DNA from: Candidatus Shapirobacteria bacterium GW2011_GWF2_37_20 | GTDB taxonomy: Bacteria; Patescibacteriota; Microgenomatia; UBA12405 | DNA length: 64,000 nt | NCBI GenBank assembly: GCA_000989305.1 | Contig: LBTB01000004.1 | Span: 12,897 to 76,896 of the forward strand | Reading direction: 5' to 3' | Part shown: one piece after another, positions 1 to 64,000 of the stretch | How positions within the stretch are numbered: the stretch's first letter is position 1 | How the letters are laid out: each line of letters begins with the position of its first letter | The notes under the pieces: model-generated | What the model was told of the DNA's origin: nothing | Databases searched by the model: none | Seen by the model: the letters and a program-made list of their open reading frames with translations, nothing else | Program-made: the position numbers and the translations under genes

Positions 1-2166
1 ATGTTTAAGGGGCAAATGAAGAGATTGGCATATTCGTTTGACTGGGAAAGAGAAGTCAATACAAGTGATCCAAATTATTATAAATGGACACAGTGGATTT
101 TTATTCAATTGTTTAAGAAAGGTTTGGCATACAAAAAAGAAATGCCGATAAATTGGTGTCCCAGTTGTAAAACGGGTCTGGCCAACGAGGAAGTTGTAAA
201 TGGAAAATGTGAGAGATGCGGGGCGGAGGTGGAAAGAAGAACCATATCACAATGGGTGGTAAAAATTACAGAATACGCAGATAAACTGATTGAGGGGTTG
301 GAAAAAACGGAATTTATTGATAAGGTAAAAAGGGCACAAATAAATTGGATTGGAAAAAGTGAGGGAGCAAAGATCAGATTTCAGATATCTGATTCCCAAT
401 TGAAAATAAAGGAGTTGGAGGTTTTCACTACCAGGCCGGACACTTTGTATGGGGCGACTTTTATGGTGATAGCACCGGAACATGAATTGGCCTTGGAATT
501 AAGCAAGAGAGACGAAAAAATAAAAAATTATCTAAATGAGAGCAGAAAAAAGAGTGAAATGGAGAGGGCGGAGTTAAACAAAGAAAAAAATGGGGTCTTT
601 TCAGGGCTATATGCGATAAACCCAATAAATAATAAAGAGATTCCAGTTTGGATTTCTGATTTTGTGTTATCAAGTTATGGGACTGGGGCAATTATGTCAG
701 TTCCGGCTCACGATGAAAGGGATCATGCTTTTGCCAAGAAATATAAGTTGAGTATCATACCGGTAATAAGTAAGGAGAACTGGAATTTTGAAGAAAAGGC
801 ATGTTCGGAAGCAAATAGTGGAGTAATGATTAATTCTCCAAAATGGGAGGGATTAAAGCCGGAGGAGGCTATTAAAAAAGCAATTGGGTGGTTAACAGAA
901 AATAAAATAGGGGAAAAGTCTAATTCATACCACTTAAGAGACTGGATATTTAGTCGCCAACATTATTGGGGTGAGCCAATCCCCATGATTTACTGTCAAA
1001 AAGACGGGTGGCAGGCAGTACCAGAAGAAGATTTACCGATACAGTTGCCAGAGATTGAAGTCTATGAGCCAACTGAGGACGGGAAAAGTCCTTTATCCAA
1101 AATAGAGAACTTTGTTAGGTGTAAATGTCCCATTTGTGAAGGTGAGGCTAGGAGAGAAACTGATACAATGCCAAATTGGGCCGGGTCGGATTGGTATTAT
1201 TTGGCGTACTGTTTTGCAAAAAAATTAAAAAATGGGGGACAGGATAATTTTAATAGTGATTTAGATTCAAACAGGGTATTTGTTGATATATTTAGTAATA
1301 GTTCTAAAGAACTTAAAAAATGGTGTCCAGTTGATGTTTATGTTGGTGGTGATGAGCATAATACTCTTCATTTACTGTATTCCCGATTTATTTATCAGTT
1401 TTTGAGTGAAATTGGAGTGCTTCCGAATGAATTACCAGAACCATATTATAAAAGGATTTCCCATGGAGTAATTTTAGGTCCAGATAATCAGAGGATGAGT
1501 AAGTCGAAGGGAAATGTGATTGTACCGGAGACGGTGATTGATATATACGGGGTCGATGTGTTGAGGATGTATTTAATGTTTATGGGACCATTTGAGGGTG
1601 TAATGGCCTGGAATGAAAAGACGCTGATGGGAGTAAAGAGATTTTTAGACAGATTTAGTCTATTGATTGATAATCAAATTAAATTAGGACTTGATAGCAG
1701 TGAGAAATCAAAAGTGTTAATTAATAAAACAATACAGGGGATAAGCCGGGACTATGAGAGTTTTGGATTTAATACGGCGGTGGCAAAACTAATGGAAGCG
1801 GTAAATCGCCTTGATTTAATGGGGAAAGAGGAGTTAAAGGTTATGGTTCAGTTGCTGTCTCCCATGGCTCCGCATACGGCAGAAGAGTTGTGGCAGAGAC
1901 TGGGAGGTAAAGGATCGGTTCACCAAAGTAGTTGGCCGATACATGATAAGAAATATTTGAATAAAGATAAGATAAGCCTGCCGATTGCAATAAACGGGAA
2001 AGTAAGAGAAGTAATTGAACTGGATACAGAGAGGGTTAATGATAAAGAATATTTAATGTCAGCAATTGAGTCCAGCGAGAAATTAATGAAATGGTTAGAA
2101 GGAAAAGAAATTGTGAAGGAGATATTAGTCCCCGGAAAGATGCTGAACCTAGTAATAAAAGGATAA
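1..2166 (+). CDS. leuS: Leucyl-tRNA synthetase, C-terminal 721 aa (5' end lies outside the window)
   Basis: HYWGEPIP and KMSKS (MSKSKGN) class I aaRS motifs. A LeuS editing/anticodon-binding region is present. The ORF opens at the window edge. Confidence 0.95.
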   Translation: MFKGQMKRLAYSFDWEREVNTSDPNYYKWTQWIFIQLFKKGLAYKKEMPINWCPSCKTGLANEEVVNGKCERCGAEVERRTISQWVVKITEYADKLIEGLEKTEFIDKVKRAQINWIGKSEGAKIRFQISDSQLKIKELEVFTTRPDTLYGATFMVIAPEHELALELSKRDEKIKNYLNESRKKSEMERAELNKEKNGVFSGLYAINPINNKEIPVWISDFVLSSYGTGAIMSVPAHDERDHAFAKKYKLSIIPVISKENWNFEEKACSEANSGVMINSPKWEGLKPEEAIKKAIGWLTENKIGEKSNSYHLRDWIFSRQHYWGEPIPMIYCQKDGWQAVPEEDLPIQLPEIEVYEPTEDGKSPLSKIENFVRCKCPICEGEARRETDTMPNWAGSDWYYLAYCFAKKLKNGGQDNFNSDLDSNRVFVDIFSNSSKELKKWCPVDVYVGGDEHNTLHLLYSRFIYQFLSEIGVLPNELPEPYYKRISHGVILGPDNQRMSKSKGNVIVPETVIDIYGVDVLRMYLMFMGPFEGVMAWNEKTLMGVKRFLDRFSLLIDNQIKLGLDSSEKSKVLINKTIQGISRDYESFGFNTAVAKLMEAVNRLDLMGKEELKVMVQLLSPMAPHTAEELWQRLGGKGSVHQSSWPIHDKKYLNKDKISLPIAINGKVREVIELDTERVNDKEYLMSAIESSEKLMKWLEGKEIVKEILVPGKMLNLVIKG

Positions 2167-2634
2167 AAGAGCTTAATTAGCAGTGTTTTTACTTTAGTGC
2201 TATGGGTTTTAAAAACTATTTTTTAATGGCATTGTCGGACATCTTTTTAAGTGTAATAGTATTGATAGAATTGGTGTTTTAATCTGAAGAAAAATATAAT
2301 AATGGATGAAAAATGATTTTATTTGAGTTATTTAAATGGAGGATTTGACTAGAATTAATTATTCACTTAAGGAGGATTAAATAATTGTTATTTTTTAGTA
2401 AATATTTACTTAAATACATTACGTAATGCGGTAAATATGATATTGATAAGTGTTTAATGATATTAAAATATTATCGTTATGTTAACGATAAGTGCGGAGA
2501 TATATGTTTTGGTTAATTATACAAAACATACGGAGAAAAACGCGGAGAAAGGGAATTTTATGCGGATAATAATATATTTTTAGGATTATATGTTGCGGAG
2601 AAAGCTGAACTGGGTGTAATAATTGGACTGAATG

Positions 2635-2706
2635 TATCCCCAGGTGGAATCGAACCACCATTTCAGGTTTAGGAAACCCGCGTTCTATCCATTGAACTAT
2701 AGGGAC
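2635..2706 (-). tRNA. tRNA-Arg (anticodon CCT)
   Basis: Cloverleaf folded by hand on the reverse complement. Acceptor stem GTCCCTA/TGGGGAT, T-arm GGTGG-TTCGATT-CCACC, anticodon loop TTCCTAA. Confidence 0.8.
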
Positions 2707-2714
2707 AGATAATG

Positions 2715-2792
2715 TGGTCGGGGATGGGAGATTCGAACTCCCAACCTCGCGCACCCGATGCGCGCGCGCTAGCCAATTGCGCCAATCCCCGA
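2715..2792 (-). tRNA. tRNA-Pro (anticodon CGG), CCA encoded
   Basis: Reverse complement folds as a cloverleaf. Acceptor CGGGGAT/ATCCCCG, anticodon loop ATCGGGT with G37, T-loop TTCGAAT, 3' ACCA. Confidence 0.8.
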
Positions 2793-2978
2793 TTTTGTTC
2801 AGTTAAAGTCTAGTTATTTTAACACGCGAAGCTGGTGTTATATTTAGTTACCTTTTTTATGCTTTAGTAATACTTGTAAAGGATTTTAGTGGTCAGAAAT
2901 AGCAGTGAGAAGTTGTTGTTGCCAGCTAGTAGGGCGGGCATTAAAGGGTTGTGAGTATGGGGTTTATTTGATATATGA

Positions 2979-3362
2979 TTGACAAAATTCTCCAATATAT
3001 TTAGACTGATTGAAATGACAAATTTTGATAGAAACACTAGGACTTTGATTGTAAGTTTTTTGGTAGCAATTTTTGCATTAATCCCTTTACGCTTCATTGA
3101 GGCGGGAGAACAAAGAAGTTTTATTGGAGACGCTCAGGTTTTAGGAGAAAGTAGCAGTGTGCAGGTTTATGAAGACAACGGTAAGGCCGAAATTAAGTTT
3201 GAGGCTCCGTATGACAAATTGGAAACATGTGCTAGCAGGGAAAAAGTGACTGCAATGGAAAATGAAATTGTTGAAAAGCTGAATAATTCAGAGTTGAGTG
3301 AAGATCAAATAGATTTAATATTAGATGAGTTGAGAAAAGTAGAAACTAGTGTCTGCCAGTAG
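2979..3362 (+). CDS. Small hypothetical protein with one predicted TM helix
   Basis: ORF with hydrophobic segment LIVSFLVAIFALIPL. The start is uncertain; MTNFDR at 3015 is also possible. Confidence 0.4.
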   Translation: MTKFSNIFRLIEMTNFDRNTRTLIVSFLVAIFALIPLRFIEAGEQRSFIGDAQVLGESSSVQVYEDNGKAEIKFEAPYDKLETCASREKVTAMENEIVEKLNNSELSEDQIDLILDELRKVETSVCQ

Positions 3363-4574
3363 TTAACGGTCTTTTATGGTGACTGAAAAAAGGTTTTCTG
3401 GATTGTTCTTGGAAGTAGAGATGGAGATGATAAGACGATAACCATCCGGAGTGGGAAGAAGAATTTTTGGGGGAAGGTATTCAGTTGAGTAAACACTTTG
3501 GTAATTGGTGTGGTCGTATTCAACAACACCAATACTTTTGTCCTGAATGAAAACCAAATTATTAGAGTAGGGAATCCAGGATATTTGACTTATGGCGGTG
3601 TTACCAATAAGAAAGTTGGTATCATCTTTGAAATCATAAATGTAGTAGGAGTCTTTTTGAAGAGTGCGTTGTTGAGCTTGAGTGCTTTGGGTGGGAGGAG
3701 GAGTGATAAAGCGCTCAGAAAGCGTGGCACTTTCAGAGGCCTGGTACAAGATTTTGTCTTCGGAAGTGTTAAAAGCTAATACTGTTGAGTCAGTGGCAAT
3801 AACTGATTTAAGTTCGAGGGGGAGTTTTTCTAATTTGTTTTGAATAGTCTGTGATTGAATGTTTTGCCAATCTTTTTTTATTTGGGGTAGACGGGAGGAA
3901 ATATCAAACAGATTTTTTGAATCAAGAGTCTGGTCAAGAGAAATAAGATAGACATTGGGGTTGGTTTTCGAGGTGGCGAGAATTTGTTTGGAGTTGGGAG
4001 AGAATTCAAAGGAATATTTTGACCAATCAAGATAGGGGAGGTTGGGAGATAAAAATCTTTGAGTATTTTTACTCATAAGTAGAGGCAATTCAGTCAGTTC
4101 TAACAAATATAGCCCGTTTTCTTTGCTGGTGGCTGAAGTAGAAGCAACGGCATATATAATTTTTGTGGAATCAGGACTAACAACTGGATTGATAATTTTG
4201 CCTTGAGTAATTGGTTTTAAATCAAATGAGGAGCGAAATAGTTGAGCATCGGCCTGATAAACGAGTTCTGGCTTTATTTCGATATTTTTTTTCCAAGCAT
4301 AATAGCCATCTTTACTGATTTTTATTTGATAATTTCCAGGATTGAGGTTGAGGGTGTCGTCGGTGGCGGTGACTAATAGGTCGTCGACATATACACTGGC
4401 AGATTTTGGTTTAGAGGTAGCCGAGAGTAGGCCGGTAACCTTGAGCTTGAAACCATTGTTTGGGTCCAGGCGGTAACCTCTGGCAAAAATTGAAATAAAG
4501 AGGGTGGCACTGATGACAATGGAGGCCACCGAAAGAATTATTAGGAGACTTTTTCGGTTAGAATTTGAATGCAT
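3363..4574 (-). CDS. Membrane-anchored PEGA-domain / TolB-like beta-propeller protein
   Basis: N-terminal TM helix. PEGA-like segment YQIKISKDGYYAWKKNIEIKP. Repeated SPDS/SPNS propeller-like motifs. Confidence 0.6.
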   Translation of the reverse strand: MHSNSNRKSLLIILSVASIVISATLFISIFARGYRLDPNNGFKLKVTGLLSATSKPKSASVYVDDLLVTATDDTLNLNPGNYQIKISKDGYYAWKKNIEIKPELVYQADAQLFRSSFDLKPITQGKIINPVVSPDSTKIIYAVASTSATSKENGLYLLELTELPLLMSKNTQRFLSPNLPYLDWSKYSFEFSPNSKQILATSKTNPNVYLISLDQTLDSKNLFDISSRLPQIKKDWQNIQSQTIQNKLEKLPLELKSVIATDSTVLAFNTSEDKILYQASESATLSERFITPPPTQSTQAQQRTLQKDSYYIYDFKDDTNFLIGNTAISQISWIPYSNNLVFIQDKSIGVVEYDHTNYQSVYSTEYLPPKILLPTPDGYRLIISISTSKNNPENLFSVTIKDR

Positions 4575-4593
4575 TAGTGTATTATATAGAATT

Positions 4594-5595
4594 ATGAGCT
4601 GGATAAGAAAGTTGGCAATAGATTTGGGGACTTCAAATTGTACTATTTGGGGCGAAAATGAAGGAATATTGTTAACTGAACCATCGGTAGTGGCAATTGA
4701 GGCTGAGGGTGGAAAGGTGCTGGCGGCCGGGAGTGAGGCGAAAAAAATGGAAGGAAAAACACCTGATTATATTGAGATTATTAAACCGATAGAATTTGGA
4801 GCGGTAGTGAACTATGAAGCGGCGGTGGGGATGCTAAGGTGGTTTTTAAGAGAAGTGATGGGTTCGGCGTGGTTGTTGGGGCCGGAAGTAATGGTGACGG
4901 TGGCGTCGGGATTGACCCAAGTTGAACAAAGAGCGGTGTTAGATGCGGTGTTGGAGGCTGGCGCAAGAAAAGTCTATTTAATTGATAGTCCGTTGGCGGC
5001 GGCAATTGGGGCAAAAATACCGATTTCAGAGCCATTTGGAAATATGGTGGTGAATATGGGGGGGGGAATAATTGAGGCGGCCGTGGTGGCTTCAGGAGGG
5101 GTGGTGGCTAGTAAATGTTTTCGTAGTGGAGGAAGTAGGTTAGATGAGTCACTTGAGGAATATTTAAAAAGAAAATATAGTTTAGCGGTGGGTGATCAGA
5201 CTGTAGAGCTGGTTAAGATTAAGCTGGGAACCGCAGTAAAGTTAAAAAAAACAGAAACGCTATCTATTAGTGGTCGGGATCTGGTTTATGGTTTACCAAA
5301 GAGCCTAGAATTAAACTCTGATGAAATATTTGAGGTAATCAGACCAATGCTTGACGAGGTGATACTGGTGGTGAGAGAGACACTGCAAGTGACACCTCCT
5401 GAATTAGTGGCGGATATTGCCGACAGGGGGATTGTATTAGTGGGGGCTGCATCAAAATTAAGAAACCTAGCATTGTTGTTAACGAGGGAAATTGGTGTAT
5501 CAGTACATCTGTCAATTGACTCGGAAACTTGTGTTATTAAGGGAGCAGGAATGGCAATGGAGAATTTGGAAACGTATCGTAAATCGGTAAGGTGA
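4594..5595 (+). CDS. mreB: Rod-shape determining actin homologue MreB
   Basis: IDLGTSNC phosphate-1 motif followed by EPSVVA. Full-length actin-fold ATPase. Start trimmed to the Met immediately before IDLGT. Confidence 0.85.
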   Translation: MSWIRKLAIDLGTSNCTIWGENEGILLTEPSVVAIEAEGGKVLAAGSEAKKMEGKTPDYIEIIKPIEFGAVVNYEAAVGMLRWFLREVMGSAWLLGPEVMVTVASGLTQVEQRAVLDAVLEAGARKVYLIDSPLAAAIGAKIPISEPFGNMVVNMGGGIIEAAVVASGGVVASKCFRSGGSRLDESLEEYLKRKYSLAVGDQTVELVKIKLGTAVKLKKTETLSISGRDLVYGLPKSLELNSDEIFEVIRPMLDEVILVVRETLQVTPPELVADIADRGIVLVGAASKLRNLALLLTREIGVSVHLSIDSETCVIKGAGMAMENLETYRKSVR

Positions 5596-5959
5596 TATAG
5601 ATAATATTTACATCTTATATAAATATTATTGATATGATAAGGACGATTGATATAGTTAGAAATTAATTCCTATAATATATATAATCGAAAAAAATATATA
5701 TTTTTTAATAAAATTTAAGTTAAAGACTAAAGATGGGGAATATTGATGAGTAATAAATTTGTTCGATATGGCAAAAAATACCAGTTTGTATTTATTAAAA
5801 AAAAGTTCTTATAGTATATATAGTAGGAAAGAGTGATATAGTTAAGACCATCCTAAATATGTTATCTTTTATAGGATACGTAATGTAAGTATTTAATGTG
5901 TAAAAGACGAGAGAGGCCTAGTTTTTTAGACGAAAGTCATTTATTATAAGTTAAGAATA

Positions 5960-6799
5960 ATGAAAAAAATGCAATCTGGAGATCAAAAAAAAGACCCGAA
6001 AAGTGGTAGAAATGCCATAAAGTACTGGAAAATGTTTGATATACGCTTTTTTGGCAGTAGTACTGATAAACTGCTAAGGATGTTGTTGGGAAGAATTGAG
6101 GCTGGTAAAGGTAAAATATGGCTAACCACGGTTAATACGGAGTTTGTGATGGCCGCAAGAAGAGACAAGTATTTTGCGGATATTATCAATAAAAGTGATG
6201 TAAAGGTGGTTGACGGAATTGGTTTACTTTGGGCAAAAGAGGTATTAAAAAGCCCGAAAGGAATAAGGAGATGGGTAAAAGGACTTGGAGTAGGAATAGA
6301 AATTCTTCAAGGGAAGAGACGTGAATGCTTGATATCCGGGTCGGATTTAATTTTAAATTTAAGTGAAATGGCAACAAAAGAAAAACAAAAAATTTTTCTA
6401 TTAGGTGGTTGGGAAAATAGGGCAGAGAGGAGTGGTAAATTTTTGGCAAAAAAATTTCCGGGTCTAAATTATAGTTTTTGCCAGGGAGAGCCGGAGCAAA
6501 AAAATGACGAAGTAATAAGTCGAATAAACAAATTTGAGCCAGACTATTTACTGGTGGCTTACGGTATGAAAAGACAAGAAGAATGGATTAAAAATAATTT
6601 GGCTAAGCTAAAGGTCAGGGTGGCGGTGGGGGTGGGGAGAAGCTTTGATTATTACAGTGGAGCTTTAAAGAGGGCTCCACCATGGATGAGAAAGATGGGC
6701 TTGGAGTGGTTATATAGCCTGATTAAAGAACCAAAGAGGTGGAAAAGACAATTGGTGTTGCCAAGGTTTATTTGGATGGTGTTAACTGAAATTACCTAA
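5960..6799 (+). CDS. WecG/TagA/CpsF family (GT26) glycosyltransferase
   Basis: GLEWLYSLIKEPKRWKR C-terminal signature of the WecB/TagA/CpsF family. The start may be the internal Met near 6032. Confidence 0.7.
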   Translation: MKKMQSGDQKKDPKSGRNAIKYWKMFDIRFFGSSTDKLLRMLLGRIEAGKGKIWLTTVNTEFVMAARRDKYFADIINKSDVKVVDGIGLLWAKEVLKSPKGIRRWVKGLGVGIEILQGKRRECLISGSDLILNLSEMATKEKQKIFLLGGWENRAERSGKFLAKKFPGLNYSFCQGEPEQKNDEVISRINKFEPDYLLVAYGMKRQEEWIKNNLAKLKVRVAVGVGRSFDYYSGALKRAPPWMRKMGLEWLYSLIKEPKRWKRQLVLPRFIWMVLTEIT

Positions 6800-7660
6800 G
6801 AATTTAATTTCTGGTTCTAAGGTGATATTTAGTTTAGATTTGGCTTCGGATTGAATTTTTTTAACGACTGCGTAATAATCAGCGGCAGTAGCATGGCCGA
6901 GGTTGAGAATAAAGTTGCCGTGAAGAGGGCTAATTTGAGCATCTCCTATTTGGAATCCTTTTAAATTAAGCTCTTGATCGATGATGCGGCCAGCAAAGTC
7001 GGCTGGATGCCCAGTTCTGGCTGGTAAATTTTTAAAGACAGAACCGAGAGAATTCATAGACTGAGTTTGGAGTTTTTTGGTGATAATATCAATTACCTTT
7101 TGTCTTGAGGTGTCAGCATCGCCCGGAGTTAGTTGAAAGATGGCGGAGAGGATGATTAGGTTTGGTTTGGTAGCAAATTCTGAGGTGTCGTAAGACCATT
7201 TCAAGATGTTGGATTTTAGGGAATAGGTTTTAGATTGTTCTAAATCGAAGACTTGAATTTCTGTAAGAAATCTATCAAAGTTGTTCTTGTTGATTCCGTG
7301 AATATTGCCAAAAATGGCACCACCGATAGATGAGGGAATATAGGCAAACTCTTCAAGGCCGGAGAGGGAATGATTGATAGTGTCGGTAATTAATAAGGGG
7401 AGATTGACACCTGAATCAACCTTAACCTGGTTGTTGGGTAAATATTCAATAGAATTTGACATGTTTTTAATGACTGTCCCACGGATACCGGAATCGGAGA
7501 TTAAAACATTAGAGCCGTTGCCGAGGATGGTAACATTTTGATATTTTTTTAAAGCCTCAATAAATTCGGCTGTAGTGTTGGTAATAATGAAAGTGTCAGC
7601 GGGACCGCCTATTTTGACGGTAGTATAAGGGGCTAGGGGATGATTTAGGTAAGTTTCCAT
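6782..7660 (-). CDS. murB: UDP-N-acetylenolpyruvoylglucosamine reductase MurB
   Basis: APYTTVKIGGPAD and GNGSNVL FAD-binding motifs. Length 292 aa. Confidence 0.85.
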   Translation of the reverse strand: METYLNHPLAPYTTVKIGGPADTFIITNTTAEFIEALKKYQNVTILGNGSNVLISDSGIRGTVIKNMSNSIEYLPNNQVKVDSGVNLPLLITDTINHSLSGLEEFAYIPSSIGGAIFGNIHGINKNNFDRFLTEIQVFDLEQSKTYSLKSNILKWSYDTSEFATKPNLIILSAIFQLTPGDADTSRQKVIDIITKKLQTQSMNSLGSVFKNLPARTGHPADFAGRIIDQELNLKGFQIGDAQISPLHGNFILNLGHATAADYYAVVKKIQSEAKSKLNITLEPEIKFLGNFS

Positions 7661-7788
7661 GCCTAATTATATATTAAATATATTATTTATAATAAAAAGG
7701 CTTATATATATAATATATATTGTTATTTTGTGGATAAGTGGGTAAATTGTTTTGTGGCTTATAATATTTAATAGGGTAAAATGAACTA

Positions 7789-8604
7789 ATGAGGAATTGG
7801 AAAAGAGCTTGGCTAGTAACAACGCTAATTGTTTTTAGTGCTGGAATTGCTTGGATGTTTGAGGGAAATCAAAAACAAGTTAATATTGGTGGTGTTGTGT
7901 TACCAAAGCCAACTATTATTGAAAATAAATTAAAAATTGCAGTGATGGCGGATATTCACAACGACGAAGAGGAATTAAGAATAATGCTGAAGAAAGCCAA
8001 GGGCAACGGAGTTGAAATGGTGGTGCTGGCTGGTGATTTAACTAATAATGGGAAAACAAGTGAGCTGATTAAGATAAAGGAGGTTTTGGATGAATCAGGG
8101 GTGAAATATGCGGCTGTGCCTGGAAATCATGAGTATTATATTGACGAATTTGTAAAAATATTTGGAAAAAATTACCAGAGTATAAGATTGGGAGAAGTGA
8201 AGTTAATTTTGGTGGATAATAGCTACTGGAAAGGCTTGGATGAGGTGCATAAAAAATGGTTAGAGGGTGAGGTGGGTGAGTGTAGGGTGCTGATTTGTGT
8301 CGCAGTGATGCATAAGCCCTTAAATAATTTGTTTTCGAGCCATGTAATGGGTGAGAATAATGATAAGGCAACGGCAGAAGCATTATGGATGAGAGAATTA
8401 TTAATAACTTTCGGAGTCAGGCAAATTGAAGCGGGACATTTACATTATGCGAGCTCGTATGAGCTCGAAGGAATAAGAACGGATATAGTGGGGGCGGTTT
8501 CCAGGGAGAGAAATAATCAAAGTCCCAGGTATACTGAATTAATGATCGGTAGAGATTTAATAGAGAGAGTTGTGGTGGAGGAAACAGATGGTATTGGGAA
8601 TTGA
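7789..8604 (+). CDS. Calcineurin-like metallophosphoesterase with N-terminal TM helix
   Basis: DIHNDEE, GDLTNNG and GNHEY metallophosphatase motifs. Confidence 0.8.
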   Translation: MRNWKRAWLVTTLIVFSAGIAWMFEGNQKQVNIGGVVLPKPTIIENKLKIAVMADIHNDEEELRIMLKKAKGNGVEMVVLAGDLTNNGKTSELIKIKEVLDESGVKYAAVPGNHEYYIDEFVKIFGKNYQSIRLGEVKLILVDNSYWKGLDEVHKKWLEGEVGECRVLICVAVMHKPLNNLFSSHVMGENNDKATAEALWMRELLITFGVRQIEAGHLHYASSYELEGIRTDIVGAVSRERNNQSPRYTELMIGRDLIERVVVEETDGIGN

Positions 8605-9021
8605 TCCAGGGTTGGAAAATACAGGGTGGGGGGTAGTGGAGAATAATAAGTTGGTGGAATGTGGAGTAATTTTAACTACTAATAAGGATAAAAGTGAAGA
8701 TAGGTTGGAAAAAATTTTTGAAGAAATACAGAAAATTATTAAAAAATATAAAGTGGATGAGGTGGCAATGGAAAGTTTATTTTTTGCCAAAAATGTCAGA
8801 AGTGCGATGACGGTGGCGGAGGCGATAGGGGTGATAAACCAATTTTTGAATACACACCGCTACAGATAAAAATGGCTTTGGTTGGGTATGGGCGGGCGGA
8901 GAAAGAACAGGTGGAGTTGATGGTGAGGGATTGTTTGGGTCTTGAAGAACCAATAACACCCGGCCACGCCTCGGATGCGGTGGCAGCAGCTTTGACGCAT
9001 GAGTTTACAATGAGGCTATAA
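8588..9021 (+). CDS. ruvC: Holliday junction resolvase RuvC, interrupted by a -1 frame discontinuity near 8843-8850 (pseudogene, frameshift or indel)
   Basis: N-terminal part [17 protein letters not shown] reads in one frame up to 8869. The C-terminal part [22 protein letters not shown]...[11 protein letters not shown] continues in another frame up to 9021. The junction lies at a T5 run; a sixth T would restore one ORF. Confidence 0.7.
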
Positions 9022-9065
9022 CCAGTTGATTTGTAATATATATTATGGGTGAGATATAATTTGTT

Positions 9066-10061
9066 ATGGCAGCCTATGAAAAGGAAAAATTGTATAAGGA
9101 ATATCAGAAAAGAAAGGAATCACTTGAAAAATTAAAGGAATCGGTGGTTACCGATATCAGTAGTCTATTAAAGAGTAGGGGTATTGTGGTGAATACCGTG
9201 AAAGGAAGGGTTAAGGATTTTGAAAGTTTTTATCAGAAGATCGAGAGATTAGCGGAATCTGGAGCCTTGTTCGATTCTCCTTGTGATGAAATTCAGGACC
9301 TCGTTGGAGTTCGAATTGTATTATTGTTTGTTAGTGATTTGGATAAGGTTGAATCAATGTTGGGGTCTGTTTTTAAGGTAAAATCAAAAAAAAGATTTAG
9401 TGAAAATATGCCAGATAATCAGTTTGGATATCAGTCGGATCACTATGTTTTAATGTATGGAAACAAGGTAAGGGGGCCTCAATATGGTGAGGTAAAAGAT
9501 ATTAATTTTGAATTACAGGTTCGAACTGTATTGATGGATGCTTGGGACTCTGTTTCTCATGAATTAGACTATAAGAACGATATTCCGATACCATCAAACA
9601 TGAGAAGGGTTTTTTATGGATTAAGTGGTCTTTTTGTGGTTGCTGATCAACAATTTCAACAAATGAACGAATTAATAATAAAGAATAGAAAAGGTAAAAA
9701 GGTGATTGGAAGACCGATTGATTTATTGGAAAGAGAGATTAATTTAGATACTTTAATGGCATATGGTGAATATAAGTTTCAAGATCGGTTTGTAAAGAAG
9801 GATAAAATAAAAAGTGGAGTTGATAAATACTATTTTGAGTTAGCGAAAGAAATTGAACAGCTAAGAAAATACAATTCGATAGCTGATATTGATGAAATTG
9901 TTGATAAGCGTATCTCCGAGGTTTATGCAAAAGAAAAAAAAGAACATGGAGGGGGAACGGTCTTTTTTACGGTAATAGGATTGATTAGGGTGGCTTTGAC
10001 CATGGAGGATCCTGATTATGCATTACTTTTGAAAAATAAGGCTGTGCACACTAAAGAATAG
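9066..10061 (+). CDS. RelA/SpoT-domain small alarmone synthetase-like protein with an extra C-terminal domain of about 95 aa
   Basis: Alignable by eye to RelQ/RelP. Motifs: GRVKDFESF, DLVGVRIV, GYQSDHYV, ELQVRTVLMDAWDSVSHELDYK. Total length 331 aa versus about 210-230 aa for typical SAS proteins. Confidence 0.75.
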   Translation: MAAYEKEKLYKEYQKRKESLEKLKESVVTDISSLLKSRGIVVNTVKGRVKDFESFYQKIERLAESGALFDSPCDEIQDLVGVRIVLLFVSDLDKVESMLGSVFKVKSKKRFSENMPDNQFGYQSDHYVLMYGNKVRGPQYGEVKDINFELQVRTVLMDAWDSVSHELDYKNDIPIPSNMRRVFYGLSGLFVVADQQFQQMNELIIKNRKGKKVIGRPIDLLEREINLDTLMAYGEYKFQDRFVKKDKIKSGVDKYYFELAKEIEQLRKYNSIADIDEIVDKRISEVYAKEKKEHGGGTVFFTVIGLIRVALTMEDPDYALLLKNKAVHTKE

Positions 10062-10104
10062 TGTTCGGCTTTTGTTCGGTCGGGGAAAATGTTATGATGA
10101 GTTT

Positions 10105-10671
10105 ATGATTTCGAGTTTAAAGGGGATGGTTGATCGAGTATGGGGAAATTATATCGAGGTAGAAGTAGGTGGTGTGGGATATTTGGTATGGGTGGGGAGA
10201 AGAAATTATACTGAGGGACAAGAGGTAAAGATTTTTACTTATATGGCAGTATCAGAAAATGATATGGCTTTGTATGGTTTTGAAAATTTTGAAGATTTGG
10301 ATTTATTTAAAATGCTAATTACAGTGTCGGGGGTGGGGCCAAAATCAGCAGCTCAGATTTTAGAGCAGTGTAAGGGAGTGGAAATAATTAAAGCAATTGG
10401 AGATGCCGATACAAGTTTTTTTGAAAAAATAAAGGGAGTGGGAAAAAAGACGGCTCAAAGAATTATTGTGGATTTAAAATCAAAAATCGGGGGCTTAGGA
10501 GAATTAAATTTAAGAGACGAGTCTCCACTGCTCGAAGATGATGTGGTGTTGAGTTTGAGACAGTTGGGATTTGAGAGAAAAGAAATCGAAAATGTAATTA
10601 ATAAAATGCCCATTGAACTAGAGATTCTTGAAGATAAAGTTAGTTGGTGTTTGCAAAACCTAGGACGATAA
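10105..10671 (+). CDS. ruvA: Holliday junction DNA helicase RuvA
   Basis: GVGYLV, LYGF and GVGPKSA motifs plus a C-terminal domain. An upstream alternative start exists at 10072. Confidence 0.85.
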   Translation: MISSLKGMVDRVWGNYIEVEVGGVGYLVWVGRRNYTEGQEVKIFTYMAVSENDMALYGFENFEDLDLFKMLITVSGVGPKSAAQILEQCKGVEIIKAIGDADTSFFEKIKGVGKKTAQRIIVDLKSKIGGLGELNLRDESPLLEDDVVLSLRQLGFERKEIENVINKMPIELEILEDKVSWCLQNLGR

Positions 10672-11631
10672 ATGACGGATAAGAATTTGGATCCAAAATT
10701 AAAAAGTGAGGACAAGGAAATTGAACTGTCACTCCGCCCCAGAAAACTGGCAGAGTTTATTGGACAAAAGAAGTTAAAAGATCAGTTGGGAGTGTTTATT
10801 AAGGCAGCTAAGGAAAGAGAAGAGGCCTTAGATCATATTTTGTTTTATGGTCCTCCAGGGTTGGGAAAAACAACTTTAGCAATGTTGTTAGCTCTGGAAA
10901 TGGAATCGAATATAAAAATTACTTCTGGGCCTGCTTTGACTAGGGCTGGAGATTTGGCTTCGATTCTGACTTCATTGAAAAAAGGAGATGTTTTGTTTAT
11001 AGATGAGATTCACCGGTTGAATAAAATCGTTGAGGAAACGCTTTATAGCGCCATGGAGGATTATGTTTTGGACATAGTGTTAGGGAAAGGACCGTCAGCC
11101 AGATCTGTGAGACTGAAATTACAGAAATTTACAATTGTCGGAGCGACGACCCGAATTGGATTAATTTCTGGGCCAATGAGAGATCGTTTCGGAATTGTCC
11201 AGCAAATTGATTTTTATGAAGATATTAATTTGGCAGAAATTGTGATGAGGACAGCGAAATTTTTGAAAGTGAGAATTGACAGGGAGGCGGCAGAGGAAAT
11301 TGCCAGGAGGTCTAGAGGGACACCAAGAATTGCCAATAGGCTTTTGAAGAGAGTCAGGGATTACGCTCAGGTGGGTGGTGATTCTTTAATCACTGTCGGG
11401 GAAGCAAAGATGGCATTGGAGAAATTGGGAGTAGATGAGCTAGGTTTATCTGATGCGGATAGGAAGTATTTGGATGTGGTCAAAAAACAATATGGTGGGG
11501 GGCCGGTGGGAGTGGAAAATATTGCAGCAGCATTGACTGAGGATGTGGAGACTATTACGGATGTTTATGAACCGTTTTTGATGAAGAAGGGATTAGTGAA
11601 GAGGACACCGAGGGGAAGGGTAAGTGGGTGA
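10672..11631 (+). CDS. ruvB: Holliday junction DNA helicase RuvB
   Basis: [11 protein letters not shown] Walker A and an AAA+ fold. Signature motifs along 319 aa. Confidence 0.95.
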
Positions 11632-11636
11632 TATAA

Positions 11637-11954
11637 TTGGGCATGCCTGGAAAAATTACCACAGTTGAGGGGATAAGTGTTAGTGTTGACCTTTCAAAAA
11701 TTTGTGAAAATTGTGGTGCTTATAGAGGTGAACTGGAAATAGTGGCAAGAAGGTTGTTTCCGAATAATCATATGGGAAGTGGGGTGGCTGTAATAGAGTG
11801 TTTACCTGGTGGAGACGAAGAAGGTAGAACACGGAGATTAAATATCAAAGGATCCATTGATGGAAAATATTTTGAATCAATGAATGATTTAAAAGATTGG
11901 AGTGTGAGGCTGGTTCATTGTGGTCAGAAACCAAAAAAGGCAGCTAGAAGTTAA
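11637..11954 (+). CDS. Hypothetical protein
   Basis: ORF only. Cys pairs CENCG...HCG. No recognisable family. Confidence 0.4.
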   Translation: MGMPGKITTVEGISVSVDLSKICENCGAYRGELEIVARRLFPNNHMGSGVAVIECLPGGDEEGRTRRLNIKGSIDGKYFESMNDLKDWSVRLVHCGQKPKKAARS

Positions 11955-11988
11955 TCTAACCGCCTTTAAGGCAAAGTAGGAGGGAATA

Positions 11989-12246
11989 TTATTCCGCTTG
12001 GATACCAAGTAGCCAGAGAACAGCTTCCTTGCGGTAGCGACGATCACCGCGAGCATTGATGCGGATGGCGGGAAGTTTACCCCGTTTACCCCAACGCTTT
12101 ATCGTGAGTTTAGAAACACGTAGCAAATCGGCGACTTCGGCAACCGTTAAAAGGTCGGGAAGATTGTCGATACTGATACCATTAACTTTTTTTGGGGGGG
12201 ATTTTTGATTCACAAGCTTATCTTGTGTTAGGTTTTGATCATCCAT
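11989..12246 (-). CDS. Excisionase-family helix-turn-helix DNA-binding protein
   Basis: LLTVAEVADLLRVSKLTIKRW...G.LPAIRI..RGDRRY matches the excisionase/MerR-type HTH pattern. Local GC is clearly above the flanking genes. Confidence 0.7.
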   Translation of the reverse strand: MDDQNLTQDKLVNQKSPPKKVNGISIDNLPDLLTVAEVADLLRVSKLTIKRWGKRGKLPAIRINARGDRRYRKEAVLWLLGIQAE

Positions 12247-12362
12247 TTTGTGGCTCCTCGTGTATCAAAAGAACATTTAACTATAATCATTAAAACACAA
12301 AGCATATAAGTAGGTCAAGATATCAAAAAAAGAAAAATGAAAAAATGTTGTAAAATAAATAA

Positions 12363-13358
12363 ATGATCGACAACAAAATTGCCTTTTTTGGGGTGAAAAG
12401 TTGGGAGAGACCAATTATTGAAAGGGAAATAATTAATTTAGACGTTTTCGGGGTGGGAATTTTCGAAGAAGAGTTGCAGGATAATTTAGAATTAGCGAAA
12501 CAGTACGATATTGTTTCGATTTTTATCTATTCGAAAGCAGATAAAGAGGTTTTAGACAAGTTACCGAATTTGAAGATGATTGCAACCCGATCAACTGGTG
12601 TTGATCATATAGATATTGATGAGTGTAAGAAAAGAAAAGTTGTAGTCGCAAATGTGCCGGTATATGGATCTAACACAGTGGCGGAATATGCTTTTGCCTT
12701 AATTCTGGCGGTAGCAAAGAAGGTAGTGGAAGCACATCAAGCAGTAGAGGAAGATGAGTTTAGTCCGGAGGGATTGACAGGAATTGATCTTTTCGGAAAA
12801 ACATTGGGAATTGTGGGATTGGGAAAAATCGGGGCTAATGTGGCTAAGATGGCCAGAGGTTTTGGAATGAAAGTTGTGGCGGTGGAGAAAAATCCGGATT
12901 TAAAAATAGTTAAAAAATATAAAGTGAAGCTGGTTGACCTGGAAACCCTATTGAAGGAGTCGGATGTGGTGACGCTTCATGTTCCAGCCTCAAAGGAGAC
13001 TTATCATTTAATTAATCGAAGTAATATCAAGCTGTTGAAGGAGGGAAGTATTTTAGTAAACACCTCCCGGGGAGCAGTGGTGGAAAGTGAATCGATGATT
13101 TGGGCTTTAAATAAGGGAATATTAAGGGGAGTTGGGTTGGATGTAGTAGAAGAAGAGGATAAGGTTGAAAGCATGTCCTTGGTGATGAGCCAAAGACCAA
13201 CCAAGGAAGATTTGCAAAATGTATTGAGTTATCACATGTTGAGGGATAGGGAAGACGTAGTGTTTACGCCACACAATGCTTTTAACACAGAAGAAGCAAT
13301 TGAAAGAATAATAAAAACAACGATTGAGAATATAAAAGAATTTTGTAAAAAAAATTAG
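12363..13358 (+). CDS. D-isomer-specific 2-hydroxyacid dehydrogenase (NAD-binding)
   Basis: GLGKIGANVAKMARGFGMKV Rossmann motif, plus catalytic-domain and NAD-domain architecture. Confidence 0.8.
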   Translation: MIDNKIAFFGVKSWERPIIEREIINLDVFGVGIFEEELQDNLELAKQYDIVSIFIYSKADKEVLDKLPNLKMIATRSTGVDHIDIDECKKRKVVVANVPVYGSNTVAEYAFALILAVAKKVVEAHQAVEEDEFSPEGLTGIDLFGKTLGIVGLGKIGANVAKMARGFGMKVVAVEKNPDLKIVKKYKVKLVDLETLLKESDVVTLHVPASKETYHLINRSNIKLLKEGSILVNTSRGAVVESESMIWALNKGILRGVGLDVVEEEDKVESMSLVMSQRPTKEDLQNVLSYHMLRDREDVVFTPHNAFNTEEAIERIIKTTIENIKEFCKKN

Positions 13359-13370
13359 TTATAATCTGTT

Positions 13371-14423
13371 ATGAAAGCAGTAATAATATGCGGTGGGGTG
13401 GGTAGTAAAATGTGGCCGGAAAGCCGCGCCAGTTCACCAAAACAGTTTTTACCACTCATCGGCGAGAAATCACTATTCCAATTGAACTGGGAGGCGCTAA
13501 GACTGAAATTTTCCCCGGAAGAAATATTTTTGCAGACAAATGCGGTTCAGGCAGAAATTGCTAAGAAGCAAGTTTCGGAAATTTTGCCCGACAATGTTTT
13601 TATTGAACCGGAAATGAGAAATCAAGGGCCGGCGACCGGATTTGCAGCAGCATCTCTGATGAAAAAAGGTTTTGGAGATGAGGCGTTTATGCTGGTACAA
13701 GCAGATGTGATGAGAAAACCGGAAGAAAAATTTATAGAAATGTTGGAAGTGATGGGGACTTTAGCAGAATCAACAGAAAATTACATAACGGGTGGGATTG
13801 CTCCGGAAAATATTGTTAGAGGGGTTGATTATTTAGTAAAAGGAGAGTTGGTAAAAGAGGAAAAAGGAGTTAAGGTGTATCGGGTGGCGGATTATATTGA
13901 CAGAGCAGAGGAAGAGAAAATTAAACAGTATTTAGGTTCAGATAAGCTGTTAATTCACGCTAATCACACGACAATGACACCAAATAATTTAATGGAAATG
14001 TATAAAAAATACAGGATGGATTGGTATGAACCCCTGATGAGTATTGTTAATGGAGGAGATGTTCCAACTGAATATGCCAAGATGCCAAAGGCGGGAATCG
14101 AAGAGGTAACAAAACAAGTTTATACAAAAGGGGAGGCGCTGGTGGCCGAATTACCTTTTGAGTGGATTGATTTTGGGACTTGGGAGAGCCTGTCGAAGTA
14201 TCTGGTATCTAAAAATTTGTATTCTTCTGATAGTAAAACAATAGAGTTAGATAGTACTAATAATTTTGTGAGGGCAAACAAGACGGTGGCATTAATTGGA
14301 GTCAATGATTTGATAGTTATTGATAAAAACGATGCTCTTTTGATTTGTAAAAAGGAGATGACGGGGAAGGTGGGAGAGGTGGTAGATAAATTGAAAGCGG
14401 AAAATAAAGTGGAATTGTTGTAA
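13371..14423 (+). CDS. Sugar-phosphate nucleotidyltransferase (mannose-1-phosphate guanylyltransferase-like)
   Basis: N-terminal MKAVIICGGVGSKMWP nucleotidyltransferase motif. Length 350 aa. Confidence 0.7.
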   Translation: MKAVIICGGVGSKMWPESRASSPKQFLPLIGEKSLFQLNWEALRLKFSPEEIFLQTNAVQAEIAKKQVSEILPDNVFIEPEMRNQGPATGFAAASLMKKGFGDEAFMLVQADVMRKPEEKFIEMLEVMGTLAESTENYITGGIAPENIVRGVDYLVKGELVKEEKGVKVYRVADYIDRAEEEKIKQYLGSDKLLIHANHTTMTPNNLMEMYKKYRMDWYEPLMSIVNGGDVPTEYAKMPKAGIEEVTKQVYTKGEALVAELPFEWIDFGTWESLSKYLVSKNLYSSDSKTIELDSTNNFVRANKTVALIGVNDLIVIDKNDALLICKKEMTGKVGEVVDKLKAENKVELL

Positions 14424-14427
14424 AAAT

Positions 14428-14850
14428 ATGACAGACGAGAAGCTGGTAAAATTTAATCGTACTGGTGAGAATATTCCGGTAACTTTTATTGAAACAGCCG
14501 AAGTAACAAAGGGTGTCAGATGTGATGTTTATCGGTTTCTAGAGGATGAGACAAGAGATTTGGGAGTAATTTATGTTGAGCCAGGATGTAAAACGCCGTT
14601 GCAAAAAGTATTGGAAGGTGAAAAAACAATTGAGGGTTTTTATATGGGTAGAGGTATTTTGACGATTATAAAAATTAATGGAGAAAAAGAGACTTACGAA
14701 GTTGATGACAAATCGGGAAAAGACTTTTTTCAAGAAGTAAGGGTTGGGGAGACAATGCAGTGGGAGGCGACACCAGACTCAATTCTGATTGCCTATGAGG
14801 TGTGTTATCCACCATATAAGCCCGGAAGATATGAGGATTTAGTTGAATAG
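14428..14850 (+). CDS. Cupin-like small protein (possibly the separate PMI-type cupin partner of the upstream nucleotidyltransferase)
   Basis: Size and position fit; the family is bifunctional in other organisms. Weak motif support. Confidence 0.4.
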   Translation: MTDEKLVKFNRTGENIPVTFIETAEVTKGVRCDVYRFLEDETRDLGVIYVEPGCKTPLQKVLEGEKTIEGFYMGRGILTIIKINGEKETYEVDDKSGKDFFQEVRVGETMQWEATPDSILIAYEVCYPPYKPGRYEDLVE

Positions 14851-14900
14851 CCTAGATTATAAGTGCAAAATTTGATCGATTTTGTATCAATAAATACTAA

Positions 14901-14930
14901 TTGACAGACATTGAGAGGGGCGAGTACAAT
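14901..14930 (+). promoter_or_regulatory. Sigma70-like promoter TTGACA-18-TACAAT
   Basis: Perfect -35 hexamer and a near-consensus -10. Same extended motif TTGACAGACA as the promoter at 23453. Confidence 0.5.
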
Positions 14931-15055
14931 CGGGGCGATTATAAATTATCAGTCAAATCATATAACTGCTAAAATCTGCTCAGCAAGCAATATGAAATTA
15001 TTATAAATTATTATTCTGTCCACATGGATATTTTCAAAGCAGGTGGAACACAATT

Positions 15056-15385
15056 ATGTCAAATTGGTCTGAATTTAAAACGTATACAGATTTAAGTCTT
15101 ATTTTTATCTTAAATAGTATTGTAGGGGTATATCTGATTACATCAGGAGGAAAAGTTATTTATGTTGGAAAAGCCGATTACAGTCTCAAAAATAGATTGT
15201 CAGATCATTTAAAATTTTCAACAGAAAGTAATAAGGTGCTTGTTAATTATCTTATGGCTGGTGGGTGTAGATTTTCCTTATTAGAGGTTCCGCAAAAGAT
15301 TGATAGAGATAGAATCGAAAAGGAATTAATACAATTATATAGTCCTGTTTGCAATAAACAGAATAATCCATTTCCAGTTCGATAA
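15056..15385 (+). CDS. GIY-YIG nuclease-domain protein (single domain, 109 aa)
   Basis: GVYLITSGGKVIYVGKA ... RLSDHL matches the GIY-(10/11)-YIG...R...H pattern. Confidence 0.7.
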   Translation: MSNWSEFKTYTDLSLIFILNSIVGVYLITSGGKVIYVGKADYSLKNRLSDHLKFSTESNKVLVNYLMAGGCRFSLLEVPQKIDRDRIEKELIQLYSPVCNKQNNPFPVR

Positions 15386-15386
15386 C

Positions 15387-15415
15387 AAAAACCCCCTCGG
15401 AAGAGGGGGTTTAAA
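15387..15415. terminator. Bidirectional intrinsic terminator
   Basis: Hairpin CCCCCTC-GGAA-GAGGGGG flanked by A-run and T-run. Sits between the convergent GIY-YIG gene and rplL. Confidence 0.75.
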
Positions 15416-15431
15416 GTTTAAAATAAAAGAA

Positions 15432-15784
15432 TTATTTTAATTCAACGGTTGCACCAGCGGCTTCGAGTTTAGTCTTAGCTTCGGCAGCAGCGTCTTTTTT
15501 CATAGTGCTTTAGCTTCTTTCAAACCCAATTCTGGTTTGAATTCACGGACAGCTTTGATGACGGCGATTTTATTGGTGCCGGCGTTGGTAACGATGACAT
15601 CAAATTCGCTTTTTTCTTCAACAGCAGCAGCGGCAGGAGCACCGGCGGCAGCAGCGGCAGGAGCGGCGGACATGGCAACAGCTTTAACATCGAACTTTTC
15701 TTCTAGAGCTTTGACCAATTCGGAGAGTTCAAGCACCGAAAGTTGAGAGATTTGGTCGAGGATGGTTTCTAATTTTTTATCCAT
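15432..15784 (-). CDS. rplL: Ribosomal protein L7/L12, C-terminus interrupted by a frame discontinuity
   Basis: Main ORF 15500-15784 encodes NTD, Ala/Pro hinge and CTD up to GLKEAKAL, then hits TGA. The conserved end [22 protein letters not shown] is in another frame (15432-15503). About 13 aa of the CTD appear absent. Confidence 0.8.
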
Positions 15785-15822
15785 TTTTTTATTTAAATTT
15801 GTAAAAATTTATATATAAACTA

Positions 15823-16341
15823 TTAATTGGTCGCTTGTTTATCAGCCAGAGCTTTTAGGGTTAAAACTAATTGCTGTTGATTGAAACGCATGGCGTAAAC
15901 CAAACGTTGCAGAGGATTTTTAAGTCCCCCAATAAATTGAGCGATAAGAGTAGATTTGGAAGGCAGAGATAAAAACTTCTTTAATTCATCCAAAGAAAGT
16001 AGCTTTTTGTCATAAATTCCGAACTTAAAACTGGTTTTTTCCTTGTCTTTATTGACAGTGTCAATTTCTTTTAAGGGGGCGATTTCATCGGTATCACAAT
16101 AAACAACGGCGGTGGGGCCGGTTAGAGTTTCGGGCAAGTCGAGTTCCATTTTATTAAGGGCACGGGTGATGAGGGTATTTTTGATAACCTCAATAGAGCC
16201 ACCAGCATCTTTGACTTTGGCACGGAGAGTACCAGCATCACCAGCAGTGAGACCCTGGTATTGAATAAAAGCAGCAGATTTGGCTTCAGAGAGTCTTTTA
16301 ACGACTTCGTCAACTTTTTCAATTTTTTGTATTTTTGCCAT
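15823..16341 (-). CDS. rplJ: Ribosomal protein L10
   Basis: MAKIQKIEKVDEVV...GLTAGDAGTLR typical of L10. Start trimmed from the track ORF to the MAKIQ Met. Confidence 0.85.
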   Translation of the reverse strand: MAKIQKIEKVDEVVKRLSEAKSAAFIQYQGLTAGDAGTLRAKVKDAGGSIEVIKNTLITRALNKMELDLPETLTGPTAVVYCDTDEIAPLKEIDTVNKDKEKTSFKFGIYDKKLLSLDELKKFLSLPSKSTLIAQFIGGLKNPLQRLVYAMRFNQQQLVLTLKALADKQATN

Positions 16342-16450
16342 ATTTTTTGAATAAAAAATGCCTCGAAGACGAGGCACAATTAGAAAATCTAGCTGTTTCC
16401 TCGGCGGGACTTATTTGAGTGCCGGCTGTCTTCGGGATTACAGAGAGGAT
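16342..16450 (-). promoter_or_regulatory. Putative rplJ leader with a hairpin directly abutting the start codon
   Basis: GCCTCG-TCTT-CGAGGC hairpin followed by TTTTTTATT, 12 nt before the ATG. Resembles an L10(L12)4 autoregulatory leader or attenuator. Confidence 0.35.
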
Positions 16451-16585
16451 TATACACTAATTTAAGTGGTTGGCAAAGAGGGGAATGAGGGTTACACTTT
16501 GGGCATTGTATATTAAAGGTTATTTATATTTCTAATTACAGAAAAATTTCTGAAATGGGAAATATCGGTAACAAAAGGAGGAAAT

Positions 16586-16903
16586 ATGGCTAGGGAAGAG
16601 GTGGTTAGAGTTATCAAAGGTTTTTCTGGTAGTGTTGGCGAAAATGGTAAATGGAGAGGTAGTGGATTGGTGGCACCTTTAATTACCCGAGTGTATCTTG
16701 GGGCACCCGCTATTTTACTGAATTTAGATGAAGAAGAGTGTAAAAAAATGATTATTAGAGGAATAAGGCAGCTAACGGGGGTAGTTATACCAGAGAAGTA
16801 TGATCCGATTTTTTGGAATTCAGAAAAGGGAAAGGTGGTGGCGGAAAAATTAAATAGGAGATTGCCACAATTGCCCGAGGGAAGAAAAGTTGATCGGGCC
16901 TGA
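16586..16903 (+). CDS. Hypothetical protein
   Basis: ORF only. Confidence 0.4.
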   Translation: MAREEVVRVIKGFSGSVGENGKWRGSGLVAPLITRVYLGAPAILLNLDEEECKKMIIRGIRQLTGVVIPEKYDPIFWNSEKGKVVAEKLNRRLPQLPEGRKVDRA

Positions 16904-17039
16904 CAGGACTAAGAATGAGAAAATATTGGTGGGTACTTATATATTGCCGTTATTTGAGGTAGGATGGCTGTTTTGGTGATATAATCCTATGTCCTAAAAC
17001 CTTTTAGCGTTGACTGTAGAGGTTTAGGTAATATAAAAG

Positions 17040-17885
17040 TTGAGAAAACAACAAATGGTTACAAAAACATTGAAAAAGGCTGTTGAGGGCAGAGATGTAT
17101 TGGGTTTACGCTACGATAATAGTAAATATTGGAAGAAATATTATTCGGCAAAAGCTAATAATAGAGATTTTACTCGCGAGCACGAGTATGCGGTATTTTT
17201 GCAAGGGCTAATTAGTAAAAAAGCAAAGGTGCTTGATGTGGCGACCGGATATGGTTTTTTGCCAGTGGAAATGGCGAAACTGGGATTTAGTGTTGATTGT
17301 GTTGATAAGTATAAGGAAATGATTGAAGTGGCCAATAAATATATCTTGAAAAATAAGTTACAGCTCAAAATTTATAAGGCAGATGCGACTAAACTACCAA
17401 TGAGTGACAGGTCATATGATTTGGTAATGGCTCAATCAATTCTCGAGCATTTTTGTTTTGAGGAAATGACAAATAAACTGATTCCAGAGATCAAAAGGGT
17501 TACGAAGAATAAAGGTTTAATTTTAGTTCATGTTCCAATTAAGAGTGGGGTATGTGTGTTAAAAAAGTATTTCCGAAAATTCATTAAGAATGATTTGCCT
17601 AAGTGGGCAATCGATGATGACGGAGACGTTACACATAAAGTTTGGATGAGTGCGCCTGAATATATTAGTGAGCTTTCGAAGCAGGACGTAAACGTGGAAT
17701 TCATAAGATTTAATTTTATTAGAAGCAATGAAACTATTTCGTGGATGAGGGTTTTAAACAGAATATTCGTAATGTTTGGTATGAATAAATTTCACAAAAA
17801 AGAGAGTGTCTCTAGTTTTAAACTAAAGATATTGTCTTTTTTGGGGACGTCTGTTGTTTTGGTTTGTCGAAATAATAGTATATAA
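17040..17885 (+). CDS. Class I SAM-dependent methyltransferase
   Basis: VLDVATGYGF motif I and DLVMAQSILEHF post-II motif. Confidence 0.75.
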   Translation: MRKQQMVTKTLKKAVEGRDVLGLRYDNSKYWKKYYSAKANNRDFTREHEYAVFLQGLISKKAKVLDVATGYGFLPVEMAKLGFSVDCVDKYKEMIEVANKYILKNKLQLKIYKADATKLPMSDRSYDLVMAQSILEHFCFEEMTNKLIPEIKRVTKNKGLILVHVPIKSGVCVLKKYFRKFIKNDLPKWAIDDDGDVTHKVWMSAPEYISELSKQDVNVEFIRFNFIRSNETISWMRVLNRIFVMFGMNKFHKKESVSSFKLKILSFLGTSVVLVCRNNSI

Positions 17886-17892
17886 TCCGAGC

Positions 17893-18468
17893 ATGAAAGT
17901 TTTTTTTGTTGCATCTCCAAGGTCGGCAAACAAAGAACCGGGTTTATTTATAAAAATAAATAGTCTTTTGGGTAAAGAAGCAACACTTTTGGGAGATATG
18001 GTGCCGACATGGACTAAGGGAAATGTTTCAAATTTTTATAATGGGACCCACAAGGAAAGGGTGGATCATTTTAAAAAAACGGTGGAATATGTGAAAAAAG
18101 CCGATGCTGTTTTTGTTGAGTTATCGGAACACAGCATGTCGATGGGTTACATCGTGAATAAGGCTTTGGAAAACAGTAAGCCGGTGGTGGCCTTGTATAA
18201 AAAAGGTTTTGAACCATATTTTTTTAGTGGAATTGAAGATTCGAGGTTGTTGATTGTTGAATATACTGAAGAAAATATTGAAGAGACAATTCGGGAAGCT
18301 TTGAATAAAATAAAAGATTACAGTGACGTACGGTTTAATTTTTTTGTGTCACCAAAAATATTGAATTATTTAGATTGGATAGCCCAAAAGAGAATGATTC
18401 CCCGAAGTGTATTTTTGAGAAATTTAATTGAGAGAGAAATAAAAAAGGACAAAGAGTTTAAGGAGTAA
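17893..18468 (+). CDS. Hypothetical protein (Rossmann-like, possible C-terminal ribbon-helix-helix)
   Basis: ORF. Start trimmed to MKVFFVASPR. No confident family. Confidence 0.4.
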   Translation: MKVFFVASPRSANKEPGLFIKINSLLGKEATLLGDMVPTWTKGNVSNFYNGTHKERVDHFKKTVEYVKKADAVFVELSEHSMSMGYIVNKALENSKPVVALYKKGFEPYFFSGIEDSRLLIVEYTEENIEETIREALNKIKDYSDVRFNFFVSPKILNYLDWIAQKRMIPRSVFLRNLIEREIKKDKEFKE

Positions 18469-19663
18469 GGAGGTGTTGGTGTTCGGAGTGGAATTTGGTT
18501 TTAAGTTTTAGCCAGTAGGGTGATTGGCGACAAAGTTTTTTTGAATGGAGAGGGTTTTTGAGAAGCACCTTGATCAATTCTTCGAGAAAAATGGTATTTT
18601 GAGAACCCTTGATTAGGATGGTGGCGTTTTGAGGAAGATTATTTTTTAAGTAGTCGGCGGCTTGCCACCAATACATAAATTTTTTTGCTTTAGAACCAAA
18701 ATAACGACTGGTTTCAGGACCAACGCCAATAATTTGGTCGGCACTGTTGAGAGCAGTTTTATAGAGATTTTGATGAGACAGCTCTGAAGCGGCACCAAGT
18801 TCACGCATGTCACCCAAGACAACGATTCTGGGAGATTTAAAAGAGGCAAGAAAATTTAACATTTCAGTAGTGGCTAGGGGCGAAGAGTTGTAAGAACTAT
18901 CGATAATGCTTGAGTCATTGATGCCTTTTAAGATTGAAGAACGTCCCGGGGGAAGGTGGAAGTTGTTTTTTAGATTATTAATGGCGGTAGACGAGTCTAG
19001 CTTGAGAAGTTTGGCGACGGCAAGAGAAGCACCCAGTGAAATATCATAGATACCAGGGAGGAAGAAATTGGGAATGTCGATTTTAGTTGGTTTAATAGAG
19101 ACGATTTTTTTGTTTTTAGTGTACTTCTTAACAAAAAGATCAGAAGAATTGATGATGGCAGTGGTGGCAGAATTGGCCAGCTTAGCCTTTTCTTGAGCGA
19201 TCTCGTCAAGTGAAGAAAAATTTTCTAAATGGACTGGAGTGACATTGAGGAATATTCCGATATCTGGCTTGACGATAGATAATAGATAGGACATGTTTTT
19301 GGGGGATTTAGAGCTATCGATTCCCATTTCTAGGAGATAAATGTCGTAGGTTTTCCAGTTGGTGAGGAGTTTGAAGGGGGTAAGGAGGGCGATTGTTAGC
19401 CAAGATAAAAGAGAAAAATCCGGGTTCTTAAAACCAAGAATGTTGAGAGGAATACCGGATTCGGAATTGCTACCGTAATTGGTTTTAACTTTGAAATTTG
19501 GTTTTAGGGCGGCTTCGGTGGCCAAAAGAGTTGAGGTTTTGCCGGCGGAGCCGGTGATGCCGACGATAATTAGTTTTGGATTAAGTAATTTTACTTTGGC
19601 GAGCTGGAGACGAGCAAAGAAGCGAAGATAGTAGAGAAAAAGGAGGCTAAAATTTTTTTTCAC
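18458..19663 (-). CDS. Mur ligase family protein (MurF-like)
   Basis: IVGITGSAGKTST P-loop of Mur ligases. Divergent from ddl. Confidence 0.75.
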   Translation of the reverse strand: MKKNFSLLFLYYLRFFARLQLAKVKLLNPKLIIVGITGSAGKTSTLLATEAALKPNFKVKTNYGSNSESGIPLNILGFKNPDFSLLSWLTIALLTPFKLLTNWKTYDIYLLEMGIDSSKSPKNMSYLLSIVKPDIGIFLNVTPVHLENFSSLDEIAQEKAKLANSATTAIINSSDLFVKKYTKNKKIVSIKPTKIDIPNFFLPGIYDISLGASLAVAKLLKLDSSTAINNLKNNFHLPPGRSSILKGINDSSIIDSSYNSSPLATTEMLNFLASFKSPRIVVLGDMRELGAASELSHQNLYKTALNSADQIIGVGPETSRYFGSKAKKFMYWWQAADYLKNNLPQNATILIKGSQNTIFLEELIKVLLKNPLHSKKLCRQSPYWLKLKTKFHSEHQHLLTP

Positions 19664-19686
19664 TTAGCTATTATATAATGTAACTA

Positions 19687-20553
19687 ATGGCAAAGCTAAG
19701 AGTGGGAGTGTTGATGGGAGGGGAAAGTAGCGAAAGGGAAGTGTCGCTGATGACGGGGCTAGAGATGATGAAAAATTTGGATAGGGGAAAATATGAAATT
19801 GAGGCGATTGAATTGCCAAAAGATTTAAGAAAGATTGATGGGAAAATAGACGTGGCTTTAATAGCATTGCACGGTAAGGGCGGAGAGGATGGAGTGATTC
19901 AGGGATATTTGGAAAGTTTTGGAATTAAATATACCGGCTGTGGGGTGTTGGCGTCAGCCGTGGGAATGGATAAAAAAATATTTAGGGAAGTAATGATGGC
20001 CAACAAATTACCAATACCGAGATTGGTAACACGGGCTCCTTGTGTGGTAAAGCCCAGTAATGGCGGCTCGAGTGTGGGAGTGTCGATTGTGAAAAAGGAT
20101 GGTGAAATGGAAAACGCTATAGCTAAGGCTAGAAAATATGATGATGAAATAATAATTGAAGAATATTTGAAAGGGACAGAAGTGTCGTGTGGGATTTTGG
20201 GGAATGAAGTTTTGCCGGTAATTGAAATAGTGCCAAAAAATGAGTTTTTTGATTATGAATCAAAATATACTGAAAGCGGAGCAGAGGAGATTTGTCCGGC
20301 GCGGATTAGTAAAAAACTTAGTGACAGAGTACAAAAACTGTCAACAAAAGTTTTTAAGGTAATAAAAGGGAGGGGCTATGCCAGGATTGACTTTATTATA
20401 AAAAATAATAAGCCATATATTTTAGAAATAAATACCTTACCAGGAATGACAGCGGTGTCGTTGTTACCAAAAGAGGCGTTGGTAGTGGGAATAAGTTATT
20501 CCCAGCTTTTGGATAAAATAATTGAGTTGGCACTAAAAAAGCCCCTAGAATAG
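19687..20553 (+). CDS. ddl: D-alanine--D-alanine ligase
   Basis: N-terminal VGVLMGGESSEREVSL, followed by an ATP-grasp domain. Confidence 0.9.
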   Translation: MAKLRVGVLMGGESSEREVSLMTGLEMMKNLDRGKYEIEAIELPKDLRKIDGKIDVALIALHGKGGEDGVIQGYLESFGIKYTGCGVLASAVGMDKKIFREVMMANKLPIPRLVTRAPCVVKPSNGGSSVGVSIVKKDGEMENAIAKARKYDDEIIIEEYLKGTEVSCGILGNEVLPVIEIVPKNEFFDYESKYTESGAEEICPARISKKLSDRVQKLSTKVFKVIKGRGYARIDFIIKNNKPYILEINTLPGMTAVSLLPKEALVVGISYSQLLDKIIELALKKPLE

Positions 20554-20577
20554 GGGCTTTTTGAAATTATATCAGAA

Positions 20578-21339
20578 TTATTTCTCAACAAGAACTTTGA
20601 TACAAGGACCCATGGTGGCACAAAGAGCCAATTTTTTAATTTTTGGAACTTTGATAACCTTAATGAGTTGTTCAATGTTGGCTTGTAACTCTTTTTCGGG
20701 TTGAGAAACTTTGCCGACAACGAGGTGGACAACGGGAGCTTTTTTCTCAGTTTTGATCATAGTTTTGGCGACAGAAAGGCGTTTGACGGCTTCTTCTGGT
20801 TTGTCGGTTAAGGTGCCAGATTTGGGATTGGGCATTAAACCCTTGGGACCTAAAACACGGGCGAAGGGAAGGAGTTTTGGCATGGTGGTAGGAGTAGCAA
20901 TCAGAATATCGAAATTTACTTTTCCAGCTTTAATTTCGGCTAAAATAGCATCATTTAGTACGACAATTCTTTTAGTGCTAGTTTCTAAATGAGGAAAAAC
21001 GATTTCGCCGAGATTGCCGATGTCAATTACTGTCAGATGGGCTTCGACTTTACCGTCGAATTTGGAAATAGAAGTTTCCTTGACAAGTTTAATGGCGTCT
21101 TTAAGAGAATAAAGCTTAAGGATGTCAATTTTTTTCTTGACGGCTTTATATTTTTTGCCACGGACGCGGGCAGCTTTTTTAACGGTGGAAGTTTCCTCAA
21201 CGGGAGTTTGGGCAACTTTTTCAGTTTCCTTGACTTCAGTTTCGGCCTTGCGAGATTCAGTCTCAGTGACTACTTTCTCTTCCACAGCAAGTTCTTTTTT
21301 GGCCTTTTTAGCCTTGAGTTCTTGAGAGGTTTTGCTCAT
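20578..21339 (-). CDS. rplA: Ribosomal protein L1 with a K/E-rich N-terminal extension of about 55 aa
   Basis: Canonical L1 begins at RGKKYKAVKKK. The preceding 55 aa are a low-complexity KAKKAKKELAVEEK... segment. The true start is uncertain. Confidence 0.8.
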   Translation of the reverse strand: MSKTSQELKAKKAKKELAVEEKVVTETESRKAETEVKETEKVAQTPVEETSTVKKAARVRGKKYKAVKKKIDILKLYSLKDAIKLVKETSISKFDGKVEAHLTVIDIGNLGEIVFPHLETSTKRIVVLNDAILAEIKAGKVNFDILIATPTTMPKLLPFARVLGPKGLMPNPKSGTLTDKPEEAVKRLSVAKTMIKTEKKAPVVHLVVGKVSQPEKELQANIEQLIKVIKVPKIKKLALCATMGPCIKVLVEK

Positions 21340-21369
21340 TTATGAAAATTAAAATTATAAAAAAACTTT

Positions 21370-21795
21370 TTAGTCGACGATTTCAAAGCCCATGGATTTA
21401 GCAGTGCCGGCAACCATGTGTTTGGCGGCTTCCAAATCCTTGGTATTTAGATCTACCATTTTGTCAGCGGCAATTTTTTCGATTTGGGCTTGGGTGATTT
21501 TACCGATTTTTTCACGACCGGTAGTGGCACTACCTTTAGTAATTCCGGTGATTTTTTTGATCATGTCAGAAACTGGGGGTTTTTTGATGATGAAGTCGAA
21601 GGAACGATCCTCATAAATGGTGATAACGGAAGGGATGAGAGAACCTTTCATATCTTTAGTTCTTTCATTGAATTCGTTACAGAAATCCATGATTTTGATA
21701 CCCTGAGGGCCAAGAGCGGTACCAACTGGAGGAGCTGGGTTGGCGGCGCCGGCCTGGATAGCTAATTTGACGACAACTTTGATTTTTTTAGGCAT
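21370..21795 (-). CDS. rplK: Ribosomal protein L11
   Basis: KLAIQAGAANPAPPVGTALGPQGI motif. Confidence 0.95.
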   Translation of the reverse strand: MPKKIKVVVKLAIQAGAANPAPPVGTALGPQGIKIMDFCNEFNERTKDMKGSLIPSVITIYEDRSFDFIIKKPPVSDMIKKITGITKGSATTGREKIGKITQAQIEKIAADKMVDLNTKDLEAAKHMVAGTAKSMGFEIVD

Positions 21796-21801
21796 ATTTT
21801 T

Positions 21802-22398
21802 TTATAACTCTTTGGAAACTTGTAAAAAATCGAGTTCAACTGGAGTTTCACGTTCAAAAAAGGAAACAAGAACGCGAAGTTTACCCTTTTCTTGGTCGAT
21901 TGAATCAATGGTGCCAATGAAATCAGCAAAAGGACCATTGGTGATCTTGATGACATCGCCGATGGAATAGGGGGTTTGAAATTTAGGTTTATCTTCTTTA
22001 GTGGTTTTAACAATGTTGTCGACTTCAGCTTGAGAAATGGGAGTGGGTTTAGAGCCGATACCGACGAAACCGGTAACACCCTGAGTAGTGCGGACTGTGA
22101 CCCAGGAATCATCATTAACAACCATTTGGATTAAGACATAGCCAGGGAAAGTTTTTTCTTGGGTTTTGACTTTGGTGCCGCGACGAATAATCATTTTGGA
22201 CTGAATGGGAACTATGGCTTGAAAGATTTGATCTTCGAGGCCCATGGTTTTGATACGGATTTTTAGGGCGTCAATAACCTTGTATTCGTGGCCAGAGTAA
22301 GTGTTGATAACATACCAGGCCGCATCAATGGGTGGGGTGTTTGTAGAAAGAGTAAATTGAAACTCCTTTTGATTGGTTTTGGTGGAATTATTTGGCAT
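21802..22398 (-). CDS. nusG: Transcription antiterminator NusG
   Basis: WYVINTYSGHE NGN domain and a C-terminal KOW GDVIKITNGPF. Confidence 0.9.
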   Translation of the reverse strand: MPNNSTKTNQKEFQFTLSTNTPPIDAAWYVINTYSGHEYKVIDALKIRIKTMGLEDQIFQAIVPIQSKMIIRRGTKVKTQEKTFPGYVLIQMVVNDDSWVTVRTTQGVTGFVGIGSKPTPISQAEVDNIVKTTKEDKPKFQTPYSIGDVIKITNGPFADFIGTIDSIDQEKGKLRVLVSFFERETPVELDFLQVSKEL

Positions 22399-22399
22399 A

Positions 22400-22669
22400 T
22401 TATTTTTTAATTGTAGGTTGAGCTAAATTGATTGTTGGTAGGTTTGGGGCTGTGGTTGGAAGAATGTTTTCAACCTTGGTTACAGGTTTTGATCCAATTA
22501 AGCCAATAGCTTGAGTAAAAATAAAATCAAATCCCCCTAAAATCAGGGAAACAATGATAGATATGGATATTACCACAATTGTGGACTGAATTATAGATTC
22601 ACGTTTTGGCCAGGAGATATGCTTGAATTCTGCCCTGACTTCCTTGAAAAAGTTAATAATTTTTTTCAT
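22400..22669 (-). CDS. secE: Preprotein translocase SecE with C-terminal extension
   Basis: KEVRAEFKHISWP followed by a TM helix. Located directly upstream of nusG. Confidence 0.8.
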   Translation of the reverse strand: MKKIINFFKEVRAEFKHISWPKRESIIQSTIVVISISIIVSLILGGFDFIFTQAIGLIGSKPVTKVENILPTTAPNLPTINLAQPTIKK

Positions 22670-22704
22670 CAGGGTATTATAGCAATATTTTGGTATATTG
22701 ACTT

Positions 22705-23427
22705 ATGAGCTTTTTTGACAGAATTGGTTCATTGGTACAACCTAGTAAGGATACAAAAGGTGCAATTGGTCGTGATAAGAATGGGGTGGAGATTTGGAAT
22801 AGGAATGGTGATAATGCACTGAGAAAGATTTTTCCCGAGTCATCAAGTTTGAAAAATCGTCAAAAAAACTGGACATATTATTTTTATCCGGCAGAAACTA
22901 GGTTTGAAGATAATTATGTTGAGGATAAGTTGTACAAAACAAAGGTGATTGAGGAAAAAGGGGGGATTTTTACGTCTGATGATTTTTTTTCAACAGGAGT
23001 GACGATTTTAGAATTAGGCTGTGGTGGAGGGCAAACGGCGATTGATTTGGCGAGAAAATACCGAGGTAGAGGAATCAACTATTTGGCAGTAGATCATGAG
23101 ATGGGTGAGGAAATTCCGGTACCGGTTCATTTTTTACCAAATTTGAACTTTATCAATGCAGACTGGAAAAATTTAGATTTAAAAGATGAAAGTGTGGATC
23201 GGATAATGTCTCTTCAGGGGGTGGCCAGATATGGGGGAGAAGAGGCGGCCAAAGAAGTGACCAGGGTGGCCAAGGAGGGGGCGATTTTTAGGGGTGATGA
23301 AGATAGAGGGGTATATGGCCGAAGAAATTTTTCTGATCACTTATATGAAATGGGTTGGAATGTATGGAAATTGAAGGACACTACTTTGATAGTGGCACAG
23401 AAAGTAAAGACCCAAACACAAATTTGA
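22705..23427 (+). CDS. Methyltransferase-like protein
   Basis: ILELGCGGGQTAIDLA SAM-binding motif I. Confidence 0.55.
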   Translation: MSFFDRIGSLVQPSKDTKGAIGRDKNGVEIWNRNGDNALRKIFPESSSLKNRQKNWTYYFYPAETRFEDNYVEDKLYKTKVIEEKGGIFTSDDFFSTGVTILELGCGGGQTAIDLARKYRGRGINYLAVDHEMGEEIPVPVHFLPNLNFINADWKNLDLKDESVDRIMSLQGVARYGGEEAAKEVTRVAKEGAIFRGDEDRGVYGRRNFSDHLYEMGWNVWKLKDTTLIVAQKVKTQTQI

Positions 23428-23452
23428 ATGGTTATGTATCAGTAAAATCTAG

Positions 23453-23482
23453 TTGACAGACACTAAGGGTGGTGGGTATGAT
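23453..23482 (+). promoter_or_regulatory. Sigma70-like promoter TTGACA-18-TATGAT upstream of nrdR
   Basis: Shares agTTGACAGACAct with the 14901 promoter. G-rich spacer. Confidence 0.5.
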
Positions 23483-23531
23483 GTGACACAGACGCTATGA
23501 ATAGTGTTAATAAAAAATAGCGCAAAAATAC

Positions 23532-24005
23532 ATGCTTTGTCCATATTGCGGTTTCGATGAATCAAATGTTTTAGAGTCTCGGGATGCTTTGGAGGGAAAG
23601 GCAACCAGACGAAGACGGGAATGTGTCAAGTGTCAAAAGCGATTTACGACTTATGAGAGAGTGGAAAACATTGAATTGAAGGTAGTAAAAAAAGATGGTC
23701 GGGTTGAGGATTATAACCGGGAAAAACTTGACAAATGTTTTGAAAAAGCATGTTGGAAGTTGGGTTCAGAGCAGAGGTCAAAAGTGATTGATGAGATAGA
23801 AATGAGACTACTGAATTGGGAAAGTGTAGAGATTCCGTCAAGAGAAATTGGCAAAATGGTGATGGGAAAATTGAAGGATATTGATCCGGTAGCATATATT
23901 CGTTTTGCAACCATATATCGGGATATAAAAAATGTGAATGAATTTAGAGTTTTGGTGGACGAACTATCAAAGAATAAAATAAAAGTTTCCAAAAAGGTAA
24001 AATAA
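23532..24005 (+). CDS. nrdR: Transcriptional repressor NrdR
   Basis: MLCPYCG zinc ribbon plus an ATP-cone. Confidence 0.9.
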   Translation: MLCPYCGFDESNVLESRDALEGKATRRRRECVKCQKRFTTYERVENIELKVVKKDGRVEDYNREKLDKCFEKACWKLGSEQRSKVIDEIEMRLLNWESVEIPSREIGKMVMGKLKDIDPVAYIRFATIYRDIKNVNEFRVLVDELSKNKIKVSKKVK

Positions 24006-26497
24006 TGGACGAGATTAATCAAAGGGTAAAAAATATTAAAGATGGATTAAGAGAGCCGGAAGTGTCGGAGAACGCTAAATATATTGCAGAAACCAGATAC
24101 GCTCAGAAAGACGAGAGCGGAAAGAGTACTGAAAAAGTAAAAGATATTTTCTTTAGAGTGGCAGAAAATATTGCCAAAGGAGATGCAAAATTTGGAAAAG
24201 GAGCAGGAGAAATAGAGGAACAAAGCAAGGTGTTTTATGATTTGTTGGCACAACAGAAGTTTTTTCCCAATACTCCCTGCCTGGTAAATGCAGGAAAAGC
24301 AAAACAACAATTGTCGGCTTGTTTTGTGTTGCCGATTGAAGATTCAATGGATTCGATTTTGGAAACAATGTCGAATATGGCCAAGATTCATAAGAGTGGA
24401 GGAGGAACCGGGTTTTCATTTTCCAGGCTTAGACCTAGTGGGGACTATATAAAGACCAGCGGAGGAACGACGGTGGGTCCGGTATCTTTTATGCAGGCCT
24501 ATAACGACGTAACCTCACAGGTAAAACAGGGCGGAGTGCGACGGGGAGCAAACATGGGAATGCTGGGGATTGATCACCCGGATGTACTTCGCTTTGCGGT
24601 AGTAAAACTGGATGAATATTCTCTAACGAATTTTAATATCTCGTTGGCGGTAACCAATGCCTTTATGGAACGTCTGGAGACTGACAAGGCTTTTGTAAAA
24701 GACGATTCGATACCCGAGGAAGTAGTGGAAAAAATTAGAATTGCTGAGGGAAACAGAGATGTAGACCTGAGGCTGAGAGAAATTGAAGAACAAATCAAAA
24801 AACTTTATGAATGGGCAAAGGCGACTAATGAAGCTGAGGGATACGAGTTGATTAATCCCAGAAACAATCAGGTGACAATGAAGCTAAACGCCTACAAAGT
24901 GTTTAATTTAGTGACCAGACTGGCTTGGCAATATGGAGATCCGGGTTTGGTATTTATTGACCGGATGAACGAGCCCAGTTCTAATCCGGTACCGAAATTG
25001 GGAAGAATTGAAGCTACAAATCCCTGTGGGGAACAACCACTACTGCCTTATGATGCCTGTAATTTGGGAAGCGTAAATTTAAGTAAATTTGTAAAAGAAA
25101 AAGACTTGGATTGGGATGAACTAGGTAGAGTAACAAAAGAAGGGGTACATTTTTTGGATAACATTGTGGAATTAAATGAATTTCCGGTTGATAAGATAAG
25201 GGAAATGGTGACAAAAACCAGAAGAATAGGTTTGGGAATAATGGGTTTTGCAGACATGTTGTTTAAGCTAGGAGTTAGTTATGATTCGGAAGAGGGTTTA
25301 GGGTGGGCAGAAAAAGTCATGAAATTTGTAACGGAAAAGGCCAAAGAGGCAACCCAGGAACTGGGAAAAGAAAGAGGGGTTTTCCCTGAGTGGGAGAATA
25401 GTGTGTTTGCGGGAACTGATTATCGACCAAGAAACATGGCATTGACGACAATAGCGCCGACAGGAACTATCTCGATGATTGCTGATGCATCTTCGGGGAT
25501 TGAACCATTATTTTCCTTGGGATATCAAAAAAATACAGTAGAGGGAAAAACTTTGTATATGATGAACCCGATTTTTGTAGAAGAATTGAAAAAAAGAAAT
25601 ATATATAGCGAAGAATTGATGGGTAAAATAGTAAAAAATGGAGGAAAACTTGAGGGCTTAGAAGAAATCCCGGCTGATTTAGAAAAGATATTTAGAACGG
25701 CTTTAGAGATAAGTCCGGAGTGGCATATAAAGATTCAAGGTGCTTTTCAAAAATATACAGACAATGCAGTGAGTAAAACGATTAATTTTCCAAGATCAGC
25801 TACAGTAGAGGAGGTACAAAAGGCATATATATTGGCGTACTCCCTGGGAACAAAAGGAATAACGATTTATCGAAGCGGCAGTAGGGAGAAGGAAGTAATT
25901 CAGACAGTAAAGGATGATAAAGGGGAGGAAGTAAAGATTGTAGCAAAAGCGACTAAAAAGAAAACACCGGAGGCGGCGAGAGGAATTAGGTTACGAAAAG
26001 CCTGTGATGTGGGCCGGGTGTACACCTCAGTATTTTTTGAAGAAGGGGATGGGCCAGTGGAAGTATTTGTAAATTTGGGGAAATCTGGTGGTTATATGGC
26101 CGGGTCGGCCGAGGTGACAGGGAGATTGGCCTCTTTGGCTTTGAAATATGGAGCGACTTTGGAAGAGGTGGCCGATGAATTAGTGGGAATTTCCTGTGGA
26201 CAACGGGTGGGTTTTGGTAATGGAACTGTTTTGTCTATGTTTGATGCAGTTGGGAAATCTTTACTGGAAATTTCCCAGGGTGAACAATTGGATTTATTTG
26301 AAGGAGAAAAGACTAAAATTGAAATGCCAAAAGTTAAGAATGGGGAGCAGAAAAATTTATTAGCAGAGATTAGAAGCAAGCAAGCAAGTGAAGAAAGTGC
26401 TTTTACCAGTTGTCCGGAGTGTGGTAGTCCACTTCAGGCTGAAGAGGGTTGTTTTAAATGTTCAAATGCATTTTGTGGCTACAGTAAATGTAGCTAA
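24005..26497 (+). CDS. nrdJ: Class II (adenosylcobalamin-dependent) ribonucleotide reductase
   Basis: Motifs PCLVNAG, SACFVLP, NPCGEQPL. Length 830 aa. C-terminal Cys cluster. Confidence 0.9.
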   Translation: MDEINQRVKNIKDGLREPEVSENAKYIAETRYAQKDESGKSTEKVKDIFFRVAENIAKGDAKFGKGAGEIEEQSKVFYDLLAQQKFFPNTPCLVNAGKAKQQLSACFVLPIEDSMDSILETMSNMAKIHKSGGGTGFSFSRLRPSGDYIKTSGGTTVGPVSFMQAYNDVTSQVKQGGVRRGANMGMLGIDHPDVLRFAVVKLDEYSLTNFNISLAVTNAFMERLETDKAFVKDDSIPEEVVEKIRIAEGNRDVDLRLREIEEQIKKLYEWAKATNEAEGYELINPRNNQVTMKLNAYKVFNLVTRLAWQYGDPGLVFIDRMNEPSSNPVPKLGRIEATNPCGEQPLLPYDACNLGSVNLSKFVKEKDLDWDELGRVTKEGVHFLDNIVELNEFPVDKIREMVTKTRRIGLGIMGFADMLFKLGVSYDSEEGLGWAEKVMKFVTEKAKEATQELGKERGVFPEWENSVFAGTDYRPRNMALTTIAPTGTISMIADASSGIEPLFSLGYQKNTVEGKTLYMMNPIFVEELKKRNIYSEELMGKIVKNGGKLEGLEEIPADLEKIFRTALEISPEWHIKIQGAFQKYTDNAVSKTINFPRSATVEEVQKAYILAYSLGTKGITIYRSGSREKEVIQTVKDDKGEEVKIVAKATKKKTPEAARGIRLRKACDVGRVYTSVFFEEGDGPVEVFVNLGKSGGYMAGSAEVTGRLASLALKYGATLEEVADELVGISCGQRVGFGNGTVLSMFDAVGKSLLEISQGEQLDLFEGEKTKIEMPKVKNGEQKNLLAEIRSKQASEESAFTSCPECGSPLQAEEGCFKCSNAFCGYSKCS

Positions 26498-26500
26498 ACC

Positions 26501-26917
26501 ATGTCAATTACAACAAAAAATGGAGATGGTGGAGTAAGTGAGTACTTTGGAAAAAAGGTAAACAAAGGAGGAAAAATTTTAGAGGCGGTAGGAACTTTGG
26601 ACGAATTACAAGCAGTTTTGGGGTTGGTGGGATTAGAGAAGTTACAGGAAGATATTTACGAGATTATGGCCAGGAAAGAGATGAGGCAAAGAATTGAGAA
26701 GCTGGAGAGATTAATGGGGAGACTGGAAAAAGAGATTGAGGTTCCCCGAAATTTCATAATTTTTAAAGACCAAAGGGCAATAGAGTTGAATTGGGTGAGA
26801 ACAATTGTGAGAAGAGCGGAACGAAGGAGTATGGTTTTTAAGAATAAGGATATTTTAATCTATTTGAATAGATTGTCTGATTTTATATATTTATTGGCGT
26901 TAAAAGAAGAAGTGTAA
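26501..26917 (+). CDS. PduO-type ATP:cob(I)alamin adenosyltransferase (short)
   Basis: ITTKNGDGGVSEYFGKKVNKGGKILEAVGTLDELQAVLGL matches the PduO N-terminal signature TKTGDKG..S...V.K....EAYG.VDEL. Confidence 0.7.
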   Translation: MSITTKNGDGGVSEYFGKKVNKGGKILEAVGTLDELQAVLGLVGLEKLQEDIYEIMARKEMRQRIEKLERLMGRLEKEIEVPRNFIIFKDQRAIELNWVRTIVRRAERRSMVFKNKDILIYLNRLSDFIYLLALKEEV

Positions 26918-26999
26918 AATAGAGATTGAAGTAGGGTGTAATTCCCTCACAGTGCCGCTACGGTGATAGTCCGGGCCTTAAAACTTACGAGCAATAAGT

Positions 27000-27893
27000 A
27001 TGAAACAAGAAAGACTAAATTTTGACCCAGTAAAGGAAGTAAATTATTTAAGGAAATTTTTAGGGGAATCAAGAAAACACCAACTGGAGAGAGAGGTGTC
27101 AACTTCTTTGGCGGAATTATTGTTAAGTGAGTATAGTCATGATTATCTCTGGGATGGAGAAAAAATAATTGACAAAGAGACAGGAATAAAGGCTGGGGAT
27201 TTGTCAGAAAATTGTGAATTTGAAAGCCAAAGATTAAAAAATATTGAAGGGGAATTAAAAAAAGGAAAAGAGTTGGTTGTATGCGTCAGTCCAAAAAATG
27301 CAGAATTAGATTATCCTGATGATATGGTAGATTTTTGGAAGAAAGGTGAAGGAGAAAAGTTGACTTTAATGAGGTTTAAAACAAAGATGAGCGAGTGGGA
27401 ACTGAAAGATTTCGAGTTGATGAACAAAGATGGATATAAATTGGCTGATTTGATTGGAATGTTGAGTTTGGCGAAAGAAAACAGAGGAACTTCGATGAAT
27501 TTAATTGAGCAAGTAGCCAGGAATTTAACAACGGAATTTGAGATGGAGTTTGGAGAAAAAGTTTATTTAGACGGTGAAATGATGACTAGACTTTATATAG
27601 CGATTAGACTGGAGGTGGAAAGAAAGAGTAGGGAAATAGGGATTGAGTCAAGAAATTATGTCATGTTGCCACTGGAGATAAAGAATTATTTATATGGGGA
27701 GTTGAAGGTAAAAAGAACGAGTGGAGGTGGTTGTGGGGGAAGTAGTTTAAGTGGACAATTTGGAAGTGAGGGGATAATTATTATTAACACTTCAGACGGA
27801 ATTAGTTTTAGAAAAGGAAGTACGGAGGGGCTGAATTATTGTTCGAAGTGCGGGTGTTGGTATTCCGGTGACAAATGTCCAATTTGTAAATAA
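27000..27893 (+). CDS. Hypothetical protein with C-terminal zinc ribbon
   Basis: C-terminal YCSKCGCWYSGDKCPICK. A Gly/Ser-rich linker precedes it. Confidence 0.5.
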   Translation: MKQERLNFDPVKEVNYLRKFLGESRKHQLEREVSTSLAELLLSEYSHDYLWDGEKIIDKETGIKAGDLSENCEFESQRLKNIEGELKKGKELVVCVSPKNAELDYPDDMVDFWKKGEGEKLTLMRFKTKMSEWELKDFELMNKDGYKLADLIGMLSLAKENRGTSMNLIEQVARNLTTEFEMEFGEKVYLDGEMMTRLYIAIRLEVERKSREIGIESRNYVMLPLEIKNYLYGELKVKRTSGGGCGGSSLSGQFGSEGIIIINTSDGISFRKGSTEGLNYCSKCGCWYSGDKCPICK

Positions 27894-27919
27894 TGTTTTC
27901 TATTGTATATAATTAATTC

Positions 27920-28639
27920 ATGAAGAAAATAATTGGAATTGTAGTATTGGTATTAATTTTGGTTTGGGTAGTACCTTGGAATAAGGTAAATTGGGGAAGG
28001 GTGACCTGGCAACCAGCAGAGGTGGTAACAGTAAATGGTGAAGCGAAAAGTCAAGAAAAGAACCAAATTGCATCTTATACGGCCGGAGTTGAGGCTGTAA
28101 ATGACAAAAAAGAAGAAGCTGTTAACGAGGTAAATACTAAAATCGAAGCTTTGGTGGGGGCTTTGAAAGAATTTGGAATCAAAGATGCCGATATTAAAAC
28201 TCAAAACATGTCAATTTATCAAGATGAACAAAGTTATTACGACAACGGAATTCAAAAATCACGAAAAGGCCAGTGGAGGGTAAATACTTCTGTGGAAATA
28301 AAGCTGAGGGAAATCGATAAAGCAAGTGCTTTGGCTGATTTGGTGACTAAGAGTGGGGCTAATAATGTGTGGGGTCCCAATTTTAGTATGGACGATACTA
28401 ATGAAATAGAAAAAGGTTTGTATGATATGGCAATAAAAGATGCCAGAGAAAAAGCCGAGAGTATTGCCAAGGCATCAGGAAGAACTTTAGGAAAGGTGTT
28501 AAGTGTTAATGATGGCGGTAGTACGAGTGGTGTCTATCCGATGTATGCCATGAAAGATGGGGCGGGCGGTGGAGCAATAACTGAACCGGGAAGTACAACT
28601 GTTTATAAAAATTTAACCGTAGTTTTTGAATTAAAGTAA
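27920..28639 (+). CDS. SIMPL/DUF541 family periplasmic protein
   Basis: N-terminal TM helix. Overall DUF541 pattern (..DI.TQN.SIY...; LGKVLSVN). Confidence 0.6.
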   Translation: MKKIIGIVVLVLILVWVVPWNKVNWGRVTWQPAEVVTVNGEAKSQEKNQIASYTAGVEAVNDKKEEAVNEVNTKIEALVGALKEFGIKDADIKTQNMSIYQDEQSYYDNGIQKSRKGQWRVNTSVEIKLREIDKASALADLVTKSGANNVWGPNFSMDDTNEIEKGLYDMAIKDAREKAESIAKASGRTLGKVLSVNDGGSTSGVYPMYAMKDGAGGGAITEPGSTTVYKNLTVVFELK

Positions 28640-28703
28640 GTAAAAAATATTTGACCTGGATTGATGTAGTTTACAAGAAGGTATTTAGGGGTCAAAATCG
28701 GGT

Positions 28704-29666
28704 ATGGGTGGATTACGCTTAATAGCAGGTAGTGCCAGTCAAAAATTGGCGGCAAAAATTTCTACGTTAATCAAAATTCCATTGACTCCGATTGAAGATA
28801 AACGTTTTGCCAACGGTGAGATATATATTCGGGTCAAAAGTAAGGTGAGAGGGGATGATGTGTATATTATTCAGAGTCTGGCAGGGCCAGTGAATGATAA
28901 TTTTATGGAGTTGCTGATTTTAATTGATGCTTTAAAAAGAGCTTCGGTGGGAAGGATTAATTTAATTTGTCCAATTTTGTGTTATTCAAGACAGGATAGA
29001 AAGATAGAGTCGAGAGAACCGATTACAGCAAAATTGGTAGCAGATTTATTATCGGTGGCTGGAGCAAATCGATTGGTAACAGTGGATTTACATGCGGATC
29101 AAATCCAGGGTTTTTATAATATTCCGGTGGACCATTTTGTGGGTTACCCACTTTTTGCCAAATATTTAAAAAAACATTATCCAAAAAAGGATCTACTGAT
29201 TGTATCTCCTGATATTGGCGGAGTAAAACGAGCCAATAAACTGGCAGATTTGTTGGGTTTGAAAATTGCCATTATCGATAAGGTAAGAAAGGAGCATAAT
29301 AAGTCAGAAGTAATGCATATTGTGGGTGAGGTTGAGGGGAAGGTGGCGGTAATAATTGATGACATGATTGATACGGGTGGATCGATATGTAAGGCGGCGG
29401 ATGCGGTAAAAGCGAATGGAGCCAAGGAAGTAATAATTTGCGGAACACATGCTCTTTTGTCGGGTGAGGCGTTAAAAAATTTAAAAGACTGTTGTGCTTC
29501 CAAAATTATTCTGACTGATACAGTTGAAATTCCGGAAAAATCCAGATTACCCAACATGGTGATACTGTCGGTGGCACCACTTTTGGCAAAAATTATTAAA
29601 AGAATTCATTTAGACAGATCTTTGGGAGAGCTGTTTAAATGGGAAGACAAGAGAAGAACCCTGTAA
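28704..29666 (+). CDS. prs: Ribose-phosphate pyrophosphokinase
   Basis: LRLIAGSAS...FANGEIYIRV and the PRPP-binding loop DDMIDTGGS. Confidence 0.9.
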   Translation: MGGLRLIAGSASQKLAAKISTLIKIPLTPIEDKRFANGEIYIRVKSKVRGDDVYIIQSLAGPVNDNFMELLILIDALKRASVGRINLICPILCYSRQDRKIESREPITAKLVADLLSVAGANRLVTVDLHADQIQGFYNIPVDHFVGYPLFAKYLKKHYPKKDLLIVSPDIGGVKRANKLADLLGLKIAIIDKVRKEHNKSEVMHIVGEVEGKVAVIIDDMIDTGGSICKAADAVKANGAKEVIICGTHALLSGEALKNLKDCCASKIILTDTVEIPEKSRLPNMVILSVAPLLAKIIKRIHLDRSLGELFKWEDKRRTL

Positions 29667-29735
29667 AATCACCGCAACAAAAAAATTTGATATATAAGAG
29701 CTGATTGAAGAGAAGTCGGAATTGGATTATAAAGT

Positions 29736-30443
29736 TTGAAGATGAAAGTAAAGTTGTTATCGTATACTAAAGACCCGGAACAGGTAGTAGTGGCGGCGAT
29801 CAGACAATGTTATGCGGCAGTTGGAGCCAAGGAATTAAAGAAAAAAATTGATAAAGAGACGAGACAAAGATTAATAAAACAAGTTTTGGCTTCTGGTCAC
29901 ACTTCAACCCTTGAACATGCGAGTTTTACCTTTGGGATAGAAGGTATTTCAAGAGTCAGTGAAATACAGTTAATTAGACACCGGGTGGGTTGCTCCTATT
30001 CGATTCAGTCAGGACGATATGTGAAAAGGGGAGAGGCTAAATTTGCAATTCCGGTATCGATTCAAAATGATAAAGAAATATTGCCAAAATATAAAAAGAT
30101 TTTGAAAGAGGTACAGGGTTTGTATAACGAAATGACTGACAAGGGTATCAAGGCGGAGGACGCCAGATATTTACAGCCACAATCGTTACAGACAAAAATT
30201 GTGGTGACGATGAATGCCAGGGCTTTGTTGCATTTTTTAGAATTAAGATGTTGCAAAAGGGCGCAGTGGGAAATTCAGCAGCTAGCTAATTTAATGTTGA
30301 GGGAGGTGCGGAAGGTGGCACCAATTATTTTTGAAAAAGCAGGAGCGAGTTGTGTGACAACCGGAATTTGTTGGGAGGGGGAGAAGATGTCATGCGGACT
30401 TTATAAAGATATTAAAGGGGCTGAAGTGAGGACAAGAATATGA
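29736..30443 (+). CDS. thyX: Flavin-dependent thymidylate synthase ThyX
   Basis: ThyX motif RHRVGCSYSIQSGRY. Confidence 0.9.
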   Translation: MKMKVKLLSYTKDPEQVVVAAIRQCYAAVGAKELKKKIDKETRQRLIKQVLASGHTSTLEHASFTFGIEGISRVSEIQLIRHRVGCSYSIQSGRYVKRGEAKFAIPVSIQNDKEILPKYKKILKEVQGLYNEMTDKGIKAEDARYLQPQSLQTKIVVTMNARALLHFLELRCCKRAQWEIQQLANLMLREVRKVAPIIFEKAGASCVTTGICWEGEKMSCGLYKDIKGAEVRTRI

Positions 30444-31111
30444 CAGAGAGGGCGGAGGGTGCAGCAGTAATGATTAATGTAACTGCGGCACCAAATTCAG
30501 GCAAAACAGCTTTGACGGAATATTTATACAGTTATTATTTAAATAGAGGTTTACAGGTAGCGAGAGTAAAATATCCGGTTTATCGTCCGGAAGATTTTGG
30601 GGCAATTGATTATGAGGACACAGGAAAGCGGATAAATGCCTACATCAGAGAGGGTAACCCTGAAAATTGGGATGTAAGAACAGCGCAACAATTTTATGCT
30701 AAAAATAGAATATATTTTGACAAGACGATCGGAATCTGGAGAAGGGAAAAGGACGTAATAATCTCTGAGGACGGAAAATATACGAGTATTATATGGGGAC
30801 CAATTATGGATTCAAATTTGAAAAAAAAAGAAATCGAGGAATGGAATAAAGACATTATTGAACCGGATATACATTTTACTTTACGTGGTCCAAGATTGGG
30901 GGGAATTGAAGTGGTCCATAAGTTTGAAAATTCTGGAGAGTGGGAGAGGTGCAGGCAAGCTCATTTATCTATAGCAACGGATTTAGGGTGGAGAATTGTT
31001 GATTTCAATAAGGTTGATGGGGAGGAGGAGATTAAAAAAGAGACAGCTAGAGTTGCCATGGAAATTATTAATGCATCAGAACCATTATTTGAGAGGAGAA
31101 AGATAATTTAA
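30440..31111 (+). CDS. P-loop kinase, possibly a (d)NMP or thymidylate kinase
   Basis: AAPNSGKTAL P-loop. Placement after thyX. Confidence 0.45.
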   Translation: MTERAEGAAVMINVTAAPNSGKTALTEYLYSYYLNRGLQVARVKYPVYRPEDFGAIDYEDTGKRINAYIREGNPENWDVRTAQQFYAKNRIYFDKTIGIWRREKDVIISEDGKYTSIIWGPIMDSNLKKKEIEEWNKDIIEPDIHFTLRGPRLGGIEVVHKFENSGEWERCRQAHLSIATDLGWRIVDFNKVDGEEEIKKETARVAMEIINASEPLFERRKII

Positions 31112-31302
31112 TGGCAGTAAATATTCAAGAAATTCCCAGGATTCATTGTTTTGAGGGGCCAAGAGTTGATTTAAATGATGTTTGTGGTAAATCAGATGAG
31201 TGTAAGGTGACTGAATGTTTGTGGCACAGGAAGAAGGAAAAGATATCGTCAATGTTGGGGGCGGATAATAACAGAACTGAAGCAATGCCAAAAATAAGAT
31301 AA
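31111..31302 (+). CDS. Small Cys-rich hypothetical protein
   Basis: HCFEGP...CGKSDECKVTECLWH. ORF only. Confidence 0.35.
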   Translation: MAVNIQEIPRIHCFEGPRVDLNDVCGKSDECKVTECLWHRKKEKISSMLGADNNRTEAMPKIR

Positions 31303-31310
31303 AATAGGCC

Positions 31311-32459
31311 ATGGACAAAATAATGGATTTGATTGCACAAGAAGAAAAATATCAAAATGAAACAATTAGGTTGATTCCAAGTGAAAATTTTACTTCGGAA
31401 AATGTTAAAAAAGCCTTGGCTTCGGATTTAACAAATAAATATGCAGAAGGATATCCCGGGAAAAGGTATTATCAGGGAAATAAAATTGTGGATGAAATTG
31501 AAAATTTAGCAATTGAAAGAGGTAAAAAATTACTGGGAGTAGAACATTTGAATGTACAAGCATATTCGGGAAGTCCGGCTAATAGTGCGGTACTGATGGC
31601 ACTGGTAGAGCCGGGAGAAAAGATTTGCGGCATGAAATTAAATGCGGGTGGACATTTGACTCACGGTCATCCAAAAATTACATTTTCCGGAAAATTTTTT
31701 AATTCAGTGCAATATGACGTGGACGTGGAAGGGAGGATTGATTATGAAAAGTTGAGAGAACTTGTTGTGGCCGAAAAACCAAAATTGATTTTTGCAGGAA
31801 CAACGGCTTACCCATGGATTCTTGATTGGGAAAAATTTGCGAAGGTTGCTGATGAGGTGGGGGCATGGTTAGTGGCTGATATTTCTCATATCGCGGGCTT
31901 AATTGTGGGGGGGGTACATCCAAGTCCGGTACCTTATGTTCATATTGTGACTTCAACAACTCACAAGAGTCTAAGGGGGCCACGAGGGGCCATAATCGGA
32001 GTGACAAAAAAGGGCTTAGATAGAGATATAGATTTGGCTAAGAAAATTGATAGAGCGGTGTTTCCCGGTTTACAGGGCGGACCACATATTAATAGTATTG
32101 CGGCAATGGCAGTGGCTTTTGAAGAGGCAAGTGGTGAAGATTTTAAAAAATATGCTGAGCAAATAGTGAAGAATGCTAAGGTTTTGGCTGATACATTAAG
32201 AGAAGGTGGTTTGAAAGTTTTCGGAACGGAGAATCATTTGATGGTGGTGGACGTTGGTTTGGAGAGGGGGAAAGAAGTAGCGGTGGAATTAGAGGAAGCG
32301 GGAATTATTGTCAATGCCAATACAATTCCCCACGACATGGGTAGTCCGTTTAAACCATCAGGAATCAGAATGGGAACACCGGCGATGACGACTAAGGGTT
32401 ACGTGGAGGCTGATTTTGTGGCTTTAGGAGTAAAAATAGCGGATATAGTAAAAAGATAA
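31311..32459 (+). CDS. glyA: Serine hydroxymethyltransferase
   Basis: LIPSENFTS, YAEGYPGKRYY and the PLP-lysine motif TSTTHKSLRGPRG. Confidence 0.9.
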   Translation: MDKIMDLIAQEEKYQNETIRLIPSENFTSENVKKALASDLTNKYAEGYPGKRYYQGNKIVDEIENLAIERGKKLLGVEHLNVQAYSGSPANSAVLMALVEPGEKICGMKLNAGGHLTHGHPKITFSGKFFNSVQYDVDVEGRIDYEKLRELVVAEKPKLIFAGTTAYPWILDWEKFAKVADEVGAWLVADISHIAGLIVGGVHPSPVPYVHIVTSTTHKSLRGPRGAIIGVTKKGLDRDIDLAKKIDRAVFPGLQGGPHINSIAAMAVAFEEASGEDFKKYAEQIVKNAKVLADTLREGGLKVFGTENHLMVVDVGLERGKEVAVELEEAGIIVNANTIPHDMGSPFKPSGIRMGTPAMTTKGYVEADFVALGVKIADIVKR

Positions 32460-35034
32460 AACCAAAGAACTCTAAAAGTTGAGGCCAAAAAAGAATATAG
32501 ATGTTATCGTTTTGGATATTTTCAAGGTTCCAGCCATTGGCCCAATTGTTGACTTGATAGTGGTCCAAGATATTAATCTTATAGTGGTTGAAATTAACAG
32601 CAATCCAGCTTGAGTCGTAGCTTTGAGGGAGTATTAGTGAAGAAGCAGGTGAGGTTGGGTATGCTTTGTAATAGAAAATATTAGAAATTGGATAAAGATA
32701 TTGTCGGGAAAGAGGGGGGTAGGAATCCTTTTGATTTAAAGGAAAAGGATATAGGGTGATTTGGTCAATGTAATTTAGGTTTGAGGTTGAGAATGAGGTG
32801 TTATCAAAAATAAAATTTAAACCGTAATCAAAGTTGTCTGATTGGCGAGCGGGAATAAAAAACCAACTGGTGGCGGGGTTGGGGAAAATAGGTAACAAGG
32901 TTTGAAAATATTTATTTTGAGAGTTTTCAGAAACAGCACTTATCTTTAAAGGAAGGCCGGAATAATGTCGGGAAGTTATTTTGACTAGGTAATTTTGAGA
33001 AAGACTGGCGTTGGGAAAGTTGTAGGCGAAAGTCGGTTGACTGATATCGGAATGAGTAGAATTTTTATTGGCAGGATCATTGTTTATTAAAGAAAAGGAA
33101 GAGGGGGAAAAGGGTAGCTCAGATTGAAGACGGTTGGTAAAAAGATTTTGGAAAGTGGAGGGATAATTTTTATCAGTAACATAGTCACCAAGAAGCTGAT
33201 AGTTTTGGTCAATCAGAGCAAAATTAAATTTGGAGGCGGAAGGTAAATCGGAGGTTAGATATATCCTGGTGGGGGAGGATGTCTGATAGACAAAAATGTT
33301 TTTGGTTTTCTTAATTAATTTAAGAGAGGGTATGGAATCAAGCAGTTCTTTGGTGGGACGGGAAAGTTTGGCATAAATTTTGTCATCGGGGTAATAAATA
33401 TTGTTATCAAAAATGATGTATTGAATAGAATATTTGGAAAAGATATTCTCTAAAAGAATCGGATTTTTGCTTTGGATGGCGTGACTTAACTCCCAATAGT
33501 ATTGTTCATTTTCTAGATTCCAAGCATCAAAGGCCCGATCGAGAATGGGATTTTGTAGGGCATACCAAAGGAAACCAGAGCCACTGACACCCCACTTATA
33601 GTTAGTCCAACCCCAAAAGGAGCCCTGAGGCAGATTGGCGATGCGACCGGTGTGGTTTTGGGTATTAAAAAAGTTAAAAATTTCAAAATATTCGGAGGGG
33701 ATTTTTTGACGGATATCGGGAGAAAAATAATTGCCTTTAAAAGCCGGAAAGGAAAAGAAAAAGAGGGAGAGAAAAACTAAGAAACTGGATAAATTGGAAG
33801 TAATTAGGGAATATTTTATTTGACGAAGAAAGTTGATTAAAGAACGGAGACCGAAAGCCAATAAGAGAGAAAAGGTAAAAGAGGCGGGAACTAAAAATTT
33901 GGTCCACGGCGAACGAAAGATCTGATTAATTAAAGGAAGGGTGCGAAGGAGAGAATTAAATTCTTTAAATGGGCCGAGATTAGAGAGAAGGGCAACGCAA
34001 GAAAGGAGAAAAAAGAGGAGAAGTGAAGTGGAAAATAAATTAAGTTTTTTTGGACGGGAAAGAAGATAAATTAGACCAAGAATAATAAAAAAAGAGATAA
34101 AGTAGCCACAGATTAGAAGATATTGGTTAGAAAAATGAGTTGTCCAGGGGGCCATAAGCCGTTGCCCGTTACTGGAAAAATCGTAATAATAACCCCGAAG
34201 AAGAAGAAAGTCAGAAAGATTGCCACGGGATTGATTGCGGGCAAAAGTTTCATCGTTACTCATGAAATTACCGATGCCGGCTGTTGGGTTTTGAAGATTA
34301 TTTTTTAAGAAATAGAGCTGGGGAAAAAGCCAAAAAGAATTGATTAAAAAAAGTAAAAATAAAAAGAGGGAATAAGATTTTAGGGAAGATGTTTTTCGAT
34401 GAACGACAAAATGAGAGACAAAAATTAGAAAAACACAAATTAAATAAACAACAAAAATAGTTTGAACATAGAAGGAGGGAATGGCCAAAAGATTAATAAG
34501 AATTAGTTTTTTTAGATTGGGTGAAATGGGGGAGTGGAGATATTTAAAAAGGTAAAAGATTAGCCAAGGGAAAAAGCCCCAGAAGGTAGAAAAGGGTTCA
34601 AAAGCAACCCAAAAATATTGGACGGAACCAAAGTTGAGAAGATAAAACAGGGCAGAGACAAAAGAGATTAAGGAAGAGAATTTATTTTTTATAAGTAAAT
34701 GAAAGATGCCAAAAGTACCTAAAAATAGCATGGCAAAATGCCAGAGATAGCGGATAAGGCTCGTCGGGAGAAATAGGGTAAAGGGCAGAATTATTAATTG
34801 ACGAATCAGGTCGGTAGCATGAGCCATGCCACCAACAAGACCAAGACCCTGGTATTGTTGCCAGACGGCAAAGAGAGAGCGTTTAAGGTTTAGCCAGATG
34901 TTTAATTCCGGCATTAAATTGTCCCAGCCGGTGAGAAAGGTACCTGGGGTGTAATTGTTAAGACAAAGGAGACAAAGAATTATGACCAAAAAAGATTCAA
35001 AGAGGTGACGTTTAATCCACAAAAAAGGGGCCAT
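32392..35034 (-). CDS. Large polytopic membrane protein (GT-C-like glycosyltransferase) with C-terminal soluble domain
   Basis: About 14 predicted TM helices in the N-terminal 500 aa, then a soluble region. Architecture resembles AftD/DUF3367-type GT-C enzymes. Confidence 0.55.
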   Translation of the reverse strand: MAPFLWIKRHLFESFLVIILCLLCLNNYTPGTFLTGWDNLMPELNIWLNLKRSLFAVWQQYQGLGLVGGMAHATDLIRQLIILPFTLFLPTSLIRYLWHFAMLFLGTFGIFHLLIKNKFSSLISFVSALFYLLNFGSVQYFWVAFEPFSTFWGFFPWLIFYLFKYLHSPISPNLKKLILINLLAIPSFYVQTIFVVYLICVFLIFVSHFVVHRKTSSLKSYSLFLFLLFLINSFWLFPQLYFLKNNLQNPTAGIGNFMSNDETFARNQSRGNLSDFLLLRGYYYDFSSNGQRLMAPWTTHFSNQYLLICGYFISFFIILGLIYLLSRPKKLNLFSTSLLLFFLLSCVALLSNLGPFKEFNSLLRTLPLINQIFRSPWTKFLVPASFTFSLLLAFGLRSLINFLRQIKYSLITSNLSSFLVFLSLFFFSFPAFKGNYFSPDIRQKIPSEYFEIFNFFNTQNHTGRIANLPQGSFWGWTNYKWGVSGSGFLWYALQNPILDRAFDAWNLENEQYYWELSHAIQSKNPILLENIFSKYSIQYIIFDNNIYYPDDKIYAKLSRPTKELLDSIPSLKLIKKTKNIFVYQTSSPTRIYLTSDLPSASKFNFALIDQNYQLLGDYVTDKNYPSTFQNLFTNRLQSELPFSPSSFSLINNDPANKNSTHSDISQPTFAYNFPNASLSQNYLVKITSRHYSGLPLKISAVSENSQNKYFQTLLPIFPNPATSWFFIPARQSDNFDYGLNFIFDNTSFSTSNLNYIDQITLYPFPLNQKDSYPPLSRQYLYPISNIFYYKAYPTSPASSLILPQSYDSSWIAVNFNHYKINILDHYQVNNWANGWNLENIQNDNIYILFWPQLLEFFGFIFLLYPLFLLLKPQNQPPRNP

Positions 35035-35041
35035 TGATTAA

Positions 35042-35947
35042 TTATACTTGGCTTCCGACAAAAGTGCCGATTTGGGATGCGGATTGATTTTTAGTAATTC
35101 CACGGATGAAATACCAAAGGTTATAGATAAGAGAAGAGGGAAGTATGGAAATAACGATAATTTCAGCCAGGTTGATAATAATGGCTTTGAGTGAGGGTTG
35201 AAAACCATTTTTTATGGCATTAAGACGTGACTGAAGAGTTAAATAGAAAGTTTTTTTAGGGTTCAGGTGAGAGAGAGAGCTTTTAATTTGACGATAAAAA
35301 TAGAGATAGTCTTTTAAATTAGCAAAGAGACCATATTGTGACAGTCTAAAATATAAGTCAACCTCCTCAGCACTGGTTTTGGAAGCAGAATACCAAGTAA
35401 AAGATTTAGGTAAAAGAGATCGATTAATCATCATATATCCTTGCTGAACAGGAATGGCCCAGAAAAGCATATCGTTGATGCCGGTTGAAGAAATCGGGAA
35501 AGATTTAAAACCAATGATCTGATCATTTTGATCAATAATGGTGCATTGAGCGCCAACAATGACGGTTTTAGGGTTTGATTTTAAATATTTTAATTGTTTT
35601 TCAAGTCTGTCTGATGTGGAAATATCGTCGGCGTCCATACGGGCAAGATATTTGCAGCGGGCGAAGGAAATGGCAATGTTGGAAGTGGTGGAAACGCCTA
35701 AATTAAGGCGGTTACGACAGGCACGAATACGCGGATCGCGACGGGCGAAGGATTTAATTATTTTCCAGGAAGAGTCGGTAGAGGCGTCATCAATAATGAT
35801 AAATTCAAAATTTTTTAAAGTTTGATTGAGGATGGACTCGATTGACTGAACAAGATAAGGAGCGGCATTAAAAACCGGCATGTATATACTCAAAACCGGT
35901 TTTTTAATTTTATAGTTGGTCATAGCATTTCGTCCTTTCGGACTCAT
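35042..35947 (-). CDS. GT2 family glycosyltransferase
   Basis: LSIYMPVFNAAPYL...IIIDDASTD and the DxD signature (RMDADDIS). Confidence 0.85.
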   Translation of the reverse strand: MSPKGRNAMTNYKIKKPVLSIYMPVFNAAPYLVQSIESILNQTLKNFEFIIIDDASTDSSWKIIKSFARRDPRIRACRNRLNLGVSTTSNIAISFARCKYLARMDADDISTSDRLEKQLKYLKSNPKTVIVGAQCTIIDQNDQIIGFKSFPISSTGINDMLFWAIPVQQGYMMINRSLLPKSFTWYSASKTSAEEVDLYFRLSQYGLFANLKDYLYFYRQIKSSLSHLNPKKTFYLTLQSRLNAIKNGFQPSLKAIIINLAEIIVISILPSSLIYNLWYFIRGITKNQSASQIGTFVGSQV

Positions 35948-36002
35948 CAGTATCGATACACATCGATAAATGCTAATCTCTTTCTTCTTTCTTTCCTTGG
36001 CT

Positions 36003-36046
36003 CCCGTGGGAACTGTTCGCCTTTGGGGCTACTGGGTTCCCACGGG
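36003..36046. repeat. 11-bp perfect inverted repeat (CCCGTGGGAAC / GTTCCCACGGG) with 22-nt loop
   Basis: Seen directly. Lies 3' of the GC-rich gene 36070-37029 on the minus strand. Possible terminator or recombination site. Confidence 0.6.
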
Positions 36047-36069
36047 GGATTAGAGGTTTGGGGTGGCCG

Positions 36070-37029
36070 TTACGGCAGAATCACGATTCGGATGTCAGGT
36101 CTGGTTGCTAAGTAATCAGCGACCACTTTGACGTCCTTCAGACGATCGGCAACAGCCAGAGCCAAAGGGCCATGAATGTCGAAATTGCCGACTTTGATTT
36201 GATCGATAATTCGACCAAGGTCTTTGTCGCGATGCGGTATATCGTACCAGAGTACGACTTCGCCGTTGCGAATCCGAATTTGCTGTTCACCCTTGAGGTT
36301 GAAAAGGACGCCACCATTAAATATGGTATTGTTCATTTCGAACCCGTGGGAGAAAACAACAGCTTCAGTGTCGCAAGCGTTAAATCGGACGTCCAACCAG
36401 GTGTTTTCAACTGTCTGCAGTTCCAAATCGGACAACTCTTCGTTGTAGGCTTTGTTAGGAACTAACACAGAACGGTTGGTGAATGTCACCCTTTTGCCGA
36501 TATCGTAGACCGATTCGGTTTCAAGTGACAGACCAGCGTTTTCCCAAGTGACTCCATTGTCTTTAGAAACCTCGATGGTTTCGCAGGCAACGATGGGTGT
36601 TTCAACAACGGGTGCTTCGGTGGCAACAACAGGTACTTCTGTAGTGACGACTTCCGTAGCCTTAGGGGCTTCGGTAGCAACTACGATGGGCACTTCAGTT
36701 GAGCTAACAACTGGAGTTTCTGTGGCTGTGGGTGCAGTGGGAACAGTCCAGGGATGCCATAATAGCATTCCAAGAATAAACAGTCCCAGTAAAACCCACG
36801 GTAACCAACCCAAATTCCGTGAGGAATTGGTTTTTTGCTCTTTTGCGCGGTTTTCTGCGGCGATGCGATTTGCACGTCGTGTTTCTGCGCCTTTTATTCC
36901 TGCATCGTGCCGTTTCTTTTTTTGCTCAGCTTCTGTAGCCATTGTAAATCTCCTTTGATTCTTGAATAAAAACTTTTTTCTCTGATTTTCATCGGGTTCT
37001 TTGCCTGAACGGCCTCCATGACACGGCAT
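36070..37029 (-). CDS. GC-rich type II membrane protein with T/E/V/P-rich repeat linker
   Basis: Basic cytoplasmic N-terminus, TM helix, TEVPIVVATEAP-type repeats, and an about 170-aa C-terminal domain. Gene GC is visibly higher than its neighbours. An alternative start at 36945 gives MATEAEQ. Confidence 0.6.
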   Translation of the reverse strand: MPCHGGRSGKEPDENQRKKFLFKNQRRFTMATEAEQKKKRHDAGIKGAETRRANRIAAENRAKEQKTNSSRNLGWLPWVLLGLFILGMLLWHPWTVPTAPTATETPVVSSTEVPIVVATEAPKATEVVTTEVPVVATEAPVVETPIVACETIEVSKDNGVTWENAGLSLETESVYDIGKRVTFTNRSVLVPNKAYNEELSDLELQTVENTWLDVRFNACDTEAVVFSHGFEMNNTIFNGGVLFNLKGEQQIRIRNGEVVLWYDIPHRDKDLGRIIDQIKVGNFDIHGPLALAVADRLKDVKVVADYLATRPDIRIVILP

Positions 37030-37495
37030 GGGTTCTTGAGTTCTTGGAAGACTTACCTCCTTGTAGGTGTCTTATAAATTCAAGTACTCGCGCTGGGCAT
37101 AAATAAATTATACCCAAGGTGAGTACCTGAATTTTGGAAAGATTGAAGAAAGAGATTGTTAAAGAACTCTGCTTTAGCTAATCTCAGACGCGGTGTTTGA
37201 GGTAACTGCGGCAGTATTTTGATGAAAGTTTCTAATCATCAAGGGAGAAACGGAGTAAGCATGACGAGGAGCCACCCTACCCCGAGAATCTCTCCCCTGA
37301 TGATTAATCGGGGGAAGCATTAAGCTTCTATTTGTTAAAGATTAATTAAAAGTTGACTATAACAATCAACAATTAATTGTAAGGAAGTGTATCAAGAATA
37401 TGCAATAATGTCAAGTTATAGGCTACTATTGGGGATAAGTTAGAGATAGGGTTAACTACAAAATCCGAGAATATTACGTATAAAATATTACGAAA

Positions 37496-38389
37496 TTATT
37501 TTAGATTATTTAGAAAATCTTTTAGGTCGGGAGCGATAGCTTCGTCGTTTAGGGTGACAGCAATATTGGCCTTAAGCCAGCGGAGAGGATCGCCGGTGGT
37601 CATCCAATCAGATTCTAAATCGGTGGCTTCGGTCAAGACAACATCGTTTGCGGCTAAAGTATTGACGGCATCGGCAAACCAAAGCTCATTATTTTTACCG
37701 GTGGATTGGGTGGTTAAAACTGGCCAAAGTTTGGCACTGTCAACAACAAAACGACCACCTTGGGCAAAGAAGGAGGGGGCTTGGTCAGCCGGTAATTTTT
37801 CGTACATTCCTGAGATACGATTTGGGTATTTGGGATCTTCTAGATATTTAGCTGAACCGTAACGGATGATTTCAATAGGACCGACATCTTTGACAGAGGC
37901 AATAACTGAGGGAGAATATTGATCAAAGGTCGAAATCATCTTTCGAAGGTAACGGCCACAATCTTTTTCGACAGTTAAATCATCACCAAACATATAGACA
38001 AAAGGGTCGTTGCCGATAAATGATTTGGCGGAGAGAAGTGGAGAGGCATTGCCGTAAGGGAGGTTGGTATCCTGAGGAATAAATTCTAAAGTTTTAAGTT
38101 TAGTCCAGATACTTTTTAGTGAATCGAGGTATTCGGTTTTATTGACGCTTTCTAAATATTTTTCTAAGTCGGAGTCGGGAGTGAAATAACTTTTAATAGT
38201 AGTTTCGCCCTCACGGTGAACAATACATAGATCAGTAATGCCGGCGGCGATGGCTTCTTCAACTAGATATTGGATATTGGGTTTGTTGATGATAGGGACG
38301 AGTTCTTTGGCATAAGCCTTAACAGTGGGAAGGAAACGGGTACCGCGGCCAGCGGCGGCGATAACGGCTTTGGTGACTTTAGTTGACAT
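37496..38389 (-). CDS. galU: UTP--glucose-1-phosphate uridylyltransferase
   Basis: AVIAAAGRGTRFLP...AKELVPI signature. Confidence 0.85.
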   Translation of the reverse strand: MSTKVTKAVIAAAGRGTRFLPTVKAYAKELVPIINKPNIQYLVEEAIAAGITDLCIVHREGETTIKSYFTPDSDLEKYLESVNKTEYLDSLKSIWTKLKTLEFIPQDTNLPYGNASPLLSAKSFIGNDPFVYMFGDDLTVEKDCGRYLRKMISTFDQYSPSVIASVKDVGPIEIIRYGSAKYLEDPKYPNRISGMYEKLPADQAPSFFAQGGRFVVDSAKLWPVLTTQSTGKNNELWFADAVNTLAANDVVLTEATDLESDWMTTGDPLRWLKANIAVTLNDEAIAPDLKDFLNNLK

Positions 38390-38477
38390 ATTAGCTACAT
38401 GATAACAAATTAAAAAAATGATTCAAATTAAAAAAGGAGGAAATATTTGATAGAATAGCGGGTACAGTTTTGTAATG

Positions 38478-38550
38478 GGCCCATAGCGTAGTTGGTAGCG
38501 CGTTCCCATGGCATGGGAAAGGTCAGGGGTTCGAGTCCCCTTGGGTCCAC
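38478..38550 (+). tRNA. tRNA-Ala (anticodon GGC)
   Basis: GGGCCCA acceptor with G3:U70. Anticodon loop ATGGCAT. T-loop TTCGAGT. Confidence 0.8.
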
Positions 38551-38605
38551 AGCTGACACTAATCCGTCTAATAGGCGGATTTTTTGATAAAATCAACTGT
38601 ATCCA

Positions 38606-38680
38606 AGGCCCATAGTGAAACGGTTATCACCAAGGTCTCCAAAACCTTTATTTGAGGTTCAAATCCTCATGGGCCTGCCA
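38606..38680 (+). tRNA. tRNA-Trp (anticodon CCA), CCA encoded
   Basis: AGGCCCA/TGGGCCT acceptor. Anticodon loop CTCCAAA. T-loop TTCAAAT. Confidence 0.8.
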
Positions 38681-38683
38681 ATA

Positions 38684-39277
38684 ATGATAAAAAAAGTATT
38701 GATATTGACTGGTTTGAATCAAGAAACGACTTTGCCGATTTTAAAAATGGCTGAGGGGAAATTGAGCAAGGATTTAGGAATTGAGACAAAAATATTTAAT
38801 TCAGGATGGGAAAGTAGGAAAAACTTTGGGGAAGTGGAAGAAAGATTGTCTAAAAAAATTGATGCAGTTGACGGAGAAGTGATATTGATAGGGATAAGTG
38901 CTGGAATGGTGGTGGCATTGGTGGCAAAAAATAAATATGGAGACAAAATACCAAAAATGATCTCTCTTTGTGGGTGGAGCCGACCAAAGATTAAATTAAA
39001 CCACGAAGAGAAGGAAAAATATAAAGCTTTAGCAAAACTAAATAATGTTTTTGGGGAAGGAGTAGAGAGGTATACTAAAATATATAAAGAAATTTTACCC
39101 AAAGATTGGAAAAAAATTATGGTTTTTTGGGCGGAGAATGATGAATTAATCCCCAAAAGTTGTTGTGTACATAAGGGAATGAAGCCGGTGGAATTGAAGA
39201 TTTTGGAACATGTCTCGGGGATAGTGATAGGGTTGACCAGAACAAAAGAAATGAGGGAATTTATCGAAAAAAAGTAA
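38684..39277 (+). CDS. Alpha/beta-hydrolase-fold protein, paralogue 1 (GISAG nucleophile elbow)
   Basis: GxSxG = GISAG. Start trimmed from the track ORF, which began inside tRNA-Trp. Confidence 0.55.
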   Translation: MIKKVLILTGLNQETTLPILKMAEGKLSKDLGIETKIFNSGWESRKNFGEVEERLSKKIDAVDGEVILIGISAGMVVALVAKNKYGDKIPKMISLCGWSRPKIKLNHEEKEKYKALAKLNNVFGEGVERYTKIYKEILPKDWKKIMVFWAENDELIPKSCCVHKGMKPVELKILEHVSGIVIGLTRTKEMREFIEKK

Positions 39278-39296
39278 ATTGTGATATATTAGGCCG

Positions 39297-39929
39297 ATGG
39301 ACAAAGAAGTGTTGGTTTTGACTGGTTTATCTCCGGAGATATCAACTCGATCTTCGAATGCAGTAGTTGGGGAAAAATTAACAAAAGCTTTGGGAATGGA
39401 AACAACAATTGTTGATCTTCATTGGAAAAAGAGTAAATACTTGGCCGAATTAGAAAATGTTTTGAATAAGAAAATTGAAGAGGCGAACGGGCAAGTGGTT
39501 TTAATGGGTATTGATATCGGAATGAGTCAAGCATTAATAGCCAGACAGAAATATGGGCAAATGAAAGTATCGGAACTTATTTCTGTATGTGGCTGGAATT
39601 GGCCGGAGCTTGGTTTAAGGAGTTTTGAAATACAAAAGTTAAATGATTTGCGGCAGATAAGTCCGATTTTTGGAAAAACAATTAGAAAATATACGGATTT
39701 GTTTGTTGGTAAATTTAATAAGTTTAACAGGGTTGTCAGCAGATTTGAGCCTTTTCATTGGAATAAAATACTGACCTTTGTGGCAAAGAACGATGAAATA
39801 GTTCCCAGAAATTGCAATGTGATTGGACCGGTAATGGAGGTGGTGGAAGTTAGGGGTAATCACGCTGGAGGAATTTTGAACGCTTTGAAGGAGACGGAGA
39901 AAATGAAGGAGTTTATTGAGAGGAGATAG
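39297..39929 (+). CDS. Alpha/beta-hydrolase-fold protein, paralogue 2 (nucleophile Ser replaced: GIDIG)
   Basis: Collinear with paralogue 1 (LTGL...GxxxG...CGW...NDE.VP). The serine position carries Asp. Confidence 0.55.
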   Translation: MDKEVLVLTGLSPEISTRSSNAVVGEKLTKALGMETTIVDLHWKKSKYLAELENVLNKKIEEANGQVVLMGIDIGMSQALIARQKYGQMKVSELISVCGWNWPELGLRSFEIQKLNDLRQISPIFGKTIRKYTDLFVGKFNKFNRVVSRFEPFHWNKILTFVAKNDEIVPRNCNVIGPVMEVVEVRGNHAGGILNALKETEKMKEFIERR

Positions 39930-39931
39930 TA

Positions 39932-40453
39932 TTAGAGAAGGGAGCGGATCTTTTTTTCGATTGATTCAGGGGTCTTTTTGGTGACGAAGGCAATTTCAGC
40001 AGAGAGATGGTAAACGATTTTATCGACTATATCCTGATAATTTTGGGAAAATTTTTCGGCCGTAGTGACTTTGTTGGCACAAAGTTGTTTTAAAACGTAG
40101 ACAGTTTTGTTGGGATCATTGAGATAGAGGATTTCTTTGATGGTTTTAAAGTCAAAAATGACATTTGGATCAACGGGTTTTTTAAGATATTTATAAATTT
40201 CTTTGACTTCCTGAGAGTTAATTAAGTAACGGAGGCCGCTCTTTTGAATATTATCGACCGGAATAGAAAAAGAGGCTGATTTTTGATCGGTATCGATGGG
40301 GCGATAAAGAAAATATTCGCAATCAATTCCCCGATAATCTTTTTTAATTTTTTTATCAAAAATTTGATAAATGTTTTCAAAATCAGTTAGATAATCGCCA
40401 ATAGAAAAACGAGTTTTTGGGATAGATGGTGTGGAATTTATAGATGTATTATA
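39932..40453 (-). CDS. 173-codon ORF with no ATG/GTG/TTG start (hypothetical protein, possible pseudogene or non-canonical start)
   Basis: Hand translation of the minus strand gives a continuous protein-like frame YNTSINST...IEKKIRSLL* between the in-frame TGA at 40454-56 and TAA at 39932-34. The ORF track omits it because no canonical start exists. Confidence 0.45.
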   Translation of the reverse strand, partial: YNTSINSTPSIPKTRFSIGDYLTDFENIYQIFDKKIKKDYRGIDCEYFLYRPIDTDQKSASFSIPVDNIQKSGLRYLINSQEVKEIYKYLKKPVDPNVIFDFKTIKEILYLNDPNKTVYVLKQLCANKVTTAEKFSQNYQDIVDKIVYHLSAEIAFVTKKTPESIEKKIRSLL

Positions 40454-40512
40454 TCAGAATAAAGCTAAAAAAGTTTAGGGATGATATATTAATTAATATG
40501 AATGAAAAGCAG

Positions 40513-41067
40513 GTGATGCTGGGGATTACGGGGACAAACGGGGCGGGAAAGGGGACAATTGTGGAGTTTTTAGTAAAAGTAGAGGGATTTAAACATTTTA
40601 GTGCCAGTGGACTGATTAGCGAAGAAATTGTTAAACGCGGTATGTCTGTAGACAGAGATAACATGATTGTGGTGGCCAACGAATTGAGAGCACAATATGG
40701 ACCGGGGTATATTGCTGAAGAATTGTTGAGAAGAGCCGGAGAAAGTCAGGAAAATAGAATTATTGAAAGTATTAGGACTTTAGGGGAAGTTGAAAAACTA
40801 AGGGCAAAAGGGGGAATTTTGCTGGCGGTAGATGCCGATCAAAAAATAAGATATGAGAGGATTATCAAGAGAGGGAGTAATAAAGATCGGGTTAGTTTTG
40901 AAGAATTTGCAGAACAGGAGAAAAGGGAAATGGAATCGGAGGATCCGAATAAACAGAACTTATCAGCTTGCATAAAAGTAGCGGATTATGTGATTCAAAA
41001 TAATGGAACAATTGAAGAACTGAACAGAGAAATCGAAAAAATATTAATAATTATTAAAAATAAATAA
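40513..41067 (+). CDS. P-loop nucleotide kinase
   Basis: GITGTNGAGKGT Walker A. Kinase-sized. Start trimmed to MLGITG. Confidence 0.55.
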   Translation: MMLGITGTNGAGKGTIVEFLVKVEGFKHFSASGLISEEIVKRGMSVDRDNMIVVANELRAQYGPGYIAEELLRRAGESQENRIIESIRTLGEVEKLRAKGGILLAVDADQKIRYERIIKRGSNKDRVSFEEFAEQEKREMESEDPNKQNLSACIKVADYVIQNNGTIEELNREIEKILIIIKNK

Positions 41068-41577
41068 ATGAAAATATCAAAGAAATCCTTGGAAGTGAAG
41101 CATGTTCGACCAAGCTGGGACGAATATTTTTTAGAATTGGCAGATGCAGTGTCAAAAAGGGCTACCTGCGATCGGGGCAGAAGTGGTTGTGTGATAGTAA
41201 AAGACAAAAGAATATTAGTGACAGGTTATGTAGGTAGTCCGGCTGGCTTACCTCACTGTGACGAAGTCGGGCATGAGATTAAGAAAACTATTGATGGAGA
41301 CGGGTCAGTTTCAGATCATTGTGTGAGGACGGTGCATGCGGAACAAAATGCGATTTGTCAGGCGGCAAAGTTAGGAGTTTCAGTTGACAGGGCTACGGTT
41401 TATTGCCGAATGACACCATGCCGGACCTGTGCCATGCTTTTAATAAACTGTGGAATAAAGAAAGTGTATTGTGAAAGAAAATATCAGACAGGAAAAGAAT
41501 CTGAGGATATGTTTAAGAAGGTGGGAATTGAAATAGTCTATAAATTTAATGAAATTCAAAAGTATCCAAAGAAATAA
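41068..41577 (+). CDS. dCMP deaminase (cytidine/deoxycytidylate deaminase family)
   Basis: HAEQNAI and PCRTCAMLL zinc-binding motifs. Confidence 0.85.
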   Translation: MKISKKSLEVKHVRPSWDEYFLELADAVSKRATCDRGRSGCVIVKDKRILVTGYVGSPAGLPHCDEVGHEIKKTIDGDGSVSDHCVRTVHAEQNAICQAAKLGVSVDRATVYCRMTPCRTCAMLLINCGIKKVYCERKYQTGKESEDMFKKVGIEIVYKFNEIQKYPKK

Positions 41578-41968
41578 TTTTGGAAGTGGAATATTTTTTT
41601 AAGCGGGGGAAGATAATTAATTTGATACCGAGTTGTTGGCAAATTTGATACTTTTCTTTATATTTAGAATCATTTGAAGAAATAATTAGGAGGGCGGGAT
41701 TAATTTTTTGAAGTAGTTTGAGATAGTTGGCGTGATTGGGAATATAAATGACCTTATCAACACTTTTTAATTGTTCTAAGCAATATTTTCTTATTTTTTG
41801 GGTAAAGAGGGGGCGGGACGGACCCTTGTGTTTCTGTAAAAATTGATCACTTTCCAGACCAATAATTAGGGTGTCAGAATGCGATTTAGCAAATTTTAGG
41901 AATTTAAAATGACCATAATGGAGAAGATCGAAGCAACCGGTGACGAGAGCGACAGTTGGTTTTGGCAT
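41546..41968 (-). CDS. Cytidylyltransferase-like nucleotidyltransferase
   Basis: VTGCFDLLHYGH (HxGH) motif. Length 140 aa. Confidence 0.7.
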   Translation of the reverse strand: MPKPTVALVTGCFDLLHYGHFKFLKFAKSHSDTLIIGLESDQFLQKHKGPSRPLFTQKIRKYCLEQLKSVDKVIYIPNHANYLKLLQKINPALLIISSNDSKYKEKYQICQQLGIKLIIFPRLKKYSTSKIISLDTFEFH

Positions 41969-42646
41969 ATTGATGATAATATAACATTAATGATTGAAGC
42001 AATTTTTTTTGATCAAGATAATACTTTAGTAAATACCCGAGAAGTAGCTGGTGAATCTTACCGGGCGGCAATTAACTGGGTGGCAGCACAAAAAAAAATA
42101 GAAGCAGAAAAGTTGTGGATGGAGTGGCGGGCAGTTTTGGATACACTAAAGAAATCGATAAAACCAGAAGAAAGACAGTTTTCATATTCACTTTCGAAAG
42201 TAGTGACTGATGAGGATTTAGTTGAAGATGCGGTAGAAATTCAAAAAAAAGTATTGGGGGAAGTAATTAAATTAAATGCGGGAGTAGAGGAGTTTTTTGA
42301 GAAAAAGATAGAGGGAGTTAAATATATTTTGTTTACAGAAGACTTTGATGATCAGATAGAGATAAAGCTGGGAAAGTTTGAGTTGAAGGAAAAATTTGAC
42401 TTGATTGTGGGGAGTTCAATGGTTGGACTGATGAAACCGGATATCAAATTTTTACAAATAGCTTGGGATAAATTTAATTTGGACCCCAAGAATTGTTTGT
42501 ATATTGGTGATAATTTTGAAAAAGATTGCCAGATTGGCAAAGAAAATGGAGGAAAAGCAATAATTTTTGGAAGGAGTGACGAACGAGCAGACTATAGAAT
42601 GGATGATTTTACAGAGCTTCGAGGGATATTAAAGATCCTTGGCTGA
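41909..42646 (+). CDS. HAD-family hydrolase
   Basis: FDQDNTL motif I, plus later motifs (GDNFEKD). Confidence 0.7.
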   Translation: MTIMEKIEATGDESDSWFWHIDDNITLMIEAIFFDQDNTLVNTREVAGESYRAAINWVAAQKKIEAEKLWMEWRAVLDTLKKSIKPEERQFSYSLSKVVTDEDLVEDAVEIQKKVLGEVIKLNAGVEEFFEKKIEGVKYILFTEDFDDQIEIKLGKFELKEKFDLIVGSSMVGLMKPDIKFLQIAWDKFNLDPKNCLYIGDNFEKDCQIGKENGGKAIIFGRSDERADYRMDDFTELRGILKILG

Positions 42647-43727
42647 TATGACTGTCGGGAGCTAAAACCGAACCTGGGAGTGAGGTACAGTTGTCTTCGA
42701 TAATAGAGTTGTCGCCAATTAAGATGCCAAATGAGAGCATGCCGGTACTGACTGGCTTATTTTTAATGATGGTTTGGATGGGGGTATTGTCAGAATTATG
42801 GGTTTGAGTAATAAAGTTGGTACCTATTTGGCAGTTGTTGCCAATAATAGAATCAGAAATGACGCCAGATTTAATAATAGTGTTTTTGCCAATTAAAGAG
42901 TTGTTGAGAGTGACATTTTCCAATATGCAACCACTTTCGATATTAACGTTGGGGCCAATTTTACAATTTGGTCCGATTTTAACATCCGGGGCGATATAGA
43001 AGTTGCCCTTTTGAATATGTTTGTTAATACCAAAAAGGTCCCAGGCATATTTAAGGGTTAAACTGGTTTCTTCAACTTCAACGGCATAGACGGGATGATT
43101 TTGAAGATAGTTATCAAAGGCTTCAATGAGTTGAAATTCGGTGGGGGGAAGAGTATTCATGAAATTGACAAAGTCTTTGGTGAGGAGGTAGACGCCGACA
43201 TTGCGTTGATTGGAGAGTCCGGTTAGATCCGTTGGTTTTTCGATAATTTTGGTAACGCGCTGTCCCTCAAGAGCGAAAATACCATAACGGGAAGGGTTGG
43301 TGGTGGTTTTGGAAAACATAATCAAATTATCCGGTGAAGCTAATAAGTCTTGATGTTTGTCTAAGTTTTTTAAATGTTCATCGACATTTATTTGTTGTGG
43401 ATTGATAACTAAAAATCGATTTTCTAGGTTTGGGAGGGCCTGAATGACGGCGTTACCAGTGCCAATAGGTTCTTGTTGTGTATAAAATCTTACAGAAATA
43501 TGAGAAGGGGTATAGGAGGCAAAGGTATTTTGGAGGCTTTGATCATCTTGGGGAGACTGGATAACTTCAATTTTGGTGATTCCTACTCGGTCAAGGGCTT
43601 CGATAGTTCTGGAAATAATTGGTTTGCCGGCAATAATAAAATCACTTTTGTGCTGGCGACGGGTAAAGGGGAAAAAACGAGAGCATTCACCGGCGGCGAG
43701 GATGACTGCCTGATTGACTAATTTCAT
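42609..43727 (-). CDS. Sugar nucleotidyltransferase with C-terminal left-handed beta-helix
   Basis: N-terminal AVILAAGECSRF nucleotidyltransferase motif. C-terminal hexapeptide repeats. Confidence 0.7.
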   Translation of the reverse strand: MKLVNQAVILAAGECSRFFPFTRRQHKSDFIIAGKPIISRTIEALDRVGITKIEVIQSPQDDQSLQNTFASYTPSHISVRFYTQQEPIGTGNAVIQALPNLENRFLVINPQQINVDEHLKNLDKHQDLLASPDNLIMFSKTTTNPSRYGIFALEGQRVTKIIEKPTDLTGLSNQRNVGVYLLTKDFVNFMNTLPPTEFQLIEAFDNYLQNHPVYAVEVEETSLTLKYAWDLFGINKHIQKGNFYIAPDVKIGPNCKIGPNVNIESGCILENVTLNNSLIGKNTIIKSGVISDSIIGNNCQIGTNFITQTHNSDNTPIQTIIKNKPVSTGMLSFGILIGDNSIIEDNCTSLPGSVLAPDSHISQGSLISLEAL

Positions 43728-43762
43728 GGGTTAATTTTAGCAATTTTTGATATATTTAGCTT

Positions 43763-44239
43763 ATGGAAATAAAGAAAGGTTTGAGTGAAAAAAACATTGG
43801 ACAACTAATTGATTACGCCAATAATGACGAGGAGGTTAAAAGGTTTACTTCTGACGCTGGGAGGTTTAAGAATAGAGAGAGCTATGACGAGTGGCTTAAA
43901 AAAGGCAGAGCGATTTATGCCTTGGTTGATGAAGAAGACAATTTATTGGGGATAACTTGGTTTGGAAAAGAGGGAGAGGGTGGTTTTACGTTAGCAATTA
44001 GAACCTATGAAAGAGCCAGGCATAAGGGTTTTTCTTATAATTTCTTGAAAGAGACAATGAATGATTTTATGAAAGGGGACGAATATCAGGGGGCAGAGAA
44101 CAAGGAGTGGTGGTTGGAAACATCAAAAGATAATTCGGCGGCAACCATACTGTATGAAAAGCTGGGATTTAGGATAGATGGAGAAGGGAAAAGTTTTGAG
44201 AAAGTTATTTACCGCCGCCGCCCCGGTTTTGTGTCCTAA
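43763..44239 (+). CDS. GNAT family N-acetyltransferase
   Basis: Size and motif pattern (...RGKGFS...LGF). Confidence 0.55.
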   Translation: MEIKKGLSEKNIGQLIDYANNDEEVKRFTSDAGRFKNRESYDEWLKKGRAIYALVDEEDNLLGITWFGKEGEGGFTLAIRTYERARHKGFSYNFLKETMNDFMKGDEYQGAENKEWWLETSKDNSAATILYEKLGFRIDGEGKSFEKVIYRRRPGFVS

Positions 44240-44392
44240 AAGAGGTGACGACACGGGAATTGAATTTGGTTTGAGGTCCTTTTGGTGGAGCAAAGGGATT
44301 TTTAAAAGGTAGTCTTTGGTTAAAAGGTTTAGTACTCTGGGGAGTCAGAAGAGTGTTTTTAATATCTTTGGCCATAAACAATGATAGCAAAT

Positions 44393-44992
44393 TTATAATA
44401 TATTTTTATATTTTTTCATTTCTAAGAGATGCCTGTCGGCTTCCTGCAGTGTGGGCAAAAAACTTTGAGGTTTTGTGGGGTCTTCTTTGACGGTGGTGGC
44501 AAAACCAAAAGAGACATGAATGTTGTTTTTGGTAAGCCCTTCTTCCATGGCATCGTGGATACGGTAAACAAGGTGTTGAATACTGTCCATGTCGGTTATA
44601 TTGGGAAAGATGGCAACAAACTCATCTCCGCCGAAACGGGCGACGAGATCGGTGGCTTGGGTATTTTCATCTAGAATGCTGGCTAATTTTATTAAAACTT
44701 GATCTCCAAGGAAATGCCCTTTTTCTTTGCCGTGTATTTTGTCCAACTCATTGTTGAAATCTCCAAAATTGTCAACGTCAAACATAAGGGCGGTGATACC
44801 CTTGACGTTGCCGGATTGAGCAAGGTTTTCAAGTTGTTGATTAAGATAGCGGCGGTTATAAAGGCCGGTAAGTGAATCGATTAGGGCTTGATTTTTTAAG
44901 TCTTTGTTTTCTTGTTTTAGGCGTTTATTTTCATATTTTAAGCCGGCGGGGCTATTGGGACTGGGTCTGGCGGGGAGTTTATCGAAAAGCAT
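44393..44992 (-). CDS. GGDEF-domain diguanylate cyclase (short, coiled-coil N-terminus)
   Basis: RFGGDEFVAIF active-site motif. Preceded by DSLTGLYNRRY. Confidence 0.8.
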   Translation of the reverse strand: MLFDKLPARPSPNSPAGLKYENKRLKQENKDLKNQALIDSLTGLYNRRYLNQQLENLAQSGNVKGITALMFDVDNFGDFNNELDKIHGKEKGHFLGDQVLIKLASILDENTQATDLVARFGGDEFVAIFPNITDMDSIQHLVYRIHDAMEEGLTKNNIHVSFGFATTVKEDPTKPQSFLPTLQEADRHLLEMKKYKNIL

Positions 44993-44997
44993 TATAT

Positions 44998-45789
44998 TTA
45001 TTGATTAATCATTTTTAGTAACCTATCAATACCAAGGCCGATGCCTGATATGGTTTTTAGTTTAGCAGAATTGGTGGCAAAAGAGGTATCAATGGGGTGG
45101 AGTGGTAAAGAATTTTTAATCCGATATTCTTTTTCCCGATTAAAGGACTTTAGAATTGAATCTGGATCGGTGTTTTCAGTACAGCCATTAGCAATTTCAA
45201 TACCGTTAATATAAAGCTCAAAGCGTTGTCCCTTTTTTGCCAGAGGGCTGAGAAAAGCCGGATAGCCGGTAATAAAAACAGCTTTATCTTTAGGTAAATT
45301 AGGTTCGATTTTATTGAGAAAGTACTGATTGAAATCGGCTTCCTTGTCGGGTAGGTTTTGAGGGAGAACAAAGTTGGTGAACTCGATATCTAAATATTTT
45401 TTGATAAAATTTCGAGTGGAAAGCATTAAGTTTTGGTAATTTTTGTTGATTTCGTACCATTCCAACATTAAAAATTCCGGAGTATGGTTGGGACCTTCGT
45501 TTTCCAGATCGCGAAAACAATGGGAAATGGCAAAGCAGTTTTTTTGATTTTCAGATAGGAATTTTTTGAGGGCAAATTCCGGAGAGGTGGGGAGGTAATA
45601 GTTCACATTTTTATGAGTCCAGGTAGTTTTAAAGGAATAGAGATTTGCTTCGAGGGGGAGAGAGGGGTTGAGGTAAGGGATTTCAATCTCAGTAAAATCT
45701 AGGTTCCAGAGATATTGACGGATAGATTTTAGAAATTCAGATTGGGTCATAAGTTTTTTAACCCACAAAAATAATCTGGATCGGAACAA
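44998..45789 (-). CDS. Class II aminoacyl-tRNA-synthetase-like catalytic-core protein (EpmA/PoxA-like, no anticodon-binding domain)
   Basis: Motif 2 FRDLENEGPNHTPEFLMLEWY and motif 3 GIGLGIDRLLKM. Length 263 aa. Confidence 0.6.
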   Translation of the reverse strand: MFRSRLFLWVKKLMTQSEFLKSIRQYLWNLDFTEIEIPYLNPSLPLEANLYSFKTTWTHKNVNYYLPTSPEFALKKFLSENQKNCFAISHCFRDLENEGPNHTPEFLMLEWYEINKNYQNLMLSTRNFIKKYLDIEFTNFVLPQNLPDKEADFNQYFLNKIEPNLPKDKAVFITGYPAFLSPLAKKGQRFELYINGIEIANGCTENTDPDSILKSFNREKEYRIKNSLPLHPIDTSFATNSAKLKTISGIGLGIDRLLKMINQ

Positions 45790-46520
45790 AGAAGATTTTT
45801 TGAAGTGAGATCTAAAAAACGCTTGACAACTTTTTTGATTGGGTCGGAAATTGAAGCAATTGGCTTGACTGATTCACAACAGCCGTAAAATTTACCGTCT
45901 GATTGGAGGGAAAGCATGGAACAGCCAAAGTTTTTTGGTGGATAACATGGATAATTCTGACGAATATCTATAATTTGTTTTGAGGTTAGAGATCCAAGGC
46001 GGTCAGTAAGATAAGTTTTGGGAAGATTGTAAACCTGGAAAGAATCTTTATAAGGGTAAGAATCTTTGGTAATTAAGTAAAAAATTTCAACAGGAAAATT
46101 TAATTTTAAAGCGTGTTTTACAAATTTTTTAGATCTGGTAAAGTTGCCTGGTCCGCGATTAGCATCGTGGATATTTTGAGGTCCGTCAAAAGAGACAATC
46201 AATTGACAATTACGGGGATCCTTTATGTTTTTAAGTCTATCAATGGTGCCGTTGGTGATAATAGAGGTAAAAATACCCATTGAGTTTAGTTTGTTAATTA
46301 AAGAGGGAAAATTTTTGAGGGTAAAAACTTCACCGCCACAGAAGATTATAGATTTCAATTGACAGTTGCGAGTTGCGAGTTGTTGGTTGTATCTTCGAAC
46401 GAAGGAGAGAATCTGGGAATTGGAAAGGATATTTTTAGTTTTTTTGGTATAGCAATAGCGACAATTGAGATTACACAGTTCCAGTGGGGAGATATAGATG
46501 TTTTCGAGGGCGGAAATCAT
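45747..46520 (-). CDS. Radical SAM protein with C-terminal Cys-rich (SPASM/twitch-like) region
   Basis: CNLNCRYC at residues 16-23. C-terminal CGCCES and CSDPDYFCG. The 5' end overlaps the EpmA-like gene by 43 nt. Confidence 0.7.
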   Translation of the reverse strand: MISALENIYISPLELCNLNCRYCYTKKTKNILSNSQILSFVRRYNQQLATRNCQLKSIIFCGGEVFTLKNFPSLINKLNSMGIFTSIITNGTIDRLKNIKDPRNCQLIVSFDGPQNIHDANRGPGNFTRSKKFVKHALKLNFPVEIFYLITKDSYPYKDSFQVYNLPKTYLTDRLGSLTSKQIIDIRQNYPCYPPKNFGCSMLSLQSDGKFYGCCESVKPIASISDPIKKVVKRFLDLTSKNLLCSDPDYFCGLKNL

Positions 46521-46524
46521 GGCA

Positions 46525-46745
46525 GATTATAGCACTGTCTGATTATCGGTAGCTTTGGAGCGGATGGCGGGGGGTGATTGGTCTTCTTGGGAGATACTGT
46601 AGAGTTGCTCAGCAATGGTGGGTGAGGGGTGGCATGGACGACGAGGTTCAAAAGGGGGAATTAATCTGACGGGGGAAACGGTGTCAGCACAAAGGAGACA
46701 TTCCGTACTTCCGATTTGACACATAAATCAGTGTAGCATCAGAGA
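46525..46745 (+). ncRNA. GC-rich, G-run-rich island: candidate structured RNA of unknown family (strand uncertain). Alternative reading is a small Cys-containing minus-strand ORF.
   Basis: Local GC is far above the window background. G-runs GGCGGGGGG and GGTGGGTGAGGGGTGG. The overlapping track ORF 46527-46724(-) encodes a Pro/Arg/Ser-rich product, typical of spurious translation of RNA genes. Confidence 0.35.
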
Positions 46746-46746
46746 A

Positions 46747-46926
46747 TTATTTTAGTTTTGTTGACTCTTTGTGTTCGGTATTCTTTTTGCACCAATGACA
46801 ATATTTGTTGAATTTAAGTTTATCAGGGGTGTTGGTTTTGTTCTTTTCGGATAGATAATTTTGGGCACCACAAACGGAGCAACAAAGGGCGATTAAAATT
46901 CGAGGTGTTTTTTTAGATTTGGCCAT
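46747..46926 (-). CDS. rpmG: Ribosomal protein L33
   Basis: Hand translation gives MAKSKKTPRILIALCCSVCGAQNYLSEKNKTNTPDKLKFNKYCHWCKKNTEHKESTKLK, the L33 zinc-ribbon pattern. Length 59 aa, below the track length cutoff. Confidence 0.85.
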   Translation of the reverse strand: MAKSKKTPRILIALCCSVCGAQNYLSEKNKTNTPDKLKFNKYCHWCKKNTEHKESTKLK

Positions 46927-46961
46927 GGAGCTATTTTAATCGATGTAGCGGGAATTAGCAA

Positions 46962-47789
46962 TTAATTGATAAGTTGATTATCTAAAATGCTTTTGGCGAC
47001 CGTGTCGCAGAATAACTCACTACCAAGAGGGGAGGGGTGGAGATGATCGGTAGAACTAATAAGAAGTTCTGAGCCATTTTGACCAAAAAGACTGGGGTGA
47101 AAAGTATCGGCGAGGGCAAAGTTATTTTTGTTAGCAAAATTGACTAGATTTTGCAGATAAAGTTTAATGGTGTTGGTTTTTTCAATTTTTTGAAAAGCAG
47201 AGAAATGAACGTCCTTAATCCCGTTGCCAAAAGTAACAGAGTTGGGAGCAATGGTAGAGGCAAGAAGTATTTTGGTGTGGGGCGATTCCTTTTTAATGGT
47301 GCTGGTCAGTTTCTGAAGAGCCTGACTTTGACGGTCGATGCCGGCCTGAGAGTTGCCAAAATTATTGTAGGCAAAGGATTCGATGAGAATTATGTCTGCA
47401 TTTTGAGATAAAATCGACGGGTTGTTTTGACCCAGGTAGGAGGTTGTTTCAGTTAAACGTTTGAGGGCAGATTCGATATTAGTGGAACCATAGCCATATT
47501 TTAAGATGTTAAATTTGGTAAAAGGGAAATATTTTTGAAAGGATTGTTGACAGATATCTTTGGAAAGTGTGTCAATCATTGAATCACCCAAGAGTACCAG
47601 ATCGATTATATTGCCATCACCGCCAATAGGAGGGATATAAGAGGGAACAATAGTTTTTAGACCAAGAACATTTGGTTTGGGGGTGGGGGTGGTTTCGTTG
47701 ACAGATATTATTGGAGTAGAGGGAGTGTAGCTACTGGGGTGATAGGCCTGAAGCAATTGATAATAGAGGGGGAAGAAAAATAGGGGCAT
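46962..47789 (-). CDS. SGNH/GDSL hydrolase, secreted
   Basis: LVLLGDSMIDTL GDS(L) motif near the N-terminus of the mature domain. A signal-like N-terminus is present. Confidence 0.6.
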   Translation of the reverse strand: MPLFFFPLYYQLLQAYHPSSYTPSTPIISVNETTPTPKPNVLGLKTIVPSYIPPIGGDGNIIDLVLLGDSMIDTLSKDICQQSFQKYFPFTKFNILKYGYGSTNIESALKRLTETTSYLGQNNPSILSQNADIILIESFAYNNFGNSQAGIDRQSQALQKLTSTIKKESPHTKILLASTIAPNSVTFGNGIKDVHFSAFQKIEKTNTIKLYLQNLVNFANKNNFALADTFHPSLFGQNGSELLISSTDHLHPSPLGSELFCDTVAKSILDNQLIN

Positions 47790-48082
47790 CAGAGGTCGCG
47801 GTATTTTTTAATTTGTCTTTCGAGTTGATCTTCTAAATCAATGAGGGCTGATTCAAGGAACTTGTGTGTAGTTTCGGAGAAGATTTTTTCTTTGCCTGGG
47901 AGATATATGTCAAAACGGAGATGAACGTTTTTTAATTTGTCGTATTCAATTCGAAGGGTGGCTGTTTTCATTTCCGGGGCGAAGGTGGTGAGGAATTTTT
48001 CTAATTTTTGGTTGATTTTCTCATCGACCAATTTTTTAACTGCATCTGTGAGTTCAAAGTTGTCGCCGGTGATTTGAATATT
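47789..48082 (-). CDS. hpf: Ribosome hibernation promoting factor (short HPF/RaiA)
   Basis: MNIQITGDNFELTDAVKKLVDEKI and the overall S30AE fold pattern. Confidence 0.85.
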   Translation of the reverse strand, partial: NIQITGDNFELTDAVKKLVDEKINQKLEKFLTTFAPEMKTATLRIEYDKLKNVHLRFDIYLPGKEKIFSETTHKFLESALIDLEDQLERQIKKYRDL

Positions 48083-48134
48083 CATAGTAATTAAGGATAA
48101 CATTTATAAATAATTGATATAATCAGTGTGTTTT

Positions 48135-48216
48135 GGAGGGTGGGCAGGACGGTAATGCGCTAGTTTTGAAAACTAGTGTCCGTAAGGACTAACAGGTTCA
48201 ACCCCTGTACCCTCCG
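48135..48216 (+). tRNA. tRNA-Ser (anticodon TGA), long variable arm
   Basis: GGAGGGT/ACCCTCC acceptor. 3-bp D stem. Anticodon loop TTTGAAA. Variable arm TGTCCGTAAGGACTA. G73 discriminator. Confidence 0.8.
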
Positions 48217-48245
48217 CTTTGGATTAAATATTTAAGAAAAATATT

Positions 48246-48449
48246 ATGCGAATTGAAACTTTGAAATGTCCGTTAAACACAAAAAATAATCACAGAGGTC
48301 CACTGATAAGTGAGGGAATATGTGGTTTTGGTTTGCATTACAGTGATGAAGCGCCCCATACAATAACAGCAGAGGATATAAGATTATTTGAAAAATTGGC
48401 ACCTTTACCAAAACCAGAAAGAAAAAGTAGAAAGGTAGAGAAAAAATGA
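48246..48449 (+). CDS. Hypothetical small protein between two tRNA genes
   Basis: ORF only. Confidence 0.3.
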   Translation: MRIETLKCPLNTKNNHRGPLISEGICGFGLHYSDEAPHTITAEDIRLFEKLAPLPKPERKSRKVEKK

Positions 48450-48521
48450 GCCCGGAATGAAATTCGAATTCATGACCTTCCCCTTACCAAGGGGATGCTC
48501 TACCAACTGAGCTATCCGGGC
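48449..48521 (-). tRNA. tRNA-Thr (anticodon GGT)
   Basis: GCCCGGA/TCCGGGC acceptor. Anticodon loop TTGGTAA. T-loop TTCGAAT. Confidence 0.8.
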
Positions 48522-48621
48522 GACGAGGTTATTTTACCAAATTACGGGTATTTTTGTCTTGAGAAATAAAATCAATCCTCCTCTTGTTTTTTGAGGATAC
48601 TCCTACTAAAATAGTGGGAGT

Positions 48622-49353
48622 ATGTTGCAAATAAAAAAAATAAGCGTTTCGGTGGAAGGAAAGCCAATTTTGGCAGATATTGGTTTAGAGTTAAATGCGG
48701 GAGAAGTGATGGCTTTAATGGGTCCAAACGGAAGTGGAAAATCGAGTTTGGCCTATGCTTTGGCTGGACATCCAAAATATGCCGTAGATAAGGGAAAAAT
48801 GTTTTTTGATAAAAAAGAAATTACAGAATTGACTCCAAATGAAAGAGCAATGATGGGTCTATTTTTAGCAAATCAAGCGCCAGTGGCAATTCCGGGCCTT
48901 GGGATAAAAAGTTTTTTATGGCAGATCTACAAGAAGTTTGAAAATGAAAAAAGAATGGATTTGGTTAAGTTTAGAAATTGGTTAGATGATGAGGCTGAAA
49001 AATTACAGTTGAAAAATGGGTTATTGGAGAGAGGTCTGAATGATGGATTTTCTGGTGGAGAAAGAAAAAAAATGGAGGTTTTACAAATGTTGGTGTCAAA
49101 GCCAAAATATATAATATTGGACGAAATTGATTCTGGTCTTGACGTGGACGCCTTAAAAATAATTGCCCTGAGGGTTAAAAAAATGGTCAAAGAGGATAAG
49201 GTTGGGGTGTTGATAATTACTCACTACAGTCGGATTTTAAATTATTTAAAAGCAGATAAAGTAGTGATAATTGAAAAAGGAAAAGTGAAAGAAATGGGCG
49301 GAATGGAACTGGTAAAGAAAATTGAAGATAAAGGTTTTGAAGAAAAAAAATAA
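48622..49353 (+). CDS. sufC: Fe-S cluster assembly ATPase SufC
   Basis: [11 protein letters not shown] Walker A, ABC signature FSGGERKK, and the SufC C-terminus. Confidence 0.9.
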
Positions 49354-50780
49354 TGAGTCGTTTTGCCCCAATAAAAGAGGAAAGTAAAAAGGAAAAATGG
49401 GAAAAAAGCCCATATGAGTATGGTTTCTCTAGTCCGGAAAAGCACATGTTTAAGGCCAAGAGAGGTTTAAACGAAGAAATTGTAAGGATGATTTCGACAA
49501 TGAAATCTGAGGAAGAAAAAATGCGGAATTTTAGACTGGAGTCTTACAAAATTTTTTTGGAAAAGAAAATGCCAACTTGGGGGGCAGACCTATCAACAAT
49601 AGATTTCAACAATATTTTTTATTATGTGAAAGCGACGAAAAGTGAAGGTAAAAAATGGGGAGATGTACCCAAAGAAATAAAAGACACATATGATAAATTG
49701 GGAATTCCTCAGGCAGAAAAGGAGTATTTGGGAGGAGTAAAAGCACAATATGAATCGGAAGTAATTTACGGCTCTTTACTTAAAAAATTACGTGATAAGG
49801 GCATAATTTTTTGTGGAATGGACGAGGCTTTGGTTAAATACCCAGATCTAGTGTGGTCACATTTTGGCAAAATTGTACCAAAAGGGGACAATAAATTTGC
49901 GGCTTTAAACAGCGCGGTGTGGTCGGGAGGATCTTTTATTTACGTGCCAAAGGGAGTAAAAGTTGATTTACCGTTACAGGCATATTTCAGAATAAACACC
50001 CAAAACATGGGACAATTTGAAAGGACTTTAATTATAGTTGATGAAGGGGCTTTTGTTCATTATGTGGAAGGCTGTACAGCGCCAATTTATACGACTGATT
50101 CATTGCATTCAGCTGTGGTGGAAATTTGGGTGGCTAAAAATGCCAGGTGTCGTTATACGACAATTCAAAACTGGTCAACTAATGTTTACAATCTGGTGAC
50201 AAAGAGGGCGTGGGTAGAGGAAAAGGGGATCATGGAATGGGTAGATGGAAATTTAGGAAGTAAGATAACCATGAAATATCCAAGTGTGATTTTGGCGGGA
50301 AAGGGGGCTCATGGAGAAATTTTATCGGTGGCAGTGGCGGGGAAAGGTCAACATCAAGACGCTGGAGGAAAATGTATTCATTTAGCTGAAAACACAACAA
50401 GTCGGATTATTTCCAAATCGATTAGTTTAAATGGAGGTAGAAGTAGCTATCGGGGTATGATTCAAATGAATAAGGGGGCAAAAAATGCTAGATCTAAGGT
50501 AGTTTGTGATGCTTTAATTTTAGATAATGAATCGAGGTCGGACACATATCCTGTTAATAAAATTATGGAATCAGAAGTGACTTTGGAACACGAGGCCACA
50601 GTTAGCAAAATTGGGGAGGAACAATTGTTTTATTTAATGTCGCGGGGTTTTGAAGAACACGAAGCGGAGGCAATGGTGGTTAATGGTTTCATTGAACCAA
50701 TTGTTAAAGAGTTGCCAATGGAATATAGTGTGGAACTAAATCGACTAATTAGTTTACAAATGGAGGGAAGTGTTGGATGA
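49353..50780 (+). CDS. sufB: Fe-S cluster assembly protein SufB
   Basis: Length 475 aa and conserved SufB core motifs. Confidence 0.85.
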
Positions 50781-51205
50781 GATATTTTGATGTATTAGAT
50801 AGGATGGGACAATCTAAAGATATTAAGAAATTTTTGGTGGTTAAAAGTGGTGAAAGTATTGATATTGAAACTGTTATGCAATTTAAAGCTCCAAAAACAC
50901 GAGGCAATACTTTAATTAAAGCGGTAGTAATGCCGGGGGGAAAGTTAAATTTAAAAGGAGTCATAAAAATTGATAAAGGAGCAGAACTGGTCGAGGCATT
51001 TTTACGTCAGTCGGTGTTATTAATTGGAGAAAATTCGATGGCCACGGCAATTCCTGAATTAGAAATAGAATCAAATGAAGTTAGGGCCTCACATGCGGCG
51101 GCAATTGGGAGAGTTGACGAGGAACAATTGTTTTATTTAATGTCGCGTGGTTTAAGTCAGGATGAGGCAGTAAAATCAATTATAAAAGCCTTTTTAAATG
51201 AATAA
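50777..51205 (+). CDS. SufD-like protein (short, C-terminal beta-helix region only)
   Basis: Ends with [17 protein letters not shown], shared with the SufB/SufD C-terminus. Confidence 0.6.
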
Positions 51206-52427
51206 ATATAAAAAATATTTTCCAATTTTTAAAAATAGTCCGGATTTGGTCTATTTGGATAGTGCGGCGACAAGCTTAAAACCAAAAAGGGTGCTAGATA
51301 AAATGATGGAATATTACACTAAATATAGTGCCAATATTCATCGGGGTTTATATCCATTGTCGGAAAAGGCGAGTGAAGAATATGAGGGAGTGAGAGAGCT
51401 AGTAGCTAATTTTATTGGAGCAAAAAATAGAGAAGAAATTATTTTTACCAGTGGAACAACGGCAGGGATTAATTTGGTATCCAGGTCATGGGGGGAAGAA
51501 AACATATTTAAGGGTGATGAGATAGTGGCAACAGAAATGGAACATCATTCAAATTTAGTGCCTTGGCAGGAATTAGCCAAAAGAAGAAAGGCAAAATTAA
51601 GGCTGATAGAAGTGGGTGATGATTTTAAATTAAAAATAGATAATTTGGAAAAAATTATTGGAAGAAAAACAAAAATATTAGCTTTGACGGAGATGAGTAA
51701 TGTCTTAGGGACTATTAATCCAGTCAAAGAAATTATTAAAAAGGCAAAAGAAATAAACCCCAAAATAGTAATTTTAGTAGACGGGGCTCAAGCGGTGGCC
51801 CGTATGTCGGTAAAGGTAGCTGATTTGGGAGCTGACTTTTATGTTTTTTCAGGACACAAGATTTATGGACCAAGCGGAGTGGGGGTATTGTGGGTTAAAA
51901 AAGGAAGATTTTCCGAAATGAAAGCTTCTATTTTTGGAGGGGGGATGATAAGGGAAGTGTCTTTTGAGGAAAGTAGTTATCAAGGAGGTTTTGAGGCTTA
52001 TGAGGCAGGAACACCAGCGATTGGGGAAGTAATTGGGTTGGGAGAGGCAATAAAATTTGTGGAAAAAATAGGCTGGAAGGAGATGAGATGGCATGAAAGT
52101 GAACTATGTGAGTACGCATGGAGTAAATTGTCGGAGATACCTGAAGTAAAAATTATCGGACCAAAGAGAGAGAGGGGGGGAGTTATTTCCATAATTTTGT
52201 CAGGAAAAGGAATGCCGGCGTCACATGATTTGGGGGATATTTTGGGAAGGAAGTATAATGTTTGTCTGAGAACTGGATATCATTGTGCGATGCCTTTGCA
52301 TAAAAAATTTGGTTTAAATTCGGGAACAAGCCGAATTAGTTTGGGGATATATAATGACAAAGGAGATATTGATATTTTAGTCAAAGGTATCAAGGGAGCC
52401 ATAGAAATTTTTAACAAAAATGGATGA
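51198..52427 (+). CDS. sufS: Cysteine desulfurase SufS
   Basis: PLP-lysine motif FSGHKIYGPSGVG and active-site Cys region RTGYHCA. Confidence 0.9.
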   Translation: MNKYKKYFPIFKNSPDLVYLDSAATSLKPKRVLDKMMEYYTKYSANIHRGLYPLSEKASEEYEGVRELVANFIGAKNREEIIFTSGTTAGINLVSRSWGEENIFKGDEIVATEMEHHSNLVPWQELAKRRKAKLRLIEVGDDFKLKIDNLEKIIGRKTKILALTEMSNVLGTINPVKEIIKKAKEINPKIVILVDGAQAVARMSVKVADLGADFYVFSGHKIYGPSGVGVLWVKKGRFSEMKASIFGGGMIREVSFEESSYQGGFEAYEAGTPAIGEVIGLGEAIKFVEKIGWKEMRWHESELCEYAWSKLSEIPEVKIIGPKRERGGVISIILSGKGMPASHDLGDILGRKYNVCLRTGYHCAMPLHKKFGLNSGTSRISLGIYNDKGDIDILVKGIKGAIEIFNKNG

Positions 52428-52773
52428 TTTATATCGGGAAATAATTTTGGATCATTATAAAAATCCTGAAAATATGGGTAAGCTTGATAGTGGAATTGAG
52501 GTGGAGGAAATAAATCTTTTATGTGGTGACAAAATTAAAATAGGAGTAAGGATTAAAAAAGGAGTGATAAGTGAAGCAAAATTTACTGGTGGAGGCTGTG
52601 CCATATCAATGGCGGCAGTAGATATTTTATTGTCAATGGTTAAGGGAAAGAAACTGAGTGAGGTTAAAAAGATGAGTGGAAAAGAAATAGAAAAGAAAAT
52701 GGGGGTAAAATTAACTCCCAATAGAAAAAAATGTGCCTATTTAGGGCTTGAGGTGTTAAAAAAGATAAAATAG
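52420..52773 (+). CDS. sufU: SufU/IscU-like Fe-S scaffold
   Basis: LYREIILDHYKNP...GGCAISMAA pattern. Confidence 0.8.
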   Translation: MDDLYREIILDHYKNPENMGKLDSGIEVEEINLLCGDKIKIGVRIKKGVISEAKFTGGGCAISMAAVDILLSMVKGKKLSEVKKMSGKEIEKKMGVKLTPNRKKCAYLGLEVLKKIK

Positions 52774-52789
52774 GGGTTAGAAGAGTGGT

Positions 52790-53053
52790 GTGGAAGATAA
52801 GGGCTCGAACATAAATGATATTTTGATAGAATTGGCTATGGGTTATGAGGTAGACATAAATAATTTTCAACGATTGGGAAAATTTATAGATGTCGACGGG
52901 AAAGAATATGTAATTTTGATTGAGAATGATATTCCTAAGGAGAGAGTAACAGAAATTAGTCAGCAGTATCTTAACCAAAAAATCAATATTAGGGGGCATG
53001 TTTACGTTCCTAAAAGAGAAGTAGTCGAAAAACTAAAGATGGAGTTGGAATAA
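52790..53053 (+). CDS. Hypothetical protein
   Basis: ORF only. Confidence 0.35.
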   Translation: MEDKGSNINDILIELAMGYEVDINNFQRLGKFIDVDGKEYVILIENDIPKERVTEISQQYLNQKINIRGHVYVPKREVVEKLKMELE

Positions 53054-53068
53054 AGATATTATTGAATG

Positions 53069-53141
53069 AGCCTGAAGTCAGATTCGGACTGACGACCTGC
53101 TGTTTACAAAACAGCTGCTCTACCAACTGAGCTATTCAGGC
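53069..53141 (-). tRNA. tRNA-Thr (anticodon TGT)
   Basis: GCCTGAA/TTCAGGC acceptor. Anticodon loop TTTGTAA. T-loop TCCGAAT. Confidence 0.8.
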
Positions 53142-53166
53142 ATGATGGAGTATTATAGAATAGAAC

Positions 53167-54290
53167 ATGGTAAAAAAGAAAATCTTGGTGATGACAGATC
53201 ACATGCCCTGGGGTCATCGGTCAATCGCCAGAGCTATCTATGGTTTTTTAAAAACTAAAGAGAAAGAAGAAAATTTTGAAGTTTATTACGCTGAAGTGAA
53301 GTCCGAGATGGGAATTTCAAATGATATATATCAATTCAGTTATCGATATTTACCTTTGTCGAGCCGGATTGGAAGATGGATGTCTTATTTGCCTCAAATC
53401 AGAAAAGTAATCGAAGAGTTATCGTTTACTAATTTGTCGGCACCTAAAAAAGTGGTTCAAAAAATAAAGCCAGACTTGGTGATTTCAACCTATTGGTTTC
53501 ATTCCCATTCTTTGGCCGGGTGGAAGGACAGGGGAGATGTAAATTTCAAATTATGGACGGTGGTGGCAGATCCGTGGACGGTGTTGCCGGTGTCATATAA
53601 TTCAAAAATCGATATGCATCTGGTTTATGATCAGATGGGGGTTGATGTTGGGATGAAAGAATGTGGTATCCCAAAAAATAAAATATTAGAAACAGGCTGG
53701 TGGACAAGGCCGGAGATGTTTGGAAAGTTTGATAGAAAAGAAGCCAGAAAAAAACTAGGTTTTAGTGATGACAGACAGGTGGTATTTGTTGGGGGCGGGA
53801 GTTTGGGAACGAATTCTTTAACGAAACTTTTACCAGCTCTAATGTTAATTAAGGGTAAGGTTGGCTTTATTTTTAATACCGGGACGGATAAATTGGCCTA
53901 CAATCTAGTCGAGCAATATACAAGATTGTATAAAAAATTAAACAAGCAGGGAAATGTAATCATTAAAAACCTGGGTTGGATTGAGAACATGGGAGAAGTA
54001 TTAGCCGGGGTAGATATTGTTTTTGGAAAAGCAGGTCCAAATTTTTTGTTTGATGGGCAATTACCCATATTGGAGGGCAAGAAGACGGAAACATAGACTT
54101 GATTAAAAAGAAGGGTTTAGGTTGGGTTAAAGAAAAGGGAACAGAGGCGGCTGATTTTTTATTAGCTTATCTTGAGGACCCAAAAAGATATCAGGATAAA
54201 TTTAAGAAAAATATTGAGACTGAAGCAAGAAAAAACGAAAAGAGTATGGGGATAATACTTGGGGAAATAAAGAGAGAAATGAGAATTTGA
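53167..54290 (+). CDS. GT28/MGDG-synthase (UgtP)-like glycosyltransferase, copy A; two frames joined by a -1 junction near 54064-54069
   Basis: Frame 1 (53167-54096) ends ...FGKAGPNFLFDGQLPI-LEGKKTET*. The conserved continuation GGQEDGNIDLIKKKGLGWVKEK... is in the -1 frame (track ORF 54099-54290). GQE(E/D)GN is the expected next motif of this family. Confidence 0.7.
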
Positions 54291-54307
54291 GTATTATAGA
54301 ATAGGGT

Positions 54308-55428
54308 GTGACTAAAAAGAAAATCTTGGTAATGACAGATCATATGCCCTGGGGTCACCGGTCAATAGCTAGAGCGATTTATGGGTTTTTAAAAACCAAA
54401 GAGAAAGAAGAAAATTTTGAAGTTTATTACGCGGAAGTAAGAGCAAAATTAGGATTAATTCATGAGATGTATATGCTTAGTTATCGGTATTTACCAGTAT
54501 CCAATAAGTTATCCAGATGGATATCGTACTCGCCGGGTTTGAGAAAATTAATTGAAAAAATGTCTCAGGGGAATGTGGTGGCGCCAAGGAAAATAGTTGA
54601 AAAAATTAAACCCGATTTGGTGATTTCAGCCTATTGGTTTCATTCCCATTCTTTGGCCAGGTGGCGTGATAAAGAAAAACAGAAATTTAAATTATGGACG
54701 GCTGTTAGTGACCCGTGGACTATTTTACCGATAGCATATAACTCTAAAATTGATTTGCATTTGGTTTATGACCGGAAAGGGGTGTATTTAGGAATGAAAG
54801 AATGTGGTTTAAAAAGGAATCAGATTTTAATAACAGGCTGGTGGACAAGACAGGAGATGTTTGGAAAGTTTGATAGAAAAGAAGCCAGAAAAAAACTAGG
54901 TTTTAACGATGGTAGGCCGGTGGTATTTTTTGGCGGAGGAAGTATGGGAACTTATTCGTTGGTAAGGTTGTTGCCGGCCTTGATGTTAATTAAAGACAAG
55001 GTAGGTCTAGTATTTAATACTGGGAAAGATAAAAAATCATATGACTTGGTGGAGCGGTACGTAAAGTCATATAAACGATTAAATAAAAAAGGAAACTTAA
55101 TCATTAAAAACCTGGGTTGGATTGAGAACATGGGAGAAGTATTAGCCGGGGTAGATATTGTTTTTGGAAAAGCAGGTCCAAATTTTTTGTTTGATGGGCA
55201 ATTACCCATAATGGGGGACAGGAGGATGGTAATATCAGATTGATAAAGAAGAAGGGTTTGGGATGGGTGAAGGAAAAAAGGGGAGAAGCGGTGAAATTTT
55301 TGCGGGACTATTTAAAAAGACCCAAACGGTATCAGAAAAAGTTTGAAAAAAGTATTGAGAATGAGGCGAAAAGAAACGAGAAAAGTATGGAGATAATCTC
55401 AAAAAGGGTAAAAGAAGAATTGAAGTAA
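54308..55428 (+). CDS. GT28/MGDG-synthase (UgtP)-like glycosyltransferase, copy B; same -1 junction near 55205-55210
   Basis: Tandem paralogue of copy A. Frame 1 ends ...GQLPI-MGDRRMVISD*. The -1 frame continues GGQEDGNIRLIKKKGLGWVKEK... (track ORF 55240-55428). Confidence 0.7.
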
Positions 55429-55606
55429 AAACAAAAAAGCCTGCCAAAAGTGAGGACTTCGATAGTGGCTTTTCCACGCCAAGATACGTGGGGAGAACTA
55501 GTCAATAAAAGCAAAGCTGATGTTGACAAACATCCTCCTTTTTTTTAGGTTAGCTAGAAAAAACACCTTCTCAAAGATCGCTTTTAGCAGGTTGTATAAT
55601 TGTAGC

Positions 55607-55996
55607 ATGATAACAGTATCTAAAAAAGTTGAATACAGCATAGTGTTTATATTGTTTTTGGCGCATAGTAAGGGTAAAAATATGTCGCTGACTGAGGCGG
55701 CGAAAAAACTTAAATTGCCTTACAGATTTCTGGGACAAGTAGCAACAAACTTAAAAACTGGAGGTATTGTTGAATCGCGGGAGGGAAAGAATGGTGGTTA
55801 CCAGCTGATAAAAGATTGGGACAAGAAAAACCTCTACGATTTACTTGAAGCATTGGGGGAGAATAGGGCGATGGTGACATGTTTGGGAGATAAGGGCTGT
55901 GCTAGGGTAAAGGGCTGTGGATTGAAAAGAGTTTGGGAAAAAATGGAGAAAAGTTGGTATTTAGAATTAAAAAAGGTAAAATTGAGCGAAATATGA
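55607..55996 (+). CDS. Rrf2-family transcriptional regulator (IscR/NsrR-like)
   Basis: MITVSKKVEYSIVFILFLA...GGYQL wHTH pattern plus a Cys cluster CLGDKGCARVKGC. TGTATAAT lies 7 nt upstream of the ATG. Confidence 0.75.
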   Translation: MITVSKKVEYSIVFILFLAHSKGKNMSLTEAAKKLKLPYRFLGQVATNLKTGGIVESREGKNGGYQLIKDWDKKNLYDLLEALGENRAMVTCLGDKGCARVKGCGLKRVWEKMEKSWYLELKKVKLSEI

Positions 55997-56232
55997 AACA
56001 AAAAATAACTAAAAATATTTTAATTCTGGAAATTGCGGAGAGATATCCGAGGTTAGCGGATATTTTAGTAGAAAAATATGGTTTTCATTGTTTGGGTTGC
56101 AGTATGTCAGCAGTGGAAACTCTAGCTGAAGGAGCAATGGGTCACGGGATGAGTAAAAAAGAAGTGGAGGAAATGGTGACCGAATTAAATGATTTGGTTA
56201 ATAAAGAAGACGGAGACCGAAAGAAAAAATAG
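55993..56232 (+). CDS. DUF1858-like small redox protein
   Basis: LAERYPRLADILVEKYGFHCLGC...TLAEGAMGHG pattern. Start trimmed to MKQKITK. Confidence 0.55.
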   Translation: MKQKITKNILILEIAERYPRLADILVEKYGFHCLGCSMSAVETLAEGAMGHGMSKKEVEEMVTELNDLVNKEDGDRKKK

Positions 56233-56746
56233 GGTTAAGAAGGCTAGTAAGAAGCCCGGAGACAATTAGTAAGGCGATTAGAATAAAACCATAGTGTTCA
56301 AAGGCGGATTCGATCTTGATGGCGGTGTCGAGGGGTAAAAGATTAAGAAGGACCTTAGACCCATCAAGAGGGGGAATGGGAAAAAGATTGAAGATACCCA
56401 AATAGAGGTTGGTATAAGTCAAGATATAGGTAAGAGTGCCGGGAATACGAGAAAAGATGAAGGCTAAAAGAAAATTGCTGAGAGGGCCGGCCAGAGCAAC
56501 AATAATTTCGTCACGTCGAGGGTGGCGAAAATTATAAGGGTCAATAGGAACTGGTTTTCCCCAACCAAAACGAGCGACTAGGAGGATGAGAGTGCCTAAG
56601 GGGTCAAGGTGGGCCAGGGGATTTAAAGTTAAACGGCCGTAGGCTCTGGGGGTGGGATCACCCAGTTTGTCGGCGGCTAGAGCGTGACAAAATTCATGAA
56701 TAGTTATAGCGACTAGGAGTGAAATAAGAACGATGATATTTTCCAT
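56198..56746 (-). CDS. M50 (site-2 protease-like) zinc metalloprotease
   Basis: HEFCHALAA HExxH motif within a TM helix. Start trimmed to MENIIVL to avoid an antisense overlap with rpmB. Confidence 0.7.
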   Translation of the reverse strand: MENIIVLISLLVAITIHEFCHALAADKLGDPTPRAYGRLTLNPLAHLDPLGTLILLVARFGWGKPVPIDPYNFRHPRRDEIIVALAGPLSNFLLAFIFSRIPGTLTYILTYTNLYLGIFNLFPIPPLDGSKVLLNLLPLDTAIKIESAFEHYGFILIALLIVSGLLTSLLNPIFSFGLRLLY

Positions 56747-56783
56747 GTTTAATTTGAGGGGCGATTTTGATATAGTATACCCT

Positions 56784-56984
56784 ATGAGAAATTGTAGTCT
56801 ATGTGGTAAGGGAACTTCGGTTGGCCGCAACCGTTCCCATGCTCAAAATCGAACTTCCAGAACTTTTAAGGCAAATGTTCAAAAAGTAACTTTGACAGTA
56901 GGTGAAGAAAAAATCAGCGGGGTTTATTGTAGTAAATGCATAAAGAAGATGAAGGGTGAGATTAAAAAAACGGCACTTAAATAA
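56784..56984 (+). CDS. rpmB: Ribosomal protein L28
   Basis: MRNCSLCGKGTSVGRNRSHAQNRTSRTFKANVQKV matches the L28 pattern. The track ORF carries a spurious N-terminal extension. Confidence 0.85.
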   Translation: MRNCSLCGKGTSVGRNRSHAQNRTSRTFKANVQKVTLTVGEEKISGVYCSKCIKKMKGEIKKTALK

Positions 56985-57012
56985 GCACCGTTTCTTTAAT
57001 TGAAAAGAAAAA

Positions 57013-57132
57013 CTATTTTTTAGCTTTTTTTTTGACTTTCTTAGCTACTTTTTTCTTAACAACTTTTTTGGCTTTCTTAGCTACTTTTTTCTTAACAACT
57101 TTTTTGGCTTTTTTTGCTTTTTTTACGGGCAT
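57013..57132 (-). CDS. 39-aa lysine-rich peptide with exact 12-aa tandem repeat (KKAKKVVKKKVA x2)
   Basis: Hand translation gives MPVKKAKKAKKVVKKKVAKKAKKVVKKKVAKKVKKKAKK*. Strong RBS AAAGGAGGAACCAAC-ATG. Encoded by a 36-bp exact tandem duplication (57036-57071 and 57072-57107). Confidence 0.55.
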   Translation of the reverse strand: MPVKKAKKAKKVVKKKVAKKAKKVVKKKVAKKVKKKAKK

Positions 57133-57305
57133 GTTGGTTCCTCCTTTAATAAAATTAAAGAGGATTTGAAATTTTTTGTCAAACAAAAAACATCCTGATT
57201 TTCCGGTAAATAATTGATGTTTAAGATTAAAATATCATCAATTTTTGTAATTTTTTTTGAAAAATGTCAGTTAAATTATTCCTGTCTATCGGCAAAAAAT
57301 CAATA

Positions 57306-58181
57306 TCATTTTTTTGTGATTATTGAATAATATTTTTTTATTTCTGTCCACTCGGTTTTGTTTTTTCCCTCAACTTGGACCATAACTGGCACCAGTTTTG
57401 ATTTATTTTGATCCAAAATTCCCGAAAATATTTTCATTTTTAGAATTTGATGGTTGAGATTTTCCACAAAGGTCCAGGCAATCGGTGAGGGATTGAGAGC
57501 GCGGATAAAACGTTCAATTTTTTGAATATCCCAAGTCCAATTTATTTTTGCCCCATCTTTAGTTATTTTTGGAAAGTAACTTTTTTGAGTATGGTTTTGA
57601 ATCTTGAGAACGGTAGGATTTTGAATATATGTTTTTAAAACGCTTTCTAAATTATCGGAAGCTAGTTGAAATGCTTTTTGATAAAAGGAGTCAGCCGTTT
57701 CACTTTGGATGATGTCAAAAGGGACTTGAGTGATGATGGGACCGTGGTCGGGAAGGGGATCAATTTGAAAAAAAGTGACGCTACTTTTTGTTTCGCCATT
57801 AATAATTTGCCAAGGACCGGGGGTGGCACCGCGGTATTTGGGTAAGGTTGAGGGATGAATGTTAATTATTTTTTTGGGAAAGATGTTAATTGTTTCTTCA
57901 TCAAAAAAAGGAGGTCCAAAAGCCAAGCAAAGAGCCAAGTCAGCTTTTAGGTCGCGAAGTTTGTTTTTGACTTCCGGAGTAAATTCTTCAATTTGAAGAA
58001 GTGGGAGATTGTTGTCCTGGCAATATTTTGCGACATGATTGGGGGTGATTTTTTGATCACGACCAAAGGCTTTATCTATTTTGGTGACAACGGAAATTAA
58101 TTCGAAATCAGAAATTTTTGAAAGTTTTTTTAAAACCGGTAAAGAATAAATTGAAGCGCCAAAGAAAACAATTTTGGTCAT
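57306..58181 (-). CDS. fmt: Methionyl-tRNA formyltransferase
   Basis: IVFFG...N-terminal formyltransferase domain, HPSLLPKYRGA-like motif (IHPSTLPKYRGATP), and a C-terminal domain. Confidence 0.85.
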   Translation of the reverse strand: MTKIVFFGASIYSLPVLKKLSKISDFELISVVTKIDKAFGRDQKITPNHVAKYCQDNNLPLLQIEEFTPEVKNKLRDLKADLALCLAFGPPFFDEETINIFPKKIINIHPSTLPKYRGATPGPWQIINGETKSSVTFFQIDPLPDHGPIITQVPFDIIQSETADSFYQKAFQLASDNLESVLKTYIQNPTVLKIQNHTQKSYFPKITKDGAKINWTWDIQKIERFIRALNPSPIAWTFVENLNHQILKMKIFSGILDQNKSKLVPVMVQVEGKNKTEWTEIKKYYSIITKK

Positions 58182-58189
58182 GAATATAA

Positions 58190-59068
58190 TTATAGACTAG
58201 GAAATTTGGTAGTAAAAAGAAAGCGTTGGGTGGCATTATTGTCTGCATTTGGGTCGATGTAGATGGGCATTTTGGCGTTTACATCGGTGCGAGGAACAAA
58301 ATAAGTGATATTGGGCGTGGTAATAGTTTCTTTAGCTAGACCAAATTTTCTGATAACGATGTCTGCCAGGTTGGCGAGTTTTATCCCCAATCTGTAATCA
58401 GGATTTATCAGATGTTGGAGACGATTAGGATTCTCGGGCTGGTCAATAAAACTTTCAATAGAGTTGAGGAGGTCGGGTAAATAAATTGGAAAACGACCTC
58501 CATTAATTTTGATTCCGGCGTATTGGTAGTCGTTGATTAATTTTACAAAACCCAGATCGGGGTGGAGGACGAGATCGGTTCTGATAGTGAGATGTTTACC
58601 AGAAGATTGTGAAAGAATATTTTCAGCTCCAACTTTTGTTTGCCCATAAACAGAATCAGCTTTTGGATTGGTGGGGGTATCTTCATCACATTTCCCGCCA
58701 TCGGTATAAGCTGAAAAGACGGCAATTGAGCTGGGATAGAAATAGGGAATATTGTTGTCAAGAGCAAGGCGAAAAGTATTTTCAGTTCCACCGACATTGG
58801 TGCGGTGGGCTTTTTCGGGATTGTTATTACATAGTCCCTGTTGAGCCATCCCGGCAAAATTTAAAATATAATCGGGCTTTGATTTACCAACGACTCTTCT
58901 GATACTTTCTGGGTTGCAAATGTCACAGTGGAGGAGGTCGGGCTGGTCATGGTTGAAAAAGGTGCCGGTGAGATTATATTTATTATCACGGTTTAGATTT
59001 TTGAAGACTGCATTACCGACGCCACCCGAAGCTCCTAAAATAAGAATGTTTGGTTTCTCTTGACTCAT
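58190..59068 (-). CDS. NAD-dependent epimerase/dehydratase (SDR family)
   Basis: ILILGASGGVGNAV Rossmann motif. YxxxK-like region. Confidence 0.7.
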   Translation of the reverse strand: MSQEKPNILILGASGGVGNAVFKNLNRDNKYNLTGTFFNHDQPDLLHCDICNPESIRRVVGKSKPDYILNFAGMAQQGLCNNNPEKAHRTNVGGTENTFRLALDNNIPYFYPSSIAVFSAYTDGGKCDEDTPTNPKADSVYGQTKVGAENILSQSSGKHLTIRTDLVLHPDLGFVKLINDYQYAGIKINGGRFPIYLPDLLNSIESFIDQPENPNRLQHLINPDYRLGIKLANLADIVIRKFGLAKETITTPNITYFVPRTDVNAKMPIYIDPNADNNATQRFLFTTKFPSL

Positions 59069-59083
59069 TGAGCGGATTCTATC

Positions 59084-59680
59084 ATGTTTTTTAGCAAAAT
59101 GATAAAATTAGCCATGAGATCAGAAATAGTGATGTTTCCTAATAAGATTCTTCGAGCTAAGACAAAGAGGATAGAAAGGGTTGATGAAAAATTACTTGAA
59201 GAAATTAGAAAACTGAAAAAAATTTTGGAGGAATCAGAGAATGGGGCTGGTTTGGCGGCGACGCAAATTGGAATCTCCAAAAGTTTTTTGGGGATTAAAG
59301 ATAAAGGCGAAGTGAAAATTTTGATTAATCCAATAATGGAAGCAAGTTTTGGGGAAAAAGTATATCCAAAAATTATAAGTGAAGGAGGGGGTGAGAGTGA
59401 TTTTTTAGAGGGATGTCTGTCTTTTCCTGACCTATATGGAACGGTGAAAAGGTTTTTGAAAATAAAAGTTAGCTGGGAAGAGATAAGAAATAAGAAACTA
59501 GAAACTAGACACGAGACATTGGAGGGGTTTGAGGCGATTGTGTGGCAACATGAAGAAGATCATTTGAGAGGAGTTTTGTTTGTGGATCATATAAAAGAAG
59601 AAGGTGGTAAGTTTTATTATTGGAAAGATAAGGAAAAAATAAAGGTAGATGTTAACGAGATTTTGGTAAAAGAGAAGTAA
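59084..59680 (+). CDS. def: Peptide deformylase
   Basis: GLAATQIG, EGCLSFP and QHEEDHLRG (HExxH) motifs. Confidence 0.9.
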   Translation: MFFSKMIKLAMRSEIVMFPNKILRAKTKRIERVDEKLLEEIRKLKKILEESENGAGLAATQIGISKSFLGIKDKGEVKILINPIMEASFGEKVYPKIISEGGGESDFLEGCLSFPDLYGTVKRFLKIKVSWEEIRNKKLETRHETLEGFEAIVWQHEEDHLRGVLFVDHIKEEGGKFYYWKDKEKIKVDVNEILVKEK

Positions 59681-61586
59681 TTTTGTCAAGATAATTTTGA
59701 GCGTCGAGATTGGTGGGAGCGTAAATTAAGGTAGTTTCAAAATATTTTTTGGCTTCAGAGTAGTTTTTTTGACTAAAATAGATTTCACCTAAAGCAAAGA
59801 GAGTGTGATCGTAATTTGATTTTAAGAACAGAGCTTGTTGATAGTTTTTAATAGCCAGATCCTGTTTGTCGGCGGCCTCGTAGAATTTTCCTAACAGAAA
59901 ATAAGTTTTGGCATCAGTTGGAGCCAGACGGGTACATTTTTCCAGTGCGTCGATGGCGTAGTTAAAATATTTAGGATCGACAAGAGAGAGAAAAGAAAAA
60001 ACTTGAGCTCTTTCTTTCCAGAGATTGGTTGAAGCCGGAGAGAGTGAAATAGCCAAATTTGATTGACTAAGAGCTAATTCAGGTTGATTTAATTTGGCGG
60101 CAATCAAAGAAGCTTGACTTCGGTAGACTGCTTCCTGGGGACGAAGATAGAGGGCAACATTAATAAAGTCTTGAGCGGTGATGTTTTGTTGGCGGTTAAG
60201 CGAGTTAAGGGACTGATTGTAGGCAAGATCAGCAGTAAAAAAAGAGGAAAGTTTTATAAAGGCAAAAAGAAAGAGGGTGACTATCGGCAAATATAGTAAT
60301 TTATTTTTTGGTTTTTGGTCTGTTTTTACAGGAAGCACAGTTAAGGCAAAGGCTGGGAGAAGAAAAAAGAAAAGTGAAGTGATAACGACAGAAAAACCAG
60401 CGAAATTGGTGATTAATATAGAGACAAAGGAGACAAAGACAACAGGATTAATGAAAGTAATAGTGAGGATAGTAATAATTAAGAAGAGATAACTTAGAAA
60501 GCCGAAGCTACCGGTGGTGGCCAGATAATTTAAATATTCGTTGTGAGCTTTGTTGTAGAGAAAATCCCATTCGGAAGTGAGGTTGTGAGAGGCGGGACGG
60601 GTCCAATAATAAGAGTAGGCAAAGGTTTCGGGACCGGTGCCAAAGAGGGGAAAGCGCTTCCACAAATCGAGAGAGCCGGTCCAAACAATTTTGCGGAGGT
60701 CTTCACTGGGAGTAATGTTAAGTGTGGTATTTTGATCTATTGATGAAGAAATTTTTTGAGGAAAAAGATAGTCTTTGATAGGGTTATTTATAGATAGGGA
60801 AAGAATAACAAAAATAAAAATTATCAGTGAAACTCCCCGACCCTCCCTTGTGAAAAGGAGACTATTTTTATTCTTGAAGTTATTTATGAAATACAAAATA
60901 AAATATATAACAATGGTGATTATGGCGGCGATGATACCTGATTTAGATTTGGTAAAAAGAAGGCAGAGATAGAGGTTGGAGACGAGAAATAGAAAGAGGA
61001 AAGATTTTAGAGAAAAGATTTTAGATTTTAGAAATTTATCAAGTGCAAAAGGAAGAAGAATACAGAGGTAGGCGGCAAGCCAATTTGGTTGGCCCAGAGT
61101 GGAAAATACTCTGGATTGGACATCCTGAACCCACATGTTTTTGTCAACTCCGAAGTGTTCTAAAATCCCGAAAGTAGAAACTAGAAAACCAGAAATGAGA
61201 AAAATGTTTATTGTTTTGTCGCGAAACTTTTGAGTTAGATACAGAGGAAGTATTAGGAAAAGCAGAGAATAAGAACCAAAGGAGAGAAGGCCGCCATTAA
61301 GCCGGGAATAGTAACCAAAAATGGAGGTGTGGGGATCGACTGAAAAGAAAGTAGAGATTAGTTGACTAGAGAAGAAGATAAGAAGAGGAATAGATAGTTT
61401 GTTTTTAGAAAATAAAGGAGTTTCACCCCTGATCCAATTAAGAAAATGAAAAAGGACGATGAAGATAGTTGTGAAATAGACAAAATACATTTTTGGAACT
61501 TCAAAAAGCTCCGAGGTGAGCGAAGTGAAGATTAGTGGGGTGAAAAAAAATAGGGAGAGATATAAAAATTGAATGATTGAGGTCAC
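59652..61586 (-). CDS. O-antigen ligase (Wzy_C)-like polytopic membrane protein with C-terminal TPR repeats
   Basis: About 12 TM helices, then TPR-like repeats (YFLLGKFYEAADKQDLAIKNYQQALFLKSNY...). Confidence 0.65.
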   Translation of the reverse strand: MTSIIQFLYLSLFFFTPLIFTSLTSELFEVPKMYFVYFTTIFIVLFHFLNWIRGETPLFSKNKLSIPLLIFFSSQLISTFFSVDPHTSIFGYYSRLNGGLLSFGSYSLLFLILPLYLTQKFRDKTINIFLISGFLVSTFGILEHFGVDKNMWVQDVQSRVFSTLGQPNWLAAYLCILLPFALDKFLKSKIFSLKSFLFLFLVSNLYLCLLFTKSKSGIIAAIITIVIYFILYFINNFKNKNSLLFTREGRGVSLIIFIFVILSLSINNPIKDYLFPQKISSSIDQNTTLNITPSEDLRKIVWTGSLDLWKRFPLFGTGPETFAYSYYWTRPASHNLTSEWDFLYNKAHNEYLNYLATTGSFGFLSYLFLIITILTITFINPVVFVSFVSILITNFAGFSVVITSLFFFLLPAFALTVLPVKTDQKPKNKLLYLPIVTLFLFAFIKLSSFFTADLAYNQSLNSLNRQQNITAQDFINVALYLRPQEAVYRSQASLIAAKLNQPELALSQSNLAISLSPASTNLWKERAQVFSFLSLVDPKYFNYAIDALEKCTRLAPTDAKTYFLLGKFYEAADKQDLAIKNYQQALFLKSNYDHTLFALGEIYFSQKNYSEAKKYFETTLIYAPTNLDAQNYLDKITSLLPKSR

Positions 61587-61621
61587 GTGTTTATTTTAAC
61601 AGCAATTGCTATACTGATGGA

Positions 61622-62656
61622 GTGAAATGGTGGACAAAATTTATAGCTAATTTTTATTGGGAGGTGGGGGTTGATTTGGGAAGCAGTAGTGTGAAAATTT
61701 ATGTAAAAGGTAAGGGAATAATCGTTGATGAGCCTTCAATGGTGGCCAGATTAAAAAAGAAAAAGAACGGAATCCATAAATTGTTAATTTATGGGCAAAG
61801 AGCTAAGGAAATGGTTAACAGAGAACCAAAACAGATTGAAGTGGTGGCACCGATTAACCATGGAGTGATAGCTGATTTGATAACGGCTGAGGCTCTGGTG
61901 GCATATTTTATGAAACTGACAAATGAAATACCCAGTACTTATCCAAAATTTCTCAAGCCACGGGTGATTGTTGGAGTGCCAGGGACAATTAGTAATGTTC
62001 AAAAAAGGGCATTTAGAGCCATATTTTCTCAAGTGGGAGTGTCAAAGATTGTATTAGTGGAAAGTGGAGTGTTGGGAGTTTTGGGTAGTGGTTTTAAGCT
62101 AGACGAAAGCGGAGGGGTGTTGTTTTTAGATATTGGAGGAGGAAAAACTGAGGCGAGCTTAGTGTCAATGGGAGGAATAGTAATTAGTCGGGGTTTGGAA
62201 ATGGGAGGAAATGATTTTGATGAATCGATAATCAATTACGTAAAAATGAAATATGGCCTATTGATTGGAAATAATACAGCAGAAAAAGTTAAAATTGATA
62301 TGGGGGGGGTAATAAGGGGGCGTGATTTAGAAAGCAACTTACCTAAAAGCATAAGATTAAGAAATGAAGAAATTAGGGAAGCAACGGCTCTGAATGTTAA
62401 AAGAATTGTTAATTTAGTTAAGGTGGTTTTGGACGAAATGCCAACTGAGATGACAGACGATGTATTGAAGAGAGGGGTGATAATGTCTGGAGGAGGAGCA
62501 CAATTTTTGGGAATTGATAAACTGATTGAAGAGGAAATAAAAATAAATGCAGTAATAGTGTCAAATCCGACTTACGGGGTAGTAAAAGGGGAGGGGGAAT
62601 TATTGGAAAATGATGATTGGTTTCAAAAAATTAAATTAATTTCAAGCATGAACTAA
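61622..62656 (+). CDS. MreB/Mbl-family actin homologue (second copy)
   Basis: VGVDLGSSSVKIYV, EPSMVA and DIGGGKTE motifs. Start uncertain: TTG at 61577 or GTG at 61622. Confidence 0.75.
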   Translation: MKWWTKFIANFYWEVGVDLGSSSVKIYVKGKGIIVDEPSMVARLKKKKNGIHKLLIYGQRAKEMVNREPKQIEVVAPINHGVIADLITAEALVAYFMKLTNEIPSTYPKFLKPRVIVGVPGTISNVQKRAFRAIFSQVGVSKIVLVESGVLGVLGSGFKLDESGGVLFLDIGGGKTEASLVSMGGIVISRGLEMGGNDFDESIINYVKMKYGLLIGNNTAEKVKIDMGGVIRGRDLESNLPKSIRLRNEEIREATALNVKRIVNLVKVVLDEMPTEMTDDVLKRGVIMSGGGAQFLGIDKLIEEEIKINAVIVSNPTYGVVKGEGELLENDDWFQKIKLISSMN

Positions 62657-62657
62657 G

Positions 62658-64000
62658 ATGAAATATTGGTGGTTGCAGGCGGCACTGGTTTTAAGTTTTG
62701 GAATTTTATTGGTGACAGTAATTAAATTAAATTTAATTAAAGGACAATATTATCGTGAAATGTCGCTGAATAATCGGGTAACAAAGATGGTAATCCCGGC
62801 GCCAAGGGGAGTGATATTGGATAGAAAAGGGAGAACGGTGGCAGATAATATTGATTTTGACGGAACAATAAAACGCTTTTATCCTTATGGAGCGGCTACG
62901 GCAAACATTACTGGATACCTGGGGAGTGTAAATCAAGAAGAATTAAAAAATGGTAAATGTGGTCGTAATTTACAAAACCAAAGCGTGGTGGGAAGGTCGG
63001 GAATTGAGAGTGTACTAGACTGTGATCTGATTGGGGTTGATGGTTATAAATTGGTAGAAGTGGACGCGAAGGGGAAAAATAATAGAGACTTGGGACAGCT
63101 CGAGCCGGAAAAGGGAAGAGATGTCACTTTGAGTATTGATGCCTATTGGCAGGACAAGATTTATAAAATGCTTGATGGGAAAAAGGCAGTGGTAATAATA
63201 AGCGAACCCAACACTGGGAAAATATTAGTTTTGGTGTCTTCGCCGAGCTATGATGCCAATAATTTTAATTATAGTTATGACAAAGAGACGATTAGGTCAT
63301 ATTTAGAGGATACTCAAAATTTACCAATGATGAATCGGACAATTGGAGCTAAATATCATCCTGGAAGTGTGTTTAAACCGATTGAGGCGCTAGGAGCATT
63401 GGAGGATGGGATAATTGACGAAAATACTTTATTTGAGGACACTGGAGTGATTAAAATTGGAGATTATTCTTTTAATAATTGGTTGTGGACCAAGAGTCAT
63501 ACCACTGATGGTATGGTAAATGTGGTAAAAGCTCTAAAGAGGTCAAATGACATTTTTTTCTATAAGTTGGGAGAGGCAATGGGGGTAGATAAAATTGGAT
63601 ATTGGGCAAAAAAATTTGGCTTGGGAACAGCAACGGGAATAGAATTACCAGGGGAGTTATCCGGCTTGGTCCCAGACGATAAGTGGAAGAGAGAAAACAT
63701 GGGAGAGAGATGGTATTTGGGAGATACCTATCATTTGGCCATCGGACAGGGTAATTTAACAGTGACTCCGTTACAGATTAACCAAATGACAAATATCTTG
63801 GCGAGTAGAGGGCAAAAATGTGAGATGAGTATTTTAAAGGACGGGACAAGTAAGTGTAGTGAAATAAATGCGAAAGAGAAGAATTGGAACTTGGTGATCG
63901 AGGGAATGAAAGAAGCGTGCAAGAGTGGAGGGACGGCTTGGCCGCTTTTCAATTTTAAAACTGAGATTGCCTGTAAAACGGGAACAGCGGAATTAGGTGA
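62658..64000 (+). CDS. mrdA: Penicillin-binding protein 2 (elongasome transpeptidase), N-terminal 447 aa; 3' end outside the window
   Basis: N-terminal TM helix, SVFK (SxxK), SND and KTGTAE motifs. Open to the window edge, so absent from the track. Confidence 0.85.
   Translation, partial: MKYWWLQAALVLSFGILLVTVIKLNLIKGQYYREMSLNNRVTKMVIPAPRGVILDRKGRTVADNIDFDGTIKRFYPYGAATANITGYLGSVNQEELKNGKCGRNLQNQSVVGRSGIESVLDCDLIGVDGYKLVEVDAKGKNNRDLGQLEPEKGRDVTLSIDAYWQDKIYKMLDGKKAVVIISEPNTGKILVLVSSPSYDANNFNYSYDKETIRSYLEDTQNLPMMNRTIGAKYHPGSVFKPIEALGALEDGIIDENTLFEDTGVIKIGDYSFNNWLWTKSHTTDGMVNVVKALKRSNDIFFYKLGEAMGVDKIGYWAKKFGLGTATGIELPGELSGLVPDDKWKRENMGERWYLGDTYHLAIGQGNLTVTPLQINQMTNILASRGQKCEMSILKDGTSKCSEINAKEKNWNLVIEGMKEACKSGGTAWPLFNFKTEIACKTGTAELG

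Follow-up and report, generated by a model that had tools for sequence, protein, structure and literature searches.

The window analysed here is a 64,000-nt stretch of a deposited MAG of Candidatus Shapirobacteria (locus-tag prefix US46), and four of its genes are broken in frame: ruvC, rplL and two tandem genes referred to below as GT28 copies 1 and 2. Alignment with other assemblies of the same population reveals a short missing segment in each:

ruvC, 8588..9021, + strand: 25-nt deletion of AAAGGTAGCGGCAAAGAATTTGGGA; junction between 8835 and 8836.
rplL (L7/L12), 15432..15784, - strand: 31-nt deletion, on the + strand CCAAGATCGGCGGGACAAGCATCAACCATAT; junction between 15507 and 15508.
GT28 copy 1 (MGDG_synth + Glyco_tran_28_C), 53167..54290, + strand: 25-nt deletion of TTGTGGCTTCTCAAAAACCATTTGT; junction between 54055 and 54056.
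GT28 copy 2, tandem paralogue, 54308..55428, + strand: 25-nt deletion identical to that of copy 1; junction between 55196 and 55197.

In the window, ruvC is split into two ORFs (8588-8869 and 8872-9021), as are GT28 copy 1 (53167-54096 and 54099-54290) and GT28 copy 2 (54308-55243 and 55240-55428), while rplL meets a premature TGA at 15500-15502 and its conserved C-terminus runs on in a different frame to 15432. The alignment is ambiguous by 3 nt (AAA) at the ruvC junction and by 1 nt at the rplL junction, and the 31-nt rplL gap is exact in the alignment against the sister MAG US68/LBTX01. At four of four sites the downstream frame lies at +2 (equivalent to -1), so that a net addition of 1 nt is needed, and this common direction arises because every deletion length (25, 31, 25 and 25 nt) equals 1 mod 3. 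Thus, the four discontinuities described in the earlier note all exist, each with a net correction of +1 nt, but none is a single-nucleotide lesion. The note had also placed the ruvC break at a T5 run; the ruvC and GT28 junctions actually lie 8-10 nt upstream of the positions it gave.

With the missing segments restored, ruvC encodes a RuvC of 152 aa and rplL an L7/L12 of 127 aa, both identical to the sibling proteins, and the two GT28 copies become uninterrupted genes for 382 and 381 aa. In the sequence as deposited, by contrast, the ruvC fragments match positions 1-86 and 107-148 of the Pfam RuvC family, compared with 1-148 in the intact sibling, and of the 67 positions of the L12 C-terminal domain the window matches only 1-33, compared with 1-67 in the sibling; the Glyco_tran_28_C match is gone from the GT28 fragments, and only the intact forms span the Pfam models completely. 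The residues lost all belong to conserved domains, namely KVAAKNLG in RuvC, the stretch DMVDACPADLG in L12 and VVASQKPFV in GT28. The proposal that one nucleotide resolves each site therefore holds for the frame only: a single added nucleotide leaves 8-10 conserved residues absent from the protein.

For each site, between four and eight independent assemblies of the same Rifle groundwater population, 99.6-100 % identical to the window, were available for comparison, assemblies of individual runs (Logan, ENA) being used as a proxy for reads. All of the siblings compared at a given site carry a single uninterrupted ORF there, and the intact allele was found in eight independent assemblies for ruvC, five for rplL, four for GT28 copy 1 and five for GT28 copy 2, including MEGAHIT/ENA, JGI and UBA assemblies as well as sister MAGs; the 25-nt segment of GT28 copy 1, for example, is present in DODT01, ERZ27254731, JGI and LBTX01. 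None of the four deletion junctions occurs in any fetched assembly, and each lesion is thus private to one assembly, as would be expected of a local assembly error. Moreover, an index of 153 billion gene positions has no record of either truncated product, the 94-aa L12 or the 93-aa RuvC. Since it also lacks the deformylase variant of the window itself, this index apparently does not include the window contig, and the negative result covers other assemblies only. A gapped pattern for the intact and deleted ruvC alleles, which does match the window and the fetched loci, gave no match in genome and metagenome contig collections, which evidently lack this population, and a literature search by accession number found nothing.

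It might be supposed that the deposited sequence, left unchanged, still yields full-length RuvC, L7/L12 and GT28 through programmed -1 ribosomal frameshifting or some other form of recoding, and a real propensity for -1 events had indeed been suggested for these genes. In favour of this, the net frame offset is equal at all four sites, and the GT28 junctions are preceded, at a distance of 8-17 nt, by the canonical heptamers A AAT TTT and T TTT TTG; frames offset by -1 and an X XXY YYZ heptamer near the break are also what is seen in dnaX and the IS3-family transposases. However, the -1 frame after the GT28 heptamers reads TTT TTT GTT TGA and reaches a stop before the junction, the sole heptamer in rplL (G GGT TTG) leads to TAA, and no X XXY YYZ heptamer occurs in the part of ruvC that precedes the break, so that at no site does a slippery 0-frame heptamer open a -1 frame into the downstream ORF. 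In addition, the intact alleles contain the same heptamers and need no shift, and the sibling genes are uninterrupted in every other assembly; unlike in dnaX and IS3, the break is not conserved in close relatives. A shifted product would still lack the 8-10 conserved residues, is not colinear with the full-length family and has interrupted Pfam coverage. Recoding is therefore extremely unlikely. The earlier argument that a broken essential rplL speaks against pseudogenisation is sound, and the same observation points to an artefact rather than to recoding.

Deletion-biased assembly error, the other cause that had been considered, is supported as a type of cause, whereas the mechanism put forward for it, the undercalling of single bases in homopolymer runs of long reads, is not. 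Such undercalling would leave deletions of one or a few nucleotides within a run. A T5 run does lie 8 nt downstream of the ruvC junction, but it is identical in the window and its siblings, the lesions are 25-31 nt long and fall outside homopolymers, and the dataset consists of 150-bp Illumina reads (PMC4736985) assembled with IDBA-UD. Long-read undercalling accordingly has almost no chance of being the explanation.

The shared direction of the four breaks had been read as the sign of a systematic cause, for which it is weak evidence. The tandem GT28 copies share an identical block that contains the deletion (64 nt in ERZ27254731; in the window it extends further left, with matches to copy 1 at 55141 and 55171), and the two GT28 sites count as a single event, leaving three independent ones. 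The chance that three frame-breaking deletions fall in one residue class is about 1 in 4. Furthermore, the private deletions of the sister MAGs (20, 86, 88, 61, 128 and 33 nt) show no mod-3 preference.

These sister MAGs, US68 and US85, come from the same study and pipeline, and each has other private lesions. US68/LBTX01 carries a private 20-nt deletion in GT28 copy 1, and US85/LBUO01 has private deletions of 86 nt in murB, 88 nt in ruvC and 61 nt in ruvA, together with GT28 deletions of 128 and 33 nt that start from exactly the left breakpoints of the window, 54055 and 55196. The truncated GT28 products of the three MAGs consequently all differ (301, 293 and 280 aa), whereas the products in the JGI/ENA and UBA assemblies have 374 and 382 aa. 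None of the US46, US68 or US85 deletions was found in MEGAHIT and JGI contigs. Like lesions thus recur in assemblies of the same pipeline and are absent from those of other pipelines. Over about 30 kb of alignment, the window and LBUO01 differ by no real substitution and by nine indels of 8-128 nt; the sole listed mismatch sits where the alignment is ragged, at the 88-nt deletion of LBUO01 itself. Such a pattern fits local misassembly of short reads and not natural divergence. A 10-nt gene-truncating indel in fmt, at 57542, is present in LBUO01 and also in an unrelated Logan assembly.

A further possibility is that ruvC, rplL and both GT28 genes are truly inactivated in a subpopulation by microdeletions of 25-31 nt, the GT28 pair having been homogenised by gene conversion, and that this variant was sampled. 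The fmt indel looks real and recurrent in the population; being found in independent assemblies, it indicates that frame-breaking indels, at least this one, do segregate there, which leaves some room for real microdeletions in this organism. The left GT28 breakpoints common to LBUO01 and the window could in principle mark a real fragile site, and short frame-breaking deletions in otherwise conserved genes are known from the microdeletion pseudogenes of reduced and symbiotic genomes. Unlike such pseudogenes, however, the lesions are confined to one assembly while the others are intact, they strike an essential ribosomal protein whose C-terminal domain is halved, and four gene-killing deletions would have to fall within 57 kb essentially without accompanying substitutions. 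The nested GT28 deletions of 25, 33 and 128 nt with one common end resemble contig joins rather than alleles, and the private lesions of the same-pipeline sisters, with none in MEGAHIT and JGI assemblies, speak in the same direction. With junctions in none of the fetched assemblies, the alleles neither recur in independent samples nor show a natural mutation spectrum, and we consider this account very improbable. A little less probable again is the special case of a coexisting Shapirobacteria variant that has lost ruvC, rplL and both GT28 genes to real microdeletions, nested and with breakpoints that recur (two MAGs have left ends in common). If true, it would point to deletion by a site-specific process, or to a defective lineage kept by complementation within the population.

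Taken together, the four discontinuities are very probably local errors of assembly or curation in one short-read MAG, US46, and the living organism almost certainly keeps ruvC, rplL and both GT28 genes intact. The samples are 150-bp Illumina reads, with IDBA-UD run per sample at a maxk of 100 (PMC4736985). The responsible step is probably the assembler itself or later scaffold repair, which would have joined across short stretches that had not been reconstructed, with the loss of 25, 31, 25 and 25 nt, and we infer that the consensus at the junctions lacks read support. The two GT28 lesions would represent one error made twice, because the block is identical in the tandem paralogues and neither reads nor k-mers can separate the copies.

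Local assembly errors of this kind have been described for IDBA-UD as short stretches of missing or wrong consensus in otherwise correct scaffolds that break coding genes (Chen et al. 2020, Genome Res 30:315, PMC7111523), and samples of precisely this type often show them when assembled with IDBA-UD (PMC7111523). The lesions in US46 resemble them in these respects and in being private to one assembly, and the GT28 pair lies in a repeat of a length comparable to the largest k-mer. Two differences should be considered. The published errors are defined operationally by a lack of read support, whereas here they are judged from assemblies; and the ruvC and rplL sites have no explanatory repeat or variant. 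Repeat-mediated deletion or a de Bruijn shortcut was rejected for ruvC and rplL: neither deletion is flanked by a repeat, microhomology does not exceed 3 nt, and none of the repeated 14-mers has a bearing on the junctions. Hairpin-mediated skipping was rejected as well, since the intact regions, folded as DNA, do not outperform shuffled sequences (z = -0.96, +1.02 and +0.69), and inspection revealed no motif common to the deleted segments. There is thus no mechanical cause for the assembler to fail at exactly the ruvC and rplL sites, a point that counts against an assembly error. Artificial editing of the window was likewise discarded, since a truncated product equals a deposited GenBank protein (the 301-aa product of GT28 copy 1 is KKQ31541.1) and an independent MAG has the same GT28 left breakpoints.

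The practical value of these observations lies in quality control. In this region a short private deletion occurs about every 10-15 kb in US46, US68 and US85, and the truncated proteins are now in public databases, for example under KKQ31541.1, KKQ64897.1, KKQ50804.1 and KKQ63626.1. To infer from such records that this CPR lineage has lost RuvC, L7/L12 or glycolipid synthesis, or that it uses recoding, would be misleading. Where frameshifts run in the same direction, a nucleotide comparison with sibling assemblies should come first, because deletions of 1 mod 3 mimic single-base shifts.

A second type of error reported for IDBA-UD and CLC is the insertion of Ns where scaffolds are joined although their flanks overlap (PMC7111523). 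The window contains no N and its joins are seamless deletions, unlike these, but the sibling UBA assembly DODT01 has NN joins at which flanks are duplicated or absent, and one such join starts from 8834, at the ruvC junction. Assembly is evidently difficult at these places: at the GT28 sites, contigs of other assemblies (L012, L013, L014, L021 and L024) stop within 90 nt.

Four broken genes are present in the window, as found by ORF listing and direct reading alike, and the earlier note was also right that they share a direction: at all four sites, reading continues downstream of the break in a frame shifted by +2 (equivalent to -1) relative to the upstream one. What is missing from each gene, however, is not the single nucleotide proposed there but 25, 31, 25 and 25 nt, and because all of these lengths are 1 mod 3, each site seems to need just one added base. 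Two of the genes, the GT28 copies, stand in tandem and both encode MGDG_synth plus Glyco_tran_28_C proteins.

Broken genes of the window and the segments absent from them
ruvC: two ORF pieces, 8588-8869 and 8872-9021; 25 nt absent, AAAGGTAGCGGCAAAGAATTTGGGA, junction after 8835
rplL, minus strand: premature TGA at 15500-15502, the conserved protein end running on to 15432 in another frame; 31 nt absent, + strand CCAAGATCGGCGGGACAAGCATCAACCATAT, junction 15507/15508
GT28 copy 1: two ORF pieces, 53167-54096 and 54099-54290; 25 nt absent, TTGTGGCTTCTCAAAAACCATTTGT, junction after 54055
GT28 copy 2: two ORF pieces, 54308-55243 and 55240-55428; the same 25 nt as in copy 1 absent, junction after 55196

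The translations already hinted before any alignment that more than one base is missing, since they skip residues: RuvC passes from …AEAIGVI nearly at once to …FEYTP, and L12 from …LKEAK to …KKDAAAE, where members of these families have about 8-12 residues between the flanking stretches. The segments themselves were defined by comparison with sibling assemblies, found by exact-protein look-ups together with neighbouring genes. These yielded many contigs of the same organism (99.6-100 % identity to the window) from the NCBI MAGs LBTX01, LBUO01 and DODT01, a JGI metagenome, five ENA MEGAHIT assemblies and several Logan run assemblies. Gene calls in the siblings give 152 aa for RuvC, 127 aa for L7/L12 and 382/381 aa for the GT28 pair, or 374/369 aa where a later start codon is taken. 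In a whole-window nucleotide alignment against the sibling loci, the only window-specific indels over 1-57090 are these four. When the segments are re-inserted, all four genes become uninterrupted, RuvC and L7/L12 match the sibling proteins exactly, and the GT28 products reach 382 aa (copy 1) and 381 aa (copy 2). Moreover, Pfam confirms that the missing segments belong to conserved domains: the RuvC model is matched over 1-148 in the intact protein and over 1-86 and 107-148 in the window's fragments, the L12 C-terminal domain over 1-67 in the intact protein and 1-33 in the window, and the Glyco_tran_28_C match is wholly gone from the GT28 fragments. Per-site allele tests, with flanks of 20 nt on the left and 40 nt on the right, found the intact allele in eight independent assemblies for ruvC, five for rplL, four for GT28 copy 1 and five for copy 2, and none of the four deletion junctions in any fetched assembly.

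The suggestion of a real propensity for -1 events is not supported. Upstream of its break, the ruvC fragment has no X XXY YYZ heptamer. GT28 does have two, A AAT TTT and T TTT TTG, 8-17 nt upstream of the junction, but the -1 frame from them (TTT TTT GTT TGA) meets a stop ahead of the junction, and the intact alleles contain the same heptamers. rplL has a single heptamer, G GGT TTG, and a shift there runs into TAA in the -1 frame. Even a successful -1 shift would give proteins without 8-10 conserved residues. Nor does the shared direction reflect a systematic bias. The GT28 pair represents one event, so there are three independent frame-breaking events, which fall in one residue class by chance with a probability of about 0.25, and the six private deletions of the sister MAGs, with lengths of 20, 86, 88, 61, 128 and 33 nt, belong to classes 2, 2, 1, 1, 2 and 0, respectively.

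GenBank KKQ31541.1, with locus tag US46_C0004G0079 on an 84,531-nt contig of a Candidatus Shapirobacteria MAG, has exactly the sequence of the truncated GT28 copy 1 product (53191-54096, 301 aa, ending …FLFDGQLPILEGKKTET). The deletions therefore belong to the public record as it was deposited and are no later addition. The same population is represented by two sister MAGs, US68 (LBTX01) and US85 (LBUO01, including "GW2011_GWE1_38_10"), which, judging by their names and locus tags, come from the same Rifle groundwater study. Sequencing of the Rifle samples gave 150-bp paired Illumina reads, which were assembled sample by sample with IDBA-UD (mink 40, maxk 100, step 20) (PMC4736985). Thus, the long-read homopolymer undercalling offered as one cause does not apply.

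Both sister MAGs carry lesions of their own.

Private deletions in the sister MAGs, in window coordinates
US85 murB: 86 nt absent, 7440-7525 (LBUO01000015.1)
US85 ruvC: 88 nt absent, about 8651-8738 (LBUO01000015.1)
US85 ruvA: 61 nt absent, 10143-10203 (LBUO01000015.1)
US85 GT28 pair: 128 and 33 nt absent, 54056-54158 and 55197-55204 (LBUO01000002.1)
US68 GT28 copy 1: 20 nt absent at 53975

The five in US85 break murB, ruvC, ruvA and both GT28 copies, and those in GT28 have exactly the same left breakpoints as the window's own GT28 deletions (54055 and 55196). The truncated GT28 proteins differ among the three sister MAGs (301, 293 and 280 aa), and the protein is intact in the JGI/ENA and UBA assemblies. 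Nine indels of 8-128 nt separate the window from US85 over about 30 kb aligned, with no real substitution (the single listed mismatch falls where the alignment is ragged, at the 88-nt deletion of US85 itself), which does not look like natural divergence. The ruvC region is a trouble spot elsewhere too, with an NN join in DODT01 that starts at 8834, at the window's own junction, and the 88-nt US85 deletion about 100 nt upstream of it. Across the region, four loci of the UBA contig DODT01000014.1 have about 18 such joins, with flanks duplicated over 21-23 nt or partly missing, which break ruvC, ruvA, ruvB and a 2-hydroxyacid dehydrogenase gene and match the "Ns inserted despite overlap" error type of PMC7111523.

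The GT28 deletions lie within a block identical between the two paralogues. It spans 64 nt in ERZ27254731. In the haplotype of the window, copy 2 agrees with copy 1 at 55141 and 55171 as well, which extends the block further left and brings its length close to or beyond the largest assembler k-mer, 100; five other assemblies have contig ends within 90 nt of the GT28 sites. At both positions, copy 2 has A in the window and DODT01, as in copy 1, and G in ERZ27254731 and JGI, while LBTX01 has G at 55171. The longer block could be the result of gene conversion between the copies or of paralogue collapse in assembly.

The four deletions are almost certainly an assembly artefact, of a type already known, in a public MAG and no real biological feature, because the sister MAGs carry private lesions of the same kind, window and US85 differ by indels without substitutions, the GT28 deletions fall in a paralogue-identical block near or over the k-mer limit, the ruvC site is also troubled in DODT01 and US85, and rplL is essential. 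Loss of half the L12 C-terminal domain in a population abundant enough for repeated assembly is not credible. Assembly error, one of the two readings in the earlier note, was right in kind and wrong in mechanism, these being 25-31-nt deletions in Illumina data. Chen et al. describe exactly such errors and, in addition, N insertions in spite of overlapping flanks in IDBA-UD and CLC assemblies (PMC7111523). Neither the ruvC nor the rplL deletion is flanked by a direct repeat (microhomology of at most 3 nt and of 1 nt, respectively), and neither has a significant hairpin or a repeated 14-mer elsewhere within the window bearing on its junction. Unsupported regions were reportedly re-assembled automatically in the original study, a procedure that could produce short, seamless deletions. 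We nevertheless keep a small probability that at least one of the four is a real allele, since the population contains a real-looking indel in fmt (minus strand, 57306-58181). These 10 nt (TTATTTTTGC, 57542-57551) are present in the window, ERZ909591, ERZ909597 and Logan SRR1658472, and absent from US85 and the unrelated Logan assembly SRR29904084; a contig of SRR29904083 has the same short gene call (gene call only). The short allele reduces Fmt from 291 to 243 aa, with loss of Formyl_trans_C, and its recurrence in independent assemblies suggests that it may be a real polymorphism.

Other variants were seen along the window. The JGI contig (3300025000) lacks 21 nt directly after a RelA/SpoT-like gene (10061-10081, GTGTTCGGCTTTTGTTCGGTC, with a near-repeat of TGTTCGG) and a TAG triplet at 7836-7838, both probably natural length variants. 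Substitutions cluster at 59307-59343 in the deformylase gene (five differences, 6 bases, in 37 nt versus ERZ909597) and at 60055-60204 within a Wzy_C/TPR gene, 59652-61586 (9 differences, 10 bases, in 150 nt versus ERZ909591), each between identical flanks, a pattern suggestive of patches of strain-level recombination or of a variable surface-polymer gene. Directly downstream of the rplJ-rplL operon, a 109-aa ORF with weak GIY-YIG nuclease matches stands alone (15056-15385, + strand) and is conserved in all sibling assemblies. Finally, the + strand over 1-64000 has 16,522 G versus 7,883 C, an extremely strong and uniform skew (+0.35 overall, +0.22 to +0.46 in every 4-kb bin) that is independent of gene orientation, minus-strand genes being C-rich on their own coding strand. 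The entire window lies on a single replichore, in a genome whose strand asymmetry is unusually large.

Follow-up and report, generated by a model that had tools for sequence, protein, structure and literature searches.

The interruption of rplL, which encodes the ribosomal protein L7/L12, in the record of Candidatus Shapirobacteria bacterium GW2011_GWF2_37_20 is most probably (at about 0.9) a local error of the short-read metagenome assembly behind that record; the feature is best classed as a database artefact and not as real. Two results argue for this reading: an intact but otherwise identical gene is present in further assemblies of this bacterium, and the 64,000-nucleotide stretch of DNA analysed here (the window) contains four private deletions and no private substitutions. 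The deletion in rplL is private to this record, its flanks are identical to the intact alleles, and other private frame-breaking deletions lie alongside it.

Two reading frames of rplL

The truncated rplL ORF lies on the minus strand at 15500..15784 and was delimited by translation of the window and by Pfam search; it encodes 94 aa, the last of which are GLKEAKAL, followed by TGA. The remainder of the gene (15432..15503, minus strand), corresponding to residues 105-127 of the intact protein and then TAA, is out of frame: in the -1 frame, ATG (15503..15501) AAA AAA GAC and the codons that follow, up to TAA (15434..15432), encode 23 residues that represent the conserved L7/L12 tail. The ATG of the tail and the TGA of the 94-aa ORF overlap as ATGA. 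The DNA of the tail is 100% identical to that of the intact sibling assemblies. At the protein level, the 94-aa product is identical to KKQ31496.1 of GW2011_GWF2_37_20 and was found on one 84.5-kb contig only.

In the 94-aa ORF, the N-terminal dimerisation domain and the Ala/Pro hinge are present, and the C-terminal domain (CTD) is represented by its first half. PF16320 (N-terminal dimerisation and L10 binding) is matched over profile positions 1-46 of 48 (E = 5.2e-18), while the match to PF00542 (C-terminal, factor binding) extends only from position 1 to position 33 of 67; a complete in-frame PF00542 domain is lacking from the window ORF and present in the 127-aa protein of the siblings. Even when the sequences from both frames are joined, the alignment of the window sequence to the Pfam C-terminal domain is interrupted by an internal gap. 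These results bear out the first-pass annotation in two respects, namely, that rplL is interrupted with its C-terminal domain halved (the 94-aa ORF and the PF00542 match to positions 1-33 of 67) and that the conserved end is encoded out of frame from an ATG overlapping the stop (the -1 frame, 15503..15432). Like other bL12 genes and proteins (Escherichia coli rplL, PDB 1CTF and 1RQU; Thermotoga maritima, 1DD3), the window gene follows rplJ directly and encodes the N-terminal domain, an Ala/Pro-rich hinge, and the initial half of the CTD; unlike them, its CTD ends after Pfam position 33 of 67, with 12 residues unencoded and the last 23 out of frame.

The position of the gene next to rplJ is that of a bL12 gene. 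An intact rplJ (L10; 15823..16377, minus strand; PF00466, E = 1.9e-19), 100% identical to that of the siblings, lies 38 nt upstream on the same strand, which places rplL directly downstream of rplJ. Downstream of rplL, a terminator-like hairpin, AAACCCCCTCTTCCGAGGGGGTTT, followed by a T run (15389..15412, minus strand), precedes a convergent 109-aa ORF with a GIY-YIG nuclease domain (15056..15385, plus strand; PF01541, E = 1e-6), and this hairpin terminator is common to both genes. Leader or regulatory RNAs near rplJL were not found; an Rfam scan of the window gave tRNAs only.

Two features of the surrounding region were also noted. The usual secE-nusG-rplK-rplA-rplJ-rplL cluster is split (window 15823..22398), rplA (20578..21339) and rplJ being separated by approximately 4 kb in which small ORFs accompany genes for a D-Ala-D-Ala ligase, a Mur ligase, and a methyltransferase; nor is rplL followed by rpoB and rpoC, and the order is the same in all sibling assemblies. 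In one JGI contig (Ga0209416_1000529), the segment corresponding to 14417..15404, with the GIY-YIG ORF and a 140-aa ORF, has given way to 415 nt that encode a 127-aa ORF of unrelated sequence and with no Pfam match; this replacement may be a variable cassette or may reflect a chimeric contig.

Intact L7/L12 in other assemblies of the population

An intact L7/L12 of 127 aa was found in at least 10 other assemblies of the same groundwater population, which were matched to the window at the population level and not to the GWF2 sample itself. Where the first-pass annotation had looked to a single canonical rplL ORF of about 120 aa as the mark of a corrected sequence, the 127-aa protein of these assemblies is such an ORF. 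This protein was the best match in the protein search and is located on 23 contigs from NCBI, ENA, JGI, and Logan assemblies; in GenBank it is represented by KKQ50849.1 and KKQ64852.1 (one of them from GW2011_GWE1_38_10), as well as by HBP51061.1. These contigs share with the window the gene order Mur ligase, methyltransferase, L10, L12, convergent GIY-YIG ORF, 140-aa ORF, and nucleotidyltransferase. The intact protein includes the stretch DMVDACPADLGTMK and matches solved bL12 chains over residues 6-127 (E = 6e-27).

The continuity of the gene extends to more distant relatives. Among the 120 matches listed, all but one are 123-152 aa long, the exception being the 94-aa entry of the window's own record. 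The 10 to 11 closest relatives that were aligned, 87-98% identical to the joined window sequence, are all continuous through the site and contain the segment, with minor variation at one position. An exact-product look-up, in an index that does not include the window's own record, returned no other assembly carrying the 94-aa L12 product, and the same was true of the exact 309-aa product of a glycosyltransferase gene described below. A 32-mer spanning the junction had no match in JGI metagenome contigs or GTDB species genomes, collections that barely sample this population; this negative result is uninformative, since control scans of the same collections for the intact allele returned only 1 and 2 loci, none of which came from this population.

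The 31-nt gap

The difference between the window and the intact allele is a single gap. Six of the intact assemblies were included in a base-by-base alignment of rplL (MAFFT; window 15400..15830; the deletion was also extracted by an anchor-based comparison), and every aligned base of the gene and its flanks matches, apart from the absence of 31 nt, GATATGGTTGATGCTTGTCCCGCCGATCTTG (gene strand), at the junction 15507..15508 on the minus strand. The junction on the gene strand reads ...GAAGCTAAAG|CACTATGAAAAAAG.... The missing segment corresponds to 10 codons plus 1 base, and the 12 residues DMVDACPADLGT are therefore encoded in neither ORF. The first-pass annotation had described a loss of about 13 residues between the CTD helices relative to E. 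coli; the missing segment is confirmed, while its size, relative to the organism's own intact allele, is 31 nt and 12 residues. The protein alignment identifies the ATG that overlaps the rplL stop as the native Met-105 codon of the intact protein; it is not a new start signal. Over the full 6.4-kb loci around rplL, there are 0 mismatches between the window and either of two intact contigs (L001 and L002), and assemblies with intact rplL match the window without a mismatch over 19.2 kb (L013) and approximately 12 kb (L002/L030).

The boundary of the deletion shows microhomology of 1 nt (G) only; there is no second copy within the window of any flank of the junction of 14 nt or longer, and the deleted stretch contains no significant hairpin (z = +0.9). 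On these grounds, repeat-mediated and hairpin-mediated deletion were both rejected. A homopolymer indel in the A6 run was likewise rejected, as that run comes only after the stop codon and one gap of 31 nt is all that the alignment contains.

Further private deletions in the window and in related records

Independent assemblies were retrieved via neighboring proteins, approximately 61 of the 64 kb of the window were compared, and all differences were listed. In these approximately 61 kb, the window has 0 private substitutions and 4 private deletions (25, 31, 25, and 25 nt), all of them out of frame and inside coding sequence, which corresponds to roughly one short frame-breaking deletion per 16 kb of the window. 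With regard to substitutions, the agreement is complete for assemblies from several sources: there are 0 mismatches to the window over 19.2 kb of a Logan contig (L013), 14.3 kb of a SPIRE-named ENA contig (L021), 14.7 kb of a JGI contig (L018), and several kb each of three contigs from NCBI, JGI, and ENA (L027, L028, and L030).

Besides the gap in rplL, one deletion affects ruvC (gene region 8570..9046, plus strand), in which 25 nt, AAGGTAGCGGCAAAGAATTTGGGAA, are absent at the junction 8835..8836; the ORF in the window encodes 99 aa (8570..8869), versus 152 aa in five sibling assemblies. The other two affect a pair of tandem MGDG_synth/Glyco_tran_28_C paralogs (53167..55243) that are approximately 77% identical overall. 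The first of these MGDG_synth-like glycosyltransferase genes lacks the 25-mer TTGTGGCTTCTCAAAAACCATTTGT at 54055..54056 (plus strand) and encodes 309 aa, versus 374-382 aa in the siblings; the second lacks the same 25-mer at 55196..55197 (plus strand) and encodes 311 aa, versus 369-381 aa. Both deletions fall in a 138-nt exact repeat that is common to the two genes in the intact assemblies. A single faulty collapsed graph node traversed twice would give exactly these paired deletions, while a biological route to them would need either two independent identical mutations or one mutation followed by gene conversion. Contigs of several other assemblies end at this repeat.

Short deletions of this kind were also seen in two sibling genomes that carry the GW2011 name prefix (GWE1_38_10 and LBUO01), each of which has private deletions of its own. 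The GWE1_38_10 contig (LBTX01000001.1) lacks 20 nt at window position 53975. In LBUO01 (GCA_000992605.1), one contig (L022) has two deletions within the paralog repeat, of 103 nt (54056) and 8 nt (55197), and another (L027) has three, of 86, approximately 77, and 61 nt, by which murB, ruvC, and ruvA are split. The MEGAHIT-style and SPIRE-named ENA contigs (L002, L014, L016, L021, L029, and L030), each compared with the window only, showed no private short deletions, and none were present in the window-identical Logan contigs (L013 and L020). A JGI contig (L028) and a Logan contig (L023) have small indels of their own. The sibling deletions suggest a problem common to these GW2011 records and not a single accident.

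Two additional irregularities were observed among the compared assemblies. In fmt (57306..58181), a 10-nt segment at window position 57542 is present in the window and in the SPIRE-named ENA contig L021 and absent from a GW2011 contig (L022) and from a Logan contig of an unrelated run (L023), its absence shortening Fmt from 291 to 243 aa; this difference may reflect genuine polymorphism, or else an assembly problem that recurs in a T-rich stretch. The genome GCA_003508875.1 (L015/L026; DODT01000014.1) contains NN-marked patches in which 5-26 nt are duplicated or missing, for example, at window positions 12046, 12670, 41637, and 57089. These patches match the class of scaffolding errors described as "Ns inserted despite overlap" (PMC7111523).

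A probable assembly error and its alternatives

Under the assembly-error reading, the consensus would have dropped 31 bases, removing 10 codons and shifting the frame; as a consequence of this loss, gene prediction on the record yields an L7/L12 of 94 aa (KKQ31496.1). In the organism itself, L7/L12 is most likely an ordinary 127-aa protein, as in every other assembly of the population. We infer that no reads stand behind the junction and that the error arose in the assembler or during curation. The GW2011 genomes are reportedly IDBA-UD assemblies, most of them without manual curation, an account that is attributed to Brown and colleagues in 2015 (Brown et al. 2015). Local assembly errors, which are defined by the lack of perfect support from even a single read, are a prominent feature of assemblies made with IDBA-UD; a 1.13-Mb genome from the Candidate Phyla Radiation (CPR) contained 13 of them (Chen et al. 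2020, Genome Res, PMC7111523). The gap in rplL resembles the published cases in being a short wrong consensus that is found in one assembly only, breaks a gene, and recurs elsewhere in the genome and in GW2011 siblings (PMC7111523); it differs from them in that they are defined by read support, whereas the rplL gap is judged from the comparison of assemblies. Two further marks of such errors are present: the gap is a private difference with flanks identical to independent assemblies, and the same assembly contains other private deletions in the window, unaccompanied by substitutions. The location of the rplL deletion outside any repeat, with microhomology of only 1 nt, counts against an artefact.

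The alternative that survives best, although we consider it unlikely, is a true 31-bp deletion allele that was present in the GWF2 sample and was chosen as the consensus; its carrier cells would be defective or dying. The deletion is, after all, present in the deposited record and annotated there as a 94-aa protein, and the aquifer is home to at least two haplotypes that are nearly identical (a few substitutions per 40 kb), which indicates some real microdiversity. The haplotype carrying the deletion, however, shows zero substitutions relative to the intact assemblies, three further gene-breaking deletions occur in the same 64 kb (two of them the loss of one and the same 25-mer from the two copies of a repeat), and no other assembly has the 94-aa product. 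Four frame-breaking deletions against no substitutions is an unnatural mutation spectrum, and the C-terminal domain of L7/L12 is required for the recruitment of translation factors and the stimulation of their GTPase activity; both count against a genuine allele. It is not plausible that a natural genotype would combine freedom from substitutions with four deletions of 25-31 nt that all break the reading frame within 64 kb, one of them hitting an essential ribosomal gene. That the deletion is a true allele dominant in the GWF2 sample is very improbable. If it were true, a CPR bacterium would be persisting with an L7/L12 stalk protein whose factor-binding domain is missing by half, and the final 23 residues might be made as a separate peptide via coupling at ATGA.

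We give almost no credence to deliberate expression of the gene in two pieces, either by a programmed -1 frameshift, yielding a fused and shortened L7/L12, or by translational coupling at ATGA, yielding a two-piece protein. What recommends this idea is the overlap of ATG and TGA, followed directly by the dnaX-like heptamer A AAA AAG, which in rplL is in the correct 0-frame phase, as at dnaX-type -1 frameshift sites. Unlike at those sites, the heptamer lies after the 0-frame stop and is not conserved as a recoding site, its counterpart in relatives consisting of Met-Lys-Lys-Asp codons. Because the heptamer is past the 0-frame TGA, ribosomes terminate before they reach it; a frameshift is possible only between the -1-frame TAA and the 0-frame TGA, that is, within AGCACTATG, which contains no slippery sequence. 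The ATG and the A run are ordinary in-frame Met-Lys-Lys codons of the intact gene, the split arrangement occurs in 0 of the 10 to 11 closest aligned relatives (87-98% identical to the joined window sequence), and a fused product would still be without the 12 residues DMVDACPADLGT. Rescue of rplL by frameshifting or coupling was rejected on the geometry of the sequence together with the absence of conservation in relatives.

Less credible still is the converse polarity, in which the intact allele carries an insertion (e.g., a small mobile element) and the window represents the ancestral empty site. The length difference speaks for it, and nothing more. Against it, 31 nt is not divisible by three, solved bL12 structures are matched by residues 6-127 of the intact 127-aa protein, the joined sequence of the window leaves the internal gap in the Pfam C-terminal domain noted above, and the segment is present in all aligned relatives down to 87% identity (with lengths of 123-152 aa in all but one of the 120 listed matches); this polarity is excluded. 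An alternative genetic code (UGA read as Gly, code 25) was rejected, as the window has long ORFs under table 11 and the tail produced by TGA read-through is unconserved.

Implications

An assembly error in rplL has no biological importance in itself, since the organism almost certainly has a normal L7/L12. The significance that the first-pass annotation implied for a broken rplL is accordingly unsupported, given an intact allele in at least 10 assemblies and private deletions without substitutions. The value of the finding lies in data quality: the truncated KKQ31496.1 stands in public databases, presumably together with truncated ruvC and glycosyltransferase products. The GW2011_GWF2_37_20 record and its GW2011 siblings hold multiple short gene-breaking deletions, which serves as a warning, and claims of gene loss, pseudogenes, or odd ribosomal proteins in the CPR that derive from these records should be checked against other assemblies or reads.

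What the first reader, a model, noticed from the sequence alone, without database searches (positions are those of the whole stretch)
35950..37495. GC-rich membrane-protein gene with 3' perfect inverted repeat and a 465-nt leader containing a 13-bp stem structure
Gene 36070-37029 is compositionally distinct, with visibly higher GC and codons unlike its neighbours. It encodes a type II membrane protein with TEVP-type repeats and an unknown C-terminal domain. An 11-bp perfect inverted repeat (36003-36046) lies 3' of it. The upstream untranslated stretch (37030-37495) is the longest in the window. It contains a 14-nt stem (37235-37248 pairing with 37291-37304, one A-C mismatch) enclosing a 42-nt loop. 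Together these suggest horizontally acquired DNA with its own regulatory RNA element, possibly a riboswitch or attenuator.
Basis: seen in the sequence. Interest (0 to 1): 0.5.

Follow-up and report, generated by a model that had tools for sequence, protein, structure and literature searches.

The report
Hammerhead ribozyme in a surface-protein operon
The odd-looking GC-rich gene is not foreign DNA but a conserved surface-protein gene of ultra-small (CPR) bacteria, and it sits in an undescribed RNA frame: a long folded leader carrying a ribosomal-RNA-type boxA signal, a helix that pairs the RNA before and after the gene, and a self-cutting hammerhead ribozyme directly in front of the next gene.

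Summary
The gene is the strongest GC outlier in the window, and both stems exist. Orthologues sit at the same place in every related Woesebacteria/Shapirobacteria-type contig examined, and they are GC-rich there too.

The non-coding flanks are more conserved than the protein, and they form one RNA module on the minus strand. In order it contains:
- a sigma-70-type promoter with a palindrome at the predicted start site;
- an exact boxA consensus (GTTCTTTAACA);
- a 22-nt leader strand that pairs, about 1.1 kb away, with a polypurine trailer after the gene;
- a covarying 3' hairpin;
Its stem II holds the ribosome-binding site of the downstream glycosyltransferase gene, and its stem III touches that gene's start codon.

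Rfam's threshold misses this hammerhead. All three of its stems covary across relatives.

Most likely mechanism, inferred rather than shown: transcription with rRNA-style antitermination, then ribozyme cleavage that separates a stable, helix-closed surface-protein mRNA from the glycosyltransferase mRNA.

The parts
37386..37414 (-). Sigma-70-type promoter: -35 TTGACA (37414-37409), 17-nt spacer, -10 TACACT (37391-37386) preceded by TG. Predicted transcription start near 37379.
   Evidence: Best promoter-like site in the region, 10 of 12 matches. The promoter and the upstream CCTATAAC are near-invariant in most related loci. Unique in the window.
37369..37380 (.). Perfect 12-bp palindrome ACAATTAATTGT at the predicted transcription start, a candidate operator. 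It is followed by hairpin GUUGAUUGUUAUAGUCAAC (37370-37352).
   Evidence: Identical or off by one base in most loci that carry the promoter.
36943..37379 (-). Structured 5' UTR of about 437 nt.
   Evidence: RNA fold -140.6 kcal/mol against -94.7 +/- 5.8 for shuffles, z = -7.86. Nucleotide conservation exceeds that of the protein.
37233..37306 (-). P1: 37306-37291 with 37248-37233, 16 bp including one G.U. P2: CGGGGUA 37284-37278 with UACUCCG 37257-37251. Conserved loop GGGUGGCUCCUC 37277-37266.
   Evidence: 16 of 33 predicted pairs keep pairing through changes on both sides. G.U pairs are common and A.C is rare, which places the structure on the minus-strand RNA.
37219..37242 (-). Alternative hairpin: UUGAUGA (37242-37236, part of the P1 3' strand) pairs with UCAUCAA (37225-37219). 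It is mutually exclusive with the outer half of P1.
   Evidence: Folds of the same segment in 17 distinct relatives give the equivalent hairpin in nearly all of them, with different sequences.
37183..37201 (-). boxB-like hairpin CUCAAAC-ACCGC-GUCUGAG, 15 nt upstream of boxA.
   Evidence: Predicted by RNAalifold, with compensatory changes in 4 of 5 pairs.
37157..37167 (-). boxA-like element GUUCUUUAACA, a candidate NusB/NusE (S10) antitermination site.
   Evidence: Exact match to the published consensus GYTCTTTAANA (PMC5725501). Only match in the window (chance expectation 0.59, so the weight comes from conservation). The core CUUUAACAAUCUCUUUCU is invariant or nearly so in 24 loci. The 10 nt upstream of the helix strand are conserved although they are not part of any covarying helix.
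37136..37157 (-). Leader strand of the long-range helix: AAUCUCUUUCUUC-AA-UCUUUCC.
   Evidence: Inverted repeat I2, 22 nt, 91%. Duplex -30.1 kcal/mol against -12.0 +/- 2.9 for a shuffled partner.
37076..37134 (-). Long hairpin of 27-nt arms in the 5' UTR. It is followed by a conserved Shine-Dalgarno-like AAGGAGGU (37062-37055) with no start codon behind it.
   Evidence: (I1). The inner stem covaries (GGGUAU/AUGCCC, GAGAGU/GCUCUU, GGGAGU/ACUCCU). It is absent in some lineages.
36070..36942 (-). CDS of 290 aa: N-terminal basic helix, one TM helix, T/E/V/P/A-rich linker, and a 172-aa C-terminal domain with no known family or fold. Shine-Dalgarno AAGGAG at 36955-36950.
36003..36046 (-). 3' hairpin: 11-bp GC-rich stem plus inner GCC/GGC, with an AGUA/GAA internal loop and no U-tract after it.
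   Evidence: -27.3 kcal/mol, z = -3.7; helices 1 and 2: 8 of 14 pairs changed on both sides.
35975..35996 (-). Trailer (polypurine) strand of the long-range helix: GGAAAGA-AA-GAAGAAAGAGAUU.
   Evidence: The helix (20 pairs) appears in the MFE fold of the whole 1465-nt transcript. Distal extensions covary between lineages. G.U pairs occur in L011, L021 and L154.
35923..35975 (-). Type III hammerhead ribozyme: stem III UAGCAU/AUGCUA, site U17 (35969), stem I UAUCGAU-GUGU-AUCGAUA, core CUGAUGA, stem II GUCC-GAAA-GGAC, core GAA. Predicted cleavage between 35969 and 35968.
   Evidence: Rfam Hammerhead_3 sub-threshold hit, 23.9 bits, E = 0.032. Sequence read. Found in every related locus that has both flanks. 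Covariation: 92.2% of cells paired against 31-43% with slid partners, 0 of 500 shuffles reach the observed score.
35042..35923 (-). GT2 glycosyltransferase CDS of 293 aa. Its start codon A (35923) is the last nucleotide of hammerhead stem III. Its Shine-Dalgarno-like AAGGA (35938-35934) lies in the loop and 3' strand of stem II.
   Evidence: Gene callers place the start at MTNYK in most relatives. The mechanical ORF start at 35947 is the AUG inside CUGAUGA.
32392..35034 (-). 880-aa polytopic membrane protein with no known family, the conserved third gene of the unit.
   Evidence: Syntenic.

Best explanation
Shown: window 35923-37414 (minus strand) is one conserved chromosomal expression module of a Microgenomates (Woesebacteria/Shapirobacteria-type) surface-protein and glycosylation operon. 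The anatomy, the covariation of the RNA structures and the synteny are all observed.

Inferred mechanism:
1. A strong promoter with an operator-like palindrome starts a transcript with a 437-nt folded leader.
2. The leader's boxA recruits NusB/S10-type factors, as in ribosomal RNA operons. RNA polymerase can then read through the long untranslated, structured RNA and the roughly 5-kb operon.
3. Directly after boxA lies the leader strand of a helix of 13 + 7 bp. When the polypurine trailer emerges about 1.1 kb later, the two strands pair and enclose the surface-protein ORF in a loop.
4. The hammerhead stacks on that helix and cuts after U35969. This releases a surface-protein mRNA whose 3' end carries a 2',3'-cyclic phosphate only 6 nt beyond a 22-nt duplex and a strong hairpin, which should make it resistant to exonucleases.
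5. The downstream GT2 / membrane-protein mRNA starts with a 5'-OH and a compact ribozyme that contains its own ribosome-binding site. Its translation would then be insulated from the variable upstream gene, and the two mRNAs can have different lifetimes.
For: Synteny and conservation
- The gene order is the same in 11 loci.
- The flanking non-coding DNA is more conserved than the protein.

Hammerhead
- All core nucleotides, the three stems and an H at position 17 are present.
- It is present in every related locus where both flanks are available.
- 18 of 31 pairs (hammerhead stems plus 3' hairpin) change on both sides. 92% of cells are paired against 31-43% in slid controls, and 0 of 500 shuffles reach the observed score.
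- A chance occurrence of CUGAUGA-N12-GAAA alone is expected 0.07 times per window.

boxA
- It matches GYTCTTTAANA exactly and is invariant across loci.

Leader-trailer helix
- Duplex -30 kcal/mol against -12 for shuffled partners in the window, with similar gaps in 22 loci.
- Lineage-specific complementary extensions occur: GUGUGU/ACACAC in L009, CUUGUGU/ACACAAG in L065 and L132, UUCCCU/AGGGGAA in L021.
- Mismatches are of the G.U type only, with no A.C.
- The helix forms in the full-length MFE fold and is compatible with the hammerhead in a cofold.
- The design matches the rrn leader (boxB, boxA, then leader strand of the leader-trailer helix) described in PMC10250234.

Co-transcription
- No promoter-like or terminator-like site lies on the minus strand between the ORF and GT2.

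High expression
- The gene's high GC1 and GC3 and its low strand skew, shared by orthologues, fit a highly expressed gene.

Insulation
- The cargo ectodomain differs between loci while the frame stays the same, which fits an insulating role.
Against: - No cleavage, transcript-end or binding data exist. Everything beyond the anatomy is inference.
- The hammerhead scores below Rfam's gathering threshold (23.9 against 48.5 bits). It has short loops with no recognised loop-loop contact, and its site is AUU rather than the fast GUC.
- A boxA match is expected 0.59 times per window by chance. I could not check the rRNA leaders of these organisms, nor whether they have nusB or rho.
- The conserved part of the helix is nearly invariant, so most of the covariation comes from the distal extensions.
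- The helix could equally be an RNase III site that destabilises rather than protects.
- Three relatives (L032, L061, L097) carry an insert with a small ORF between trailer and hammerhead, so the stacking is not universal.
- The role of the P1-P3 domain is not explained by this model.
Confidence: 0.6

Rival explanations
1. One reading: a horizontally acquired gene island that brought its own riboswitch or attenuator.
For: The gene is the compositional outlier of the window: GC z = 3.8, GC3 z = 2.65, GC3 skew z = -2.7. tRNA genes lie about 1 kb upstream. The ectodomain of the cargo differs between otherwise near-identical frames, so older exchange between relatives by recombination in the conserved flanks is possible.
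Against: Orthologues occupy the same locus in all relatives examined. The orthologues are GC-rich against their own flanks. There is no integrase or transposase and no flanking direct repeats. No match was found in the viral collection. No Rfam riboswitch matches.
Confidence: 0.07
2. The P1-P2-P3 domain with its alternative hairpin is a ligand- or protein-sensing switch (riboswitch-like) that controls expression of the surface-protein gene. This is compatible with the main model but would make sensing the key function of the leader.
For: Two mutually exclusive pairings both covary. A 12-nt loop, GGGUGGCUCCUC, is near-invariant. The CUCCUC loop and the UCUCC strand are anti-Shine-Dalgarno-like and could pair with the conserved AAGGAGG or with the real ribosome-binding site.
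Against: There is no known family match. No terminator U-tract follows the alternative hairpin. The domain lies about 290 nt from the start codon. P1 (16 bp) is far more stable than the 7-bp alternative. No candidate ligand follows from the gene content.
Confidence: 0.25
3. The leader-trailer helix is a substrate for RNase III, as in pre-rRNA. It serves to cut the ORF out of the leader, or to destabilise it, rather than to protect the 3' end.
For: At 22 nt of duplex it is about the minimal RNase III substrate. It is the direct analogue of the rRNA leader-trailer helices, which RNase III cleaves.
Against: The AA/AA internal loop splits the duplex into 13 + 7 bp. A hammerhead directly after the helix already provides a cut. 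There are no data on RNase III in these genomes.
Confidence: 0.3
4. The 22-bp inverted repeats act at the DNA level, as recombination or inversion sites of a phase-variable or exchangeable cassette that flips or swaps the surface-protein gene.
For: The inverted repeats flank exactly one surface-protein gene whose ectodomain varies between strains.
Against: All 24 loci have the same orientation. No recombinase gene is nearby. Arm differences are G.U-type only, which is tolerated in RNA but not favoured in DNA repeats. The 5' arm overlaps boxA and the 3' arm abuts hammerhead stem III, which fits an RNA role.
Confidence: 0.04
5. The hammerhead is an inert remnant of a phage or mobile element, like many bacterial hammerheads, with no role in this operon.
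For: Most described bacterial hammerheads lie in prophage contexts (PMC3088659). The site triplet AUU is suboptimal. Some relatives carry a U15.1-A16.1 variant.
Against: The catalytic core is intact in every locus, and compensatory changes occur in all three stems. Its position relative to the trailer and to the GT2 start is fixed. It is absent from the viral collection with these patterns.
Confidence: 0.05

Closest known systems
Type III hammerhead ribozymes (Rfam RF00008; viroid/satellite, phage and bacterial examples, Perreault et al. 2011, PMC3088659)
   Same: It has the same catalytic core (CUGAUGA ... GAA), three stems with stem III open, A15.1-U16.1, and H at position 17. Like the phage examples, it lies between genes of a polycistronic transcript.
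   Different: It is chromosomal and conserved at one orthologous site in CPR bacteria, not in a prophage. It falls below Rfam's threshold. It stacks on a 22-nt long-range helix. It carries the ribosome-binding site and the first base of the start codon of the downstream gene inside its stems.
Ribosomal RNA operon leader: boxB-boxA-boxC plus the leader-trailer helix (PMC10250234)
   Same: The order is the same: hairpin, boxA consensus, then the 5' strand of a long helix whose partner lies just after the cargo about 1.1 kb away. A cut follows next to the helix.
   Different: The cargo is a protein-coding gene, not 16S rRNA. The helix is a 22-nt polypyrimidine/polypurine duplex. The cut is made by a ribozyme rather than by RNase III (inferred).
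BoxA elements outside rRNA operons (suhB and other mRNAs, PMC5725501; CRISPR arrays, PMC7665894)
   Same: It is a consensus boxA in the 5' part of a non-rRNA transcript that contains long untranslated RNA.
   Different: Those cases are in Proteobacteria, Bacteroidetes and Cyanobacteria. None is linked to a leader-trailer helix or to a ribozyme. Binding has not been tested here.
Synthetic ribozyme insulators such as RiboJ (recalled from my own knowledge, not checked here)
   Same: A hammerhead placed just upstream of a ribosome-binding site cuts off variable upstream RNA and leaves a defined, structured 5' end.
   Different: This one is natural and conserved, and the ribosome-binding site lies inside the ribozyme.
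Processive antitermination in polysaccharide and surface operons (ops/RfaH, EAR RNA, LoaP; recalled from my own knowledge)
   Same: It is a long surface-glycan type operon with a leader element that would make RNA polymerase termination-resistant.
   Different: The element here is a Nus-type boxA. None of those elements matched: the Rfam scans were negative.

Membership tests
Hammerhead ribozyme, type III | Conserved core C3 U4 G5 A6 N7 G8 A9 and G12 A13 A14 | tested here: met
   CUGAUGA 35950-35944 and GAA 35931-35929. The core is kept in all related loci. One relative has CUGAAGA, at the variable position 7.
Hammerhead ribozyme, type III | Three helices around the core, with stems I and II capped by loops and stem III open | tested here: met
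   Stem I 7 bp with a GUGU loop, stem II 4 bp with a GAAA loop, stem III 6 bp open.
Hammerhead ribozyme, type III | A15.1-U16.1 pair and a non-G nucleotide at the cleavage site (NUH) | tested here: met
   A35928 pairs with U35970, and position 17 is U35969, giving the triplet AUU. Relatives have GUC, UUC, GUA or GUU. Three relatives have U15.1-A16.1 instead.
Hammerhead ribozyme, type III | Covariation that supports the stems | tested here: met
   Stem III: 4 of 6 pairs changed on both sides. Stem I: 3 of 7. Stem II: 3 of 4. No shuffle out of 500 reached the observed covariation score.
Hammerhead ribozyme, type III | Score at or above the Rfam gathering threshold | tested here: not met
   23.9 bits against 48.5. 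No hammerhead was reported at gathering level in the window or in 11 relatives. The short stems and loops are penalised by the model.
Hammerhead ribozyme, type III | Self-cleavage activity | not testable with these tools
   This needs in vitro transcription or mapping of RNA ends.
boxA (NusB/NusE antitermination site) | Match to the consensus GYTCTTTAANA | tested here: met
   GTTCTTTAACA 37167-37157, an exact match. Variants in relatives are GTACTTTAACA, GCTCTTTAACA and GTACCTTAACA.
boxA (NusB/NusE antitermination site) | Conserved position in the promoter-proximal, untranslated part of the transcript | tested here: met
   It lies about 215 nt after the predicted transcription start and is invariant in 24 loci.
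boxA (NusB/NusE antitermination site) | Same motif upstream of the organism's own rRNA genes, and nusB/nusE present in the genome | not tested
   No rRNA gene lies in the window or in any fetched locus.
boxA (NusB/NusE antitermination site) | Binding of NusB-S10 and an antitermination effect | not testable with these tools
   Biochemical or genetic assay needed.
rRNA-type leader-trailer helix | Long complementarity between sequences flanking the cargo, supported by covariation, with the leader strand just downstream of boxA | tested here: met
   The cargo here is an mRNA, so this is an analogy of design, not membership of an rRNA operon.
   No Rfam hit at E <= 10 in 37030-37495 other than miRNA-like noise. 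No terminator-like site on the minus strand.
   P1 and the alternative hairpin both covary.
Genomic island / recent horizontal transfer | Atypical composition | tested here: met
Genomic island / recent horizontal transfer | Patchy presence in relatives; mobility genes or insertion scars | tested here: not met
   The gene is syntenic in all relatives. No such genes or repeats were found.
Intrinsic terminator (for the 36003-36046 hairpin) | GC-rich hairpin followed by a U-tract | tested here: not met
   On the RNA strand the hairpin is followed by AGCCAAGGAAAG. The terminator scan did not list it.

The most novel reading that the evidence does not exclude
CPR bacteria have borrowed the whole construction plan of a ribosomal RNA operon for a messenger RNA. 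The plan consists of a strong promoter, a boxA antitermination complex that holds the leader at the polymerase, and a leader-trailer helix that closes around the cargo. A hammerhead ribozyme takes the place of RNase III as the releasing cut. The result would be a self-processed, helix-closed, long-lived mRNA for their main glycosylated surface protein. It would also be a natural ribozyme insulator for the downstream glycosylation genes, around a cargo gene that can be swapped between strains.
Probability: 0.3. Interest if true: 0.85.

Novelty: new variant of a known kind. Interest (0 to 1): 0.66.

Why it matters
- The biological roles of bacterial hammerheads are largely unknown, and most known copies sit in prophages. 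This one is chromosomal and conserved at one orthologous site in an uncultured lineage. It is physically interlocked with a ribosome-binding site, a start codon and a long-range helix, so its function can be tested directly with cleavage mutants, end mapping and reporter fusions.
- It would be a first example of an rRNA-style boxA plus leader-trailer design used for a protein gene. It would also give a natural precedent for the ribozyme insulators used in synthetic biology.
- It points to what is probably the major surface glycoprotein locus of these ultra-small bacteria.
- Rfam's threshold misses this hammerhead group. Gene callers sometimes extend the GT2 gene into the ribozyme.

Tried and rejected
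- Rfam at gathering level on the window and on 11 relatives found only tRNAs. An Rfam E-value scan of 35900-37600 gave nothing in the leader except miRNA-like hairpin noise.
- T-box idea: the GGGUGG...ACCGCG resemblance was considered by eye and dropped, because there was no Rfam T-box hit.
- A second ribozyme in the leader, which would allow circular RNA, was not found.
- The leader's GAGAUUAGC as an alternative hammerhead substrate was rejected, because the pairing does not fit and it does not covary with stem III.
- A pairing of GAGUUCUU with AAGAACUC appears in the MFE fold but was rejected. The U-to-A change in seven relatives is not compensated.
- The AFDB library was not available.
- The genome and metagenome pattern scans returned mostly chance hits that had to be filtered. 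The viral scans returned only chance hits.
- No 16S rRNA gene was found in any held sequence to compare leaders.
- Literature searches for hammerhead together with CPR, Microgenomates or Patescibacteria found nothing relevant.
Full report
**What is in the sequence**

The ORF 36070-37029 exists on the minus strand. The 11-bp perfect inverted repeat lies at 36003-36013 / 36036-36046. The leader stem is longer than reported: 16 nt, 37233-37248 with 37291-37306.

Against 57 other long ORFs of the window, the gene has the highest GC (0.481 against a mean of 0.385, z = 3.8), the highest GC3 (0.464, z = 2.65) and the lowest strand-corrected GC3 skew (z = -2.7).

Three corrections are needed.
- The true start is ATG 36942 (290 aa). 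AAGGAG lies 7 nt upstream, the 290-aa protein is the exact database entry P0001, and the 87 nt upstream are a covarying hairpin in relatives rather than conserved codons. The untranslated stretch is therefore 553 nt. It is among the longest in the window but not strictly the longest.
- An 11-bp perfect repeat with a loop of up to 60 nt is not beyond chance on its own: 3 are observed against 2.0 +/- 1.7 in dinucleotide shuffles. The 16-nt stem is beyond chance: 2 observed against 0.13.

**Not a recently acquired island**

The protein has 27 homologues among 5.8 billion clusters. All come from metagenome or MAG contigs. The named ones are Candidatus Woesebacteria, and DNA-pattern hits come from Candidatus Shapirobacteria MAGs.

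I fetched contigs for ten homologues with 40-70% identity. Every locus has the same order: a non-coding gap of 430-590 nt, this gene, a gap of 110-240 nt, a GT2 glycosyltransferase, and a membrane protein of about 900 aa. A GalU-type nucleotidyltransferase is usually upstream (families).

The orthologues are also GC-rich relative to their own flanks: 0.44-0.52 against 0.36-0.42. The composition therefore belongs to the gene family. High GC1 and GC3, many C-ending codons and a reduced strand skew fit a highly expressed gene, but that is inference.

**The flanks are the conserved part**

An alignment of the upstream gaps shows long invariant runs, although the proteins have diverged to 40-70% identity. 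The window's 5' UTR folds far better than shuffles: -140.6 against -94.7 +/- 5.8 kcal/mol, z = -7.9.

From 5' to 3' on the minus strand the leader contains:
- a sigma-70-type promoter, TTGACA-17-TACACT at 37414-37386, conserved together with its upstream CCTATAAC;
- a perfect palindrome ACAATTAATTGT at the predicted transcription start;
- a short hairpin (37201-37183);
- an invariant block, GUUCUUUAACAAUCUCUUUCUUCAAUCUUUCC (37167-37136);
- a long hairpin (37134-37076) and a Shine-Dalgarno-like AAGGAGGU with no start codon behind it;
- the real ribosome-binding site.

RNAalifold on 20 sequences recovers P1 and P2, and 16 of 33 pairs keep pairing through changes on both sides. G.U pairs are frequent and A.C pairs almost absent, so the structure belongs to the minus-strand RNA.

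The 3' strand of P1 can alternatively pair with a downstream segment: UUGAUGA 37242-37236 with UCAUCAA 37225-37219. The equivalent hairpin, with different sequences, is predicted in nearly all 17 distinct relatives. This looks like a switch.

**A hammerhead ribozyme at the 3' edge**

The permissive Rfam scan gave a sub-threshold Hammerhead_3 hit at 35962-35922: 23.9 bits against a gathering score of 48.5, E = 0.032. Read on the minus strand, the sequence is a complete type III hammerhead:

UAGCAU-U | UAUCGAU-GUGU-AUCGAUA-CUGAUGA-GUCC-GAAA-GGAC-GAA-AUGCUA (35975-35923)

Every core nucleotide is present, as are the A15.1-U16.1 pair and a U at position 17. The predicted cut lies between 35969 and 35968.

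The same ribozyme sits at the same place in every related locus for which both flanks are available. Many stem sequences differ:
- stem III: UAGCGU/ACGCUA, UAGAAUU/AAUUCUA, UAGGGU/ACCCUA, UAGAAGU/ACUUCUA;
- stem I: GUCC/GGAC, AUCCGGUG/CACCGGAU, UAGGAAU/AUUCCUA;
- stem II: GCCCCGC/GCGGGGC, AUCC/GGAU, GUCU/AGAC.

On a 12-sequence alignment, 92.2% of cells are paired against 31-43% when partners are slid. 18 of 31 pairs change on both sides, and none of 500 shuffles reaches the observed covariation score.

Rfam at gathering level reports no hammerhead in the window or in 11 relatives. No paper in the library links hammerheads to CPR, Microgenomates or Patescibacteria.

The GT2 start codon begins with the last nucleotide of stem III (A35923). 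Its Shine-Dalgarno-like purines (AAGGA 35938-35934; GAGG or GGGG in relatives) lie in the loop and 3' strand of stem II. The mechanical ORF start at 35947 is simply the AUG inside CUGAUGA, and some gene calls in relatives extend into the ribozyme.

**boxA and a leader-trailer helix**

Directly upstream of the hammerhead lies a near-invariant polypurine tract, GGAAAGAAAGAAGAAAGAGAUU (35996-35975). It is complementary to the leader's AAUCUCUUUCUUCAAUCUUUCC (37157-37136): 13 bp, an AA/AA internal loop, then 7 bp.

The evidence that this helix forms is as follows.
- The duplex energy is -30.1 kcal/mol against -12.0 +/- 2.9 for a shuffled partner, and the gap is similar in 22 loci.
- Several lineages extend the helix with their own complementary segments: GUGUGU/ACACAC in L009, CUUGUGU/ACACAAG in L065 and L132, UUCCCU/AGGGGAA in L021.
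- The differences between the arms are G.U-type only (L011, L021, L154), which favours RNA pairing over a DNA repeat.
- The helix (20 pairs) appears in the MFE fold of the whole 1465-nt transcript. It also co-folds with the hammerhead, whose stem III abuts it.

The ten conserved nucleotides just 5' of the leader strand belong to no covarying helix. GUUCUUUAACA (37167-37157) matches exactly the boxA consensus GYTCTTTAANA derived by Baniulyte et al. (PMC5725501). It is the only match in the window. Chance expectation is 0.59 per window, so the weight lies in its invariance across loci.

The order hairpin, boxA, leader strand of a long helix, cargo, trailer strand is the design of ribosomal RNA operons. 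There, boxA-bound Nus factors are thought to hold the leader at the polymerase until the trailer emerges (PMC10250234). Here the cargo is a protein gene, and a ribozyme follows the trailer.

**The cargo and its partners**

In other loci the same leader, trailer and hammerhead frame encloses proteins with the same anchor and linker, or a lipoprotein signal, but unrelated ectodomains. With a GalU-type enzyme upstream, and a GT2 and a large polytopic membrane protein downstream, a glycosylated surface protein plus its glycosylation genes is the most economical reading. This is inference.

**Most likely mechanism (inferred)**

1. Transcription starts at the conserved promoter.
2. boxA makes the polymerase resistant to termination across the long untranslated, structured RNA and the roughly 5-kb unit.
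3. The leader strand pairs with the trailer when it emerges.
4. The hammerhead cuts after U35969.

The upstream product would end in a 2',3'-cyclic phosphate only 6 nt beyond a 22-nt duplex and a -27 kcal/mol hairpin. That is a poor substrate for 3' exonucleases. The downstream product would begin with a 5'-OH and a compact ribozyme containing its own ribosome-binding site, so its translation would be insulated from a variable upstream gene.

No promoter-like or terminator-like site separates the ORF from GT2 on the minus strand, which fits co-transcription.

**Rivals**

- The helix may be an RNase III site.
- The P1-P3 domain may be a sensor.
- The repeats may act on DNA. This is unlikely: all loci have the same orientation, no recombinase is nearby, and arm differences are G.U-type only.
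- The hammerhead may be an inert remnant. This is unlikely, given the intact core and covariation everywhere.

Viral-collection scans with both conserved patterns gave only chance hits.

**Limits**

No activity, transcript or binding data exist. The hammerhead lacks a recognised loop-loop contact and uses AUU. I could not inspect rRNA leaders or the Nus, Rho and RNase III gene content of these genomes. Three relatives carry an extra small ORF between trailer and hammerhead.

**Verdict**

The horizontal-transfer interpretation is rejected. A conserved RNA module with a previously unannotated hammerhead is the real finding: a new variant of known kinds, and well worth an experiment.

Noticed in passing
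window 1-64000: The whole window has an extreme, one-signed GC skew: about +0.3 to +0.5 per 500 nt. GC3 skew on the + strand averages 0.56 for genes of either orientation, with no switch point. This is a very strong replication-strand asymmetry.
   Followed up: partly
window 36014-36035 (minus strand), inside the 3' hairpin: The internal loop CCAGUA / GAACA contains an AGUA/GAA pattern that looks like a loop-E / sarcin-ricin (bulged-G) motif. It is conserved in most relatives (CAGUAGCC...GGCGAAAAG). This was seen by eye only.
   Followed up: no
window 37177-37185 and 35972-35980 (minus strand): The 9-mer GAGAUUAGC occurs in the leader and again just before the hammerhead site. The leader copy can close a small hairpin with AAUCUC that displays boxA in its loop (-6.9 kcal/mol). 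The trailer copy would displace it.
   Followed up: partly
L032 (minus strand) 1807-2004; L097 (minus strand) 1950-2152; L061 2493-2654: In three relatives, about 130 nt are inserted between the polypurine trailer and the hammerhead. The insert holds a hairpin (GUCCUGAUGA...UCAUCAGGAC) and a small hydrophobic ORF (for example MDRLIEFIMLILHCIFP). The ORF's ribosome-binding site can pair with a downstream CAUUUUCAUCUCCAC.
   Followed up: partly
L065 (minus strand) 4818-4880; L188 (minus strand) 3365-3425; L132 7050-7112: A subgroup of the hammerheads has U15.1-A16.1 instead of the nearly universal A15.1-U16.1 (core reads GAAUAC...). L035 has CUGAAGA. These may be slow or altered ribozymes.
   Followed up: no
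L032, L035, L061, L065, L160, L188 (cargo ORFs): The same leader, trailer and hammerhead frame encloses surface proteins with unrelated C-terminal ectodomains. The near-identical flanks could serve as recombination anchors for swapping the cargo between strains.
   Followed up: partly
window 38477-38680 and 38615-39929: tRNA-Ala(GGC) and tRNA-Trp(CCA) lie just upstream of the GalU-type gene. The mechanical ORF 38615-39277 overlaps tRNA-Trp, so its start must lie further in. That ORF and 39297-39929 look like two similar proteins of about 210 aa with no Pfam family, and similar pairs recur in relatives.
   Followed up: no
L021, L032, L035, L065 (labelled Gammaproteobacteria MAGs) and L039 (labelled Methanoperedens MAG): Contigs carrying this CPR-type module are filed in MAGs of unrelated taxa. 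This probably reflects binning contamination in those public assemblies.
   Followed up: no
window 39930-40443, 46521-46961, 56831-57305: These are other long stretches without an ORF of 70-100 aa or more. They were not examined.
   Followed up: no
window 20536-20562 and 7668-7719: Two other strong inverted repeats were found. AAAAAGCCCCT/AGGGGCTTTTT lies between convergent genes at about 20550 and looks like a bidirectional terminator. The other is an AT-only 16-nt repeat at 7668-7719.
   Followed up: no

What the first reader, a model, noticed from the sequence alone, without database searches (positions are those of the whole stretch)
44393..46520. Compact minus-strand module: radical SAM/SPASM-like enzyme, EpmA/PoxA-like class II aaRS core, GGDEF cyclase
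Three genes are tightly packed; the radical-SAM gene overlaps the next gene by 43 nt. The middle gene has class II aaRS motifs 2 and 3 but no anticodon-binding domain. That is the architecture of EpmA/PoxA-type amino-acid ligases that modify EF-P. In classical systems the partner of EpmA is a KamA-like radical-SAM aminomutase (EpmB). Here the radical-SAM protein is a short N-terminal-CxxxCxxC enzyme with SPASM/twitch-like cysteines, not a KamA-type fold. It may be a non-canonical amino-acid or peptide modification pathway. A GGDEF cyclase is also unexpected in a reduced genome.
Basis: partly seen in the sequence, partly recalled or inferred. Interest (0 to 1): 0.5.

Follow-up and report, generated by a model that had tools for sequence, protein, structure and literature searches.

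The report
Radical-SAM plus EpmA-like ligase cassette
A tiny groundwater bacterium (Candidatus Shapirobacteria) carries a conserved gene pair, an iron-sulfur radical enzyme and a trimmed lysyl-tRNA-synthetase-like ligase, that probably decorates translation factor EF-P in an undescribed way; the neighbouring GGDEF cyclase is only a passenger.

Summary
All three minus-strand genes exist as described.

- **Radical SAM enzyme**, 45747-46520.
- **EpmA-like class II ligase core** with no anticodon-binding domain, 44998-45750.
- **GGDEF cyclase**, 44393-44992.

The 43-nt overlap comes from using the longest ORF. The likely ligase start is the ATG at 45750, which gives a 4-nt ATGA overlap.

The radical SAM-ligase pair is conserved in 153 of 160 related loci across Microgenomates, while the flanking genes change. 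GGDEF follows the ligase in only 18 loci.

The link to EF-P rests on three observations.

- efp lies next to the pair in four loci.
- In two EF-P lineages, the slot beside efp holds either a bona fide EpmA or this pair.
- The EF-P proteins next to the pair have Lys at the loop tip.

The linked ligases score below NCBI's EpmA cut-offs. In 130 of 131 they carry Gly where E. coli EpmA has the beta-lysine gate Ala298.

My reading is an undescribed variant of EF-P lysine acylation with a radical tailoring step. The chemistry, and which enzyme acts first, are not resolved. No paper describing it was found.

The parts
45747..46520 (-). Radical SAM enzyme, 257 aa, with a twitch/partial-SPASM C-terminal domain. 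Cluster motif is C16-x3-C20-x2-C23. It carries GGE, TNGT, SxDG and HDxNRG motifs. Auxiliary cysteines are C200, C214, C215, C245 and C252.
45747..45750 (-). ATGA overlap between the radical SAM stop codon and the ligase start codon. This suggests translational coupling.
   Evidence: Sequence read. In 153 relatives the ligase starts within 150 nt of the radical SAM stop in 143 cases and overlaps it in 32.
44998..45750 (-). EpmA-like ligase, 250 aa. It is a class II LysRS-type catalytic core without an anticodon-binding domain. It has Gly at the position of E. coli EpmA Ala298. About 45-75 residues are deleted between motifs 2 and 3.
   Evidence: Pfam tRNA-synt_2, E 2.1e-30. TIGR00462 scores 191.9 bits against a cut-off of 286.9. 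Best PDB hits are EpmA/GenX 3G1Z and 3A5Z. Alignment with E. coli EpmA and LysS is. The gate residue is Gly in 130 of 131 linked ligases.
44393..44992 (-). Stand-alone GGDEF diguanylate cyclase, 199 aa, with a short N-terminal coiled-coil-like stretch. The GGDEF motif is intact and there is no RxxD I-site (QATD instead). It is probably co-transcribed here but is not a conserved member of the cassette.
   Evidence: Pfam GGDEF 101.2 bits and TIGR00254 104.4 bits, above the 37.4 cut-off. Sequence read. It follows the ligase in 18 of 160 loci, at 26-49% identity.
46527..46724 (-). Small Cys-rich ORF of 65 aa (C-x6-C-x2-C here, x7 in L081 and L090; a fourth conserved Cys; then PTIAEQLY). It ends 6 nt before the radical SAM ATG. 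It is lineage-specific and of unknown role.
   Evidence: The ORF is listed. Homologues sit at the same position in L081 and L090, with differences mostly at synonymous sites, and a conserved 20-mer lies at its start. There is no Pfam or PADLOC hit.
46747..46926 (-). rpmG (ribosomal protein bL33), the upstream neighbour in the close clade. Context only, not part of the cassette.
   Evidence: Pfam Ribosomal_L33, E 9e-17. It lies upstream of the radical SAM gene in about 136 of 160 loci but is absent from the distant clade.

Best explanation
The radical SAM gene and the ligase gene form one functional cassette. It is a variant pathway for modifying the conserved lysine at the tip of the EF-P beta3-beta4 loop.

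**Proposed steps**
1. The ligase is a LysRS catalytic core without an anticodon-binding domain. It uses ATP to adenylate a lysine-like amino acid. With Gly at the Ala298 gate, this is more probably an alpha-amino acid such as L-lysine than (R)-beta-lysine.
2. [quoted passage not shown]
3. The twitch-type radical SAM enzyme cleaves SAM reductively, abstracts a hydrogen atom, and carries out an oxygen-independent tailoring step.

I think it slightly more likely (about 55:45) that the tailoring acts on the lysyl-EF-P adduct, which is the place EpmC holds in E. coli. The alternative is that it acts on the free amino acid before ligation, which is the place EpmB holds.

**What is shown and what is inferred**
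- Shown: the gene anatomy, the catalytic motifs, the fold class, the conserved pairing and the linkage to efp.
- Inferred: the substrate, the target lysine, the order of steps and the radical chemistry.

GGDEF is a lineage-specific operon passenger.
For: **The pair is a unit**
- 153 of 160 loci that carry the radical SAM gene also carry the ligase. Five of the seven exceptions are cut by a contig end. This holds down to 36% radical SAM identity, across Shapiro-, Woese-, Roizman-, Gottesman- and Cerribacteria.
- In the distant clade the flanking genes differ from locus to locus, yet the pair stays together.
- The stop and start codons overlap or lie within 150 nt in 143 of 153 loci.

**The ligase looks active**
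- Motif 2 (FRDLENEGPNHTPEFLMLEWY) and motif 3 (GIGLGIDRL) are intact.
- The lysine-binding Glu, Glu, Tyr, Asn and Glu equivalents are kept.
- The best PDB relatives are EpmA/GenX.

**Link to EF-P**
- efp lies immediately beside the pair in L065 and L172 (downstream) and in L078 and L080 (divergent upstream).
- Within one EF-P lineage (74-89% identical), the slot just upstream of efp holds either the radical SAM gene plus a Gly-gate ligase (L065, L172) or a bona fide EpmA alone (L161, L173). L065 and L161 share the same genes downstream of efp.
- The same alternation occurs in a second EF-P lineage: L078 against L163, L165 and L169.
- All these EF-Ps have the loop N/SPGKGSAF, with Lys at the tip.

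**A distinct ligase subfamily**
- Gly sits at the Ala298 gate in 130 of 131 linked ligases. The efp-adjacent EpmAs without a radical SAM neighbour have Ala in all seven inspected.
- A298G switches E. coli EpmA from (R)-beta- to (S)-alpha-lysine (bioRxiv 10.64898/2026.07.07.736966).
- The linked ligases score below the EpmA cut-offs, while the unlinked ones pass.

**The radical SAM enzyme looks competent**
- The CxxxCxxC and SAM-binding motifs are invariant, and there are five conserved auxiliary cysteines.
- The model is confident and has a twitch/SPASM fold.
Against: - No efp lies in this 64-kb window. I could not retrieve the EF-P of this genome, so the target lysine is shown only in relatives.
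- efp adjacency is seen in 4 loci out of about 165. In the close clade the neighbours are rpmG and hpf instead.
- KamA-family aminomutase genes coexist with the pair. One lies next to it in L072, and one lies on another contig of the Cerribacteria MAG that also holds L080. Beta-lysine may therefore still be the substrate, and the Gly-gate argument, which is transferred from E. coli EpmA, may not apply.
- L062 has an Ala gate despite being linked to the radical SAM gene.
- The pocket position equivalent to LysRS Phe426 varies (Cys 69, Tyr 44, Asn 21) and gives no clear substrate signal.
- The window's ligase is 75 residues shorter than E. coli EpmA (250 against 325), so binding to EF-P is not assured.
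- Nothing here identifies the radical chemistry.
Confidence: 0.55

Rival explanations
1. The cassette still targets EF-P, but the radical SAM enzyme acts first. It converts a free amino acid (lysine, or beta-lysine made by a KamA-family enzyme) into a non-standard amino acid. The co-adapted ligase then attaches that product. Functionally the radical SAM enzyme would replace or extend EpmB rather than EpmC.
For: - The ligase pocket differs from both LysRS and EpmA precisely in the radical-SAM-linked subfamily: a Gly gate, no Phe at the Phe426 position, and one extra residue in the motif 2 loop.
- The radical SAM enzyme is small (257 aa) and has no peptide-recognition domain, like the small-molecule twitch enzymes BtrN, BlsE and MoaA among its structural neighbours.
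- In the canonical pathway the radical SAM step precedes ligation.
- Ligase and radical SAM gene were exchanged together against EpmA beside efp.
Against: - The pocket residue at the Phe426 position is not conserved within the family (Cys, Tyr or Asn), and one member has an Ala gate. That is hard to reconcile with one special substrate.
- Many of the nearest structures modify proteins or peptides: SkfB, anSME, SuiB, EpeE.
Confidence: 0.25
2. The pair modifies a different acceptor, not EF-P. Candidates are a ribosomal protein such as bL33, HPF or another translation component, or a small molecule or lipid.
For: - In the close clade the conserved neighbours are hpf, a GDSL hydrolase and rpmG. 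In many loci rpmG abuts the radical SAM gene.
- No efp lies in the window.
- The ligase fails the curated EpmA cut-offs.
Against: - The rpmG and hpf linkage is lost in the distant clade, while the pair itself persists.
- efp adjacency arose in at least two different arrangements. In situ alternation with bona fide EpmA occurs in two EF-P lineages.
Confidence: 0.12
3. This is a RiPP-like pathway. The small Cys-rich ORF would be a precursor peptide matured by the SPASM-type radical SAM enzyme and aminoacylated by the ligase.
For: - A conserved 65-aa Cys-rich ORF lies directly upstream of the radical SAM gene in the window, L081 and L090.
- The nearest structures and the best, sub-threshold, NCBIfam hits are RiPP maturases.
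Against: - The small ORF is absent from the other roughly 157 loci.
- No RRE domain, protease or exporter is present.
- The cassette sits among translation genes and beside efp in relatives.
Confidence: 0.04
4. The two genes are only syntenic neighbours with unrelated functions. The ligase would do ordinary EpmA-type beta-lysylation using a KamA-family enzyme encoded elsewhere, and the radical SAM enzyme would serve some unrelated housekeeping role.
For: - KamA-family genes exist in Microgenomates and in at least one genome that carries the pair.
- The radical SAM enzyme has no assigned family.
Against: - The pair persists in 153 of 160 loci, through complete turnover of flanking genes in the distant clade, down to 36% identity.
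- The two genes frequently overlap.
- Radical SAM presence covaries with the ligase gate residue, 130:1 against 0:7.
- The bona fide EpmAs beside efp have no radical SAM gene within 4-5 kb where the contig extends that far.
Confidence: 0.04

Closest known systems
EpmA/EpmB/EpmC (R)-beta-lysylation of EF-P Lys34 (E. coli, Salmonella)
   Same: - The ligase is a LysRS-derived class II catalytic core without an anticodon-binding domain.
- EpmA is its best family and its best solved-structure match.
- A radical SAM enzyme is its genetic partner.
- Relatives show linkage to a Lys-type efp.
   Different: - The ligase scores below both curated EpmA cut-offs, has Gly instead of Ala298, lacks Phe at the pocket position and is 75 residues shorter than E. 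coli EpmA.
- The partner is a twitch/SPASM enzyme, not a PLP-dependent KamA-type aminomutase.
- No EpmC was seen near the cassette.
Bona fide EpmA of other Patescibacteria, encoded directly upstream of efp
   Same: Same phylum, a nearly identical EF-P loop, and the same genomic slot beside efp in related lineages.
   Different: These proteins pass TIGR00462 and NF006828, have Ala at the gate, are 330-357 aa long and have no adjacent radical SAM gene. They are only 32-37% identical to the linked ligases.
Class II lysyl-tRNA synthetase (LysS/LysU)
   Same: Motifs 2 and 3, the lysine-binding acidic residues, and Gly at the gate position.
   Different: The window's protein has no anticodon-binding domain, groups with EpmA-like proteins rather than LysRS in HMM scores and in a crude NJ tree that was rooted on E. 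coli LysS, and lacks Phe426.
Twitch/SPASM radical SAM enzymes (SkfB, anSME, SuiB, BlsE, MoaA, BtrN, EpeE)
   Same: - An N-terminal CxxxCxxC motif.
- GGE, TNG, SxDG and HDxxRG motifs.
- A C-terminal C-x8-G-x4-C motif plus later cysteines.
   Different: - Sequence identity is only 12-20%, and no NCBIfam model comes near its cut-off.
- There are five conserved auxiliary cysteines rather than the seven of a full SPASM domain.
- Cys61 before GGE is invariant.
- The partner is an aaRS-like ligase, which none of the papers found in my searches describes for these enzymes.

Membership tests
EpmA (EF-P lysine aminoacylase; TIGR00462 / NF006828) | Class II LysRS-type catalytic core with motifs 2 and 3 and no anticodon-binding domain | tested here: met
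   Pfam finds tRNA-synt_2 only, over residues 11-261. Motifs are read in the alignments.
EpmA (EF-P lysine aminoacylase; TIGR00462 / NF006828) | Score at or above NCBI's curated equivalog cut-offs | tested here: not met
   The window's protein scores 191.9 against 286.9 and 179.2 against 264. Longer linked relatives, L080 and L065, also fail (247.5 and 260.5). E. coli EpmA and the efp-adjacent Patescibacteria ligases pass.
EpmA (EF-P lysine aminoacylase; TIGR00462 / NF006828) | Ala at the backbone-selectivity gate (E. coli Ala298) that confers (R)-beta-lysine preference | tested here: not met
   The window has Gly (GIGLGIDRL against GVALGVDRL). Gly occurs in 130 of 131 linked ligases.
EpmA (EF-P lysine aminoacylase; TIGR00462 / NF006828) | Partner lysine 2,3-aminomutase EpmB (KamA family) | tested here: inconclusive
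   There is none in the window or in 159 of the 160 radical-SAM-selected loci. One lies next to the pair in L072, and one lies elsewhere in the Cerribacteria MAG. The whole genome could not be searched.
EpmA (EF-P lysine aminoacylase; TIGR00462 / NF006828) | A cognate EF-P with Lys at the loop tip, and genetic linkage to efp | tested here: inconclusive
   Met in relatives L065, L172, L078 and L080. efp is not in this window and was not retrieved for this genome.
EpmA (EF-P lysine aminoacylase; TIGR00462 / NF006828) | Acylation of the EF-P lysine | not testable with these tools
   This needs biochemistry or mass spectrometry.
KamA/EpmB lysine 2,3-aminomutase family (for the radical SAM protein) | Sequence and fold of the KamA family | tested here: not met
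   - Not among the 25 NCBIfam matches shown, out of 68.
- BLASTP against E. coli EpmB matches only 61 residues around CxxxCxxC, E 7e-4.
Twitch/SPASM radical SAM subfamily | CxxxCxxC cluster motif and SAM-binding motifs | tested here: met
   C16, C20, C23, GGE 62-64, TNGT 89-92 and SxDG 110-113 are invariant in 34 sequences.
Twitch/SPASM radical SAM subfamily | C-terminal auxiliary-cluster cysteine motif (C-x9-15-G-x4-C, then further Cys); a full SPASM domain has seven Cys | tested here: inconclusive
   - C200-x8-G209-x4-C214, then C215, C245 and C252, are invariant.
- The CxxC of distant members is reduced to one Cys in this clade.
- This fits a twitch-like domain with a single auxiliary cluster, but the number of clusters cannot be determined here.
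Twitch/SPASM radical SAM subfamily | Fold similarity to solved members | tested here: met
GGDEF diguanylate cyclase | GGDEF domain above cut-off with an intact GG[DE]EF motif; an RxxD I-site is optional | tested here: met
   TIGR00254 scores 104.4 against 37.4. The motif RFGGDEF is present. The I-site position reads QATD, so the I-site is absent.
RiPP biosynthetic cluster | A precursor peptide conserved alongside the maturase, plus recognition, processing or export functions | tested here: not met
   The small ORF occurs in only 3 loci. No RRE, protease or transporter is present in the cassette.

The most novel reading that the evidence does not exclude
Microgenomates would use a sixth, undescribed EF-P maturation chemistry. 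A Gly-gate EpmA-like ligase attaches an alpha-lysine-like residue to the EF-P loop lysine. A dedicated twitch-type radical SAM enzyme then remodels that adduct without oxygen, for example by epimerisation, amine migration, dehydrogenation or cross-linking. This would be an anaerobic counterpart of hydroxy-beta-lysyl-lysine or hypusine.
Probability: 0.35. Interest if true: 0.8.

Novelty: new variant of a known kind. Interest (0 to 1): 0.62.

Why it matters
[quoted passage not shown] Five EF-P types are recognised, and no EF-P modification pathway has been described for the candidate phyla radiation in the papers I could search.

This cassette is a concrete, testable candidate. It consists of two small genes plus efp, which can be co-expressed in E. 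coli and read out by mass spectrometry.

If confirmed, it would add three things.
- A new radical SAM reaction on a translation factor.
- A natural example of the Ala298-to-Gly switch that engineers use to retune EpmA.
- An insight into how ultra-small, anaerobic, host-dependent bacteria keep polyproline translation going.

It would also define two uncurated protein families: the linked radical SAM enzyme and the Gly-gate ligase.

Tried and rejected
- **efp in the window.** tblastn with E. coli, B. subtilis and three CPR EF-Ps found nothing.
- **EF-P of this genome or of Shapirobacteria.** A homologue search seeded with the L065 EF-P listed only the 120 closest proteins, none attributable to Shapirobacteria.
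- **Metagenome scan for more distant loci.** It returned only close relatives (54-78% identity), so it added nothing on efp linkage, though it did confirm the pairing.
- **KamA-family as a conserved third member.** Rejected. In four relatives the KamA-like gene sits in unrelated contexts.
- **Anti-phage defence (prokaryotic viperin).** Only sub-threshold, core-only matches of about 50 bits.
- **Promoter and terminator scan.** No more sites than in shuffled sequence.
- **Rfam scan.** Only tRNAs.
- **Structure prediction with the diverse alignment A2.** A3, which contains close homologues only, was used instead.
- **Literature.** Six searches and the papers opened from them found no description of a SPASM or twitch radical SAM enzyme linked to EpmA or EF-P, nor of EF-P modification in Patescibacteria.
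Full report
**Source and observation**

The radical SAM protein is 100% identical to a hypothetical protein of Candidatus Shapirobacteria bacterium GW2011_GWE1_38_10, a member of Microgenomates in the candidate phyla radiation. Three co-directional minus-strand ORFs lie at the reported coordinates.

- ORF 45747..46520 matches Pfam Radical_SAM (E 9.7e-16). It reaches no NCBIfam family cut-off. The best matches are only core-domain hits to SPASM-type maturases and viperins.
- The middle ORF matches tRNA-synt_2 (E 2.1e-30) with no anticodon-binding domain. Its best NCBIfam family is EpmA/GenX, at 191.9 bits against a cut-off of 286.9.
- ORF 44393..44992 is a GGDEF domain protein scoring above its cut-off.

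The 43-nt overlap follows from taking the longest ORF, which starts at TTG 45789. The sequence shows an ATG at 45750 that shares ATGA with the radical SAM stop codon. Homologues align from that Met. The GGDEF start lies 5 nt after the ligase stop. A conserved 65-aa ORF ends 6 nt before the radical SAM start. In this genome, then, four genes are packed behind rpmG.

**The radical SAM enzyme**

An alignment of 34 family members (40-76% identical to the window's protein) has these invariant features.

- The cluster motif C16-x3-C20-x2-C23.
- Cys61 followed by GGE.
- The motifs TNGT, SxDG and HDxNRG.
- The C-terminal cysteines C200, C214, C215, C245 and C252. C200-x8-G209-x4-C214 matches the first SPASM/twitch element.

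**Conserved linkage**

A scan of species-representative genomes returned 80 loci with a relative of the radical SAM enzyme, at 36-79% identity. They come from Shapiro-, Woese-, Roizman- and Cerribacteria and from unnamed Patescibacteria.

- In the genome scan, 77 of the 80 loci carry the ligase gene, almost always immediately downstream on the same strand.
- In a metagenome scan, 76 of 80 loci carry it, including all 65 with enough sequence downstream.
- Of the 7 loci without it, 5 are cut by a contig end.
- In the distant clade every flanking gene differs from locus to locus, yet the pair stays together.
- The ligase start lies within 150 nt of the radical SAM stop in 143 of 153 loci and overlaps it in 32.

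GGDEF follows the ligase in only 18 loci, at 26-49% identity. rpmG and hpf are upstream neighbours in the close clade only. The conserved unit is the two-gene cassette. GGDEF is a passenger.

**Link to EF-P**

efp is not in the window. It is the immediate neighbour of the pair in L065 and L172 (downstream) and in L078 and L080 (divergent upstream).

I then worked outward from efp. Other Patescibacteria carry a 330-357-aa tRNA-synt_2 gene close upstream of efp (directly adjacent in L161, L163 and L173). No radical SAM gene lies within 4-5 kb in L161, L163, L165 and L169; L173 is a 3.2-kb contig. The two of these scanned, L161 and L163, pass the curated EpmA cut-offs, at 316-328 bits against 286.9.

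Within one EF-P lineage (74-89% identical EF-P), the slot before efp holds one of two things:

- the radical SAM gene plus the linked ligase (L065, L172), or
- a bona fide EpmA alone (L161, L173).

L065 and L161 share the same methyltransferase, PAP2 and Lon genes downstream of efp. The two ligase types are only 32-37% identical to each other. A second EF-P lineage shows the same alternation: L078 against L163, L165 and L169, with 69-73% identical EF-P. All these EF-Ps have the loop N/SPGKGSAF with the tip lysine. This in situ alternation is my strongest argument that the cassette serves EF-P.

**A distinct ligase subfamily**

- The linked ligases score below both EpmA cut-offs, even the full-length ones (L080 247.5 bits, L065 260.5 bits).
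- In an alignment with E. coli EpmA and LysS, they keep motif 2, motif 3 and the equivalents of the lysine-binding Glu240, Glu278, Tyr280, Asn424 and Glu428 (the residue roles are from my own knowledge of LysU).
- They have Gly where E. coli EpmA has Ala298. This holds in 130 of 131 linked ligases, with L062 as the one exception. The efp-adjacent EpmAs have Ala in all seven inspected.
- Ala298 is the backbone-selectivity gate. The A298G change switches EpmA from (R)-beta-lysine to (S)-alpha-lysine (bioRxiv 10.64898/2026.07.07.736966).
- The position of LysRS Phe426 is never Phe in the linked family. It is Cys in 69, Tyr in 44 and Asn in 21.
- The Shapirobacteria branch has also lost about 45-75 residues between motifs 2 and 3.
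- In a crude NJ tree rooted on E. coli LysS, the linked ligases form one clade, sister to the Patescibacteria EpmAs.

**A complication: KamA-family genes**

A divergent KamA-family radical SAM gene lies next to the pair in L072. The family is widespread in Microgenomates, in unrelated contexts. One member is encoded in the same Cerribacteria MAG as L080. It scores below all NCBIfam cut-offs, including EpmB.

Beta-lysine may therefore be available in some genomes that carry the pair. The twitch enzyme need not replace EpmB.

**Proposed mechanism**

The ligase adenylates a lysine-like amino acid and transfers it to the EF-P loop lysine. The twitch radical SAM enzyme then performs an oxygen-independent hydrogen-abstraction step.

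I favour tailoring of the adduct after ligation, at about 55:45 given an EF-P target. Three observations lean that way.

- The ligase pocket is variable.
- One Ala-gate member exists.
- KamA coexists with the pair.

All three fit a radical SAM enzyme acting on a common downstream adduct better than a ligase tuned to one special precursor.

Two points lean the other way. The radical SAM enzyme is small and lacks a peptide-recognition domain. And the ligase type covaries with its presence. These keep the pre-ligation model alive.

The reaction type cannot be derived from these data. The invariant Cys61 next to the SAM-binding GGE motif could act as a hydrogen-atom donor, as in the epimerase EpeE. 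That is speculation.

**Novelty**

I found no NCBIfam model, no PADLOC model and no paper that describes this pairing or any EF-P modification in Patescibacteria. The papers checked include a January 2026 review of EF-P modifications and a 2024 survey that lists five EF-P types. I file it as a new variant of a known kind: EpmA-type EF-P acylation with a new class of radical SAM partner and a ligase subfamily outside curated EpmA.

**Limits**

- The target and the chemistry are inferred.
- The EF-P of this genome was not seen.
- efp adjacency rests on four loci plus the alternation argument.
- The gate-residue argument is transferred from E. coli EpmA.

Noticed in passing
window 46527-46724 (-); L081 5803-5967; L090 5849-6037: A 65-aa Cys-rich ORF with four conserved Cys and a PTIAEQLY motif sits directly before the radical SAM gene. 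It occurs only in this genome and two close relatives. Differences lie mostly at synonymous sites, so it looks like a real gene. A conserved 20-mer (TGCTACACTGATTTATGTGT) spans its start. In the window and in L081 it is in frame with the radical SAM gene, separated by TAA plus two codons. In L090 it overlaps the radical SAM start in another frame, next to an A5 run. It could be a partner, a redox protein, or a detached N-terminal domain.
   Followed up: partly
window 1-64000; loci L002-L064: The G/C strand disparity is extreme. GC skew is +0.35 over the whole window. Third-codon-position skew is about +0.5 in plus-strand genes and -0.5 to -0.7 in minus-strand genes read in coding orientation. 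Close relatives share it, but the distant clade (L065-L080) does not. The same phenomenon has been described for Microgenomates order UBA1400 (PMC7143001).
   Followed up: yes
window 48622-52427 (+): A SUF iron-sulfur assembly operon lies 2 kb from the radical SAM gene on the opposite strand. It comprises a sufC-like ABC ATPase, sufB, a truncated 142-aa SufBD-core protein and a sufS-like cysteine desulfurase. A relative (L171) has NifU and NifS genes near the cassette instead.
   Followed up: partly
L161, L163, L165, L169, L173: In other Patescibacteria an EpmA-type ligase with an Ala gate lies close upstream of efp; the two scanned, L161 and L163, pass the TIGR00462 cut-off. It often follows SurA_N-like and DUF5652 genes. 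Sometimes a YggS-like PLP protein (L165) or a GNAT acetyltransferase (L169) lies between it and efp. No EpmB lies within 4-5 kb. How these organisms obtain beta-lysine is open.
   Followed up: partly
L072 8010-9191 (-); L176-L180: A divergent KamA-family radical SAM protein, below all NCBIfam cut-offs including EpmB and AblA, is widespread in Microgenomates in variable contexts. It lies next to the cassette only in L072. It coexists with the cassette in the Cerribacteria MAG GCA_003176165.1.
   Followed up: partly
L062 6956-7798: This is the only radical-SAM-linked ligase of 131 with Ala (GIAIGIER) rather than Gly at the EpmA Ala298 gate. It also has Glu-Arg in place of the Asp-Arg of motif 3.
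   Followed up: no
L005, L009, L019, L031 (and L100): In a few relatives, one or two genes are inserted between the radical SAM gene and the ligase gene. These are the unannotated ORF families f33 and f52, about 410-490 aa, and f33 is on the opposite strand. They may be mobile elements.
   Followed up: no
window 50777-51205 (+) and 53167-55243 (+): The SufD-like gene is only 142 aa and covers just the C-terminal half of the SUFBD core. Two adjacent paralogous MGDG-synthase-like glycosyltransferase genes (309 and 311 aa) lie downstream.
   Followed up: no
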